This document shows, in pieces, positions 1-64,000 of a stretch of 64,000 nucleotides of DNA (position 1 is the stretch's first letter; each line of letters starts with the position of its first letter). The notes beneath the pieces are model-generated. The model saw only the letters and a list, made by a program, of their open reading frames with translations, had not been told where the DNA came from and did no database searches. Origin of the DNA: Balanoglossus misakiensis (Eukaryota; Animalia; Hemichordata); assembly GCA_040954595.2 (NCBI GenBank), contig CM082590.2, positions 6,634,001 to 6,698,000 on the forward strand, read 5' to 3'. The translations under genes and the position numbers were made by a program.

Positions 1-477
1 ACTATGGTTTTTCGAAAATCCAATATGGCCGCCATAATCTTCGACCAATCACAATGATCTTCGCAAACTTGATAGACATCAGTTAGGTGACCACATACAC
101 CAAACCCCGTGTCTCGGTTGTCACCGGTTCTGGAGAAGAAGATTTTTGAAATTTTGACCAGATTTCAGAAAAAAAATTGTAGCAAAAAAACTGCAACATT
201 GACAGCATAATTTCCAATTACAAAAATGATGGGCAGAAGGTAGTCTACCTGCACGCCAAATTTGAAGTCGATCTGACTTGTAGTTTCTGAGATCTGAGAT
301 TTGCATTTTTTCAGAAAATCCAAGATGGCCGCCAGGTCATGTGACTAATTAAAAATTCAAGGGTTCAATGCACGACTACTCATTGACCTTGACCACTGTA
401 GCAAGTTTCAGAAGTGTACCTGCAGTGGTCTCTGAGATCTAGAGCGACAAAGAATTGACACAAGAATAAAGAAAGAA

Positions 478-3400
478 TTAAAGCTGCAAGCAGCGTTGGG
501 GGGGCACAAGCGGTTCCCATGGTGACCAGCAAATGCCACGGCTGTATCTGCTGGAGATACCAAGATATGGGAAAGTAGGTCAAAGGTCACCTGAGGTCAC
601 CCCAAATTTCGGCAAAAAAATTGGACCCCATACTAGTCTAGATCCAACAAAAAACCAGACCCCTAGCCCTATTGGTTCACCTGCAATTAGGTATGCACAT
701 AATTAATGAGGTCTTGTGTAAGACTCCATTATGTGCTCAATACCCATAAAAGCCAGGGCTCTAACTGCTCTGGATGCTGAGATATGGGAAAGTAGATCAA
801 AGGTCACCCAAGGTCACCCAAAATTAGGGCATCAAATTTTGACCCCAGAGTGGCCCATGTCCAACTAAAACCAGACCTCTAGCCCTATTGGTTAGCCTGG
901 AATTAGATATGCAGAAAAATGATGTTTCAGAAATAGGTCAAGGGTCATTGCCAAAATTACAAAAATATTTGTGTCATGTCCTGGCAGCATTGGTACCCAT
1001 GTCCACAAAATTCATGACTGTGGTGCTTTTACAAGAGGAGGTATGGGGAATATGCATATATAATTAGTTGTTTTAAAACTGGGTCAAAGGTCATGTGAAA
1101 ATTGCCCCGAAAAATTGTGACAACTTCCGGTCATATGATGACTCATATCCAAAAAAAGAATTTCCGTGCTGTCAACATTTTGGCTACAAAACAGAATTTT
1201 CATTTTTCAATGGTTTTCCGAAAATCCAACATGGCCGCCATAATGATCGACCAATCACAGTGCGCTTCGCAAACTTGATAGACATAGGTTAGGTGACCAC
1301 ATACCCCGAATCCCGTGACTCGGCAATCGCTGGTTCTGGAGAAGAAGATTTTTAAAGTTTTAAGTAGTTTTTCAGAAAAACAGTTGTAGCAAAAAAAACG
1401 GTTTGTGTGACGTCATGATTTCAATTGGGTAAAATGATGGACGGAAGGTAGGCTACCTGCACACCAAATTTGAACTCGATCGGCCCAGTAGTTTTTGAGA
1501 AGGACTCGTTTAACGATTTTCAGGAAATCCAATATGGCCGCCAGGTCACGTGACTAATTAAATATTCACGAGCCACTGCACGTCTACTCATTGGCCCCTA
1601 TCACCCTATGAAGTTTCAGCCCCCTAGGTGCTGCGGTTTTCCTGATCTACCTGGCCGAATTTTGGGGAAGAAGAAGAAGAAGAAGAATAAATTAAAGCTG
1701 CAAGCAGCATTGTCCGGGCCCAAGCTCTATTATCTGATCTGATTATTAGATATGCACATAATTAATGAGTAGAAACATAATGCTGTGTTTTATCACATGA
1801 AATATCAAGGTTATATCTATGTTTGGTGTTGATATAATGTTAAGTAGGTCAAAGGTCACCCAGAGGTCACCCACAATTTGAGCAGAAAATTTTGACCCAT
1901 AGTGGTCCATGTCCAACAAAAACCAGACCTCTAGCCCTTTTGGTTAGCCCGGAATTAGGTATGCACATAAATAATGAGTTAAGCAGGTGTCACAGGTGAC
2001 CCAAAACTTTGGCTTTTCATTATGGCCCCATACCTCCAAACGCCAAGGCTGTATCTGGTGTGGATGTCGAGATATGCAAAAGTAGGTCAAAGGTCACCCG
2101 AGGTCACCCAACATTTGGGCAAAATATTTTGACCCCATACTGGTCCATGTATAACAAAAACAAAACCTCTAGGTCTATTGGTTCATCATTAATTAGGTAT
2201 GTGCATATTAAATGAGGTCAACAGAGGTCAAAGGGGTTATGAAAAGTAGCAAAATTTTTTGATCACATACAAATCCACATACATCAAAAACCAAACTTAT
2301 AGCCCTATTGGTTAGCCTGGAATTAGATATGCAGAAAAATGATGCGTCAAAAGTAGGTCAAAGGTCATTGCCAAAATTACCAAAATATTTATAGCTTATT
2401 CTTGGCATATGATGATTCATATCCATAAAAAGAATTTCTGTGCTATCAATTTTTAGGCTAGAAACGGAATTTTTAATTTTTAATCGTTGTTCACAAAATC
2501 CAATATGGCCGCCAAAATCTTCGACCAATCACAATGATCTTCGCAAACTTGATAGACATCAGTGTAGTGACCATACTCCCCAAATCTTGTGACTCGGTTA
2601 TCGCTGGTTCTTGAGAAGAAGATTTTTGAAATTTTACTAGGGTTTTTCGAAAATCCAATATGGCCGCCATAATCTTCGACCAATCACAATGATCTTCGCA
2701 AACTTGATAGACCTCAGTTTGGTGACCACATACCCCAAACCCAGTGTCTCGGTTATCACCGGTTCTGGAGAAGAAGATTTTTGAAATTTAAGCCAGATTT
2801 CAGAAAAAAAATTGTAGCAAAAAAACTGCAACTTTTTCAGCATAATTTCCAATTACAAAAATGATAAGCAGAAGGTAGTCTACCTGCACGCCAAATTTGA
2901 AGTCGATCTGACTTGTAGTTTCTGAGATCTGAGATTTGCATATTTTCAGAAAATCCAAGATGGCTGCCAGGTCATGTGACTAATTAGAAATTCAAGGGTT
3001 CAATGCACGACTACTCATTGACCTTGACCACTGTAGCAAGTTTCAGAAGTGTACCTGCAGTGGTGTCTGAGATCTAGAGCGACAAAGAATTGACACAAGA
3101 ATAAAGAAAGAAGAAAGAAAGAAAGATTAAAGCTGCAAGCAGCATTGTCCGGGCCCAAGCTCTATTATCTGATCTGATATTAGATATGCACATAATTAAT
3201 GAGTAGAAACATAATGCTGTTCTATCCCATGAAATATCAAGGTTATATCTATGTTTGGTGCTGATAAAGTGTTAAGTAGGTCAAAGGTCACCCAGAGGTC
3301 ACCCAACATTTGGGCAGAAAATTTTAATCCATAGTGGTCCATGTCCAACAAAAACCAGACCTCTAGCCCTTTTGGTTAGCCTATAATTAGGTATGCACAT

Positions 3401-4728
3401 AATTAATGAGTTAAGCAGGTGTCACAGGTGACCCAAAACTTTGGCTTTTCATTATGGCCCCATACCTCCAAACGCCAAGGCTGTATCTGCTGTGGATGTC
3501 GAGATATGCAAAAGTAGGTCAAAGGTCACCTGAGGTCACCCAACATTTGGGCAAAATATTTTGACCCCATACTGGTCCATGTATAACAAAAACAAAACCT
3601 CTAGGTCTATTGGTTCATCTGTAATTAGGTATGTACATATTTAATGAGGTCAGCAGAGGTCAAAGGGGTCATGAAAAGTAGCAAAATTTTTGGATCACAT
3701 ACAAATCGACATACATCAAAAACCAAACTTATAGCCCTATTGGTTAGCCTGGAATTAGATATGCAGAAAAATCATGCGTCAAAAGTAGGTCAAAGGTCAT
3801 TGCCAAAATTACCAAAATATTTATAGCTTATTCTTGTCATATGATGATTCATATCCATAAAAAGAATTTCTGTGCTATCACTTTTTAGGCTAGAAAGGGA
3901 ATTTTTACTTTTTAATTGTTTTTCACAAAATCCAATATGGCCGCCATAATCTTCGACCAATCACATTCCTCTTCGCAAACTTGATAGACATCTGTTTAAT
4001 GACCACACACACCAAATCTTGTGACTCAATTATCGCCGGTTCTTGAGAAGAAGATTTTTGAAATTTTACTAGGGTTTTTCGAAAATCCAATATGGCCGCC
4101 ATAATCTTCTACCAATCACAATGATCTTCGCAAACTTGATAGACCTGAGTTTGGTGACCACATACCCCAAACCGCGTGACTCGGTTATCGCCGGTTCTGG
4201 AGAAGAAGATTTTTGAAATTTTGACCAGATTTCTGAAAAACAACTGTAGCAAAAAAACTGCAACATTGACAGCAACATATCCAATTACAAAAATGATGGG
4301 CAGAAGGTACACTACCAGCACACCAAATTTGAAGTAAATCTGACTTGTAGTTTCTGAGATCTGAGATTTGCATTTTTTCAGAAAATCCAATATGGCCGCC
4401 ATGTCACGTGACTAATTAAAAATTCAAGAGTTCAATGCACGACTACCCATTGACCTTGATCACTGTAGCAAGTTTGAGAAGTGTACCTGCAGTGGTGTCT
4501 GAGATCTAGAGCGACAAAGAATTGACACAAGAATAAAGAAAGAAAGAAAGAAGAAAGAAAAACCCCAACGAAACCAATAGGGCCCAAGCGCTGGTATGCG
4601 CTTGGGCCCTAAAAAACCCCAACGAAACCAATAGGGCCCAAGCGCTGGCTTGCGCTTGGGCCCTAAGAAGAAATATTCCAACAATAACAATGGGGGCACA
4701 AGCCGCCTGAGGGCGCTTGTGCCCCCAA
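478..4728 (+). mobile_element. Non-autonomous Helentron subfamily B (478-1691 + 4667-4728), interrupted by two nested A copies
   Basis: Left subterminal repeat GGGGGCACAAGC. Diverged body ending in (GAA)n. Resumes at 4667 with GAAGAAATATTCC and the palindrome TGGGGGCACAAGC...GCTTGTGCCCCCA. Confidence 0.8.
3127..4612 (+). mobile_element. Intact non-autonomous Helentron (HINE-like), subfamily A, 1486 bp
   Basis: Complete uninterrupted copy from TTAAAGCTGCAAGCAGC...GGGCCCAAGC to (GAAA)n...GCTTGGGCCCTAA. No meaningful ORF. Confidence 0.85.
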
Positions 4729-7700
4729 AGAAAGAAGAAAGAAAGACAGAAAAACCCCAACGAAACCAATAGGGCCCAAGCGCTTGCTTGCGCTTGGGCC
4801 CTAAAGAAAGAAAGAAAGATTAAAGCTGCAAGCAGCATTGTCCGGGCCCAAGCTCTATTATCTGATCTGATTATTAGAATTGCACATAATTAATGAGTAG
4901 AAACATAATGCTGTGTTTTACCCCATAAAATATCAAGGTTATATCTATGCTTGGTGTTGATAAAGTGTTAAGTAGGTCAAAGGTCACCCAGAGGTCACCC
5001 ACAATTTGGCCAGAAAATTGTGACCCATAGTAGTCCATGTCCAACAAAAACCAGATATCTAGCCCTTTTGGTTAGCCCAGAATTAGGTATACACATAAAT
5101 AATGAGTAAGCAGGTGTCACAGGTGACCCAAAACTTTGGCTTTTCATTATGGCCCCATACCTCCAAACGCCAAGGCTGTATCTGCTGTGGATGTCAAGAT
5201 ATGCAAAAGTAGGTCAAAGGTCACCCGAGGTCACCCAACATTTGGGCAAAATAGTTTCACCCCATACTGGTCCATGTATAACAAAAACAAAACCTCTAGG
5301 TCTATTGGTTCACCTGTAATTAGGTATGTGCATATTTAATGAGGTCAGCAGAGGTCAAAGGGGTCATGAAAAGTAGCAACATTTTTTGATCACATACAAA
5401 TCCACATACATCAACAACCAAACTTATAGCCCTATCGGTTAGCCTGGAATTAGATATGCAGAAAAATGATGCGTCAAAAGTAGGTCAAAGGTCATTGCCA
5501 AAATTACCAAAATATTTATAGCTTATTCTTGGCATATGATGATTCATATCCATAAAAAGAATTTCTGTGCTATCAATTTTTAGGCTAGAAAGGGAATTTT
5601 TTCTTTTTAATCGTTTTTCACAAAATCCAATATGGCCGCCATAATCTTCGACCAATCACATTCCCCTTCGCAAACTTGTAAGACATCTGTTTAATGACCA
5701 CACACACCAAATCTTGTGACTCGGTTATCGCCGGTTCTTGAGAAGAAGATTTTTGAAATTTTACTAGGGTTTTTCGAAAATCCAATATGGCCGCCGTAAT
5801 CTTCGACCAATCACAATGATCTTCGCAAACTTGATAGACATCAGTTAGGTGACCACATACCCTAAACCCCGTGTCTCGGTTATCACCGGTTCTGGAGAAG
5901 AAGATTTTTGAAATTTAAGCCAGATTTCAGAAAAAAAATTGTAGCAAAAAAACTGCAACATTTACAGCAAAATATCCAATTACAAAAATGATGGGTAGAA
6001 GGTAGACTACCTGCACACCAAATTTGAAGTCGATCTGACTTGTAGTTTCTGAGATCTGAGATTTGCATTTTTTCAGAAAATCCAATATGGCCGCCAGGTC
6101 ACGTGACTAATTAAAAATTCACAGGTTCAATGCACGACTACTCATTGACCTTGACCACTGTAGCAAATTTCAGAAGTGTACCTGCAGCGGTGTCTGAGAT
6201 CTAGAGCGACAAAGAATTGACACAAGAATAAAGAAAGAAAGAAAGAAGAATTAAAGCTGCAAGCAGCATTGTCCGGGCCCAAGCTCTATTATCTGATCTG
6301 ATTATTAGATATGCACATAATTAATGAGTAGGAACATAATGCTGTGTTTTATCCCATGAAATATCAAGGTTATATCTATGTTTGGTGTTGATATAGTGTT
6401 AAGTAGGTCAAAGGTCACCCAGAGGTCACCCACAATTTGGGCAGAAAATTTTGACCCATAGTGGTCCATGTCCAACAAAAACCAGATCTCTAGCCCTTTT
6501 GGTTAGCCCGAAATTAGGTATGCACATAAATAATGAGTTAAGCAGGTGTCACAGGTGACCCAAAACTTTGGCTTTTCATTATGGCCCCATACCTCCAAAC
6601 GCCAAGGCTGTATCTGCTGTGGATGTCGAGATATGCAAAAGTAGGTCAAAGGTCATCCGAGGTCACCCAACATTTGGGCAAAAAAATTTGACCCAATACT
6701 GGTTCATGTCCAACAAAAACCAAACCTCTAGGTCTATTGGTTCATCTGTAATTAGGTATGCGCATATTTAATGAGGTCAGCAGAGGTCAAAGGGGTCATG
6801 ATAAGTAGCGAAATTTTTTGATCACATACAAATCCACATACATCAAAAACCAAAATCATAGCCCTATAGGTTAGCCTGGAATTAGATATGCAGAAAAAAA
6901 CGATGTGTCAAAAGTAGGTCAAAGGTCATTGCCAAAATTACCAAAATATTTGGGGTAGGTCCTGGCAGGGATGATACCAATGTGCACAAAAATCAGAACT
7001 CTGGTACATTTAGAACACGTAGTATGAGCTATATATGCATATATGCAGGTTCTTAAAAAAGTAGGTCAAAGGTCATGTGAAAATATTTGCAACATATTCT
7101 AGTCATATCACGACTCATATCCATAAAAAGAATTGGTATGCTATCTATTTTTAGACTAGAAAAATGATTTCTTAATTTTCGCTGGTTTTTACAAAATCCA
7201 ATATGGCCGCCATAATCTTCGACCAATCACAACGCTCTTCGCAAACTTGATAGACATCAGTTAGGTGATGTCATACCCTAAATCCCATGACTCGGTTATT
7301 GCCGGTTCTGGAGAAGAAGATTTTTGAAGATTTTACTGTACTTTTTCGAAAATCCAATATGGCGGCCAAAGTCACGTGACCGCTCAGGATTTTATTGTCA
7401 AACTTTGAAGGGCAGAGGACATGTGTACCATACACCAAATTTGAACTTGATTGGCCCTGTGGTTTTTGAGAAGAAGCCATTTAAAGATTTTCAGAAAATC
7501 CAATATGGCCGCCAGGTCACGTGACTAATTAAATATTCACAAGCCACTGCACATCTACTCATTGACCTTGACCACTGTAGCAAGTTTGAGAAGTGTACCT
7601 GTAGCCGTTTCAGAGATCCAGGAGAGCAAAGATTGACATAAGAATAAAGAAAGAATTAAAGCTGCAAGCAGCATTGTCCGGGCCCAAGCTCTATTATCTG

Positions 7701-7937
7701 ATCTGATTATTAGATATGCACGTAATTAATGAGTAGAAACATAATGCAGTGTTTTATCCCATGAAATATCAAGGTTATATCTATGTTTGGTGCTGATATA
7801 GTGTTAAGTAGGTCAAAGGTCACCCAGGGGTCACCCACAATTTGGGCAGAATATTTTGACCCATAGTGGTCAATGTCCAACAAAAACCAGACCTCTAGCC
7901 CTTTTGGTTAACCCGGAATTAGGTATGCACATAAATA

Positions 7938-8653
7938 ATGCGTAAAGCAGGTGTCACAGGTGACCCCACAACTTTGGCTTTTCATTATGGCCCCATACCT
8001 CCAAACGCCAAGGTTGTACCTGCTTTGGATGCTGAGATATGCAAAAGTAGGTCAAAGGTCATCTGAGGTCACCCAAAATTTGGGTAGAAAATTTTGACCC
8101 GTAGTGGTCCATGTATAACAAAAACAAAACCTCTAGGTCTATTGGTTCATCTGTAATTAGGTATGTGCATATTTAATGAGTAAAGCAGGTGTCACAGGTG
8201 ACCCAAAACTTTGGCTTTTCATTATGGCCCCATACCTCCAAACGCCAAGGCTGTATCTGGTGTGGATGTCGAGATATGCAAAAGTAGGTCAAAGGTCACC
8301 CGAGGTCACCCAACATTTGGGCAAAATATTTTGACCCCATACTGGTCCATGTATAACAAAAACAAAACCTCTAGGTCTATTGGTTCATCTGTAATTAGGT
8401 ATGTGCATATTTAATGAGTAAAGCAGGTGTCACAGGTGACCCAAAACTTTGGCTTTTCATTATGGCCCCATACCTCCAAACGCCAAGGCTGTATCTGGTG
8501 TGGATGTCGAGATATGCAAAAGTAGGTCAAAGGTCACCCGAGGTCACCCAACATTTGGGCAAAATATTTTGACCCCATACTGGTCCATGTATAACAAAAA
8601 CAAAACCTCTAGGTCTATTGGTTCATCTGTAATTAGGTATATGCATATTTAAT
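7938..8653 (+). repeat. Internal ~238-bp module triplicated within one non-autonomous copy
   Basis: GTAAAGCAGGTGTCACAGGTGACCC recurs at ~7942, 8180 and 8418. The ORF track shows near-identical peptides at 8211 and 8449 (period 238). Confidence 0.85.
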
Positions 8654-9579
8654 GAGGTCAGCAGAGGTCAAAGGGGTCATGAAAAGTAGCAAAATTTTTT
8701 GATCACATACAAATCCACATACATCTAAAACCAAACTTATAGCCCTATTGGTTAGCCAGGAATTAGATATGCAGAAATAATAATGCATGATAAGTAGGTC
8801 AAAGGTCATTGCCAAAATTACCAAAATATTTACAGCTTATTCTTGGCATATGATGATTCATATCCATAAAAAGAATTTCTGTGCTATCAATTTTTAGGCT
8901 AGAAACAGAATTTTTACTTTTTAATCGTTGTTCACAAAATCCAATATGGCCGCCAAAATCTTCGACCAATCACAATGATCTTCGCAAACTTGATAGACAT
9001 CTGTTTAATGACCACACACACCAAATCTTGTGACTCGGTTATCGCCGGTTCTTGAGAAGAAGATTTTTGAAATTTTACTAGGGTTTTTCGAAAATCCAAT
9101 ATGGCCGCCATAATCTTCCACCAATCACAATGATCTTCGCAAACTTGATAGACCTCAGTTTGGTGACCACATACCCCAAACCGCGTGACTCGGTTATCGC
9201 CGGTTCTGGAGAAGAAGATTTTTGAAATTTTGACCAGATTTCAGAAAAACAACTGTAGCAAAAAAACTGCAACATTGACAGCAAAATATCCAATTACAAA
9301 AATGATGGGTAGAAGGTAGACTACCTGCACACCAAGTTTGAAGTCGATCTGACTTGTAGTTTCTGAGATCTGAGATTTGCATTTTTTCAGAAAATCTAAT
9401 ATGGCCGCCAGGTCACGTGACTAATTAAAAATTCAAGGGTTCAATGCACATCTACTCATTGACCTTGACCACTGTAGCAAGTTTGAGAAGTGTACCTGCA
9501 GTGGTGTCTGAGATCTAGAGCGACAAAGAATTGACACAAGAATAAAGAAAGAAGAAAGAAGAAAGAAGGAAAGACAGAA

Positions 9580-11080
9580 TTAAAGCTGCAAGCAGCATTG
9601 TCCGGGCCCAAGCTCTATTATCTGATCTGATTATTAGATATGCACATAATTAATGAGTAGAAACATAATGCTGTGTTTTATCCCATGAAATATCAAGGTT
9701 ATATCTAGGTTTGGTGTTGACATAGTATTAAGTAGGTCAAAGGTCACCCAGAGGTCACCAATTATTTGGGCAGAATATTTTGACCCATAGTGGTCTATGT
9801 CCAACAAAAACCAGATCTCTAGCCCTTTTGGTTAGCCCGGAATTAGGTATGCACATAAATAATGAGTTAAGCAGGTGTCACAGGTGACCCAAAACTTTGG
9901 CTTTTCATTATGGCCCTATACCTCCAAACGCCAAGGCTGTATCTGCTGTGGATTTCAAGATATGCCAAAGTAGGTCAAAGGTCACCCGAGGTCACCCAAC
10001 ATTTGGGCAAAAAATTCTGACCCCATACTGGTCCATGTATAACAAAAACAACACCTCTAGGTCTATTGGTTCATCATTAATTAGGTATGCGCATATTTAA
10101 TGAGGTCACCAGAGGTTAAAGGGGTCATGAAAACTAGCAAAATTTTTTGATCACATACAAATCCACATACATCAAAAACCAAACTTATAGCCCTATTGGT
10201 TAGCCTGGAATTAGATATGCAGAAAAATGATTCGTCAAAAGTAGGTCAAAGGTCATTGCCAAAATTACCAAAATATTTATAGCTTATTCTTGTCATATGA
10301 TGATTCATATCCATAAAAAGAATTTCTGTGCTATCAATTTTTAGGCTAGAAAAGGAATTTTTACTTTTTAATCGTTTTTCACAAAATCCAATATGGCCGC
10401 CGTAATCTTCGACCAATCACATTCCCCTTCGCAAACTTGATAGACATCTCTTTAATGACCACACACACCAAATCTTGTGACTCGGTTATCGCCCGTTCTG
10501 GAGAAGAAGATTTTTGAATTTTTACTATGGTTTTTCGAAAATCCAATATGGCCGCCATAATCTTCGACCAATCACAATGATCTTCGCAAACTTGATAGAC
10601 ATCTGTTAGGTGACCACATACCCCAAACGGCGTGACTTGGTTATTGCCGGTTCTGGAGAAGAAGATTTTTGAAATTTAAGCCAGATTTCAGAAAAAAAAT
10701 TGTAGCAAAAAAACTGCAACATTGTCAGCATAATTTCCAATTACAAAAATGATGGGTAGAAGGTAGTCTACCAGCATGCCAAATTTGAAGTTGATCTGAC
10801 TTGTAGTTTCTGAGATCTGAGATTTGCATTTTTTTAGAAAATCCAATATGGCCGCCAGGTCACGTGACTAATTAAAAATTCACAGGTTCAATGCACGACT
10901 ACTCATTGACCTTGACCACTGTAGCAAGTTTCAGAAGTGTACCTGCAGCGGTGTCTGAGATCTAGAGCGACAAAGAATTGACACAAGAATAAAGAAAGAA
11001 AGAAAGAAGAAAGAAGGAAAGACAGAAAAACCCCAACGAAACCAATAGGGCCCAAGCGCTGGTATGCGCTTGGGCCCTAA
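9580..11080 (+). mobile_element. Intact non-autonomous Helentron, subfamily A, 1501 bp
   Basis: Both termini present. The flanks GACAGAA and AAACCCC rejoin to give the intact GACAGAAAAACCCC of the host copy. Confidence 0.85.
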
Positions 11081-14000
11081 AAACCCCAACGAAACCAATA
11101 GGGCCCAAGCGCTGGTATGCGCTTGGGCCCTAATTAAAGCTGCAAGCAGCATTGTCCGGGCCCAAGCTCTATTATCTGATCTGATTATTAGATATGCACA
11201 TAATTAATGAGTAGAAACATAATGCTGTGTTTTATCCCATGAAATATCAAGGTTATATCTAGGTTTGGTGTTGACATAGTATTAAGTAGGTCAAAGGTCA
11301 CCCAGAGGTCACCAATTATTTGGGCAGAATATTTTGACCCATAGTGGTCTATGTCCAACAAAAACCAGATCTCTAGCCCTTTTGGTTAGCCCGGAATTAG
11401 GTATGCACATAAATAATGAGTTAAGCAGGTGTCACAGGTGACCCAAAACTTTGGCTTTTCATTATGGCCCTATACCTCCAAACGCCAAGGCTGTATCTGC
11501 TGTGGATTTCAAGATATGCCAAAGTAGGTCAAAGGTCACCCGAGGTCACCCAACATTTGGGCAAAAAATTCTGACCCCATACTGGTCCATGTATAACAAA
11601 AACAACACCTCTAGGTCTATTGGTTCATCATTAATTAGGTATGCGCATATTTAATGAGGTCACCAGAGGTTAAAGGGGTCATGAAAACTAGCAAAATTTT
11701 TTGATCACATACAAATCCACATACATCAAAAACCAAACTTATAGCCCTATTGGTTAGCCTGGAATTAGATATGCAGAAAAATGATTCGTCAAAAGTAGGT
11801 CAAAGGTCATTGCCAAAATTACCAAAATATTTATAGCTTATTCTTGTCATATGATGATTCATATCCATAAAAAGAATTTCTGTGCTATCAATTTTTAGGC
11901 TAGAAAAGGAATTTTTACTTTTTAATCGTTTTTCACAAAATCCAATATGGCCGCCGTAATCTTCGACCAATCACATTCCCCTTCGCAAACTTGATAGACA
12001 TCTCTTTAATGACCACACACACCAAATCTTGTGACTCGGTTATCGCCCGTTCTGGAGAAGAAGATTTTTGAATTTTTACTATGGTTTTTCGAAAATCCAA
12101 TATGGCCGCCATAATCTTCGACCAATCACAATGATCTTCGCAAACTTGATAGACATCTGTTAGGTGACCACATACCCCAAACGGCGTGACTTGGTTATTG
12201 CCGGTTCTGGAGAAGAAGATTTTTGAAATTTAAGCCAGATTTCAGAAAAAAAATTGTAGCAAAAAAACTGCAACATTGTCAGCATAATTTCCAATTACAA
12301 AAATGATGGGTAGAAGGTAGTCTACCAGCATGCCAAATTTGAAGTTGATCTGACTTGTAGTTTCTGAGATCTGAGATTTGCATTTTTTTAGAAAATCCAA
12401 TATGGCCGCCAGGTCACGTGACTAATTAAAAATTCACAGGTTCAATGCACGACTACTCATTGACCTTGACCACTGTAGCAAGTTTCAGAAGTGTACCTGC
12501 AGCGGTGTCTGAGATCTAGAGCGACAAAGAATTGACACAAGAATAAAGAAAGAAAGAAAGAAGAAAGAAGGAAAGACAGATTAAAGCTGCAAGCAGCATT
12601 GTCCGGGCCCAAGCTGTATTATCTGATCAGATTATTAGATATGCACATAATTAATGAGTAGAAACATAATGCTGTGTTTTATCCCATGAAATATCAAGGT
12701 TATATCTATGTTTGGTGTTGATATAGTGTTAAGTAGGTCAAAGGTCACCCAGAGGTCACCCACAATTTGGGCAGAAAATTTTGACCCATAGTGGTCCATG
12801 TCCAACAAAAACCAGACCTCTATCCCTTTTGGTTAGCCCGGAATTAGGTATGCACATAAATAATGAGTTAAGCAGGTGTCACAGGTGACCCAAAACTTTG
12901 GCTTTTCATTATGGCCCCATACCTCCAAACGCCAAGGCTGTATCTGCTGTGGATGTCGAGATATGCAAAAGTAGGTCAAAGGTCATCCGAGGTCACCCAA
13001 CATTTGGGCAAAAAATTTGACCCAATACTGGTTCATGTCCAACAAAAACCAAACCTCTAGGTCTATTGGTTCATCTGTAATTAGGTATGCGCATATTTAA
13101 TGAGGTCAGCAGAGGTCAAAGGGGTCATGAAAAGTAGCGAAATTTGTTGATCGCATACAAATCCACATACATCAAAAACCAAACTTATAGCCCTATTGGT
13201 TAGCCTGGAATTAGATATGCAGAAAAATGATGCGTCAAAAAGTAGGTCAAAGGTCATTGCCAAAATTACCAAAATATTTATAGCTTATTCTTGGCATATG
13301 ATGATTCATATCCATAAAAAGAATTTCTGTGCTATCAATTTTTAGGCTAGAAAGGGAATTTTTACTTTTTAATCGTTTTTCACAAAATCCAATATGGCCG
13401 CCATAATCTTCGACCAATCACATTCATCTTCGCAAACTTGATAGACATCTGTTTAATGACCACACACACCAAATCTTGTGACTCAGTTATCGCCGGTTCT
13501 TGAGAAGAAGATTTTTGAAATTTTACTAGGGTTTTTCGAAAATCCAATATGGCCGCCAAAATCTTCGACCAATCACAATGATCTTCGCAAACTTGATAGA
13601 CCTCAGTTTGGTGACCACATACCCCAAACCGCGTGACTCGGTTATCGCCGGTTCTGGAGAAGAAGATTTTTGAAATTTTGACCAGATTTCAGAAAAACAA
13701 CTGTAGCAAAAAAACTGCAACATTGACAGCATAATTTCCAATTACAAAAATGTTTGCCAGAAGGTAGTCTACCTGCACGCCAAATTTGAAGTCGATCTGA
13801 CTTGTAGTTTCTGAGATCTGAGATTTGCATTTTTTCAGAAAATCCAAGATGGCCGCCAGGTCATGTGACTAATTAAAAATTCATGGGTTCAATGCACGAC
13901 TACTCATTGACCTTGACCACTGTAGCAAGTTTGAGAACTGTACCTGCAGTGGTGTCTGAGATCTAGAGCGACAAAGAAATGACAGAAGAATAAAGAAAGA

Positions 14001-17000
14001 AGAAAGAAAGAAAGACAGATTAAAGCTGCAAGCAGCATTGTCCGGGCCCAAGCTCTATTATCTGATCTGATTATAAGATATGCACATAATTAATGAGTAG
14101 AAACATAATGCAGTGTTTTATCCCATGAAATATCAAGGTTATATCTATGTTTGGTGCTGATATAGTGTTAAGTAGGTCAAAGGTCACCCAGGGGTCACCC
14201 ACAATTTGGGCAGAATATTTTGACCCATAGTGGTCAATGTCCAACAAAAACCAGACCTCTAGCCCTTTTGGTTAACCCGGAATTAGGTATGCACATAAAT
14301 AATGCGTAAAGCAGGTGTCACAGGTGACCCCACAACTTTGGCTTTTCATTATGGCCCCATACCTCCAAACGCCAAGGTTGTACCTGCTTTGGATGCTGAG
14401 ATATGCAAAAGTAGGTCAAAGGTCATCTGAGGTCACCCAAAATTTGGGTAGAAAATTTTGACCCGTAGTGGTCCATGTATAACAAAAACAAAACCTCTAG
14501 GTCTATTGGTTCATCTGTAATTAGGTATGTGCATATTTAATGAGGTCAGCAGAGGTCAAAGGGGTCATGAAAAGTAGCAAAATTTGTTGATCACATACAA
14601 ATCCACATACATCAAAAACCAAACTTATAGCCCTATTGGTTAGCCAGGAATTAGATATGCAGAAATAATAATGCATGATAAGTAGGTCAAAGGTCATTGC
14701 CAAAATTACCAAAATATTTACAGCTTATTCTTGGCATATGATGATTCATATCCATAAAAAGAATTTCTGTGCTATCAATTTTTAGGCTAGAAAGGGAATT
14801 TTTACTTTTTAATTGTTTTTCACAAAATCCAATATGGCCGCCATAATCTTCGACCAATCACATTCTCCTTCGCAAATTTGATAGACATCTGTTTAATGAC
14901 CACACACACCAAATCTTGTGACTCAGTTATCGCCGGTTCTTGAGAAGAAGATTTTTGAAATTTTACTAGGGTTTTTCGAAAATCCAATATGGCCGCCATA
15001 ATCTTCGACCAATCACAATGATCTTCGCAAACTTGATAGACCTCAGTTTGGTGACCACATACCCCAAACCGCGTGACTCGGTTATTGCCGGTTCTGGAGA
15101 AGAAGATTTTTGAAATTTTGACCAGATTTCAGAAAAACAACTGTAGCAAAAAAACTGCAACATTGAAAGCAAAATATCCTATTTCAAAAATGATGGGCAG
15201 AAGGTAAACTACCAGCACACCAAATCTGAAGTAAATCTGACTTGTAGTTTCTGAGATCTGAGATTTGCATTTTTTCAGAAAAAACAATATGGCCGCCATG
15301 TCACGGTCAAAGGTCATTGCCAAAATTACCAAAATATTTGGGGTAGGTCCTGGCAGGGGTGATACCAATGTGCACAAAAATCAGAACTCTGGTACATTTA
15401 GAACAGGTAGAATGAGCTATATATGCATCCCTATAGGTTAGCCTGGAAATAGATATGCAGAAATAATAATGTGTGAAAAGTAGGTCAAAGGTCAGGTGAA
15501 AAATCGCCAAAAATTTGTAACATATTTTAGTCATATGACGATTGATATCCATAAAAAGAATTTGCATGCTATCAATGTTTAGACTAGAAAAAGGAATTTC
15601 AATTTTTCACTGCTTTTTACAAAATCCAATATGGCCGCCATATTTTTCGACCAATCACAATGCTCTTTGCAAACCTGATAGACATCAGTGTAATGACCAT
15701 ACTCCCCGAATCTTGCGACTCAGTTATCGCCAGTTCTGGAGAAGATTGTTGGAGTTTTACTATGGTTTTTCGAAAATCCAATATGGCCGCCATAATCTTC
15801 GACCAATCACATGTTCTTGGCAAACTTAGTAAAAATTGTGGCAAAAAAACTGGAACATGGACATCATAATGTCCAATTACAAAAATGATGGGCAGAAGGT
15901 AGACTACAAAACATTATGATTACACACTAATCCACATGCATCATTACACATGCAGTAGTTGAGGGCGAAATACAAAGTTAGAATGGACACATTATGTGAT
16001 TGGTTAATTAGTCACAAGTGATGTGTGGATTGGTTGTAAATAGTTGAAAATTTTCATCTGAATCAGTGAAAGTTTTGACAGAGGTATTTGTTTGGCTATA
16101 AACATATCTTTATTTAAGTGAACAGATCTGTATATTACATTCGTTAACTGTGAAGAGGATGTAGTATAGATATACCAATATATTGAGCTGTATAAACAGA
16201 GTGTTAACCCAACACGTCTATGGGGTATGAATCTGAAAGCAACTTCATCCTACGCACTTGAATCCGAAAACGAATCTGACTCCAGCAGAGGCGTTGACCT
16301 GAATCCGGTGAGTAACACGTATACAATTACATGCAGTTTTTAAATGTGGTACGAATGAGAGAATCGGTTGTTTGAACGTATTATACTTGGTGATGTTGGT
16401 TATGAAGTTGTTGTTTAACCAATGGTAGTGTGATTTTGTCTGTTTGTGAGACGATGGCAGTTTTGTAAGATGTTTTGTATTTTCGTCTCGAGCGAATTCC
16501 AATATGGCGGCTATCGTAACGTGTCGAGATTGCTTACTGTATGTAAAGAATCCATGGTACCGTAAGCATGCATGTTTTGGCAAATGTTATATATGTTGAG
16601 ATGGTGGAGTTTGCTGGATTAAATAGAACAATTAGAGGCTGGGTAAATCAGAGTTTCTAGTGCGTTCCATTCAAGTTGAAATTACGAGATAAGCTTCTTT
16701 TTCAGTCAATGTACAAATGATTATTTAGACTGGAAAGGGTTTAGGCAAGCGAATCTCGTGACCGGAAGTGTTGAATTCGGGCGATCGGTGTGCCATGCGT
16801 ATGTTACGTACAAGCGTTGGTAAAGTATTATTTCTGGGATGTGTATTTGTAAAAAATAAATAAACTGTGTGATATTTATGGATTGGCTTTTCCAAATACG
16901 TAAATACTGCATTTATTTCTGTGAATATTGTATGTTTATGTGATCAAAAGCCCAGGGGTTATCATTGTAATTTTTATCAGTTAAATCGATTTGTTTTTTG

Positions 17001-17486
17001 ATAATTGAAAGGAATTTTGCTTCAAATATTGAACAATCTGTGTGAGTACAAAACAGAAACATTGCTGGATTATTTGACGTTTTAGTTGTTTGTAAAAAAG
17101 TGGGGACAAGCGGAGAATTGGCCAAATATTTTTGGTGACCACTGTCTTTAGTGTGTATGCTTTCTGGTGGTGACAGGTGTGCCAAAACATAGACAATGGA
17201 ATCTGGCAGGAGCATGAAAAGAACAGTTGACTTGTAAACATATTTTGATGCCATGAAACTATGTTGTGGGCAAGACAAGTTATGTTATCAATCTGTGGTA
17301 ACCTGTATGTGCCATTTGTATGGAAACTGTGATCAAGATATGAATTTCTGAATATCACAAGCTTGGCAGTGAATTCATTGTTAATTGTTATCCTGTTTGT
17401 AGGCAATTGTATATTTTCATGTACTAGTTTAAATATACATTTATAGTTAATTAGTTATTAATTATTATTTATTATTTTCTTGACAG

Positions 17487-17512
17487 ATTTTGGCTACCAA
17501 AGAGTTTTCAAG
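17487..17512 (+). other. Putative non-coding 5' micro-exon of the transposase transcript
   Basis: TTTTCTTGACAG, 26 nt, then AAG|GTGAGT: strong acceptor and donor. The ORF ATG at 19160 directly follows an acceptor-like TTGCTTTGTTCCAG. Confidence 0.45.
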
Positions 17513-18009
17513 GTGAGTGTTGGTGCACAACAGTGCATATTATCATAGATTAACACTCAGGTGTGCATTGTGTCAAATGTGAATTAGCCTTTTAAATCAT
17601 TTGCGGAGAAATTGCTTAGTTCTACTATCAGTCACACTGTGGTTTAATATCAGATAGGATGATTGTCCACTTCCATGCACCGTCTGTTAACATGTAAAAG
17701 CACTAGCCCATTTCTTTGAATTTGTTATTCAGGGGTGATGGAACAAAAACATATTGTAATAGTTCATAGAAATGGTGTTTATTGAATACATCAGAAAGGA
17801 AGGGACTTGTATGTGCAGAACAATCATTGTGCTATGTGGTGTTAAGACCATTGGATAGTGCCGTTTCTTACAACAGTGGCTTCAATAAAACATTGGTATG
17901 ATGTATGTTTCTTGATATCCCTGCCTTGTTATTGAACTTGTATATTAAATTGTTAAGTGTAAATCAGGTCTATAACAATCGTTTGTGATTCGTATGAGTG
18001 CATAATGAA

Positions 18010-18885
18010 AATGAGAAAATGTCGGGTCATTCAGGGTCAGGTCTGAAGCCTTATTTGGTTGTACATGGTGGATGTTGGGGTGTCCGTGTATTTGTTTATG
18101 TGTGTGCAAATTCATACATGTATGCCTATCGTACTTGGACTTGATATTGCTAGTTGGTGGAAATGGTTTTGAAGTGAAATTTTATTCAGATTTGGCTGAG
18201 TACATTGCAACGTAAATGGGAAAATGTCGGGTCATTCAGGGTCAGGTCTGAAGCCTTATTTGGTTGCACACGGTGGATGTTGGGGTGTCCGTGTATTTGT
18301 TTATGTGTGTGCAAATTCATACATGTATGCCTATCGTACTTGGACTTGATATTGCTAACTGGTAGAAATGGTTTTGAAGTGAAATTTTATTCACATTTGT
18401 CTGAGTACATTGCAACGTAAATGGGAAAATGTCGGGTCATTCAGGGTCAGGTCTGAAGCCTTATTTGGTTGTACACGGTGGATGTTTTGGTGTCCGTGTA
18501 TTTGTTTATGTGTGTGCAAATTCATACATGTATGCCTATCGTACTTGGACTTGATATTGCTAGCTGGTGGAAATGGTTTTGAAGTGAAATTTTATTCAGA
18601 TTTGGCTGAGTACATTGCAACGTAAATGGGAAAATGTCGGGTCATTCAGGGTCAGGTCTGAAGCCTTATTTGGTTGTACATGGTGGATGTTGGGGTGTCC
18701 GTGTATTTGTTTATGTCTGTGCAAATTCATACATGTATGCCTATCGTACTTGGACTTGATATTGCTAAATAGTGGAAATGATTTTTAAAGAAAATTTCAC
18801 TCAGATCTGAGATTTGTCTGAGCACATTCTAATGTGAATGCCAGAATGTTAAGTCATACAGGGGTTAGGATTTAAGCCTTATCCT
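18010..18885 (+). repeat. 205-bp tandem repeat, ~4.3 copies
   Basis: GAAAATGTCGGGTCATTCAGGGTCAGGTCTGAAGCC recurs about every 205 bp. Near-duplicate ORFs at 18205 and 18410. Confidence 0.92.
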
Positions 18886-19159
18886 GTGTTCCAGCAGAAA
18901 AAAAGTGTGTCTGTGATACTTTGTGTGTATATGTGTCTATTTGTATACAGGCATGGGGATATGTGTGTATTATGTGTTGCTGTTGAATTACAACCTTGTT
19001 CGGACTTAGTTTCTATAAATCACTTCTGTCTGTTAAAAGTTCCACTGCTTTTTACTGGTTATAATCACTAGTGATGTGATTTGATGAGAAGGTTATCCGA
19101 AGTCTGGTGGTGAAAGGATAGTAAAAACCTAACTAGACAGTATATTTGCTTTGTTCCAG

Positions 19160-22100
19160 ATGCCACGCAGTAGATACTGGAGGAAGAAGAGGAGTCAGAA
19201 GAATGAAGATACTGTTGTGTCTGAGGATCCTGTCCTCTTGAAAAACAGGATAGCTATAGAGCACAAAGAGGGGCCTGCCCTCTCTAAAAACAGGAATAGA
19301 AATGAATACAAAGAGGGGCCTGCCCTCTCTAAAAACAGGAATAGAAATGAATTCAAAGAGGGGCCTGCCCTCTCTAAAAACAGGAATAGAAATGAATACA
19401 AAGAGGGGCCTGCCCTCTCTAAAAACAGGAATAGAAATGAATTCAAAGAGGGGCCTGCCCTCTCTAAAAACAGGAATAGAAATGAATACAAAGAGGGGCC
19501 TGCCCTCTCTAAAAACAGGAATAGAAATGAATACAAAGAGGGGCCTGCCCTCTCTAAAAACAGGAATAGAAATGAATTCAAAGAGGGGCCTGCCCTCTCT
19601 AAAAACAGGAATATGGATAAAATCAGAAAAAGTGACAGAGAAAATGAAAGTACAAAAGTCAACAATGAGATATTTGAGACTGAAAATCAAAGTGTTGATA
19701 AGACTGAAGGAAGTAATGAAATTCTGCAAGAACATAGTCTTGACAATGATTCATCGGATGACCTATATATTGGTAGTGGAACAGGGGACAGCGTATATTC
19801 ATTCTCTCCACTAACTTTTGATGTATGTGAACAGCTGTGTTGCAAATTTGACATTGTAGATAAAAATAATATTGATATTTTCAATAAACTTGGAAGTGTA
19901 ACAATTGGAGACCCATGTAATTACAAGTCAATTATTGGTGATGGGAACTGTTTTTTTAGGTCCTTGTCATATTGTATAAGTGGGACTGAGCGAAATCACG
20001 GAGTTATTCGAACGGCCATTGTGAATCACTTGAAAGCCAATGAGGAAGTATATTCAGGCTGGGTACGGTTAGATGGATATACATCAGTTGCTGATTACAT
20101 TGCAAAGTCCAGAATGGATCATCTCGGAACATGGGCTACAGAAACTGAAATCCTTGCCACTACAAATCTCTTCAATGTAAATATTTTCGTGTACAGTTTC
20201 GATAGTTGGTGGAAACATTCATGTAATATAATCAATAAAAACAATGTTGATAGAGGTGTTGGTATATACCTGAACCATCGCAATAGAAACCATTATGAAG
20301 TAGTTGAGTGTGTGAAGACACCACAGTTGGAAAACTGTCATTGTACACACATTGATTGCAATGAAGTTATCCCTATTGAAAATGTAACTGGAGAATGCAT
20401 GGGTGTGACAGACAATGAGTGTTCAAAACAAATTGGTTTGAAAAAAGAGTTCCATTTGGATGACGTTTTTGCAACACAGTGTTTCGCACCAGTACGAAAT
20501 AAGAAACGCGGTAGAGCCATTGGTGAACGGTTGAAAAAGAAACTCAGGCGTGAAAAGTATGAAAGTGAAAGAGGTAAATTGAATGAATTAAATGTACCCA
20601 GTAGTCTGAAGAGCTCTAAAGCATCTAAACAATATGAACGCTATCAGACTAATTCTGAATATAGAGACAACATAAAATCGGATAGTAGAAAGAGATATCA
20701 TGAAGATGTACTGTATAGAGAGAACAAAAAACGTAGACTTGCAGGAAGATATGATCATGACCTAGTATATCGTGAAGTACAGAAAACTGTATGTGCAGAA
20801 CAATGTTTGGCAAAATATGAAAAAGTTCCACTATACAGAGAGCACAAGAAGAGTGAGAGTGCAGCACAATGTGTTGACAAGTACAAAAAAGATCAGACAT
20901 TCCGAGAACAAAAGAAGAGACAGAGTGCAGAACAATGTGTTGACAAGTACAAAAAAGATGAGACTTTCCGAGAACAAAAGAAGAGACAATGTGTTGACAA
21001 GTACAAAAAAGATCAGACATTCCGAGAACAAAAGAAGAGACAGAATGCAGCACTATGTGTTGACAAGTACAAAAAAGATCAGACTTTCCGAGAACAAAAG
21101 AAGAGACAATGTGTTGACAAGTACAAAAAAGATCAGACATTCCGAGAACAAAAGAAGAGACAGAGTGCAGCACAATGTGTTGACAAGTACAAAAAAGATC
21201 AGACATTCCGAGAACAAAAGAAGAGACAGAGTGCAGCACAATGTGTTCATAAGTACAAAAAAGATCTGGAGTTTCGAGAACAAAAGAAGAGACAGACTGC
21301 AGCAGTATTTGCTGACAAGTTCCAAAACGATCAGAAGTTCCGAGAACACAAAAAAAGTCAGAATGCAGCACAATTTCTTGACAAGTATAACAGAGATGAA
21401 GAGTTTCAAAACTGGACCAAAAAAAAATGTTTGGAACGTTACCAACAGGATCACGTTTATAAACAAACTGTACTGCAGAGAAGACGTACTGAGAGGAAAG
21501 TGACAAAGATTGAAAAGGGAAATATAGAGCGTGTTATAATTGATTTCCGGAATCAGATTTCAGTTGGGCCAAATTGTGTATGTTCAGTTTGTCACCGGCG
21601 ACTTTTTAGAAAACAGGTAATTGTTTGTAAGATGGATAACTATGTCTCTAAGGGAGGTCTCTGTGAAATGAATGCCAACAAATGCATAACACAAGAGTAT
21701 GTACACAACTGTAGTGAATTATGTATTGTTGATTGTCCCCTTAAGAGCAGTGCAGCCAGTAAATTATGGATTTGTCACACATGTCATAGCAAACTCTTGC
21801 GTGCAGAGATGCCTGTTCAAGCTGCTGCAAACAATCTTGATGTCAAACCAATCCCTGATGAATTAAAATGTCTGAATTCTTTAGAGCAACATTTAATTGC
21901 ACTGCATATTCCTTTCATGAAAATGATGGCACTACCAAGAGGTGGACAAAATGGTGTTCACGGACCTGTTGTGTGTGTCCCGTCTAATATAGAAAAGGCC
22001 ACAAGTATTTTGCCTAGAGGTGAATTGGAGGACCAGATGATAAAGGTGAAATTGAAGCGGAAATTAAGTTATAAAGGTTGTTATCAGTATCAATTTGTAA

Positions 22101-25100
22101 ACAAAGGACACATTCAAAATGCACTGGAATACCTACAGAAAAATAACAAGTGGTATAATGATGTCAAATTCAATCTCACTTGGGAAAATACTCTTGAAAA
22201 GACTGAAGAAAAATCTAATGGTGAAAGTAATGAAAACACTGAGGAAAAATTGTTAGATACTGAAGGCAATGATGTAGCATCAGACACAGAAAATGGAAAT
22301 GAGCCTGATGGAGATACTAATGGAATATTCATGGACACATGCTTTCAACCAGTTGACATTGGTCAGGATATTCTTGATTATCACTTTGATGATATCACTT
22401 GTGTTGCTCCTGGCGAGGATAATAAACCTGTTAGAGTGTTGATGGAGAAGTTCAATGAAGCTAAGTGCTTTCCTGTGATATTCCCAACTGGATCACCAAC
22501 ATTTCACGATGATCGAGAGGTTAAGATAACAATAGGACGATACCTGCAGAGTCGCCTCATGAATGCAAGTAACAGGTTTGCAAAAAGCACAGACTACATA
22601 TTTTATGCACAATATCGTTCAGAACTTGACCAGGTTGTATCAAATGTTTCAATCGCTTTGAGAAAAGGAACTGCCAACGCTTGTGGCAAAAAGGTGACAT
22701 CTGATGTTCTGACTGATGGGGATTCTTTGAGAGAGATATTGAAGTGTGATGAAGGCTACAAGTTTCTAAAACCAGTACGAGGAACTCCTCCTTATTGGCA
22801 AGCTACACAGAAAGATATTTTTGCAATGATCAGACAGTTAGGTATACCGACATGGTTCTGTTCATTTTCTGCTGCTGACTTAAGATGGAAAGAAGTAATT
22901 GAGACTATCCTACGTGAAGAAGGTGATACACGTAATGCTGAGGATCTCGATTGGTGTGAGAAATGTGGTATCCTGAGACGAAATCCTGTAACAGCAGCAA
23001 GAATGTTTGATCATAGATTCCATTGTTTCTTGAATGAGGTAATAATGTCACCAGCTAGTCCTATTGGGAAGATCAAAGATTATTTTTATCGAGTTGAGTT
23101 TCAGCAGCGTGGATCACCACACACTCACTGTTTGTTTTGGGTTGAAAATGCACCAAAAGTGGACAAAGATTCTGATGAGGATGTTGTTGAGTTTGTTGAC
23201 AGATATGTAACATGTGAAATGCCTTCTATAGAGGAGGATGAGGTACTGCATGAGATTGTGAAAACAGTCCAGAAACACAGCTCAAGGCATTCAAAATCTT
23301 GCAAGAAAAAGGGTACTACATGTCGATTCAACTTCCCCCGACCTCCTTCAAACAAAACCTTTATATGCCACCCATCTGTCAGCATAGATACCGGAATAGA
23401 GGTAACAGATGACGATCAGTGTAAGGATGATCAAATGTCTACATCGCTGGAGAGTGAATTTGAAAATAGTTTGCTTGAGTTGGATGATACAGTATTGGTT
23501 CAGAAGAAGGCTAGACAAATTTTAGAACGAGTGTGGACATGCCTGTGTGATAAAGAGAAACAAATTGATACTATTGATGATTTGTTCAATGCAGTTGGCA
23601 TATCTCAGGAGATGTTTGAACAAGCAAATGCAATTTTGGCAAAGAAGACAAGTGTAGTTCTAAAACGTGAGCCAAGTGATGTTTGGGTGAACCAATATAA
23701 TACCAACCTTCTCCGTTGCTGGAATGCAAACATGGACATTCAGTTTGTGGTGGATGCTTATGCCTGTGTTGTGTACATTGTGTCATACATCTCTAAGGCC
23801 GAAAGAGAAATGGGTTTACTCTTGGAACATGCACAGAAAGAGGCTAACAAAGAAGGAAATATGGATGCAAAGTCTGCCATGAAAGAGTTAGGTGGTGTAT
23901 ATCTGCACAACAGGGAAATAAGTGCCCAGGAAGCTGTTTATAGGGTATGTGGTTTGAAACTGAAACAATCATCACGAAAAGTTCAGTTTATTCCAACAGG
24001 AGAAAATCAAATTAAAATGAGTCTGCCATTAGCTGCAATTCAGAAGAAAATGAAAGGTGGTGATTTAGATGAGGAAGAGATATGGATGAATAGCATTGTA
24101 GACAGGTACAAGAACAGACCAAATGGGGTAGATTTTGACAACATGTGTCTTGCAAAATTTTGTTCTGAATACAGAGTGGTTTCAAAATCAGAAATGAAAA
24201 ATGTGAGTAATGAAAAACGCCACAGTCCAATAGTGAAGTTGAAAAATGATGTTGGTTACATGCAGAAAAGATCTATAAGTGATGGTGCTGTTGTTAGATA
24301 TGCTAGATTTTCTGTTACCAAATGTCCAGAAAAGCACTATGGCAGTATATTACAACTGTTTCTCCCATATCGTACGGAATCACAACTGAAACCTAGTGGA
24401 TTTGAATCGTTTGAGGATTTTTATTGTCTTGGTGCAGTGAAATGTGGCACTGCTTCTTTAGAAAAGGTTAAAATGATTGTAGATGCCAATAAAGCATTAT
24501 TTGAAACAGAGGCTGATGCTATTGATGCAGCTGGACAATTTCTTGATGAGAATGGCCATCTTGAAGATGCATGGGCTCAAATATGTCCAGAAAATGAATT
24601 AGAACGATTGGAATGCATTGAAGAAGGTAAAAAGTGCTGTGATGATGATCCAGTGGATGACAGTGATATTCCGGACTTGGTAAAAAAACCTAAAGGTGAT
24701 GATTGCCATGTAGAACTTTCAAATTCAATGAAGAAATATGAGGTTGAAGCAATGTGTAGATCTTTGAACAAGAAACAAGCAGAAGTGTTTTACACTGTCA
24801 GGAAGTGGTGTTTGGACAAAAGCAATGGCAAGAATCCAGAACCCTTTTATTTGTTTGTCACTGGTGGTGCTGGTACTGGAAAAAGTCACTTAATCAAAAG
24901 CATATATCATGAAGCCAAACGAATTCTAGCTCGTGCAATGCCAGATGTTGATGGAATTTCAATTGCTTTAACTGCACCAACAGGAGTAGCAGCGTTTAAT
25001 ATACAAGGAACAACTCTCCATCATATATTCTCCATAGCTGTTGACTCAAAGCTGCCATATCAGCCACTGCGTGAAGAAAAGCTCAATACTCTTCGTTGCA

Positions 25101-26845
25101 AGTTTGGTAACCTTCAAATTTTGATAATAGATGAGATTTCTATGGTAGACAAAAAGTTACTGTACTATGTTCATGGAAGACTGCGACAAATCAAACAGTC
25201 ATCGGCTGAGTCACCATTTGGGAATGTGTGTGTTATTGCTGTGGGTGATTTTTATCAACTCCCGCCTGTAAAAGCAAGTCCACTGTGCATAGACCGTGAA
25301 TCCGTCAATCTGTGGAATGACAATTTCAGTATGGTAGAATTAACTGAAATAATGAGACAGAAAGACTGTGCATTTGCAGAGGCATTAAATCGAGTAAGAG
25401 TTCACAAAAAGGGGGACACACTAAATGCTGGTGATGTGGCAATGTTACAAAAGTGTGTTACTGGTGAAACATCTGAGGCAATGCATGTTTTTGCTACAAA
25501 TGCAGAGGTTAATAGCTGTAATGTTGAAATGCTTCATTCTCAATGTTCTGATCCTGTGTGTATTGAAGCAGAAGATTTTAGCAGAAATCCTAAAAGTGGA
25601 CGACTAGAAAAAAAGGAAGGTCACCATGTCAAAGTGTTCAGGACAACTTTGCCAAAGACTCTTACTCTAGCTGTTGGTGCACGAGTCCAATTGACGCATA
25701 ACATTGATGTGGCTGATGGTTTGGTGAATGGCGTTTTTGGGACAGTATGTCACATTGCAGTAAAACCAAATGAAAAATTCCCAGCTGCCATTTATGTTGT
25801 ATTTGATAATGAGAAAGTTGGCCAAGGATTGCGTAAAAAGAAGCCTATAACTATATCTGACCTTCCAGTAAACAGTACCCCTATAGAACCTCAGGAAATG
25901 TCTGTTGCAAGTAATGGTGGTATTAGGAGGCAGTTTCCTTTAAAACTAGCTTGGGCATGTACAGTGCATAAGGTACAGGGATTGACAGTTGATAAAGCTG
26001 TTGTCAGTTTAAAGAAGATGTTTGCACCAGGACAGGCATATGTGGCATTGAGTCGGGTGACAACATTAGATGGTCTCATTATTAATGACTTTAACAAATC
26101 ATCCATATATTGCAATGAAAAGGTCCAAGAAGCCCTGGAAACAATGCCAAAATTTCTCCCCAAGTGTACTCAGAAAGAACACAGTAATTATACATGCTCA
26201 TTTGTATTGCATAATGTGGAGGGACTTGTCAATCACATTAAAGATATTTGCAATGACAGTGAATATTTGGAAGCAGACTTCATTTGTTTGACGGAAACTT
26301 GGTTATCTGAAAAAGGAACACATTGTAATTTGCAATTGAGCGGATTTGAATTCAATCACCAACCACGATCTCAATCCTACAATCAATTTGATAGAAATAC
26401 ATCAAGTCTACAGTTGCAACAGCGGGGTGGTGTTGGAGTCTATAGCAAACTATGTAATGATTTTGAAATTTTGCATTTGGGTGTGTGTAATTTGGAATGT
26501 ATTTCATTTTATGTCACTAAAATCAATGTTACAGTAGCTGTAGTTTATAGACCACCATCATACAAAGCAGAGGTATTCAAAAAAAGTTTGGTTTGTTTGG
26601 TGAAAGCAATGGAAAAATACCCAGGAGGAAAACTGATCATGGGTGATTTCAATGAAGATATCTTGTCCCGGTCATCACTTGTAAAGTTCATGGAAGATCA
26701 TGGTTTCAGACAATTTGTTAGCGAACCAACTACAGAAGCTAATACATTGATTGATCATGTGTATGTGAAAGGAATAAAATATGTGACAGTAAATGTGGTA
26801 CCAAAATACTTCAGCTTTCATGAAGCAATAAGCATCAAAATATAA
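19160..26845 (+). CDS. Helentron transposase: OTU protease-like + Zn-finger + HUH/Y2 Rep + PIF1-family SF1B helicase + APE/EEP endonuclease
   Basis: Uninterrupted ORF (track starts at TTG 19151; first ATG at 19160). OTU: IIGDGNCFFRSLS (19937), WATETEI, NHYEVV (20291). Zn: CSVCHRRLF and CHTC. Rep: PTWFCSFSAAD, YRVEFQQRGSPHTHCLFW (23087-23140), YIVSYISKAE. Helicase: GGAGTGKS (24863), APTGVAA, IIDEISMV, GDFYQLPPV, MRQKD, TVHKVQGLT, GQAYVALSRV. EN: HNVEGL, DFICLTETWL, GGVGVY, VYRPP, IMGDFNED, LIDHVYV, SFH. Confidence 0.97.
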   Translation: MPRSRYWRKKRSQKNEDTVVSEDPVLLKNRIAIEHKEGPALSKNRNRNEYKEGPALSKNRNRNEFKEGPALSKNRNRNEYKEGPALSKNRNRNEFKEGPALSKNRNRNEYKEGPALSKNRNRNEYKEGPALSKNRNRNEFKEGPALSKNRNMDKIRKSDRENESTKVNNEIFETENQSVDKTEGSNEILQEHSLDNDSSDDLYIGSGTGDSVYSFSPLTFDVCEQLCCKFDIVDKNNIDIFNKLGSVTIGDPCNYKSIIGDGNCFFRSLSYCISGTERNHGVIRTAIVNHLKANEEVYSGWVRLDGYTSVADYIAKSRMDHLGTWATETEILATTNLFNVNIFVYSFDSWWKHSCNIINKNNVDRGVGIYLNHRNRNHYEVVECVKTPQLENCHCTHIDCNEVIPIENVTGECMGVTDNECSKQIGLKKEFHLDDVFATQCFAPVRNKKRGRAIGERLKKKLRREKYESERGKLNELNVPSSLKSSKASKQYERYQTNSEYRDNIKSDSRKRYHEDVLYRENKKRRLAGRYDHDLVYREVQKTVCAEQCLAKYEKVPLYREHKKSESAAQCVDKYKKDQTFREQKKRQSAEQCVDKYKKDETFREQKKRQCVDKYKKDQTFREQKKRQNAALCVDKYKKDQTFREQKKRQCVDKYKKDQTFREQKKRQSAAQCVDKYKKDQTFREQKKRQSAAQCVHKYKKDLEFREQKKRQTAAVFADKFQNDQKFREHKKSQNAAQFLDKYNRDEEFQNWTKKKCLERYQQDHVYKQTVLQRRRTERKVTKIEKGNIERVIIDFRNQISVGPNCVCSVCHRRLFRKQVIVCKMDNYVSKGGLCEMNANKCITQEYVHNCSELCIVDCPLKSSAASKLWICHTCHSKLLRAEMPVQAAANNLDVKPIPDELKCLNSLEQHLIALHIPFMKMMALPRGGQNGVHGPVVCVPSNIEKATSILPRGELEDQMIKVKLKRKLSYKGCYQYQFVNKGHIQNALEYLQKNNKWYNDVKFNLTWENTLEKTEEKSNGESNENTEEKLLDTEGNDVASDTENGNEPDGDTNGIFMDTCFQPVDIGQDILDYHFDDITCVAPGEDNKPVRVLMEKFNEAKCFPVIFPTGSPTFHDDREVKITIGRYLQSRLMNASNRFAKSTDYIFYAQYRSELDQVVSNVSIALRKGTANACGKKVTSDVLTDGDSLREILKCDEGYKFLKPVRGTPPYWQATQKDIFAMIRQLGIPTWFCSFSAADLRWKEVIETILREEGDTRNAEDLDWCEKCGILRRNPVTAARMFDHRFHCFLNEVIMSPASPIGKIKDYFYRVEFQQRGSPHTHCLFWVENAPKVDKDSDEDVVEFVDRYVTCEMPSIEEDEVLHEIVKTVQKHSSRHSKSCKKKGTTCRFNFPRPPSNKTFICHPSVSIDTGIEVTDDDQCKDDQMSTSLESEFENSLLELDDTVLVQKKARQILERVWTCLCDKEKQIDTIDDLFNAVGISQEMFEQANAILAKKTSVVLKREPSDVWVNQYNTNLLRCWNANMDIQFVVDAYACVVYIVSYISKAEREMGLLLEHAQKEANKEGNMDAKSAMKELGGVYLHNREISAQEAVYRVCGLKLKQSSRKVQFIPTGENQIKMSLPLAAIQKKMKGGDLDEEEIWMNSIVDRYKNRPNGVDFDNMCLAKFCSEYRVVSKSEMKNVSNEKRHSPIVKLKNDVGYMQKRSISDGAVVRYARFSVTKCPEKHYGSILQLFLPYRTESQLKPSGFESFEDFYCLGAVKCGTASLEKVKMIVDANKALFETEADAIDAAGQFLDENGHLEDAWAQICPENELERLECIEEGKKCCDDDPVDDSDIPDLVKKPKGDDCHVELSNSMKKYEVEAMCRSLNKKQAEVFYTVRKWCLDKSNGKNPEPFYLFVTGGAGTGKSHLIKSIYHEAKRILARAMPDVDGISIALTAPTGVAAFNIQGTTLHHIFSIAVDSKLPYQPLREEKLNTLRCKFGNLQILIIDEISMVDKKLLYYVHGRLRQIKQSSAESPFGNVCVIAVGDFYQLPPVKASPLCIDRESVNLWNDNFSMVELTEIMRQKDCAFAEALNRVRVHKKGDTLNAGDVAMLQKCVTGETSEAMHVFATNAEVNSCNVEMLHSQCSDPVCIEAEDFSRNPKSGRLEKKEGHHVKVFRTTLPKTLTLAVGARVQLTHNIDVADGLVNGVFGTVCHIAVKPNEKFPAAIYVVFDNEKVGQGLRKKKPITISDLPVNSTPIEPQEMSVASNGGIRRQFPLKLAWACTVHKVQGLTVDKAVVSLKKMFAPGQAYVALSRVTTLDGLIINDFNKSSIYCNEKVQEALETMPKFLPKCTQKEHSNYTCSFVLHNVEGLVNHIKDICNDSEYLEADFICLTETWLSEKGTHCNLQLSGFEFNHQPRSQSYNQFDRNTSSLQLQQRGGVGVYSKLCNDFEILHLGVCNLECISFYVTKINVTVAVVYRPPSYKAEVFKKSLVCLVKAMEKYPGGKLIMGDFNEDILSRSSLVKFMEDHGFRQFVSEPTTEANTLIDHVYVKGIKYVTVNVVPKYFSFHEAISIKI
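19259..19612 (+). repeat. In-frame 45-bp coding minisatellite x8 (E[HYF]KEGPALSKNRNRN)
   Basis: GAAT(A/T)CAAAGAGGGGCCTGCCCTCTCTAAAAACAGGAATAGAAAT repeated almost perfectly. Confidence 0.95.
20860..21420 (+). repeat. In-frame 66/54-bp coding repeat (CVDKYKKDQTFREQKKRQ[SAAQ])
   Basis: TGTGTTGACAAGTACAAAAAAGATCAGACATTCCGAGAACAAAAGAAGAGAC repeated as 22-aa and 18-aa variants, degenerating towards both sides. Confidence 0.93.
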
Positions 26846-29800
26846 TTATTTAGACTTGTGTTTTGAAATAAAATCAGTGTGATTAGAAAAATAAAGATAT
26901 AACCCACCGCGAGGAATAACCTTATTCAGGTACATGATTCAATAACGGCCTTTGTTACGGAAAAGCTGAGTGATGGTACCAGACCTTGTTGCTTCACCAG
27001 GGCAAAGTGTGTGCTTCTGGTGGTAGGACATGACCGGGCAAGTGATCTGATTTGGCGGGCGACTTGTGCTTGTCGCTGCGCTCCTTGCCTGGTCATACTG
27101 CCAGTAGCACACTATAGTGCACAGCGATGAGGTCTGGGAGTGAGACTAGATAAAAACAAAACTACCCAGCAAGAGGTTAAATGTTCTTATACTGGCTCCT
27201 ATGTTAAATCAATTCAAATACTTAATTGTCAACAATAGCTGTGAAACTTGTCTTCATGAGGCTCATCAATCAGTTATAAATTCAGGATAAATGACATTTT
27301 GATAACAATGTATATACACAAATAAGACAACATGATGAAAAGCATATCTGCAGCACTGGATAAAACTAAAAAAGGATGAAACTTGAATTTAAAATAGATA
27401 TAGCTGTTGGCAAAAGTATTTTCCAAAGGAATTGTTTCCTGTTAAATTGATCTCTGTAGCATGTCCATAATTGGAGATTTTAAAAGAATTTTTAAAGTGG
27501 GTAGTCGGGATCTGTAGCAATAGTGTGTGCATGTCGTTCAACTGCCTTATGATATAATCTGAGAAAGCTGACATCATCATTTTACATAACATGTATTTAC
27601 CTTACCGCAAAATAATATTGACCACCAGATTGCTTTTGATAAGGTTACGATAAGGTAGCGATACACCAACTGCAAATAATTTGAAGCAAATTAACTACAG
27701 AAGCTAATAAATTGATTGATCTTGTGTCTGAGAAAGGAATAGAAAGTGTGACGGTAAATGTTGTACCAAAATACTTTAGCTTTCATGAAGCAATAAGGAT
27801 CAAAATATTAATTTAGAGTTGTGTTTTGAAATAACATAAGTGTTATTAGAAAAATAAAGATATAACCCATCACGAGGAAAAACCTCATTCACGTACATGA
27901 TTTAATAATGGCCTTTGTTACGGAAAAGCTGAGTGATGGTACCAGACCTTGTTGCTTCACCAGGGCAAAGTGTGTGCTTCTGGTGGTAGGACATGACCGG
28001 GCAAGTGATCTGATTTGGCGGGCGACTTGTGCTTGTCGCTGCGCTCCTTGCCTGGTCATACTGCCAGTAGCACACTATAGTGCACAGCGATGAGGTCTGG
28101 GAGTGAGACTAGATAAAAACAAAACTACCCAGCAAGAGGTTAAATGTTCTTATACTGGCTCCTATGTTAAATCAATTCAAATACTTAATTGTCAACAATA
28201 GCTGTGAAACTTGTCTTCATGAGGCTCATCAATCAGTTATAAATTCAGGATAAATGACATTTTGATAACAATGTATATACACAAATAAGACAACATGATG
28301 AAAAGCACATCTGCAGCACTGGATAAAACTAAAAAAGGATGAAACTTGAATTTAAAATAGATATAGCTGTTGGCAAAAGTATTTTCCAAAGGAATTGTTT
28401 CTTGTTAAATTGATCTCTGTAGCATGTCCATAATTGGAGATTTTAAAAGAATTTTTAAAGTGGGTAGTCGGGATCTGTAGCAACAGTGTGTGCATGTCGT
28501 TCAACTGCCTTATGATATAATCTGAGAAAGCTGACATCATCATTTTACATAACATGTATTTACCTTACCGCAAAATAATATTGACCACCAGATTGCTTTT
28601 GATAAGGTTACGATAAGGTAGCGATACACCAACTGCAAATAATTTGAAGCAAATTAACTACAGAAGGTAATAAATTGATTGATCTTGTGTCTGAGAAAGG
28701 AATATAAAGTGTGACGGTAAATGTTGTACCAAAATACTTTAGCTTTCATGAAGCAATAAGGATCAAAATATTAATTTAGAGTTGTGTTTTGAAATAACAT
28801 AAGTGTTATTAGAAAAATAAAGATATAACCCATCACGAGGAAAAACCTCATTCACGTACATGATTTAATAACGGCCTTTGTTACGGAAAAGCTGAGTGAT
28901 GGTACCAGACCTTGTTGCTTCACCAGGGCAAAGTGTGTGCTTCTGGTGGTAGGACATGACCGGGCAAGTGATCTGATTTGGCGGGCGACTTGTGCTTGTC
29001 GCTGCGCTCCTTGCCTGGTCATACTGCCAGTAGCACACTATAGTGCACAGCGATGAGGTCTGGGAGTGAGACTAGATAAAAACAAAACTACCCAGCAAGA
29101 GGTTAAATGTTCTTATACTGGCTCCTATGTTAAATCAATTCAAATACTTAATTGTCAACAATAGCTGTGAAACTTGTCTTCATGAGGCTCATCAATCAGT
29201 TATAAATTCAGGATAAATGACATTTTGATAACAATGTGTATACACAAATAAGACAACATGATGAAAAGCACATCTGCAGCACTGGATAAAACTAAAAAAG
29301 GATGAAACTTGAATTTAAAATAGATATAGCTGTTGGCAAAAGTATTTTCCAAAGGAATTGTTTCCTGTTAAATTGATCTCTGTAGCATGTCCATAATTGG
29401 AGATTTTAAAAGAATTTTTAAAGTGGGTAGTCGGGATCTGTAGCAATAGTGTGTGCATGTCGTTCAACTGCCTTATGATATAATCTGAGAAAGCTGACAT
29501 CATCATTTTACATAACATGTATTTACCTTACCGCAAAATAATATTGACCACCAGATTGCTTTTGATAAGGTTACGATAAGGTAGCGATACACCAACTGCA
29601 AATAATTTGAAGCAAATTAACTACAGAAGGTAATAAATTGATTGATCTTGTGTCTGAGAAAGGAATATAAAGTGTGACGGTAAATGTTGTACCAAAATAC
29701 TTTAGCTTTCATGAAGCAATAAGGATCAAAATATTAATTTAGAGTTGTGTTTTGAAATAACATAAGTGTTATTAGAAAAATAAAGATATAACCCATCACG

Positions 29801-31534
29801 AGGAAAAACCTCATTCACGTACATGATTTAATAATGGCCTTTGTTACGGAAAAGCTGAGTGATGGTACCAGACCTTGTTGCTTCACCAGGGCAAAGTGTG
29901 TGCTTCTGGTGGTAGGACATGACCGGGCAAGTGATCTGATTTGGCGGGCGACTTGTGCTTGTCGCTGCGCTCCTTGCCTGGTCATACTGCCAGTAGCACA
30001 CTATAGTGCACAGCGATGAGGTCTGGGAGTGAGACTAGATAAAAACAAAACTACCCAGCAAGAGGTTAAATGTTCTTATACTGGCTCCTATGTTAAATCA
30101 ATTCAAATACTTAATTGTCAACAATAGCTGTGAAACTTGTCTTCATGAGGCTCATCAATCAGTTATAAATTCAGGATAAATGACATTTTGATAACAATGT
30201 ATATACACAAATAAGACAACATGATGAAAAGCACATCTGCAGCACTGGATAAAACTAAAAAAGGATGAAACTTGAATTTAAAATAGATATAGCTGTTGGC
30301 AAAAGTATTTTCCAAAGGAATTGTTTCCTGTTAAATTGATCTCTGTAGCATGTCCATAATTGGAGATTTTAAAAGAATTTTTAAAGTGGGTAGTCGGGAT
30401 CTGTAGCAATAGTGTGTGCATGTCGTTCAACTGCCTTATGATATAATCTGAGAAAGCTGACATCATCATTTTACATAACATGTATTTACCTTACCGCAAA
30501 ATAATATTGACCACCAGATTGCTTTTGATAAGGTTACGATAAGGTAGCGATACACCAACTGCAAATAATTTGAAGCAAATTAACTACAGAAGCTAATAAA
30601 TTGATTGATCTTGTGTCTGAGAAAGGAATAGAAAGTGTGACGGTAAATGTTGTACCAAAATACTTTAGCTTTCATGAAGCAATAAGGATCAAAATATTAA
30701 TTTAGAGTTGTGTTTTGAAATAACATAAGTGTTATTATAAAAATAAAGATATAACCCGTCACGAGGAAAAACCTCATTCACGTACATGATTTAATAATGG
30801 CCTTTGTTACGGAAAAGCTGAGTGATGGTACCAGACCTTGTTGCTTCACCAGGGCAAAGTGTGTGCTTCTGGTGGTAGGACATGACCGGGCAAGTGATCT
30901 GATTTGGCGGGCGACTTGTGCTTGTCGCTGCGCTCCTTGCCTGGTCATACTGCCAGTAGCACACTATGGTGCACAGCGATGAGGTCTGGGAGTGAGACTA
31001 GATAAAAACAAAACTACCCAGCAAGAGGTTAAATGTTCTTATACTGGCTCCTATGTTAAATCAATTCAAATACTTAATTGTCAACAATAGCTGTGAAACT
31101 TGTCTTCATGAGGCTCATCAATCAGTTATAAATTCAGGATAAATGACATTTTGATAACAATGTATATACACAAATAAGACAACATGATGAAAAGCACATC
31201 TGCAGCACTGGATAAAACTAAAAAAGGATGAAACTTGAATTTAAAATAGATATAGCTGTTGGGAAAAGTATTTTCCAAAGGAATTGTTTCCTGTTAAATT
31301 GATCTCTGTAGCATGTCCATAATTGGAGATTTTAAAAGAATTTTTAAAGTGGGTAGTCGGGATCTGTAGCAATAGTGTGTGCATGTCGTTCAACTGCCTT
31401 ATGATATAATCTGAGAAAGCTGACATCAACATTTTACATAACATGTATTTACCTTACCGCAAAATAATATTGACCACCAGATTGCTTTTGATAAGGTTAC
31501 GATAAGGTAGCGATACACCAACTGCAAATAATTT
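26710..31534 (+). repeat. 963-bp tandem repeat x5, starting within the 3' end of the transposase ORF
   Basis: Near-identical ORFs at 27389, 28352, 29315, 30278 and 31241 (period 963). Each unit begins with a degenerate copy of the last ~40 codons of the EN domain. Confidence 0.95.
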
Positions 31535-31787
31535 GTCTAACATGTTGTGATTTAACTTTCAGAAAAAGATATAAACTCTGGGGGAGGACAGGGTAATTAA
31601 GACTAGGTTGTCTACACGCCTTAGTGAGTTGTCTGTCTGTCTGTCTGTCTGAAGATAAACTCAGGCGAAGGATTGAGTAATTTAAGACAGGCTGCCTGGC
31701 TGTCATAATGTTATATCTGTCTGTATGTCTTTGTCATGTATGCACTGGCATATGTACATTTGTAACATATGTACATGTGTATATGCA

Positions 31788-31825
<38 letters not shown>

Positions 31826-31886
31826 CATGCAGGCATGTATGTATGTATGTATGTATGTATGTATGTATGTATGTATGTATGTATGT
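31788..31886. repeat. (TG)n(TATG)n compound microsatellite
   Basis: Directly visible. Confidence 0.95.
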
Positions 31887-31975
31887 AGTCATTTTCTATG
31901 TATATATAAAATCTATGTTAAATATAAAAAGTATTTTAGAACAATTTACATTGCTGCTTGGTATGATATAATTAC

Positions 31976-32219
31976 AATTTAACAATTTTATTGCTACACC
32001 ATGGGGTATTCACTTCTGTGTGTAAATTTGTTTGTATGATCATATGGTATGCAATATTGAGTACATGTACATAATTCACCTGCTTTTAATACTGTGTAAT
32101 TTAACAATTTTATTGCTACACCATGGGGTATTCACTTCTGTGTGTACATTTGTTTGTATGATCATATGGTATGCAATATTGAGTACATGTACATAATTCA
32201 CCTGCTTTTAATACTGTGT
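31976..32219. repeat. 122-bp direct duplication
   Basis: AATTTAACAATTTTATTGCTACACCATGGGG at 31976 and 32098. Confidence 0.9.
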
Positions 32220-35200
32220 GGTATAGCGTATATATTGCATTTTGTAAAAAGAAACATGAAATACTGTATTTTGAACAACTTATTGTACTGGATGATTTTT
32301 TATTACAGTAAAGATATTTGCCTGCATTATGAGAGTAATAGAAATAATTTAAGTTGTACTTTTTATTCTGAAATAAGTTTCTTGATGTTTGGTATTCCAT
32401 GTAAATAGCCAATTTTGAGTCAAGATAGTTATTTTATAACATGATTTGAAATTGTCATTTGTATTATCAAGAATGGTTTCAATCAAATAATTATGTATTT
32501 TCATTTTGTGTTGACTTAATATTCAAAACTGGACCTGTTGTTTGACTTATTGAAACACGGTAAACTGTATAGGGTCACATACACACCATTAAGACGGTTC
32601 TGAAGCGTCTCAGATCAGATACCATCTTAAAGAATCAGGTGTGGACAGTGTTTAGTGGTTCTGAAATTGCTTAGATTTGAGACAGCATTTGCCGGTCAGA
32701 CCGGAGCCGGTGTAAAGAATTACTGTAACACCTCTCCGCAACCCATTGTCCATGGGACTAAGCCTCAGCGCCCCTACTTATGGTGGGTTCACATCTGGGC
32801 CCATGGCCGGGCAAAACGTGTCACTGATGATTGTGACAAGACAAGCTAATCTTTAGTCCCCGTTCACATTGTGATTGGCACAGTCCTGGCCAGTGGTGTC
32901 TCGCCAACCTTTCACCTTATAAAGCAGAACCATGTTGGTCCTCTAATGGTTGTTCATACGATTTTCTTCATTGTCAAACGATGGACTACACTATTATGTC
33001 AATCTGGGACCAGATTCGGACAAAACGTGTCCACACACACCGTAGTGGGACCAGAGTCGGACCAGAGTAGGATACAAACCAACCCATTCAACTGGGACAA
33101 AAATTGTCCGGACAAAGGTCGGCCAGACCCGTTCTGAGTATTGTGAACAGCCTAATAAACTGTGTGTGTGTGCAGCGACTTAAAGGATTAATGCTCTGTG
33201 TTTACCAGTACAGTACTGTACTGGTGAACTATGCTTGTATATCAACATACAAGATTGAACATTCACATAAATAATTTATGATGTCCACCCAGTTTTCCAC
33301 TGTGTGCTAAACTTTTATCCATGTATTTGAATATATAGCCAGTGTTGCAAACTATTTAGACCACATGGATCTTGGCATGAGATCTCAGAGTGTAGTATTC
33401 TTTCATGTATAACTGCCATGTACAATGCCATGGCAATGTTATTTGTCAAAAGGAAACGTACTTTGGTACAGGTATTCATTTCGTATCACACACAAAATCA
33501 CAACTTTACTTACAGCAAAGGGGTATTTACTGACCCCTTTTTAGGTTATGCACTGACAGCATATTGCACAGTCAGTGACTTAATGCAGGTACTCTCTGTA
33601 TTCTTGAATGATATCAAAAAGGGCAAACAAAAGCTACTTTGTACCTTTAACAAATGATCTGCAATTAAGGCTTGTACACAATCAAGTTGTCAGATTACGT
33701 TTAATGACTATTTCTGTCAATGCTATGTCCCGTTTGATTTTCTAAAATTGTGCACAACAAGAAATGTCTTAATGGATATGCTGAACTGTATTTTAAAATT
33801 CAAGTAGACTTTTGTCAAGGTCAGATTTGCTTTGTTGTATACTAGATATGTCCTCATAATACATATATGTTCTTAAGTATTTGTCGTGTTAAATATGCAC
33901 TGTATCAAATGGATGTTCAAACAATTTAGAAAGATGCTAACTTAATTTCACTAATCCTCTTTTTCAGAAATTAAATGGTGTCTGAACTTATTATTTAGTT
34001 ATTATTATTAGTTATTATTATACTTGGCCATTGTCAGCTGGATATAATTGCTTAAAACTGTGAACAATTGTAATCTGTGTTTGTTTAGTTTCTTGCAATA
34101 ACAAAAACCAACCTCAACTGATGTCAACCATTTGTTTTATGTGCTTCAGATAAACCTGTAAGTTGAATCATTGCTTTTTAACATAAGCCTTTTACTGTAG
34201 TCATCTCTTTATTTTAGTCTACATTATAGGTCGCTGACCACTTAAAACAAAATGTCCACGTCTGACTTTCATGTCTCTCTGTACTCTGTACAATATATCT
34301 GGTTTGGTAGATTTTCCGGATACCAAGATAAAGAAAACTTGAAGGTCTAATACACAAATATTTCTCAAATAATGTTGTCACATACTAGTGGAGATCCAAA
34401 ACACAAAACATGTAAGCCCTCTTATTTTTAAGGATACTATTTGTTGTAGGCAAAATAAGGAGGTGAAGTATAAGAACGCATTAAGTGTTTCAACATATCA
34501 CGATAATGAAAACTAAAAGGTCATCCCAAGGTTACCCAAAAATTTGTCAAAAATTTGGTCCCATACTGGTCCCAGCTTCCCTTCTGCCACTATTGGTCAG
34601 CGTAAAATTTAATGTGGTAAGGTGTCCGACAACATGAGTAAAGCGGTATCTGCCCTGGATGCCGAGATTTGTAAAATTAGGTCAAAGTTCACAAAAAAAT
34701 TGCTCCAAAATATTTTGATGCCATACTGGTCCATGCCCAACTGAAATGGAACTGCTAGCTGTGTTGGTTAGCCTGGAATTAGGTATGTGCATAATTAATG
34801 AGGTTAAGAAGGTGTCACAGATTAACCCAAAATTTAGCTTTTCATTTTTGTCCCATCCCTCAAAAAACAAAGGATGTAACTCCTGTAAAGGTCAGGTCAG
34901 GTCACCCTAAATTTTGGCAAAAGATTGTGACCCCATATTGGTCCATGTTCAACAAAAACCAGACCTCTATTCCATTTGGTAGGCCTGGAATCAGGTATGC
35001 ACGTAATTAATGAGTCAAGCAGGTGTCACAGGTGACCCCAAAATTTGCCTTTTAATTTTGATCCCATCCCTCGAAAGGACAAGGCTGTAGCTACTGTTGG
35101 TGCCGAGATATGGTAAAGTAGGTTAAAAGTCACCTCAGTTCATCCAAAATTTGGGCAAAAACTTTTGAATTCAACAAAAACACACCTCTAGCCCTATTGG

Positions 35201-36601
35201 TTCGCTTGGAATTATATATGCGAATAATTAATGGGGTAAATTGTGGGATTCGGTGAGGTGTTCCATCCCTCCAAATGCTAAGCCTGTACCTGCAGTGGAT
35301 GCCAAGATATGAGAAAGTAGGTAAAAGGTCACTGAGGTCACCCAAAATTCTTTGACGAAATACTGGTCCATGTCCAAAAAAAACAAAAACTCTAGATCTA
35401 TTAGTTCGTCTGTAATTAGGTATGCGCATACTTAATGAGTTAAGCAGGTGTCACAGGTGACCCAAAACTTTGGCTTTTCATTATGGCCCCATACCTCCAA
35501 ACGCCAAGGCTGTATCTGCTGTGGATGTCGAGATATGCAAAAGTAGGTCAAAGGTCACCCGAGGTCATCCAACATTTGGGCAAAATATTTTGACCCCATA
35601 CTGATCCATGTCCAGAAAAAAACAAACCTCTAGGTCATTTGGTTCATCTGTAATTAGGTATGCGCATATTTAATGAGGTCAGCAGAGGTCAAAGGGGTCA
35701 TGAAAAGTAGCAAAAATTTTTGATCACATACAAAACCACATACATCAAAAACCAAACTTATAGCCCTATTGGTTAGCCTGGAATTAGATATGCAGAAAAA
35801 TGATGCGTCAAAAGTAGGTCAAAGGTCATTGCCAAAATTACCAAAATATTTATAGCTTATTCTTGTCATATGATGATTCATATCCATAAAAAGAATTTCT
35901 GTGCTATCAATTTTTAGGCTAGAAACAGAATTTTTACTTTTTAATCGTTGTTCACAAAATCCAATATGGCCGCCAAAATCTTCGACCAATCACAATGATC
36001 TTCGCAAACTTGATAGACATCTGTTTAATGACCACACACACCAAATCTTGTGACTCGGTTATCGCCGGTTCTTGAGAAGAAGATTTTTGAAATTTTACTA
36101 GGGTTTTTCGAAAATCCAATATGGCCGCCATAATCTTCGACCAATCACAATGATCTTCGCAAACTTGATAGACCTCAGTTTGGTGACCACATACCCCAAA
36201 CCGCGTGACTCGGTTATCGCCGGTTCTGGAGAAGAAGATTTTTGAAATTTTGACCAGATTTCAGAAAAACAACTGTAGCAAAAAAACTGCAACATTGACA
36301 GCAAAATATCCAATTACAAAAATGATGGGTAGAAGGTAGACTACCTGCACACCAAGTTTGAAGTCGATCTGACTTGTAGTTTCTGAGATCTGAGATTTGC
36401 ATTTTTTCAGAAAATCTAATATGGCCGCCAGGTCACGTGACTAATTAAAAATTCAAGGGTTCAATGCACATCTACTCATTGACCTTGACCACTGTAGCAA
36501 GTTTGAGAAGTGTACCTGCAGTGGTGTCTGAGATCTAGAGCGACAAAGAATTGACACAAGAATAAAGAAAGAAAGAAGAAAGAAGAAAGAAGGAAAGACA
36601 G

Positions 36602-37064
36602 AAAAACCCCAACGAAACCAATAGGGCCCAAGCGCTGGTATGCGCTTGGGCCCTAAAAAACCCCAACGAAACCAATAGGGCCCAAGCGCTGGCTTGCGCT
36701 TGGGCCCTAAAAAACCCCAACGAAACCAATAGGGCCCAAGCGCTGGTATGCGCTTGGGCCCTAAAGAAAAACCCCAACGAAACCAATAGGGCCCAAGCGC
36801 TGGTATGCGCTTGGGCCCTAAAAAACCCCAACGAAACCAATAGGGCCCAAGCGCTGGTATGCGCTTGGGCCCTAAAGAAAGAAAGCAAGCAAGAAAGAAA
36901 AATTCCAACGAAACCAATAGGGCCCAAGCGCTTGCGTGCGCTTGGGCCCTAAATATTCCAACAATAACAATGGGGGCACAAGCCGCCTGAGGGCGCTTGT
37001 GCCCCCAAAAATTCCAACAATAACAATGGGGGCACAAGCCGCCTGAGGGCGCTTGTGCCCCCAA
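36602..37064 (+). repeat. Stack of eight Helentron right ends (6 type A, 2 type B hairpins)
   Basis: Six copies of CCAACGAAACCAATAGGGCCCAAGCGC-N6-GCGCTTGGGCCCTAA followed by two copies of TTCCAACAATAACAATGGGGGCACAAGCCGCCTGAGGGCGCTTGTGCCCCCAA. Confidence 0.95.
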
Positions 37065-37240
37065 ATATTGAAATGTGGCTAAATTTCTTCCTCGGATTGG
37101 CGTATTGTAGGTATTTCCAAATAAAAAATTCCCGACTACACAAAGCATCTGGCGGCCAAGCAATGGATAATGTAAAAATTAAAACCTTCAAAATAAATTA
37201 GCTTAAGTACCATTGTGCCACGGATTCGCAATTTTACATC

Positions 37241-37584
37241 TAAGGTAGACTGTGCCTCGAAAATCAAAGACTTACACTTTCTCTCATATTTTGCCAAGGG
37301 CAACTTTAGATCATTAAAAATTTGGGGTCACCGCGCAAAATATTGAATGCCAGAGGAAAATTGTCTCAAATTGTTCAATTCAAAGTGGCCGCCAATATCT
37401 GTGTTAAGTCGGCCATGGTGACAATTTAGAGTAGCGGTTCTCATGTAAAACAAGGCGATGAACACCCAGTATTCTTTTAAGATTTCAAAAAGACTTCCCA
37501 CATGCTTTATATAAAAAATAATTGGATGGTTTGAAGGATTATCATTATTCTGAAAATCTGACCCCGAGGCGCGTTCTACTATTA
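37241..37584. mobile_element. Degenerate MITE-like element
   Basis: Imperfect inverted ends TAAGGTAGACTGTGCCTCG and CGAGGCGCGTTCTACTATTA. No clean TSD. Confidence 0.4.
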
Positions 37585-40500
37585 TAAGCAAACATAACAG
37601 ATGTTGCCATGCTATATACTTGCAGTTATCGAATATTGAAATTTGCTGTACGTGAAGGCACTGCAACCTGTCATTTCCTTCCTTAAATCTGGCCGCTATA
37701 TGGGACCCTCTATAGTGTTAACATACCATATAAGCAGTATGAACAAACTCACCTGTGCAACACGCTTACCCCATGTGTATACAGTTGGGATCCCAGTCGC
37801 GTTTAAGACAACACTACAGCAATTCTGGACCTACACCAAGCACACACGTGACCAGTTTCGCTGATATCCAATCAAATGAAGATTTGTAGAGAGGCTAGTA
37901 AGCATGCGCAGGAGTACGGGGAAATTCCCATCTAATTTTAGAAATGGCCGAATGAGGGACGTATTTGCTAGATGGTTCCAGCAGGCTCAAGTAAACATCA
38001 TACAAGTTCACACTTTTCTGTTCAACGCTGACTTAAGACAACAGATATTACCAACATCAGTTATCACTGTGTTGATGAAATGCATTTCAACCCGTTGTTG
38101 TTCGTGTGTTTTGAAGTTAGTGTATGGCCGAGAATGAGCGTAGTTGAGTGGAGGTAAACAAATTACCTCGTGGTGATATCAATACGCTCAGAGATTTGGC
38201 TTTGGCTTTTTGCTGTTGAAGATATCAATGGATTGATGACGTCATGCGTTATTTTCGTCGAAAATATCTAAACATCAGGGTTTTACTGATATTTATGGCG
38301 ATCGTAAGGTATATGATATAAATTAAACGGCCTGGATAGGGGTTTGAGGACTTCGGTAGTTCGGCGTTCACCTTGGTCCGGAACCCGTATCAGGGCGCAT
38401 GGCAAATCGAACCAGGACTCGTAACGGGAACTGGCTCACGCCATCAACGTGATAGGTGCTTGATTTTGTCTTTTACTTAGGCTCGGTCATTTTTCGGCCC
38501 CAGTCCAATATAATTTCAGTTAGACAGTGATTTGCGTTTCTTGTTCAGTCCACGTTTTACAGCTGTGTGACTTCCATTGTTCTAAGACAATGTAGCAAGT
38601 GTTGCTTAGGGTTATCGATTTTTTTATCGCTCTGTACATTCTGGTGTAGCGTAGCTTGTACGTGCACTGTGCTACTATGGAACCGTTCATTGACAGTGAC
38701 GTTCGTTCGCGTTTCCCCGCATAGTAAAACAAACGGAATGAATTGAATAATCGGCGGAGGGCGGTGCAGTGACGGGTGGCGGAATTAAGGCCGACGATTG
38801 TTTTATGTGCATGTGCGTAATTTCGTGTGTACAAACATTACGTGCAATCCAAATGTTCTGCAAATATTTCTTTTCACGCATTCATATAGTGGACTAGCTG
38901 CCTTCGCTTCCTTCCATATTTCTTGCGCACCTTATAAGTAGACTTTAGTTTTAATTGTTCATTCTTTTCACCCAATTTGCTGTCTCTTCCCGATGTCCGA
39001 CACAGACTATTAGGCCTAATGTTCTGCAAATTTTTCGTTTAACGCATTCAAATAGTGGACTGCCTTCGCTTCCTTCTATATTTCATGCGCGATGTATAAC
39101 TCGTCACCTTTTCTCATAATACACAGTAATAGAAATACAATGTAGAAGGAAAGAAGGATCTTTTCCTTTCCTTGAATTGTACCACGATGTAAATTATCGA
39201 CCCTTCGATTTAGTGAAAAAAATGTTCTGTTTTGACTTTAGTATTTGGGTTAAATAAAGATTATTAATACTCCAAAATGTTTAATGCAGCGGTGGTGCTA
39301 GGTCAATGCCCTACACTACCCTTGCCGGTCTCAAGAAATGCGACTTTTTCTTGATTATCAGACAGGGACACCCTGTATAGAAGCAAAAACCGACGTATTT
39401 ACATAATGGGGGGGGGGAGTTGTCACGTGAGCAGTTTGCATGTATCCCGGCAACACCCGCGACAATCTGGGCAGATTAGGACTTGCCGTTGAAGTGTGAG
39501 CATATCGCTCCTGGCTGTGGTGATCTGAATTCGTGTTTCACCCTTGTCTTTCTTCTATTTTCTTTCAAATCTGTCTCCACGTTTGTGGGAACACTTTCTC
39601 TGTAACCTCTGAAAGGCAGAATGGTTGACTGTTTGTTTTTTTGAGGGTTTTCTTGGTCTTTGTGTGAGCGTAATGCTTGGGTCGCGCGGTCGGTCGGTCG
39701 CGAGGTCAGCGGTCGAACACTGCGTTTACAAGCACGTCTCTTTACGCTCACGCCATCAACTTGATAGGTGCTTGATTTTGGCAGTTTTCCGTCGCCGTTG
39801 AGTTGGCTTTCAGTTCCAAGCTTCGTCTTTTACTAGTGGCTAGGTCAATTTTCGGCCTCAGTCCGATATAATTTCAGTTAGACTGTGATTTGTGTTTCTT
39901 GTTCAGTCCGCGTTTTACAGCCTTGTGACTTCCATTGTTCTAAGACAATGTAGCAAGTGTGGCATACGGTTATCGATTTTTTTTATCGCTCTGTTCTGGT
40001 GTAGCGTAGCTTGTACGTGCACTGTGTTACTATGGAACCGTTCATTGACAGTGACGTTCGTTCGCGTTTCCCCGCATAGTAAAACAAACGGAAGGAATTG
40101 AAAAATCGGCGGAGGGCGGTGCAGTGACGGGTGGCGGAATTAAAGCCGACGATCGTCTTATGCGCATGTGCATAATTTCGGGTGTACAAACATTACGTCC
40201 AATCCAAATGTTCTGCAAATTTTGGGTTCCGCGCATTCAAATAGTTGACTGCCTTTGCTTCCTTCCATATTTCAGGCGCACTGTATAAAAAGACTTTAGT
40301 TTTGTTCATTCTTTTCACCCAATTTGCTGTCTCTTCCCGATCTCCGACACGGACTATTCGACCTACGTCCAATCCAAATGCTCTGCAAATTTTTCGCATT
40401 CAAATAGTGGATTGCCTTCGCTTCCTTTCATATTTCATGCGCACTGTATAACCTGTCACATTTTCTCAGTATACACAGTAATAGAAAAAGAAGGAAAGTA

Positions 40501-41408
40501 AGGGTCTTTCCCTTTCCATGCATTTTACGACGATGTAAACTATTGACCCCTCAATTTAGAGGAAAAAAATGTTCTGTTTTGACTTTACTATTTGGGTTAA
40601 ATAAAGATTATTAATACTCCAAAATGTTTAATGCTGTTGTATTGCTAGGTCAATGCCCTACACTATCCTTGCGGGTCTCAAGAAATACGACTTTTTCCTG
40701 ATTCTCAGACAGGAACACCCTGTGGAAGCAGAATCCGACGTATTTACATAATGAGGGGGAGTTGTCACGTGAGCAGGTTGCATGTATTCCGGCAACACCC
40801 GCGACATTCTGGGAAGATTAGGACTTGCCGTTGAAGTGTGAGCATATCGCTCCTGGTTGTGGTGATCTGAATTCGTGCTTTACCCTTGTCTTTCTTCTAT
40901 TTTCTTTCAAATCTTTCCCCACGTTTGTGGGAACAGTTTCTCTGTAACCTCTGAAAGGTAGAATGGTTGACTGTTTGTTCTTTTGAGGGTTTTCTTGGTC
41001 TTTGTGTGAGCGCAATGCTTGGGTCGCGCGGTCGGTCGCGAGGTCGCGAGGTCACCTGTCGAACGCACGTATCTTCCTTGCGCATAGTACATGTATATCA
41101 AACCGGGACTCGTAACAAACTGGCACACGCCATCAACGTGATTGGTGCTTGAATTTGGCAGTTTTCCGTCACTGTTGAGTCAGCTTTTCGTTCCCACTTC
41201 GTCATTTACTAGTGGCTCGATCAGTTTTCGGCCCCAGTCCGATATAATTTCAGTTAGACAGTGATTTGCGTTTCTTGTTCAGTCCACGTTTTACAGCTGT
41301 GTGACTACCATTGTTCTAAGACAATGTAGCAAGTGTGGCATACGGTTATCGATTTTTTTTATCGCTCTGTTCTAGTTTATTGTAGCTTGTACGTGCACTG
41401 TGTTACTA

Positions 41409-41866
41409 TAGACTGTCGACAGTCCCTCGCGCCTAATGTGTATCGATACGGCGTTTCGTGCGAGGGCCGAAGGCCCGATTCGGCGTTTCGTGGTGCGAGG
41501 GCCGTAAGGCCCGAGGGACTGTTATAGCTTGTAAGCATTGCCTTGATATTAATTATGCATGCAGAAAATGACGTAGTAAAATTTGCATATGGGGGCGTAA
41601 ATTAAAAGGCTAAACGAGCTTTACAGCTTCACTTCCTGTTGACGTATATTAACTGTCAATCATTTTACAGGGGCATTTTCCCACAGTGCCCGTGTGAGGG
41701 CGAAACAAGGTATAACAGTCCCTCGGGCCACGCCCTCGGGCCTTACGGCCATCGCACCACGAAACGCCGAATCGGGCCTTAGGCCCACAAAAGATACGGG
41801 CCTTACGGCCCTCGCACGAAACGCCGAATCGATACACATTAGGCGCGAGGGACTGTCGACAGTCTA
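41409..41866. mobile_element. hAT-like MITE, 458 bp
   Basis: Long TIR TAGACTGTCGACAGTCCCTCGCGCCTAATGTGTATCGAT at both ends. 8-bp TSD TGTTACTA (41401-41408 and 41867-41874). Empty site visible in the sister unit at ~40025. Confidence 0.9.
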
Positions 41867-41985
41867 TGTTACTATGGAACCGTTCATTGACAGTGACGTT
41901 CGTTCGCGTTTCCCCGCATAGTAAAACAAACGGAATGAATTGAATAATCGGCAGAGGGCGGTGCAGTGACGGGTGGCGGAATTAA

Positions 41986-43616
41986 AGCTGCACAGTTGAT
42001 GGCAAATACCATTTTGGGTATATTTGTGTTTTCTGAAATAAACATCGATATACAAACCTTTAACATGAAAATAATTGCCCTACCCATGGACTCGGGTCAA
42101 ATGTACTCATATAACGATATAAGCTTCATAGAAAAAGTCCGATGGTAAACAACATGTTTACATGAACCGCCGATACTACACGGAAACTGTGACGTCACAA
42201 TCACGAGACCAGGCGCGGTCGAGCGTGAATTGGAGACGTTCCTTCCGATGGGTTCTTGCCGATTGCCGCACGCCGGCGGGTATGAAAGTGTAGGCTAAGA
42301 CGTCGATCCACCGGCCGGCAGCACCGATCCCAACATGACCAGCTCCACGCCACTTTGAGCTGCAGCGCAGTCGGATATCCCACCACGGCTGCCGGACAGC
42401 ATATGAAGGTGTCTGAGGCCTTTTCTAGTCAAAGTGTACACGTTTAAAACTTTGGGGTTTTCGGAATGGAAATAGCGGAACAAGAACATGGATTTATACT
42501 AATCATGAACGCCAAACAAACGTTGAAAAAGCCAGATCTGAAAAAAAAAATCCGCTGGGCGCGACGACGCGCCGACGTTATTTTTCAAACAATGTAACCT
42601 GTCACGCTGAGTTCATATATTTTGCTGCCACAAACAAGTTCATGCGTAGGTCGAGAAAGTTCTCAAGCGGCCGGGTGATCGCTGCAAGGTTAGCGGCGGC
42701 CTCGCACGCCCGAATTTGCCACAAAACTATCAGTCCATACAGCGATGCGGTTCAAACTCTTCCGTTGTATTTCATTTCAACAACACAAATTCAGAATACA
42801 ACACGGCAGTTTGGTACGTCGTCTCTATATCCTACACCGCTAATTCTCATTTCAATCGTCTCTCTTCGCAATACGTCGATTCTCTAAAAGAAAGTTCAAC
42901 AGACGGGATACACTGCAACCCGCGGAACTAGCAATTCACGTCTCTGCTTCAGAGGAATATACCGACCAGAAGTGGGGGGAACCCAGTCCGTTCAAGCGTA
43001 AATGTCCCGGTCAGAAGGTAACTGCGAGCTTCGTAGAGCAGCATTCGACACGCTAAACAACTCTCGTCGTTTGCAACACGCCATTTTTTTCCAAGTCCAC
43101 GTTTTGTCGGACAAACGATTTCTGACGGTTCGACAGACGGTGGGTATAGACACGTCTGCTTGCGAAAATTCCGCCAATTTTTGTTGAATTTCTTCATATG
43201 AAATCGAAAGAGTTTGTCGTTTTAAATACTCGATATATTGCTCTTCATCATTAGGAAGTTTCCTTGGTTGTCAGTGCAAAACATCCTCATACAAGGTTCA
43301 GAGTAGACTACAGACAATCTCACAGTGGGATTACGAACGTTTGAAACGGTAACTTTGTTGCAAAATAAACAAAGTGCGGTATTCACTGTATTCATTGTAT
43401 GACGTAACGTTTACGTCGCAATATTTGTGTGTTTATAAAAATATATGGGTACGTACCCATAAAATTCATTTTTATTATTTTTTTACATTCTGAACCATGG
43501 CAACTGACCAAATCACTCGTGAGTTATTTTATTTCGGCAAGTAAAGTATTATACAAACAAAAGTTAAGAGTTTTATGCTACCAAAGTAAATTGTCATTAT
43601 CATCAACTGTGCAGCT
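41986..43616. mobile_element. Kolobok-like non-autonomous DNA transposon, 1631 bp
   Basis: TIR AGCTGCACAGTTGATG / CATCAACTGTGCAGCT with TTAA on both sides. Empty site GGAATTAAGGCCGACG in sister units. 5'-AG termini plus TTAA TSD fit Kolobok rather than piggyBac (5'-CC). Confidence 0.82.
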
Positions 43617-46600
43617 TTAAGGCCGACGATTGTTTTATGTGCATGTGCGTAATTTCGTGTGTGCAAACATTACGTCCAATCCAAATGTTCTGCAAATTTT
43701 GCATTTGACGCATTCAAATAGTGGACTGCCTTCACTTCCTACCACATTTCATGCGCACCGTATAAGTGGATTTTAGTTTTGTTCATTCTTTTCACCCAAT
43801 TTGCTGTCTCTTCCCGATCTCCGACACGGACTATTAGGCCTACGCCCAATCCAAATGCTCTGCAAATGTTTCGTTTGACGCATTCAAATAGTGGACTGCC
43901 TTCGCTTCCTTCTATATTTCATGCACACTGTATAACCTGTCACATTTTCTCAGTATACACAGTAATAGAAAAAGAAGGAAAATAAGGATCTTTCCTTTCC
44001 TTGAATTGTACCGCGATGTAAATGATCGACCCCTCAATTTAGAGAAAAAAAATGTTCTGTTTTGACTTTAGTATTTGGGTTAAATAAAGATTATTAATAC
44101 TCCAAAACGTTTAATGGTGCGGTGTTGCTAGGTCAATGCCCTACACTAGCCTTGCTGGTCTCAAGAAATGCGACTTTTTCCTGATTCTCAGACTGGGACA
44201 TCCTGTAGCAATAGAAACCGACGTATTTACATATTGAAGGGAATTGTCACGTGAGCAGGTTGCATGTATCCCGGCAACACCCGCGACATTCTGAGGAGAT
44301 TAGGACTTGCCGTTGAAGTGTGAGCATATCGCTCCTGGTTGTTGTGGTCTGAATTCGTGTTTCACCCCTGTCTTTCTTCTATTTTCTTTCAAATCTGTCT
44401 CCACGTTTGTGGGAACACTTTCTCTGTAACCTCTGAAAGGCAGAATGGTTGACTGTTTGTTCTTTTGAGGGTTTTCTTGGTCTTTGTGTGAGCGCAATGC
44501 TTGGGTCGCGCGGTCGGTCGCGAGGTCGCGAGGTCAGCCGTCGAACACTGCGTTTACAAGCACGTCTCTTTACGCACGTATCTTCCTTGCGCATGGCAAA
44601 TCGAACCAGGACTCGTAACGGGAACTGGCTCACGCCATCAACTTGATAGGTGCTTGATTTTGAGAGTTTTCCGTCACCGTTGAGTTGGCTTTCAGTTCCA
44701 AGCTTCGGACTGAGCGGGCAAAGTAGGCCTTCAGGTTTACTAAGGCTCGATCATTTTTCGGCCCCAGTCCGATATAATTTCAGTTAGACAGTGATTTGTG
44801 TTTCTTGTTCAGTCCACGTTTTACAGCTGTGTGACTTCCATTGTTCTAAGACAATGTAGCAAGTGTTGCTTACGGTTATCGATTTTTTATCGCTCTGTTC
44901 TGGTGTAGCGTAGCTTGTACGTGCACTGTGATACTATTGAACCGTTCATTGACAGTCACGTTCGTTCGCGTTTCCCCGCATAGTAAAACAAACGGAAGGA
45001 ATTGAAAAATCGGCGGAGGGCGCTGCAGTGACGGGTGGCGGAATTAAGGCCGACGATCGTCTTATGCGCATGTGCATAATTTCGGGTGTACAAACATTAC
45101 GTCCAATCCAAATGTTCTGCAAATTTTGGGTTCCGCGCATTCAAATAGTTGACTGCCTTTGCTTCCTTCCATATTTCAGGCGCACTGTATAAAAAGACTT
45201 TAGTTTTGTTCATTCTTTTCACCCAATTTGCTGTCTCTTCCCGATCTCCGACACGGACTATTCGACCTACGTCCAATCCAAATGCTCTGCAATTTTTTCG
45301 CATTCAAATAGTGGATTGCCTTCGCTTCCTTCCATATTTCATGCGCACTGTATAACCTGTCACATTTTCTCAGTATACACAGTAATAGAAAAAGAAGGAA
45401 AGTAAGGATCTTTTCCTTTCCTTGAATTGTACCGCGATGTAAATTATCGACCCCTCAATTTAGAGAAAAAAAATGGTCTGTTTTGACTTTAGTATTTGGG
45501 TTAAATAAAGATTATTAATACTCCAAAATGTTTAATGCTGCGGTGGGGATAGGTCAATGCCCTACACTAGCCTTGCTGGTCTCAAGAAATGCAACTTTTT
45601 CCTGATTCTCAGACAGGGACACCCTGTGGAAGCAGAATCCGACGTATTTACATAATGAGGGGGAGGAGTTGCCACGTGAGCAGGTTGCATGTATCCCGGC
45701 AACACCCGCGACATTCTTGGGAGATTAGGACTTGCCGTTGAAGTGTGAGCATATCGCTCCTGGTTGTTGTGGTCTGAATTCGTGTTTCACCCCTGTCTTT
45801 CTTCTATTTTCTTTCAAATCTGTCTCCACGTTTGTGGGAACACTTTCTCTGTAACCTCTGAAAGGCAGAATGGTTGACTGTTTGTTCTTTTGAGGGTTTT
45901 CTTGGTCTTTGTGTGAGCGCAATGCTTGGGTCGCGCGGTCGGTCGCGAGGTCGCGAGGTCAGCCGTCGAACACTGCGTTTACAAGCACGTCTCTTTACGC
46001 ACGTATCTTCCTTGCGCATGGCAAATCGAACCAGGACTCGTAACGGGAACTGGCTCACGCCATCAACTTGATAGGTGCTTGATTTTGAGAGTTTTCCGTC
46101 ACCGTTGAGTTGGCTTTCAGTTCCAAGCTTCGGACTGAGCGGGCAAAGTAGGCCTTCAGGTTTACTAAGGCTCGATCATTTTTCGGCCCCAGTCCGATAT
46201 AATTTCAGTTAGACAGTGATTTGTGTTTCTTGTTCAGTCCACGTTTTACAGCTGTGTGACTTCCATTGTTCTAAGACAATGTAGCAAGTGTTGCTTACGG
46301 TTATCGATTTTTTATCGCTCTGTTCTGGTGTAGCGTAGCTTGTACGTGCACTGTGATACTATTGAACCGTTCATTGACAGTCACGTTCGTTCGCGTTTCC
46401 CCGCATAGTAAAACAAACGGAAGGAATTGAAAAATCGGCGGAGGGCGCTGCAGTGACGGGTGGCGGAATTAAGGCCGACGATCGTCTTATGCGCATGTGC
46501 ATAATTTCGGGTGTACAAACATTACGTCCAATCCAAATGTTCTGCAAATTTTGGGTTCCGCGCATTCAAATAGTTGACTGCCTTTGCTTCCTTCCATATT

Positions 46601-49600
46601 TCAGGCGCACTGTATAAAAAGACTTTAGTTTTGTTCATTCTTTTCACCCAATTTGCTGTCTCTTCCCGATCTCCGACACGGACTATTCGACCTACGTCCA
46701 ATCCAAATGCTCTGCAATTTTTTCGCATTCAAATAGTGGATTGCCTTCGCTTCCTTCCATATTTCATGCGCACTGTATAACCTGTCACATTTTCTCAGTA
46801 TACACAGTAATAGAAAAAGAAGGAAAGTAAGGATCTTTTCCTTTCCTTGAATTGTACCACGATGTAAATTATCGACCCCTCAATTTAGAGGAAAAAAATG
46901 TTCTGTTTTGACTTTAGTATTTGGGTTAAATAAAGATTGTTAATACTCCAAAATGTTTAATGCTGCGGCGTTTGCTAGGTCAATGCCCTACACTATCCTT
47001 GCTGGTCTCAAGAAATGCAACTTTTTCCTGATTCTCAGACTGGAACACCCTGTAGCAATAGAACCCGACGTATTTACATAATGGGGGGGGGGAGTTGTCA
47101 CGTGAGCAGGTTGCATGTATCCCGGCAACACCCGCGACATTCTGGGGAGATTAGGACTTGCCGTTGAAGTGTGAGCATATCGCTCCTGGTTGTGGTGATC
47201 TGAATTCGTGTTTCACCCCTGTCTGTCTTCTATTTTCTTTCAAATCTTTCCCAACGTTTGTGGGAACACTTTCTCTGTAACCTCTGAAAGGTAGAGTGGT
47301 TGACTGTTTGTTTTTTGTGAGGGTTTTCTTGGTCTTTGTGTGAGCGTAATGCTTGGGTCGCGCGGTCGGTCGCGAGGTCGGTCGCGAGGTCAGCTGTCGA
47401 ACACTGTGTTTACAAGCACGTCTCTTTACGCACGTTCGTCCTTGCGCATGGCAAATCGAAGCGGGACTCGTAACGGGAACTTGCTCACACCATCAACGTG
47501 ATAGGTGTTTGATTTTGGCAGTTTTCCGTCGCCGTTGAGTTGGCTTTCCGTTCCAAGCTTCGTCTTTTACTTAGGCTCGATCATTTTTCGGCCCCAGTCC
47601 GATATAATTTCAGTTAGACAGTGATTTGTGTTTCTTGTTCAGTCCTCGTTTTACAGCTGTGTGACTTCCATTGTTCTAAGACAATGTAGCAAGTGTTGCA
47701 TAGGGTTATCGATTTTTTATCGCTCTGTTCTGGTGTAGCGTAGCTTGTACGTGCACTGTGCTACTATGGAATCGGTCATTGACAGTGACGTTCGTTCGCG
47801 TTTCCCCGCATAGTAAAACAAACGGAAGGAATTGAAAAATCGGCGGAGGGCGGGTACGATCGTCTTATGCGTATTTGCATGATTTCTTGTGTACAAACAT
47901 TACGTCCAATCCAAATGTTCTGCAAATTTTTCGTTTCACACATTCATATAGTGGACTAGCTGCCTTCGCTTCCTTCCATATTTCTTGCGCTCCTTATAAG
48001 TAGACTTTAGTTTTGTCCCTTCTTTTCACCCAATTTGCTGTCTTTTCCCGATCTCCTACACATAGCAGGATCACAGCCATTTTGTCTGATGATAAAGGTA
48101 TACAGTCACCTCCAATTTACATACGCCCATATATGGCTGAAATGGCGTATTTGAGCGTTCTAAAGAACATATTGTGGTGCTCTTTTTTTAGCGTGTGCCA
48201 CCCACCGAAAATCTGTGACTGGCTAGAACTCAATTTGCCATGGTAACTATAGCTAATTTTCAATAGGTGACCGTATATTGCCTTATGGCATTGCCTGTAT
48301 ATAATTTTTGTAAACAGAGTCTCTGGTTTGGCACATGCGCATAACACTCTTCTTATACACCAAGTCTAGTGGAATGAACACATGACACATTTTAACAAAG
48401 TGTTTTCTTTCGTATATTTTATTGGTTACACTTTTTTATTCGTTCTAGCCGAACTCCATCACAGATTCAATTACAGTCAACCACCTTCTCAATAACATGG
48501 TCGTCGTCATTCATTTTTTCATAATTTTGTTTTATGAAGGTTTGGTGACCTTCAAATGCCATGGATCCATACATATTTCACCTAAAATAACACAAATGAC
48601 AATATTCTCACCAAAATCTACAATACAGGAATATATATATCTATATATGTATGTATATATTTACAAATTCTTTCGAGTTGTTGTTCACACTTGCGCTAGT
48701 GTGCGCATGCCTAGTGAAGATCTTGAAAGGACCAAGCATATGAATTCAAAAACAATGATTGTTCACAAAATAAATATTAATATATGTGAGCTATGTCAAA
48801 TCTAAATGATAGGAAGAAGGGGTGCCTAACTGACCTGGAATTCACAAACCACGGCGCCATTTTTAGGCGGACAATTGATCAGTTGTCGACCATTTCCCGA
48901 AACTGTCGAACTTACACAGGGATTTAGACATGTATATTAAAGTACTCCTAAAGTAAAGTGAACTAAATTCATTGAGAGATTCATGAAAAATGACGAGTTT
49001 AGACTGATTCAGCAGAATCCACGGCGCCAATAACATCGAATTAGATAGGCCGGAAGTGACTCCCATAGGCAAAATGAGGTGACTGACGTCTATGCTAGTG
49101 TAAATTTTGGAGAAAAAAATGAAACATAGGTTGTGAATCAGAGAAACAAACTGCACATTTCTTACAAAGCCGTTTCAGACAAAATACAAACTACACCATG
49201 TTTATTATGGTGAGTATACATTGAAATAAAATATACACAGGAATATTTTGTATTCCTAAAACATTACCTTCTATGTTCGCTTTCGACTCGACCGTTAAGT
49301 GAGCTGGGTTTTTTCGGGGTACTCAGACAAATAGGCAAGGGCCTAAATCCCTAACCCTAAGTTTTTATTGCTCGTGCATTTCTAGTGAGAAAACAATACC
49401 AGAATACAGTAAAACAACATCAGCTGAAATCCCTAACCCTAAGTATTATTGCTTGTGCATTTCTAGTGTGGAAACAAGACAAGACCAGTAAAACAACGTC
49501 AACTGTCAGAGCACTAATGTAAATTGCGCAATCCCATTCCATTCTATTGTGTTCATAGGAGAATATATTTTAGACATTCTGGTAATCCAATATACCGTGT

Positions 49601-50474
49601 GCGTACTGTGGTTACATTATTTTCGCCAGCATAAGACGCATGCGCAGTGACCCTAACCCTTATAGTATTCATAGGTTGTATTTTATAAGTACAATTGGAA
49701 TACATGTATATTAAATTTAAATCATTCAACAGCTCTAGTTTATTGTGAGCTTGTATTCCGAACAGCATACATAACATTGTCGCGTGATGATAACTTTGTT
49801 CATCAAACACGACCCAGTTCACAAAACTAAGTACATAAAACCTCAAGTTCATATAACAAATCTCTGTTGGGATATGATGAAAATTAAGAAACTTATATGT
49901 AATTGTTAAAGTTTTACTGAATCTGTTTATTTGTGGCAATTTTATAGTGCATCTCTGCTTGGTCAAGTCCTTTAACTTGTAAGCATGCAATAATAAGCGA
50001 AAAAACATCTTTGGGTAAAGTAACATAACTTTAACTTGAAACTATATCAGGAGAAAAAAAATACCCATGATTCATTGCGGCTATTATGACCTCGCCCACA
50101 GCAGAGGATCATGGGAACTGGTAAATTGTAATTGTGCGACAGATGGGAAATCTTGAGCATCTAAACAAGTTTTTTTAAAGTATGGCCACTGTCAGCAAGG
50201 ACACAAAAAAGAGTTGAAAGTACACAGCACTTACACTATGATAATGTCTATACACCATAACTAAAATACCGCATATACTTTAACACATGTACAAAGTATT
50301 TTCACAGAAAGTTCTGCTAAAGGTAAAGCCAGTTCACCTGAGAAAGTGAGATTTTAATTCTTAACCATGCACCCCAACACTGTAATGAAGATGTAATAGC
50401 TAAAAATAATCATGGCATATTCCAACCTCAACCTTGATCAACTGTTTGCTAAGGGTTAAATGACATAGCAGATA

Positions 50475-50681
50475 CTGTAAAACACTTTATTTTCGCGAGT
50501 CAAAATTTTCGCGATATCGAGAGAGGCCACTGTTTCGCGAGTATTAATTTTCGTGTTCTCTTTTTTCATTCACTGTATCGTTACCTTCAAAAAAAATTAC
50601 ACGACTTTTTATTTTCACGCTATTTTGGCTCTCGCGTATTTGGCGAAAATTAATTGCTCGCGAAAATAAAGTGTTTTACAG
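50475..50681. mobile_element. TA-flanked MITE (Tc1/mariner-type or similar), ~207 bp
   Basis: TIR CTGTAAAACACTTTATTTTCGCGAG at both ends, flanked by TA. Second copy at 54535-54743. Confidence 0.85.
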
Positions 50682-51047
50682 TAGTTAAATTATACACAAA
50701 TAAATTTGATTGTACAGACGGTGTTTTGAAGTGTATCGAGTTTTATTCAGAATTTGATGGGACTATTTTTTGTTGATATTGCTGCAATTTCTTGTTGATT
50801 ATAATATGCTGAGATATTTGCCCTCCCAAAAAGATAAACAGACTGAAACTGTTTCAAGAACAGAAAATCTAATTTTCCAACTCGGGGTGATTTTAACAGA
50901 CATCACATCTGGGAAAACATGCTAATTTCCTCGGTTTTTTTTACATAATTAATCATCTATACATTCCGGACAAACACACGCGCACACAGTGCGACACTAA
51001 AAGATCCTGATTCAAAATATTCTTTCTGGTTAAAATATTCTGATTTT

Positions 51048-51872
51048 TTATGTACATTTTTCTTTGCGTGCTTTGACGCCTTCACCAGCGCATCGTATCT
51101 TGTCGGCCTTTGGAGGGTGCAGGACGGAGGCATTGCATTCAGCGCATTTAGCTTTGACGCAGAGACCCCCCAGTTTTTCTGTTTGGGCGCCCTCTATCAG
51201 GTTGACGTGCTGACAGATTTTCAAGACTCCGCAGTACCCTAGGGCTGGGTTATCGCTGCCCTTGCCAGTGGGGACACCTTTGGAACCGTCGTTGTCATCG
51301 ACGTCCAAAGTGGGGCTGAGGATTGCTTTGCCGTATCGGTCGGGCTTTCGGAATTTAGGAAACTCGGCCCCGTCTTCGGGCATGTCGCCGAAGTTGTTAT
51401 CGATGAAATACGCCCCGTTGCCGAAAAATTCGCTGGCGGGCAGATTTTCGTCCTGCTCCGACCGTCCCGGTGGTGGTGCTGCTACTTTGGTATTCTTTGC
51501 GCACGCGCGAGGGATACCGATATTGCTTCTTGTAGTGGTGACGTCGTCGTCGTTGGGCGGGCCGGCGCCCCCACAGACCAGCTGTGCTTGTGCGTCGTTT
51601 TCGTCGTCGTCCGAGGATTCCTCGGTGGCGGTGCTGTCTTCCTGACCGTTCTCCATGGGCTGGCCGATACCGCTCTCCTCGAAGTGCGCCTTCACCTCTT
51701 TTGCCTTGTCGCGAATCAGGTTCCAGTCAGTCAGGATGTCTTCCTCAGTAGAGTAGCGTGACGTGACGGTGAATCGAATGACATAGTTGTTCTTTAAGGA
51801 CGCTGGGACCATGTACACTTTTCCAGTTTTGTTCAAGCATTTCAACAACGTCTCAGTTAATTCGTCAGGTCC
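51048..51872 (-). CDS. HDC: HDC terminal exon with long acidic C-terminal extension
   Basis: [23 protein letters not shown]...YVIRFTVTS...DILTDW, then ~215 further codons to TAA. CAG acceptor at 51873. Confidence 0.9.
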   Translation of the reverse strand, partial: GPDELTETLLKCLNKTGKVYMVPASLKNNYVIRFTVTSRYSTEEDILTDWNLIRDKAKEVKAHFEESGIGQPMENGQEDSTATEESSDDDENDAQAQLVCGGAGPPNDDDVTTTRSNIGIPRACAKNTKVAAPPPGRSEQDENLPASEFFGNGAYFIDNNFGDMPEDGAEFPKFRKPDRYGKAILSPTLDVDDNDGSKGVPTGKGSDNPALGYCGVLKICQHVNLIEGAQTEKLGGLCVKAKCAECNASVLHPPKADKIRCAGEGVKARKEKCT

Positions 51873-54800
51873 CTGTTAATACATAAAGAGGTGGGGGGAT
51901 TATTAGATTGTGTACAATGGCGATTATTTACATAGACTTACTGCTTATGAAACTTAACCCCTTACAAAAAATCCAAGTGTATTTCCTATAAGACATGGTT
52001 ATAGGAGTGTTAAAAGATTTTGGAACTGGAACCTACCCTATCAGAATGATACAGGGATACCATGGGAGAGTTCATATGCTATAAGGCATTTCATACAAGT
52101 TTTACAGCATGCAGTATATAGGGTTACAGAAAGAATATAAGCTCTTTATAGCATTCTAATTATAAAGGATATGTTCCAAACTCTTATAATACAAGGCATC
52201 TATATTCCATTTCCTATAGAAATCCAGTTGGCATTTTTGGTCCAGTTGGAATATTTTGTTAGGGTTCCCGAGTTTGCTAACATAATTTCATTAGAGGCCA
52301 ATAATTAAAGCCTAATCCACTGACCTTTAACCTGAAGACGACCAATCCCAGGATCCTCTCTGCTGCCACCTCAAAGCCAGGCTCACAGCGAACCCATTCT
52401 TCAAACATTTTCGCCAAACGTACGCCCTGAAAATGAAAAAAAATGCTTATACACTTTTTAACAAGAGAAATGCGCTGCCTTTTGTTTTTCATGCAAATTA
52501 CCTCAGTTTAACAGACGACGAATAAAATGGCTCTGTTTTACAGCTCATGACATAGTACAATATACAGAGGTCACATGATCGATTCACCACCTGAGGGCGT
52601 ATAACTTCATTGGCCAATACATACAGAAGGTAGCCAACTACAATAATGAAGATTTCATTTAACATTTATTCATTTATTTCATTTATCATACTGGAAAAAA
52701 TGTTCCTTATACATGTAGTCAGCATTGTTGTTGGTGCAACATTTGAATTTAAGTCCGGACTAGAATTCATTTTTCAACAATAACACAGACCATTATAAAC
52801 ATACAGGCTATGTTGATAGCAGAGTACTGGGTACATTAGAATGCTGTTTGGAGTAGAACAAGAAATTGTATTTGATACACAGAAGCCAAACGTTACAGCT
52901 AATGTCATTTTAATTGGACACCAGTGAATCCATGCAGTGTATACCAGACGTTACCAAAGAAACACTTTTTTAGTAAATTACCTTGCGGACGTGGTCCTGC
53001 AGTCCCTGGATCCCAAAAGAGCGGATGACAAACCACAGTTTCAGGGAACGGAATCTGCGACTCAGTGGTATCTGCCAGTGCTGTGGAAAGACAGATCACC
53101 AGCATGTTAAAGCCTCTAGAGCTGCCACTTTTTTCATGATTTTATTTTCCAACTTATATTGATCCATCTAAATAAGCTTACTGATAGGTATCTACGTACA
53201 TGAACACCTTAATATTATACCATCTGAATACTACTCCAAAACATATTTTGTATATAAAGCCTCTAGAGCTGCCACTTTTTGCATTATTTTCATGATTGTA
53301 CTTTCCAACTTAAATTAGTCCATCTACATAAGCTTACTGATAGGTATACATGAACAGCTTATCGATGCCCGATTGTGACTGCATGTCGCAATTTGTACCA
53401 CTATGGATTAAACAGGTACCACATCGATTTAATCAGCCTCCATACAAACAGTACACAGCTATCATGGTATGTGTCGCCATGATCGCAGTGATCATACAAA
53501 TAACAGTGAGAAAAATAACAGAACTTTTAAGTGTTAATTTTTTCTGCTTAAACTGGTGTACAACACAAAATATTCAGTTGAAGCTTAATTTTAAGAAAGT
53601 CAAACAAGAAAATGCATAACAAACAATGATCAACTAATTAGTGTGTTAAATCAAAGGTGTTGGCATGGTAACAGCGGAAATAAGACCAGAAAAAACACAT
53701 ATTATCAAGGACAATCAATGACACACTTAATTAAGGCAACATTGTTCATGCAGTGGATAACCTTGTTTAGCTATGCATGCGTGACTTAGAAGGGATGTTT
53801 GCTTAATCTGCCGGATAAATCGGCCAATGACATTGTACCATCAGGGTACGTGTCGTGTTGGCAGATCTTTAATAAAAGAAAACATATTTTCGACTAATTG
53901 TCAATTGCCTTACCATATAGTCAATTGCAAGTCCTACAAAGCAAGAAAGATGGACAAAGAAGTCGTATAAGTTGTGTATCAGTGGAAATGGTTATGCATC
54001 TCTCTAGATATAAAAGCATGGACGTGATCTTATCAGGGGAAAATATTGATAAGGAGAACGCCCATTTGATAAGCGATTATGTTTTTACTGATCACTAAGA
54101 ATTCAAAATGCAAAGATGTCTTGGCAGAATGTCTGTCCATCGCTCTCTCTCTCTTGATTGTTGGGGAAAAAGGAAATCCCGCTTCACTATAAAACAGATG
54201 TTACTGAAAATATGTTTAAACAAATAAGACTCAATAAACCTGAAGTAATAATTAGGCTGCTTTCTTTTGGTGATATCAGATCACTAAATTCACACCATAC
54301 ATTGATTTTGGTGTGTAGTACGTAATAAGCAATACAAGATTAGTTTATAGTCTACACGTTAACCTTACCTGATTTGTCATGTTTGAGGTACAATGGATTG
54401 ACGTTGAACGTGTGGTAGAGAGCAGCACTGTTCTTCACCCTGGAAGTCAAAATAAGTTTTTTGTTAAATTTTTTTTCAAATAGTTGCCTCCGTTCATATT
54501 TTGGTCACTTTCCAGTATAAAGTACCAGTATATACTGTAAAACACTTAATTTTCGCAAGCAATAAATTTTTCGCCAAATACGCGAGAGCCAAAATAGCGT
54601 GAAAATAAAAAGTTGCGTAAATTTTTTGAAAAGATAACGATGCAGTGAATGAAATAAGAGAACGCGAAAATTAATACTTGCTAAACAGTGGCCTCTCTCG
54701 ATATCACGAAAATTTTGACTCGCGAAAATAAAGTGTTTTACAGAACTATAGAAAAAATCTTCGGGCAAATATGGCCGACTCGAGGCAGAGGAGTCTGGGT

Positions 54801-57800
54801 TAACGAGACTTTCTCAAAGTACAGTCAAGCCTGTCTATAGTGGGCAGTCAAGGGACTTTCCTAAACTGGGCTTTATAGAGAGGTCACCTTTGTATAGAGG
54901 TTAATTAGCTCACATGTGAATTGCACAGGGACTGTAAGAAAGTGGCCACTATATAGAGGTGGCCACTAACACAGGTTTGACTGTACCGGTACATGTAAAT
55001 TGCACAGGGACTGTAACAAAGTGGCCACTATATAGATGTGACCACTAACACAGGTTTGACTGTACATGTAAATTGCACAGGGACTGTAACAAAGTGGCCA
55101 CTATATAGAGGTGGCCACTAACACAGGTTTGACTGTACCGGTACATGTAAATTGCACAGGGACTGTTACAAAGTGGCCACTATATAGAGGTGGCCACTAA
55201 CACAGGTTTGACTGTACATGTAAATTGCACAGGGACTGTAACAAAGTGGCCACTATATAGAGGTGGCCACTACCACAGGTTTGACTGTACCGGTACATGT
55301 AAATTGCACAGGGACTGTAACAAAGTGGCCACTATATAGAGGTGACCACTAACACAGGTTTGACTGTACATGTAAATTGCACAGGGACTGTAACAAAGTG
55401 GCCACTATATAGAGGTGGCCACTAACACAGGTTTGACTGTACATGTAAATTGCACAGGGACTGTAACAAAGTGGCCACTATATAGAGGTGGCCACTAACA
55501 CAGGTTTGACTGTACCGGTACATGTAAATTGCACAGGGACTGTAACAATGTGGCCACTATATAGAGGTGGCCACTAACACAGGTTTGACTGTACCGGTAC
55601 ATGTAAATTGCACAGGGACTGTAACAAAGTGACCACTATATAGAGGTGGCCACTAACACAGGTTTGACTGTACCGGTACATGTAAATTGCACAGGGACTG
55701 TAACAAAGTGGCCACTATATAGAGGTGGCCACTAACACAGGTTTGACTGTACATGTAAATTGCTCAGGGACTGTAACAAAGTGGCCACTATATAGAGGTG
55801 GCCACTAACACAGGTTTGACTGTACATGTAAATTGCACAGGGACTGTCACATAGTGGCCACTATATAGAGGTGGTCACCAACACAGGTTTGACTGTACAT
55901 GTGAATTGCACAGGGACTGTAACAAAGTGGCCACTATATAGAGGTGACCACTAACACAGGTTTGACTGTACACGTGAATTGCACAGGGACTGTAACAAAT
56001 TGGCCACTATATAGAGGTGACCACTAACACAGGTTTGACTGTACATGTGAATTGCACAGGGACTGTAACAAAGTGGCCACTAAGAGAGGATGACTGAAGG
56101 AACAGAACTTACCACATGGCAGTGCAGTCAAAGTGCACCATCATCCACTTGCTGGGGTTAAAGGCAAACGAGCCAGCGTATTCTACTCCCGTCAAATAGT
56201 GTCGAAACTCCGGACACATGAAAGCTGTCCCGGCATAGGCAGCGTCAATGTGCATCCAGATGTTCTCCTCCTCACCTGGTAAAAACACAACATGCAGAAA
56301 AACTGTGTTCCAACATGTGTTTGAATATCACGTGCATGTTTTTTGACTGGCCTGCACCGAGTGGCTTCGCTTGAAGCCAACCAACAAAGGTCAAATGCAG
56401 CCAGTATTCACAAACAACCATTTTCCCGGGAATAAATCTGTCTTGTTCTGTCTTCGGCCTTTCAACAAGGGCGGTTAATGAGCAACTGACACTGTTATTG
56501 TTGTCAAAGACTTTATGTCAGAAAATGTGTTCTACAATGTGTTTGAAGATCACGCGCATAATTTTTTGTATAAACTGGCCGTGTAGAATTGGCTTCCAAA
56601 AGATGTATAAAAATCACATGCACGTTTTAAGTATCCTGTATTGTGCGGTTTCATCGAATAACATATTGGCTTTGGAAGAAAGTGCATGAATGTCAAATGT
56701 GACCCAATATTCAACCACAATGATTTATTAGATGGATGGGAGAACCAGTTGATTTCTAAGGAGTGGATGGTGTTTTTTTTCGGGGGAGGGGGGGAATCAT
56801 TGTCTGATGGTGCGGAGGAATAGTATTCTTCTGCAATGTGTTGAGAAAAAAGGGGGACTAGTAATCTAAAAACGTATCGAGAAAAATGCTGTAACGGTGA
56901 CTGAAAAGAAATTACTGACATACCAAAATCCTCCACCCCCCCCCAAATGAAATGGTTCTCCCCTAACTTCATTCGCGTGACCCCCAGGGAGACAGCTAGC
57001 AAACTTAAACTTGTTTGTGAAATGTGCACATACGGGTACTTACATATAGGCCCCAGTTCCGCCATGTTGTCGAAAGCACACGCCCCAGTTGTACCTAAAG
57101 TGGCGCACAGCTGAAACGAAAAACCGGTTGAATTATGTAAATTAGTATTCATGCAGCGTGTGGACATACTTCAGTGGAGGCGGTTTGCATCCGGTCTCCA
57201 AGGCCCAGTTGGTCGTCCCTCAACACCAATACGGCAAAGTGGGGGGATTACTCGGGGATTTGGGGAAATCTTGCCGGTGATGTATTCATCTCACCTACGT
57301 ATATAACGCCATCTGGGAAGATCTTGTGAACTGTATTTCAAAGCAAGAAACTGAATATCATGATTTCCCAGTGTTTTTGTTAAGGGCAGTACCCAGGTAC
57401 ATGTTACCGGGGTTCCCCAGTCATTTTACCAGGGATCCCCTTGGTATATCAATGCAGTCATACTTCCGTGTGAGGGCAGGTAGTTGGGAGAATGTCTCAA
57501 AGTGCAATGTTGACGACCAATGTCACAGTGTCATTAGGGGTGATGCCAGGTGGTTTAAATCAATACACCCTGTTACATGTGCTGGTGAAATAACGACACA
57601 AAGTAACGACACAAAATGGTGGTTAGGGACCGTCTCAGATTGTCACATAAGTTCAACAGACGATTTTGTTTTCGAACTACACTCCCCCTAATACAATTGC
57701 AAAAAGTGCGAAGTGGGTTGGTGTTGATGTTGTTGCTGTTGTTGCTGGTGGTGGTGGTGGTGGTGGCGGCGGCGTGGGTGGTGGTTTTGGTGGTTTTTGT

Positions 57801-60800
57801 GGTGGTGGCAGCGTGGGTGGTGGTGTTGTTGGTTTTGGTGGTGGTAATGGTGGTTACTAGTGGTACTGTTGTATTTTGTGAACATGTAACTTGACAACAG
57901 GAGAACAGTGTAATATTTCGCATTTTTTTAATTCATGGCGATAAATTAAGGACTATTTGAGAAAAACTCGTTGTTTTAAATGCAGGGAGCTGGTGGTGGT
58001 TATATGTGCTGTTAATACAAAAAGTTAACTAAGAAACATAAAAACAACAAACTACACGGCGATAAATTAAGTACTGTGGTCAAATGTTGATTCACTATAT
58101 ATCCACATGCAGAATAACATTAATGGTGTCTTGTACCAAACAGCACTGCACACATTTTTTCTTTTGCTTTAAAGTTTAAATCCAATAATTTAAGGTCATA
58201 TTTACTGTAAAAACATTGATTCTCTGTGTGAGAAGTGAAATTTGGTGGGTATACTATAACCACACAGGCAGGGAAGCCCTATGACTATGAGAAATGTTTG
58301 CAAAGGTAAGACTTACATAGAATGGAATGAGGCCTTTCTTCCTGTCCTCTTCGATGGCTTTCCGCAAGTCGTTGCCACGGAGACTCAGGTTTGAATCACT
58401 CGGTATGAAATGAATGTTTACCATGGTGATCAAACAGGCTTTCTCCACCGATGAATGTGCCTGGAATAAGATGAAGGACGAGTTTTGATCAATGCCATGG
58501 CGTAGGCTACAGACATCCAACATTAAGAAAAAAACAGAAAAGACCATCGCATGCTTTGAATACCCGCCCTGATCTGCATTCGAGTTATTAGAATATTTAG
58601 ATATGAATAAATCATATCACTCGTCACATATTAACAGAAGATAAAATATTTTTCACATTTTTGTGCACAGGTCAAGTATACATGGGTCTATTTTGATAAT
58701 TTTCATATTCTCCAACCCAGTCAGTAGCTTTTCAACTATAATGTGTAATCTGGCAGCTCATGGGGCTTTTTTGTAAAGAAAAATACCCAGTACTTCAAAT
58801 ATTCTCTGTGTCTTTTAAAATCCTCAACATCAAGCTATATTACTTGCATTTGCATCAGTTTGTATTCTCCGGGTGACGCATACTACGATAGTTGTCTATT
58901 CTTTGTGTGGCGGCCACGTAAATTAAAATAATTCAAATATTCTCCCTGTCCTTTAAAATCCTCACCGTTAAGCCATATTACTTGTATTTGCATCAGTTTG
59001 TGATCTCTTGGCAACACATGCCACGATAGTTGTGTACTGTTTGTATGGAGGCTGATTAAATAGGTGTGGCACCCGTTTAATATATCACTTATTCAAATTG
59101 CAACATCCAGCCACAATATGGCGTCGATAAGATATTCATATATCCAGATCAATAAGCTTATAGAGATGGGTCAATGTATTAGTTGAAAGTCAAATCATGA
59201 AAGAATGCAAATTATGGCAGCTATTGGGACTTAATGTTTTCTATTGAAAGCCAGGCTAACACGTGATGGGCATTTTTTTCAATCTGCGCACACAAGTTGG
59301 GATTAACATAAGTGGTTCGCTGTCAAATTCCCATGGTGGAACGGGCTCTGTCTGTTTGTGAATTATTAACGAGAAACGGATGTCGCTACTTTGCCAGAAT
59401 AACGTTGTTCAGGGTTTTTTGTCCCGTAAACAGCTGATTCTGCGCCGTTGTAAGGGACCGTTCAGTTTTTACGGCCGGGGGGGGGGGGCCGGCAAAATCC
59501 AGGGGGGGGGGGGGTCACTTGAATTTTGAAGTCCAAAAGGGGGGGGTCATCTGTTTTTTTTAAATGTTTAGGGGGGGTCACATACTTTTGCCACCAAACT
59601 TTTGCTTTTGAGTCCACAAAATTGCAGTTTCGCGCCCTTTATTTTACAAAATTTTCTAATGTGGGAGGGGGACACCCCCTCCCACACCCACCCCCTACAT
59701 TCTTTGCAACATATCGATTTTTGCTGGTTTGACTATTCTACCAGGGCAGAGTGCTTGCCACCCCAAACCCACTTATGATAATATTTAACAAAAATACATA
59801 AAGGAGAATAAACGTTTAAACCATTTTGCATAACTGATAGTTTCGTGCTGCATCTTCTATATGCTGGAAGTTTTATAAATGATGTCATGACGAAGATGAC
59901 ACCAAATCTTCTAACTTTGAATGGAATGTCAAACAATAAAATTGGTCCTCCCAAACATTGAGATGAATTTGTTTTTGAGTTCATAAAAATGCAACTTTGA
60001 GCTACATATTTTACAAAATTTTCTTATGTGGGAGGGGGTGTCCCCCACCCACCCCCTACATTCTATGCAACATATCATTTATCCGCTGGTTTGTCTAGTG
60101 TACCAGGGCAGACTTATTCCCACCCCACCCCTATGCTTACTTTGAGTGGAGTGGCAAAATCAAAATTCGTCCTGCCTAACATTGACTTTATTTGCTTTTG
60201 AGTTCATTAAAATGCAACTTTGAGCACCGTATTTTACAACATTTTCTTATGTGGGAGGGGGACACCCCCTCCCACGCCCACCCCCGCCACTTTTCTTGTT
60301 TTACCAATTCTAGCAACTATTGTATTGACTTGTCATTTTATTTTGTTCATAGATTTCTTTATTGCAACGATATTATTAAATAATTCAATTACTTTAAGAA
60401 ATTTATAATTGAGGGGTGAGGAGCCCCATTCCCTTTATTGCATACAGTGTATACATAGGATCAGGACGGCGAATGTTTTCGGCGTGGGGGGGGGGGTCAT
60501 CATATTTTTGGGTCTGTCAGAGGGGGGGTCATCATTTTTTTGGGCTGGGTGAAGGGGGGGTCGGCCTGATTTTGAGAACCGATGACACAAAGTTGCCAGC
60601 CCCCCCCCCCCCCCTGCCGTAAAAACTGAACGTTCCCTAAGTCAGTGGAGGAAAATTTACAGCGATAGCTGCACACACCTGCTTATACCGGTATGTCTGT
60701 AGTCTGCGAACACTGCACTAACTCTTGCAGTCTGAATACAGTCACGTCCATGCCATGCCCAACCTTATAAGTCGTTCTATAGCAACACGATTGGAACTAT

Positions 60801-63450
60801 TTTGGAATAATTGTGTGGTAATAAACTCTGTAAAACACTCATCACAGAGATGTAGCCTACACACATTTTTATCATTTTGTTTTGTTGTGTTTTGGTCAAA
60901 CAATGACAGAAATACCACATTCTTGCCAAGTACAACGAATACTACTAATTTTGTGGGCATTTTATCGGTATATAATTATCCCAAAACAGTTCCCATCGTG
61001 TTTAGCTGATTATTCCTAGTAATGTAAATATTGCCTCCGCATTTTTAACAAAATGTCCTTAATTAACAAAACTTTGCTTTAAATTTAGTATTTACTGCCA
61101 TTTATAACTATTTATAGCTATTTTCACTTAAACTTCATCAAGATGAATATCAAAATCTAAAACCATGAAAAATTCACAAATATCACCGAAACACGCACTC
61201 ACTCACACAATTACATGTACGTGTATCTTCAGTTACTTCATACGCCTAAAAATTGATCCCTAACTTGATGAGTACATTGTTATACGTCGACAAATTCTCC
61301 TAATATACACAAAGTATTGCAGTGTTCATAAAATGTATTAAAATTGTATCTCGATGAGAAATTGAAATGCCATGCCCTGACTGCATGGTTGTGCCACAGA
61401 AAGTACAGAGAGTAGAATTTGTTTAGTACATTGTTATTCATCAACAAATTCTCCTAATATACACAAAGTATTGCAGTGTTTATAAATGTATTAAATTCTA
61501 TTCGATGTGAAATTGAGATGCCACACCTAGACTGCATGGTTGTGCCACAGAAAGTACAGAGAGTAGAATTTGAAAGATGACATGAATACAGTCGTGGGCA
61601 ACCGACGTTAGGCGCGTTCACAAACCAGCGAACGACAGCTGATTAATTCAGCGTATCTTCAGAGGTTTGTTTGCCGCGCGACGCCTGGCCTCTATCTTCC
61701 CTGCTGAATAATTAATTGATTGCAGCAAGGAAACAGTTTTAAAGCAGATCCACCTTCCTGTCCCCGGGGAGTGTTCAGCCGAATTCGCTGTCTGAATGAC
61801 GTCATAACTGCAAGCCTTTACAGAGAAAAAAAACGGCTTGGACAAGTTCCCAAGTGACGCACACTGCGTTTTACTTGAATGAAGTAAATCCCGTCCAGTT
61901 AACGAGTCGACGTGCGTCTTCTCCGCAAAATCTCGAATGACTGTGGGGTCCATCTGCTCGTCTAGTCATACATTTATGCATTCATCCATCCATCAATCCA
62001 TCCAGCCAGCCATTTATCCAATTACCTCACTCATTAATCAATTAATTCATTCATTCATTCATTTATTCATTCACCTACTAACTTACTACACACACACTCA
62101 CTCACTCACTGATTCGTTTAATCATTCTTTCATTATATCATTATTTCATTCATTCATGCACTCACCCGTTCATTCATTTATTTAGTTATTTGCTCGCTCA
62201 TTCATTCATTCATAGTTTCATTCATTCATTCAATCATTCATTCATTCATTCACATCAACCTGTCTTCATATTACTCGTTGACATTTTTTCTTTGGCAAAA
62301 ACAATAATCAGAATTAAGTTTGGTTCCTGTAAGAACTCACCTGATCGGAACAATAGACAACCAAGCGAGAAATGATGGCACCTTCATCAATTTCTTGGGA
62401 ATGGCCGCACTCTTGTTTGATTCTGCGGATGGTTTCTGTTCTTGCTGCCAACATTGCAACCAGGGTGGCTTCACTGGCGGTGCCCTGTCGAACAGTTACA
62501 TGTACATGGTGTTAAAGCCCCTATAGCTGCCAAATTTCACATATATTTTTCCACATTAAATATACTTCAAATCTATTCCCTATCCTCTAAAATCCTCACT
62601 ATTAAACCATATTAGTTGCATTTGCATAAGTTTGTCATCTCTTGGCGACGCATACCACGATAGCTGCGTACTGTTTGTATGGAGGCTGATTAAATCGGTG
62701 TGGCACCGTTTTAATACATAGCGTGTTCAAATTGCAACATGCAGTCACAATCGGGCATCGATAAGGTGTTCATGTATACCTATCAGCAAGCTTGTTTAGA
62801 TGGACCAATTGAAGTTGGAAAATAAAATCATGAAAAAATGCAAAAAGTGGCAGCTCTTGAAGCTTTAAAGGCTGACAATCATTTTATGCGCATGTGCGTA
62901 ATTTTGTGTGTACAAACATTGCGTCCAATCCAAACGTTCTGCAAATAGCGGACCGCCTTCGCTTCCTTCCAAATTTCATGCGCAGCGTATAAGTAGACTT
63001 TTACCATAGAATAATGTAACCATTACACATTCACATATGTCATGTGTGTGTATAGTTTTGTGTGCACATGGGTTTGAAACAGTCAAGTATAGGATGCGAA
63101 TTCTTCTAATTTGCATTTTACCTGTAAAACGCCACCACCTCGGCTACCAGGTGCGTTGTGAAGGAAGCAAGCTGGTAGGCCAATCATCTTTGCTGTATTA
63201 AAATAGAAAAGGAGAATACGGCTTATAAGTAATGCAAACTATTTTTCAATTGGTCATACACAAAAAAACAAAATGTTATTTTTTTACTGTGTACATCTGG
63301 ACAAAGCACTGACCCCTACTAAAGGGTCACTCAAGTTCATGACCCATGCTTGGTGGTACATAATGTTGGTCAGTCAAAGGTCAAGAGATGTCACTCACCC
63401 AACCAGTCCATGACAACCACCTCCAACTCAGTGCATGCTGGACTTGAAGC
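51048..63450 (-). CDS. HDC: Histidine decarboxylase (group II PLP decarboxylase), 11 exons, 5' part outside the window
   Basis: Phase-consistent GT-AG exons: 63399-63450, 63122-63192, 62341-62484, 58317-58460, 57044-57110, 56113-56275, 54369-54439, 53914-53933, 52982-53080, 52325-52426, 51048-51872. PLP motif [16 protein letters not shown] is HDC-type (DDC NPHKW, TDC NPNKW). Also [25 protein letters not shown] and [16 protein letters not shown]. Confidence 0.9.
52325..52426 (-). CDS. HDC: HDC exon (GVRLAKMFE...LGLVVFRLK)
   Basis: 102 nt, CAG/GTCAG. Confidence 0.93.
52982..53080 (-). CDS. HDC: HDC exon ([23 protein letters not shown]...)
   Basis: 99 nt, CAG/GTAAT. Confidence 0.94.
53914..53933 (-). 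CDS. HDC: HDC 20-nt micro-exon (GLAIDYM)
   Basis: TAG|GACTTGCAATTGACTATATG|GTAAG. Restores phase between the neighbouring exons. Confidence 0.88.
54369..54439 (-). CDS. HDC: HDC exon ([23 protein letters not shown])
   Basis: 71 nt, CAG/GTAAG. Contains the catalytic-loop Tyr (PLYL). Confidence 0.92.
54535..54743. mobile_element. Second copy of the CTGTAAAACAC MITE, opposite orientation
   Basis: Same TIRs. The interior is the reverse complement of 50475-50681 (GTGGCCTCTCTCGATATC versus GATATCGAGAGAGGCCAC). Confidence 0.85.
54820..56095. repeat. 73/79-bp minisatellite (~16 copies) made from the right end of a CAGTCAAACCTG-type MITE
   Basis: Unit CATGTAAATTGCACAGGGACTGTAACAAAGTGGCCACTATATAGAGGTGGCCACTAACACAGGTTTGACTGTA(CCGGTA). 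Single left TIR TACAGTCAAGCCTGT at 54820. Confidence 0.9.
56113..56275 (-). CDS. HDC: HDC exon with PLP lysine ([10 protein letters not shown]...[17 protein letters not shown])
   Basis: 163 nt, CAG/GTAAG. Confidence 0.95.
57044..57110 (-). CDS. HDC: HDC exon ([22 protein letters not shown])
   Basis: 67 nt, CAG/GTAAG. Confidence 0.93.
57715..57857. repeat. (GGT/GTT)n imperfect trinucleotide microsatellite
   Basis: Directly visible, intronic. Confidence 0.9.
58317..58460 (-). CDS. HDC: HDC exon (AHSSVEKA...GLIPFY)
   Basis: 144 nt, [16 protein letters not shown] motif. Confidence 0.93.
59454..60637. mobile_element. PIF/Harbinger-like non-autonomous element, 1184 bp
   Basis: TIR GGGACCGTTCAGTTTTTACGGC / GCCGTAAAAACTGAACGTTCCC, 3-bp TSD TAA, subterminal G/C runs, three internal copies of ATTTTACAA...TGTGGGAGGGGG. 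Confidence 0.82.
61271..61572. repeat. ~154-bp direct duplication
   Basis: AGTACATTGTTAT...ACAAATTCTCCTAATATACACAAAG...GAGTAGAATTTG occurs twice. Confidence 0.85.
61975..62252. repeat. Degenerate (TCAT)n microsatellite
   Basis: Directly visible. Confidence 0.9.
62341..62484 (-). CDS. HDC: HDC exon ([15 protein letters not shown]...RLVVYCSDQ)
   Basis: 144 nt, CAG/GTGAG. Confidence 0.92.
62516..62864. mobile_element. TTAA-flanked MITE (Kolobok-like); relatives at ~58790-59234 and ~53107-53400
   Basis: TTAA|AGCCCCTATAGCTGCCA ... TGGCAGCTCTTGAAGCT|TTAA. The interior AAAATCCTCAC...GCATTTGCAT...GGAGGCTGATTAAAT is shared with 58940-59230. End motif AAGCCTCTAGAGCTGCCACTTTTT occurs at 53110 and 53257. 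Confidence 0.65.
63122..63192 (-). CDS. HDC: HDC exon ([24 protein letters not shown])
   Basis: 71 nt, CAG/GTAAAA, GGGVLQ motif. Confidence 0.92.
63399..63450 (-). CDS. HDC: HDC exon ([17 protein letters not shown])
   Basis: CAG acceptor, GTGAG donor, 52 nt, conserved SPACTELE motif. Confidence 0.92.
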
Positions 63451-64000
63451 CTGTTATCAAAACGTAAACAAATAATTATGTTAATGATGGTGTGATCGCC
63501 ATGTTTTTAACCACTATACATAGTTCTTCCTACCTTAAATACTAGGTTTCTACTTCATTGCTTTAATAGTCATAAATGTCTTTGTAGTTAGAATATATAC
63601 AATATCGAGCTCGTTCAACATTTTCTCATTTTTTCTACAAAATTACAGAACAACTCAACGTCAGTCACTGTAACTTTTGCTAAACGTGACAAAATTCAGC
63701 CATCTTGAAATTGTGTCGTCCATATCAGATATTCCTCTTGACCATATATAGGCATATGTAAATTAGAGGTGATTGTATACAATTGTGAGAAAAGTGAAGC
63801 AAAATTGAAATTCGCTTCCCTTGCTACATTTTAGAAATCGAAAAGTTGTTAGTTGTCAGCAAAGAACACGTAAAACCAACCACCTTCCTTCTCTTTTCAA
63901 AGTGAAATGTCAAAATGCTTAATTTCCCCGGGTGATATAACTAATATGGCGTACACGCAGAGTCTAAATCATGTAGACAAACATCCCAGTCCCCTTAGCT

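Follow-up and report, generated by a model that had tools for sequence, protein, structure and literature searches.

The elements closest to those described here are Helentron, HINE and DINE-1 (PMC4067079), with the oyster family Cg_HINE among them (PMC7492417). Read on the minus strand, the elements of our locus resemble them, as far as the accessible text of the two reports goes, in a 5′ subTIR with an inverted repeat and a microsatellite, in internal tandem repeats, a 3′ subTIR and a short palindrome, in insertion at TT without target duplication, in a Rep-helicase-endonuclease with an OTU domain, in short copies that are deletion derivatives and, for Helentron-Da-40, in a reverse-oriented ORF such as that of the autonomous element reported below (PMC4067079, PMC7492417). 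The same text describes tandem arrays and clustering but makes no mention of serial nesting at a single site within the element, and in the accessible literature found, Helentron target choice is given only as a preference for TT or T-rich DNA. For the FoHeli Helitron2 elements of Fusarium, PMC5148889 reports multiple 5′ termini, proposes self-insertion near the 5′ end as their cause and states that stacked 5′ termini transpose as a unit; the first 31–85 nt are repeated in copies of FoHeli1, a length scale shared by the 54–76 nt of the present nest. Self-insertion, as read in the first-pass annotation of our locus, is thus not new for the group, having been proposed there on the evidence of doubled ends and a single nested example, whereas the nest described here stacks up to eight ends, keeps bodies and left ends, interleaves two subfamilies and includes an autonomous copy. 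HelenXT233 is reported with two LTSs (PMC11417382), and MINE-1 helitrons of Lepidoptera are reported to insert into a GAAA microsatellite that the available text of a review presents as a host microsatellite, self-nesting going unmentioned (PMC3812793). The arrangements described in the accessible parts of PMC11934779, PMC13085455 and PMC4224331 are other than that of our nest. A literature search for Helitron nesting as ‘matryoshka’ gave no match. Alu elements insert into the A tails of older Alus, and DIRS-1 and Zepp are self-inserting retroelements. Like the nest, these elements carry their own preferred target and pile up in one orientation; unlike it, they are retrotransposons that use reverse transcription, and Alu also makes target duplications.

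The satellite-like 37-kb block at the start of the window (the whole stretch of 64,000 nt analysed here) consists of rolling-circle transposons lying one within another around a full-length autonomous copy. The left-end motif TTAAAGCTGCAAGCAGC occurs ten times, always on the plus strand (at 478, which is of B type, 1692, 3127, 4820, 6251, 7656, 9580, 11134, 12581 and 14020), and a search of the window found it neither on the minus strand nor in extra copies at up to 3 mismatches. There are 14 right-end hairpins, 11 of type A or its variant A′ and three of type B: A at 4580, 4634, 4772, 11048, 11101, 36624, 36678, 36732, 36789 and 36843, A′ at 36920, and B at 4692, 36972 and 37028. The hairpin at 4772 is the end of an A copy opened before the window. 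From 37065 on the DNA is unique, the flank having single-copy depth in contig sets X1 (from the same sample as the assembly, or possibly its source) and X2. The block is made up as follows.

1–477 (+): A0, the 3′ part of a body and the start of its tail, left end before the window; 94–96% identical to other A body ends.
478–1691 (+): left end and body of a non-autonomous copy of B type, inside the A0 tail; B-type subTIR, 71–79% like A bodies.
1692–3126 (+): A copy, left end and body, inside the (GAA)n tail of B478; the restored B tail equals a loose contig end in X1.
3127–4612 (+): complete uninterrupted A copy inside the 5-A run of 1692, from ends and tail pairing.
4613–4804 (+): stack of three right ends, all displaced: the A end of 1692, the B end of 478 and the A end of A0, from type order and A-run arithmetic.
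4805–4819 (+): tail remnant of a further upstream copy, from sequence; its partner is A′ or the end at 36822.
4820–6250 (+): A copy, left end and body, from ends and body comparison.
6251–7655 (+): copy that is of A type over its 5′ half and 78% like other A copies over its divergent 3′ half; right end at 36765–36821 or lost.
7656–9579 (+): A copy derived almost exactly from the autonomous element by internal deletion, or a recombinant of it, from end identities.
9580–11080 (+): complete uninterrupted A copy inside the 5-A run of 7656, from ends and tail pairing.
11081–11133 (+): right end that belongs to 7656, displaced; the left end of 11134 follows it with 0 host bases between, from ends.
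11134–12580 (+): A copy with 0 mismatches to 9580 over 1447 nt; restored tail equal to that of 9580.
12581–14019 (+): A copy inside the 5-A run of 11134, from ends and tail pairing.
14020–36656 (+): autonomous Helentron, 22.6 kb, A-type ends, innermost in the nest; one left and one right end.
19160–26845 (+): unbroken ORF, 2561 aa, with profile matches to OTU, DUF6570, Rep (Helitron_like_N), PIF1 helicase and AP-type endonuclease.
26712–31535 (+): five tandem copies of a unit of about 963 nt, beginning within the final 130 nt of the ORF, from repeat comparison.
36657–36875 (+): four displaced A-type right ends, of 12581, of 11134, then of 6251 and 4820 or of 4820 and an upstream copy, from ends and pairing.
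36876–37064 (+): variant A′ end and two B ends, without a left end in the window, from hairpin types.

The termini carry asymmetric TIRs of 10 bp in type A and 13 bp in type B, lying 2 nt and about 24 nt from the ends, and the two halves covary between the types. This is comparable to the TIRs of HLE2 elements (8–15 bp, 0–2 nt from the 5′ end and 20–30 nt from the 3′ end; PMC3627910), the A-type repeat being shorter than the 12–15 bp of mite HINEs. The 5′ hairpin, which includes the TIR, folds at −18.7 and −20.9 kcal/mol (z −5.6 and −6.6), with none of 200 shuffles as good; where a 3′ stem-loop behind the 3′ TIR would be expected, all ten left ends have a 5-bp palindrome, which does not fold better than shuffles (z 1.24 and −0.16). 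Every junction lies in an A run on the plus strand, and the nest junctions show insertion at TT without target duplication; no empty-site allele at 37065 was present among the loose ends listed for X1 and X2. Because the left end starts with TTAA, Kolobok and piggyBac identities were also weighed, and rejected, there being no TIR, and no TTAA at most of the right ends.

The autonomous core element, overlooked in the first-pass annotation, has one left and one right end, both matching copy 7656, and a motif search found no other family termini within 14020–36656. Its one ORF carries PF14214 (2.4e-30), PF05970 (2.4e-26) and PF03372 (1.2e-07) together with PF20209 (DUF6570; 8.9e-21), the last being a reported HLE2 marker (PMC11417382). 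Rep motif 2, YRVEFQQRGSPHTH, begins at residue 1310 with S between G and P and F in the preceding translation, in line with the rule given for HLE2, S between G and P and F/Y-x-R before it (PMC4067079). The predicted 2561-aa transposase has catalytic-looking motifs, and its best relatives, 62–64% identical and with the same domain set, are in abalone, acorn worm and hagfish records. Judged from domain set, Rep motif and termini, the element class is Helentron (HLE2), so that the Helentron/HINE identity given to the block at first sight is borne out.

Three of the 14 right ends (those of copies 3127, 9580 and 14020) close a body of their own that is uninterrupted; pairing of the remaining 11 was tested under a last-in-first-out rule in which each element is assumed to add two A’s. 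By a tail grammar of our own making, written after the tails had been seen, in-silico excision rebuilds a grammatical host tail at 8 of the 9 interrupted tails, and a score of at least 8 is reached by 2,088 of 907,200 downstream pairings (0.23%). The only failing junction, 6250/36822 with six A’s, had been flagged in the first-pass annotation, whose coordinates for left ends and right-end hairpins all check and whose claim that excising inner copies restores the tails holds for the other eight. The exact balance that it claimed was not supported. A parse shifted by one end removes the six-A anomaly and leaves copy 6251 unclosed; it pairs 4820 with the end at 36768, which yields the exact intact tail of copy 3127, and the remnant 4805–4819 with the end at 36822, which yields a 5-A run, suggesting that the right end of 6251 may be missing. 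No parse was both balanced and anomaly-free, and a contig search did not reveal which right end belongs to a 6251-type body. A 9/9 pairing in which 6251 is closed by A′ was rejected because it crosses brackets, which is impossible by simple nesting.

Four to five levels have both ends inside the window; this part of the depth claimed earlier stands, whereas ‘at least 8’ came from the eight stacked right ends and would require left ends upstream of the window, which the shifted parse predicts to be B, B, A′, A, A and the first parse B, B, A′, A; in Fusarium, moreover, stacked 5′ termini reportedly move together (PMC5148889). The type order of the first stack agrees with nesting, its third close being the B end, at the place predicted from the B left end, and the restored B tail matches the X1 loose end. 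Modest support for the pairing also comes from a C-T loop variant: the three right ends that carry it are assigned to A0, 1692 and 12581, bodies that share two private SNPs, a match equalled by 5 of 84 trios over 455 nt and by 3 of 84 over the last 150–300 nt.

Serial nesting had been set against head-to-tail concatemers, and nine of the ten left ends do follow an interrupted tail. The tenth, 11134, directly follows a right end, which makes 11133/11134 a head-to-tail junction within a block whose serial nesting is otherwise supported; right-to-left abutments can alternatively be read as rolling-circle concatemers. The head-to-tail junction and the identity of 11134 to 9580 together point to a local duplication step in the history of the nest, although duplication of a whole ‘left-body-right-right’ unit is a poor fit, the 5-A end-to-end junction (11079) being absent from the far stack. 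If the array had arisen mainly by recombination, with unequal exchange between bodies and between identical 54-nt ends, or as rolling-circle concatemers of composite units, after one or two founding nested insertions, this identical pair joined end to end would be expected, as would bodies that are mosaic, with the nearest neighbour shifting along the copy, and a best-fitting parse that is one end short; composite Helitrons with several 5′ termini have moreover been described (PMC5148889). We nevertheless regard such an origin as improbable, since the tail junctions differ in position, from 54 to 76 nt from the end, the B/A order and the loop variants are kept in reverse order, adjacent bodies are no closer (92–95%) than distant ones except for 9580/11134, and the 22.6-kb autonomous copy sits at the same type of site. 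Misassembly of a satellite as the source of the stacks is scarcely credible: there is a 1447-nt exact duplicate, the 54-nt ends are identical, and among the contig pieces listed none spans the stacks or, by a 31-letter rule, bridges a nest junction, but copies differ by 4–8% with distinct junctions, both end-to-end and end-to-left junction types occur as loose ends in X1 and X2, and the same types recur in unrelated assemblies.

Each of the ten insertions falls either within a tail or at the terminus of a hairpin. Those in tails vary in position between 54 and 76 nt from the hairpin terminus, in agreement with the hot spot near the element’s own right end that had been claimed, and the single 5-A run beside the hairpin took four or five of the ten. 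Not one A or T run of 5–8 nt elsewhere was used, neither the 154 in nine bodies, which equal or exceed the target run in length, nor the 102 in the interior or the 150 in the flank. The in-tail sites all fall within (GAAA)/(GAA) tracts, which are absent from the interior and the flank, a pattern that a pure sequence preference could also produce. With very A-rich AA sites (at least 10 A in 15 nt) numbering 14 in the tail and 5 in the body, ten insertions out of ten in the tail would have a chance of about 0.05 under an A-rich-site model by our own arithmetic.

A search of metagenome loci with the left end gave 62 matches in 60 loci, of which three (L004, L016, L061) were judged chance and left out, leaving 59; within this set L047/L054 and L046/L048 each appear to be one site in two assemblies. 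Right ends are abutted at 0–3 nt by 7 of the 59 related left ends, 3 lie in own-family tails, which are of the (TAA)n/(GAA)n type, making ten of 59 in other assemblies that show the arrangement, and 49 are in unrelated A-rich DNA; two X3 contigs likewise have left ends in such DNA. The bodies do not align with the window element (1 of 62 loci matched, in the tail only), which makes these elements relatives by their ends and no more. Two viral-contig matches to the 17-nt left end were taken as chance, the longer pattern being unmatched in both.

The 49 sites in A-rich DNA, the concentration of very A-rich sites in the tail and the GAAA targets reported for MINE-1 (PMC3812793) would suit serial insertion by an enzyme that simply prefers (GAAA)n-like, purine-rich and A-rich DNA; self-nesting would then follow only from the tract that the element brings along, the hairpin having no role. 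We find this account quite possible but less likely than not, as 11134 and the 7 abutting relatives stand at a right end without a preceding microsatellite, longer A runs in the bodies went unused, and end duplications of 31–85 nt are reported in Fusarium too (PMC5148889). We instead propose, with a probability of roughly one half, that the nest grew by serial insertion guided by the resident hairpin end, with cutting of the A-rich tract beside it. In this hypothetical scheme (i) the hairpin end of a copy already in place would attract the transposase; (ii) the C-terminal AP-type endonuclease of this enzyme would nick the target on its T-rich strand, within the short A-rich tract next to the hairpin; (iii) each insertion, presumably one per nest junction, would displace the 54–76-nt hairpin end of its host and supply a new site, so that right ends and bodies would pile up on opposite sides; (iv) this growth would be overlain by one or more local duplications (9580/11134) and perhaps by the loss of one end through slippage between identical 54-nt ends, making the nest a partial rather than an exact insertion log. 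More tentatively, homing of the Helentron transposase to an own-family hairpin end, with integration within about 80 nt, might be a rule for the whole clade, taking in the related elements in other animals and perhaps the fungal Helitron2, and might yield tens of kilobases of satellite-like DNA with an ordered record of the subfamilies that had been active. Growth by self-insertion would be a route to satellite-like arrays through neither unequal exchange nor concatemer formation, would account for the doubling of 5′ termini that has been described for fungi and frogs, and implies that blocks of this kind are prone to mis-annotation as satellites. The nest offers a ready donor, enzyme and target for testing end-guided against sequence-guided integration, because the hot spot is defined, most copies keep both ends and the autonomous copy is unbroken.

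The short, non-coding copies are HINE or DINE-1-like non-autonomous elements with a microsatellite near the 5′ end and internal tandem repeats (155-nt and 238-nt); their termini are identical to those of 14020–36656, and over the end stacks there are only chance ORFs. Copy 7656 is 99.6% identical to 14020–14544 over its first 525 nt, and in the last 600 nt before its tail it differs at 1 position from the right part of the autonomous element. The 3′ half of the 6251-type body represents a repeated subfamily, with an exact contig depth of 2609, against the 30.7 measured for the unique flank in X1.

The nest in positions 1-37,064 of the window is a Helentron family together with its autonomous partner, real and recently built. 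The ends claimed by the first-pass annotation, a 17-nt left end present ten times and a series of right-end hairpins, were found there in a single orientation, with an interrupted A-rich family tail directly before nine of the ten left ends and a right end directly before the tenth.

Left ends, in the orientation common to all ends: 478, 1692, 3127, 4820, 6251, 7656, 9580, 11134, 12581, 14020.

Right-end hairpins number 14 in the first 37,064 bases, ten being of type A, one of the variant A' and three of type B, likewise oriented throughout; the hairpin at 4772 is the right end of a copy opening upstream of the window start, which leaves 13. Across both strands of the window, at up to three mismatches, no more family termini were detected, bar four weak matches to the B type, all located in unrelated DNA.

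These ends had been read as opening and closing brackets that parse consistently as last-in-first-out nesting. In a junction test crediting two A's per element, nine left tail remainders were joined to 11 right remainders in all combinations; the nested pairing passed at 8/9 junctions, and 2,088 of the 907,200 downstream pairings scored 8 or more, a rough guide since the tail grammar was drafted with the tails already in view. Three observations agree with the nested pairing: the B right end lies where the B left end predicts it; the restored B tail agrees with a loose contig end in sequencing run X1, possibly derived from the same sample as the assembly; and the three variant-loop ends fall to three bodies having two private SNPs in common (equally good trios: 5/84 over 455 nt, 3/84 over the last 150-300 nt). 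The single anomaly of the parse, at junction 6250/36822, admits another pairing. If the end at 36768 closes copy 4820 and that at 36822 closes an upstream remnant, the anomaly disappears and copy 6251 is left without an end; the join of 4820 with 36768 then gives the intact tail of copy 3127. The original parse requires one extra A and a 22-nt tail, compared with 33-48 nt in three intact copies; according to the accessible part of PMC4067079 the T number is variable, so an extra A is permissible. Under either parse, 4-5 levels have both ends inside the window; the proposed depth of at least eight is inferred from eight stacked right ends.

Copies 9580 and 11134 show no difference over 1447 nt, against 92-96% identity in the other A pairs, and 11134 adjoins the end of 7656 with zero host bases between. 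We conclude that a local copy step occurred in the history of this pair. Copy 12581 and the autonomous element are both nested within 11134 and would accordingly be very recent, provided that the pair does not owe its identity to conversion.

Read on the minus strand, the copies consist of a terminal subTIR within a hairpin (folding z -5.6 and -6.6), a microsatellite, internal repeats of 155-nt and 238-nt units, a second subTIR and a short 3' palindrome, which folds no better than shuffled sequence. The subTIR sequence differs between A and B types and matches at both ends within each (10 and 13 bp). The same layout is described for DINE-1/HINE in the accessible parts of PMC4067079 and PMC7492417, and the subTIR-to-end distances agree with those for Helitron2 in the portion of PMC3627910 available.

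Copy 14020-36656 had been treated as just another bracket, its coding content overlooked:

19160-26845: unbroken ORF of 2561 aa with OTU, DUF6570, Rep, PIF1 and AP-type endonuclease domains
26712-31535: tandem repeat of ~963 nt within the autonomous Helentron, five copies, the ORF end repeated in each, the last four differing from the second at 4-7 bases

Rep motif 2 carries the Helentron-diagnostic serine. A protein search gave 918 matches from 4129 candidates; among the best 120 of these, relatives with 62-64% identity occur in abalone, acorn worm and hagfish records. The nest ORF runs opposite to the DINE-1 orientation, an arrangement also reported for Helentron-Da-40 and Helitron-1_DR. Ahead of the transposase start codon lie splice-like donor and acceptor signals (16308, 17486-17513, 19159), pointing to a possible spliced 5' leader. 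Over the first 525 nt of the autonomous element, copy 7656 shows 99.6% identity, and the two differ at one position in the 600 nt that precede the tail; as it matches both terminal parts, both ends of 14020-36656 belong to one element, of which 7656 appears to be a derivative.

Ten tail hits in ten have a chance of about 1e-12 if AA sites are used uniformly, and of 1e-11 to 2e-8 under a profile derived from 47 flanks in related elements; a single 5-A run beside the hairpin received four or five insertions. We consider homing guided by the resident end to have a probability of about 0.5. A somewhat less probable explanation is that sequence preference accounts for target choice: a tail has 14 very A-rich sites and a body 5, which raises the ten-in-ten chance to about 0.05 under this narrower model, and two contigs of run X3 carry left ends in unrelated A-rich DNA. 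Against such a preference, none of the A or T runs of 5-8 nt was used (154 in nine bodies, 102 in the interior of the autonomous copy, 150 in the unique flank from 37065), although youth of the interior and constraint on the flank could also account for the lack of insertions there. The window has no (GAAA)n tract outside the nest and hence no control for tail preference. Taken together, these data show a strong hot spot within the element, which nevertheless also inserts elsewhere.

Scanning metagenome contigs by pattern yielded 62 matches, of which 59 were judged family members by their termini. Left ends adjoin a right end within 0-3 nt in 7/59, lie in their own family's body end and tail in 3/59 (by alignment) and in unrelated A-rich DNA in 49/59. 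Their likeness to the window's element is one of termini, the bodies giving no alignment with it.

Related elements showing a stack of right ends, a right end abutting a left end, or insertion into their own tail occur at these metagenome loci: L005:540-760 (two stacked right ends, then a left end), L062 (whole), L017, L030, L047, L054.

In the accessible text of PMC5148889 (Chellapan et al. 2016), FoHeli1 copies repeat their own first 31-85 nt, self-insertion is proposed as the origin of the doubled ends, and such composites transpose. The length scale of these repeats is one of the points that raised our estimate for end-guided homing over sequence preference. The available part of PMC11417382 (HELIANO) describes an autonomous Xenopus HLE2 carrying two left termini, and a review, as far as accessible, reports GAAA microsatellites as the MINE-1 insertion site. 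No description of deep serial Helentron nests was found in the literature covered, subscription journals, Repbase and Dfam being beyond its scope. Element class and self-insertion were thus known or proposed before; nest depth, preserved intermediates and a defined hot spot are new here.

The window also contains:

38395-48062: about seven units of 1.35-1.43 kb, 83-93% similar, repeated head to tail in an array of their own that the next two elements interrupt
41410-41866: presumably hAT-like MITE, whose inverted repeats are long and which seems to be flanked by an 8-bp target duplication
41986-43616: TIR element with TTAA on both sides, which we take to be Kolobok- or piggyBac-like; its first 11 bases, TTAA included, are similar to the left end of the Helentron, a likeness probably due to chance
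51048-51875 (-): 275-aa open frame, without a match in a Pfam search, which we take to resemble the terminal exon of a PLP-dependent amino-acid decarboxylase
54912-56094: tandem repeat with units of 73/79 nt in about 16 copies
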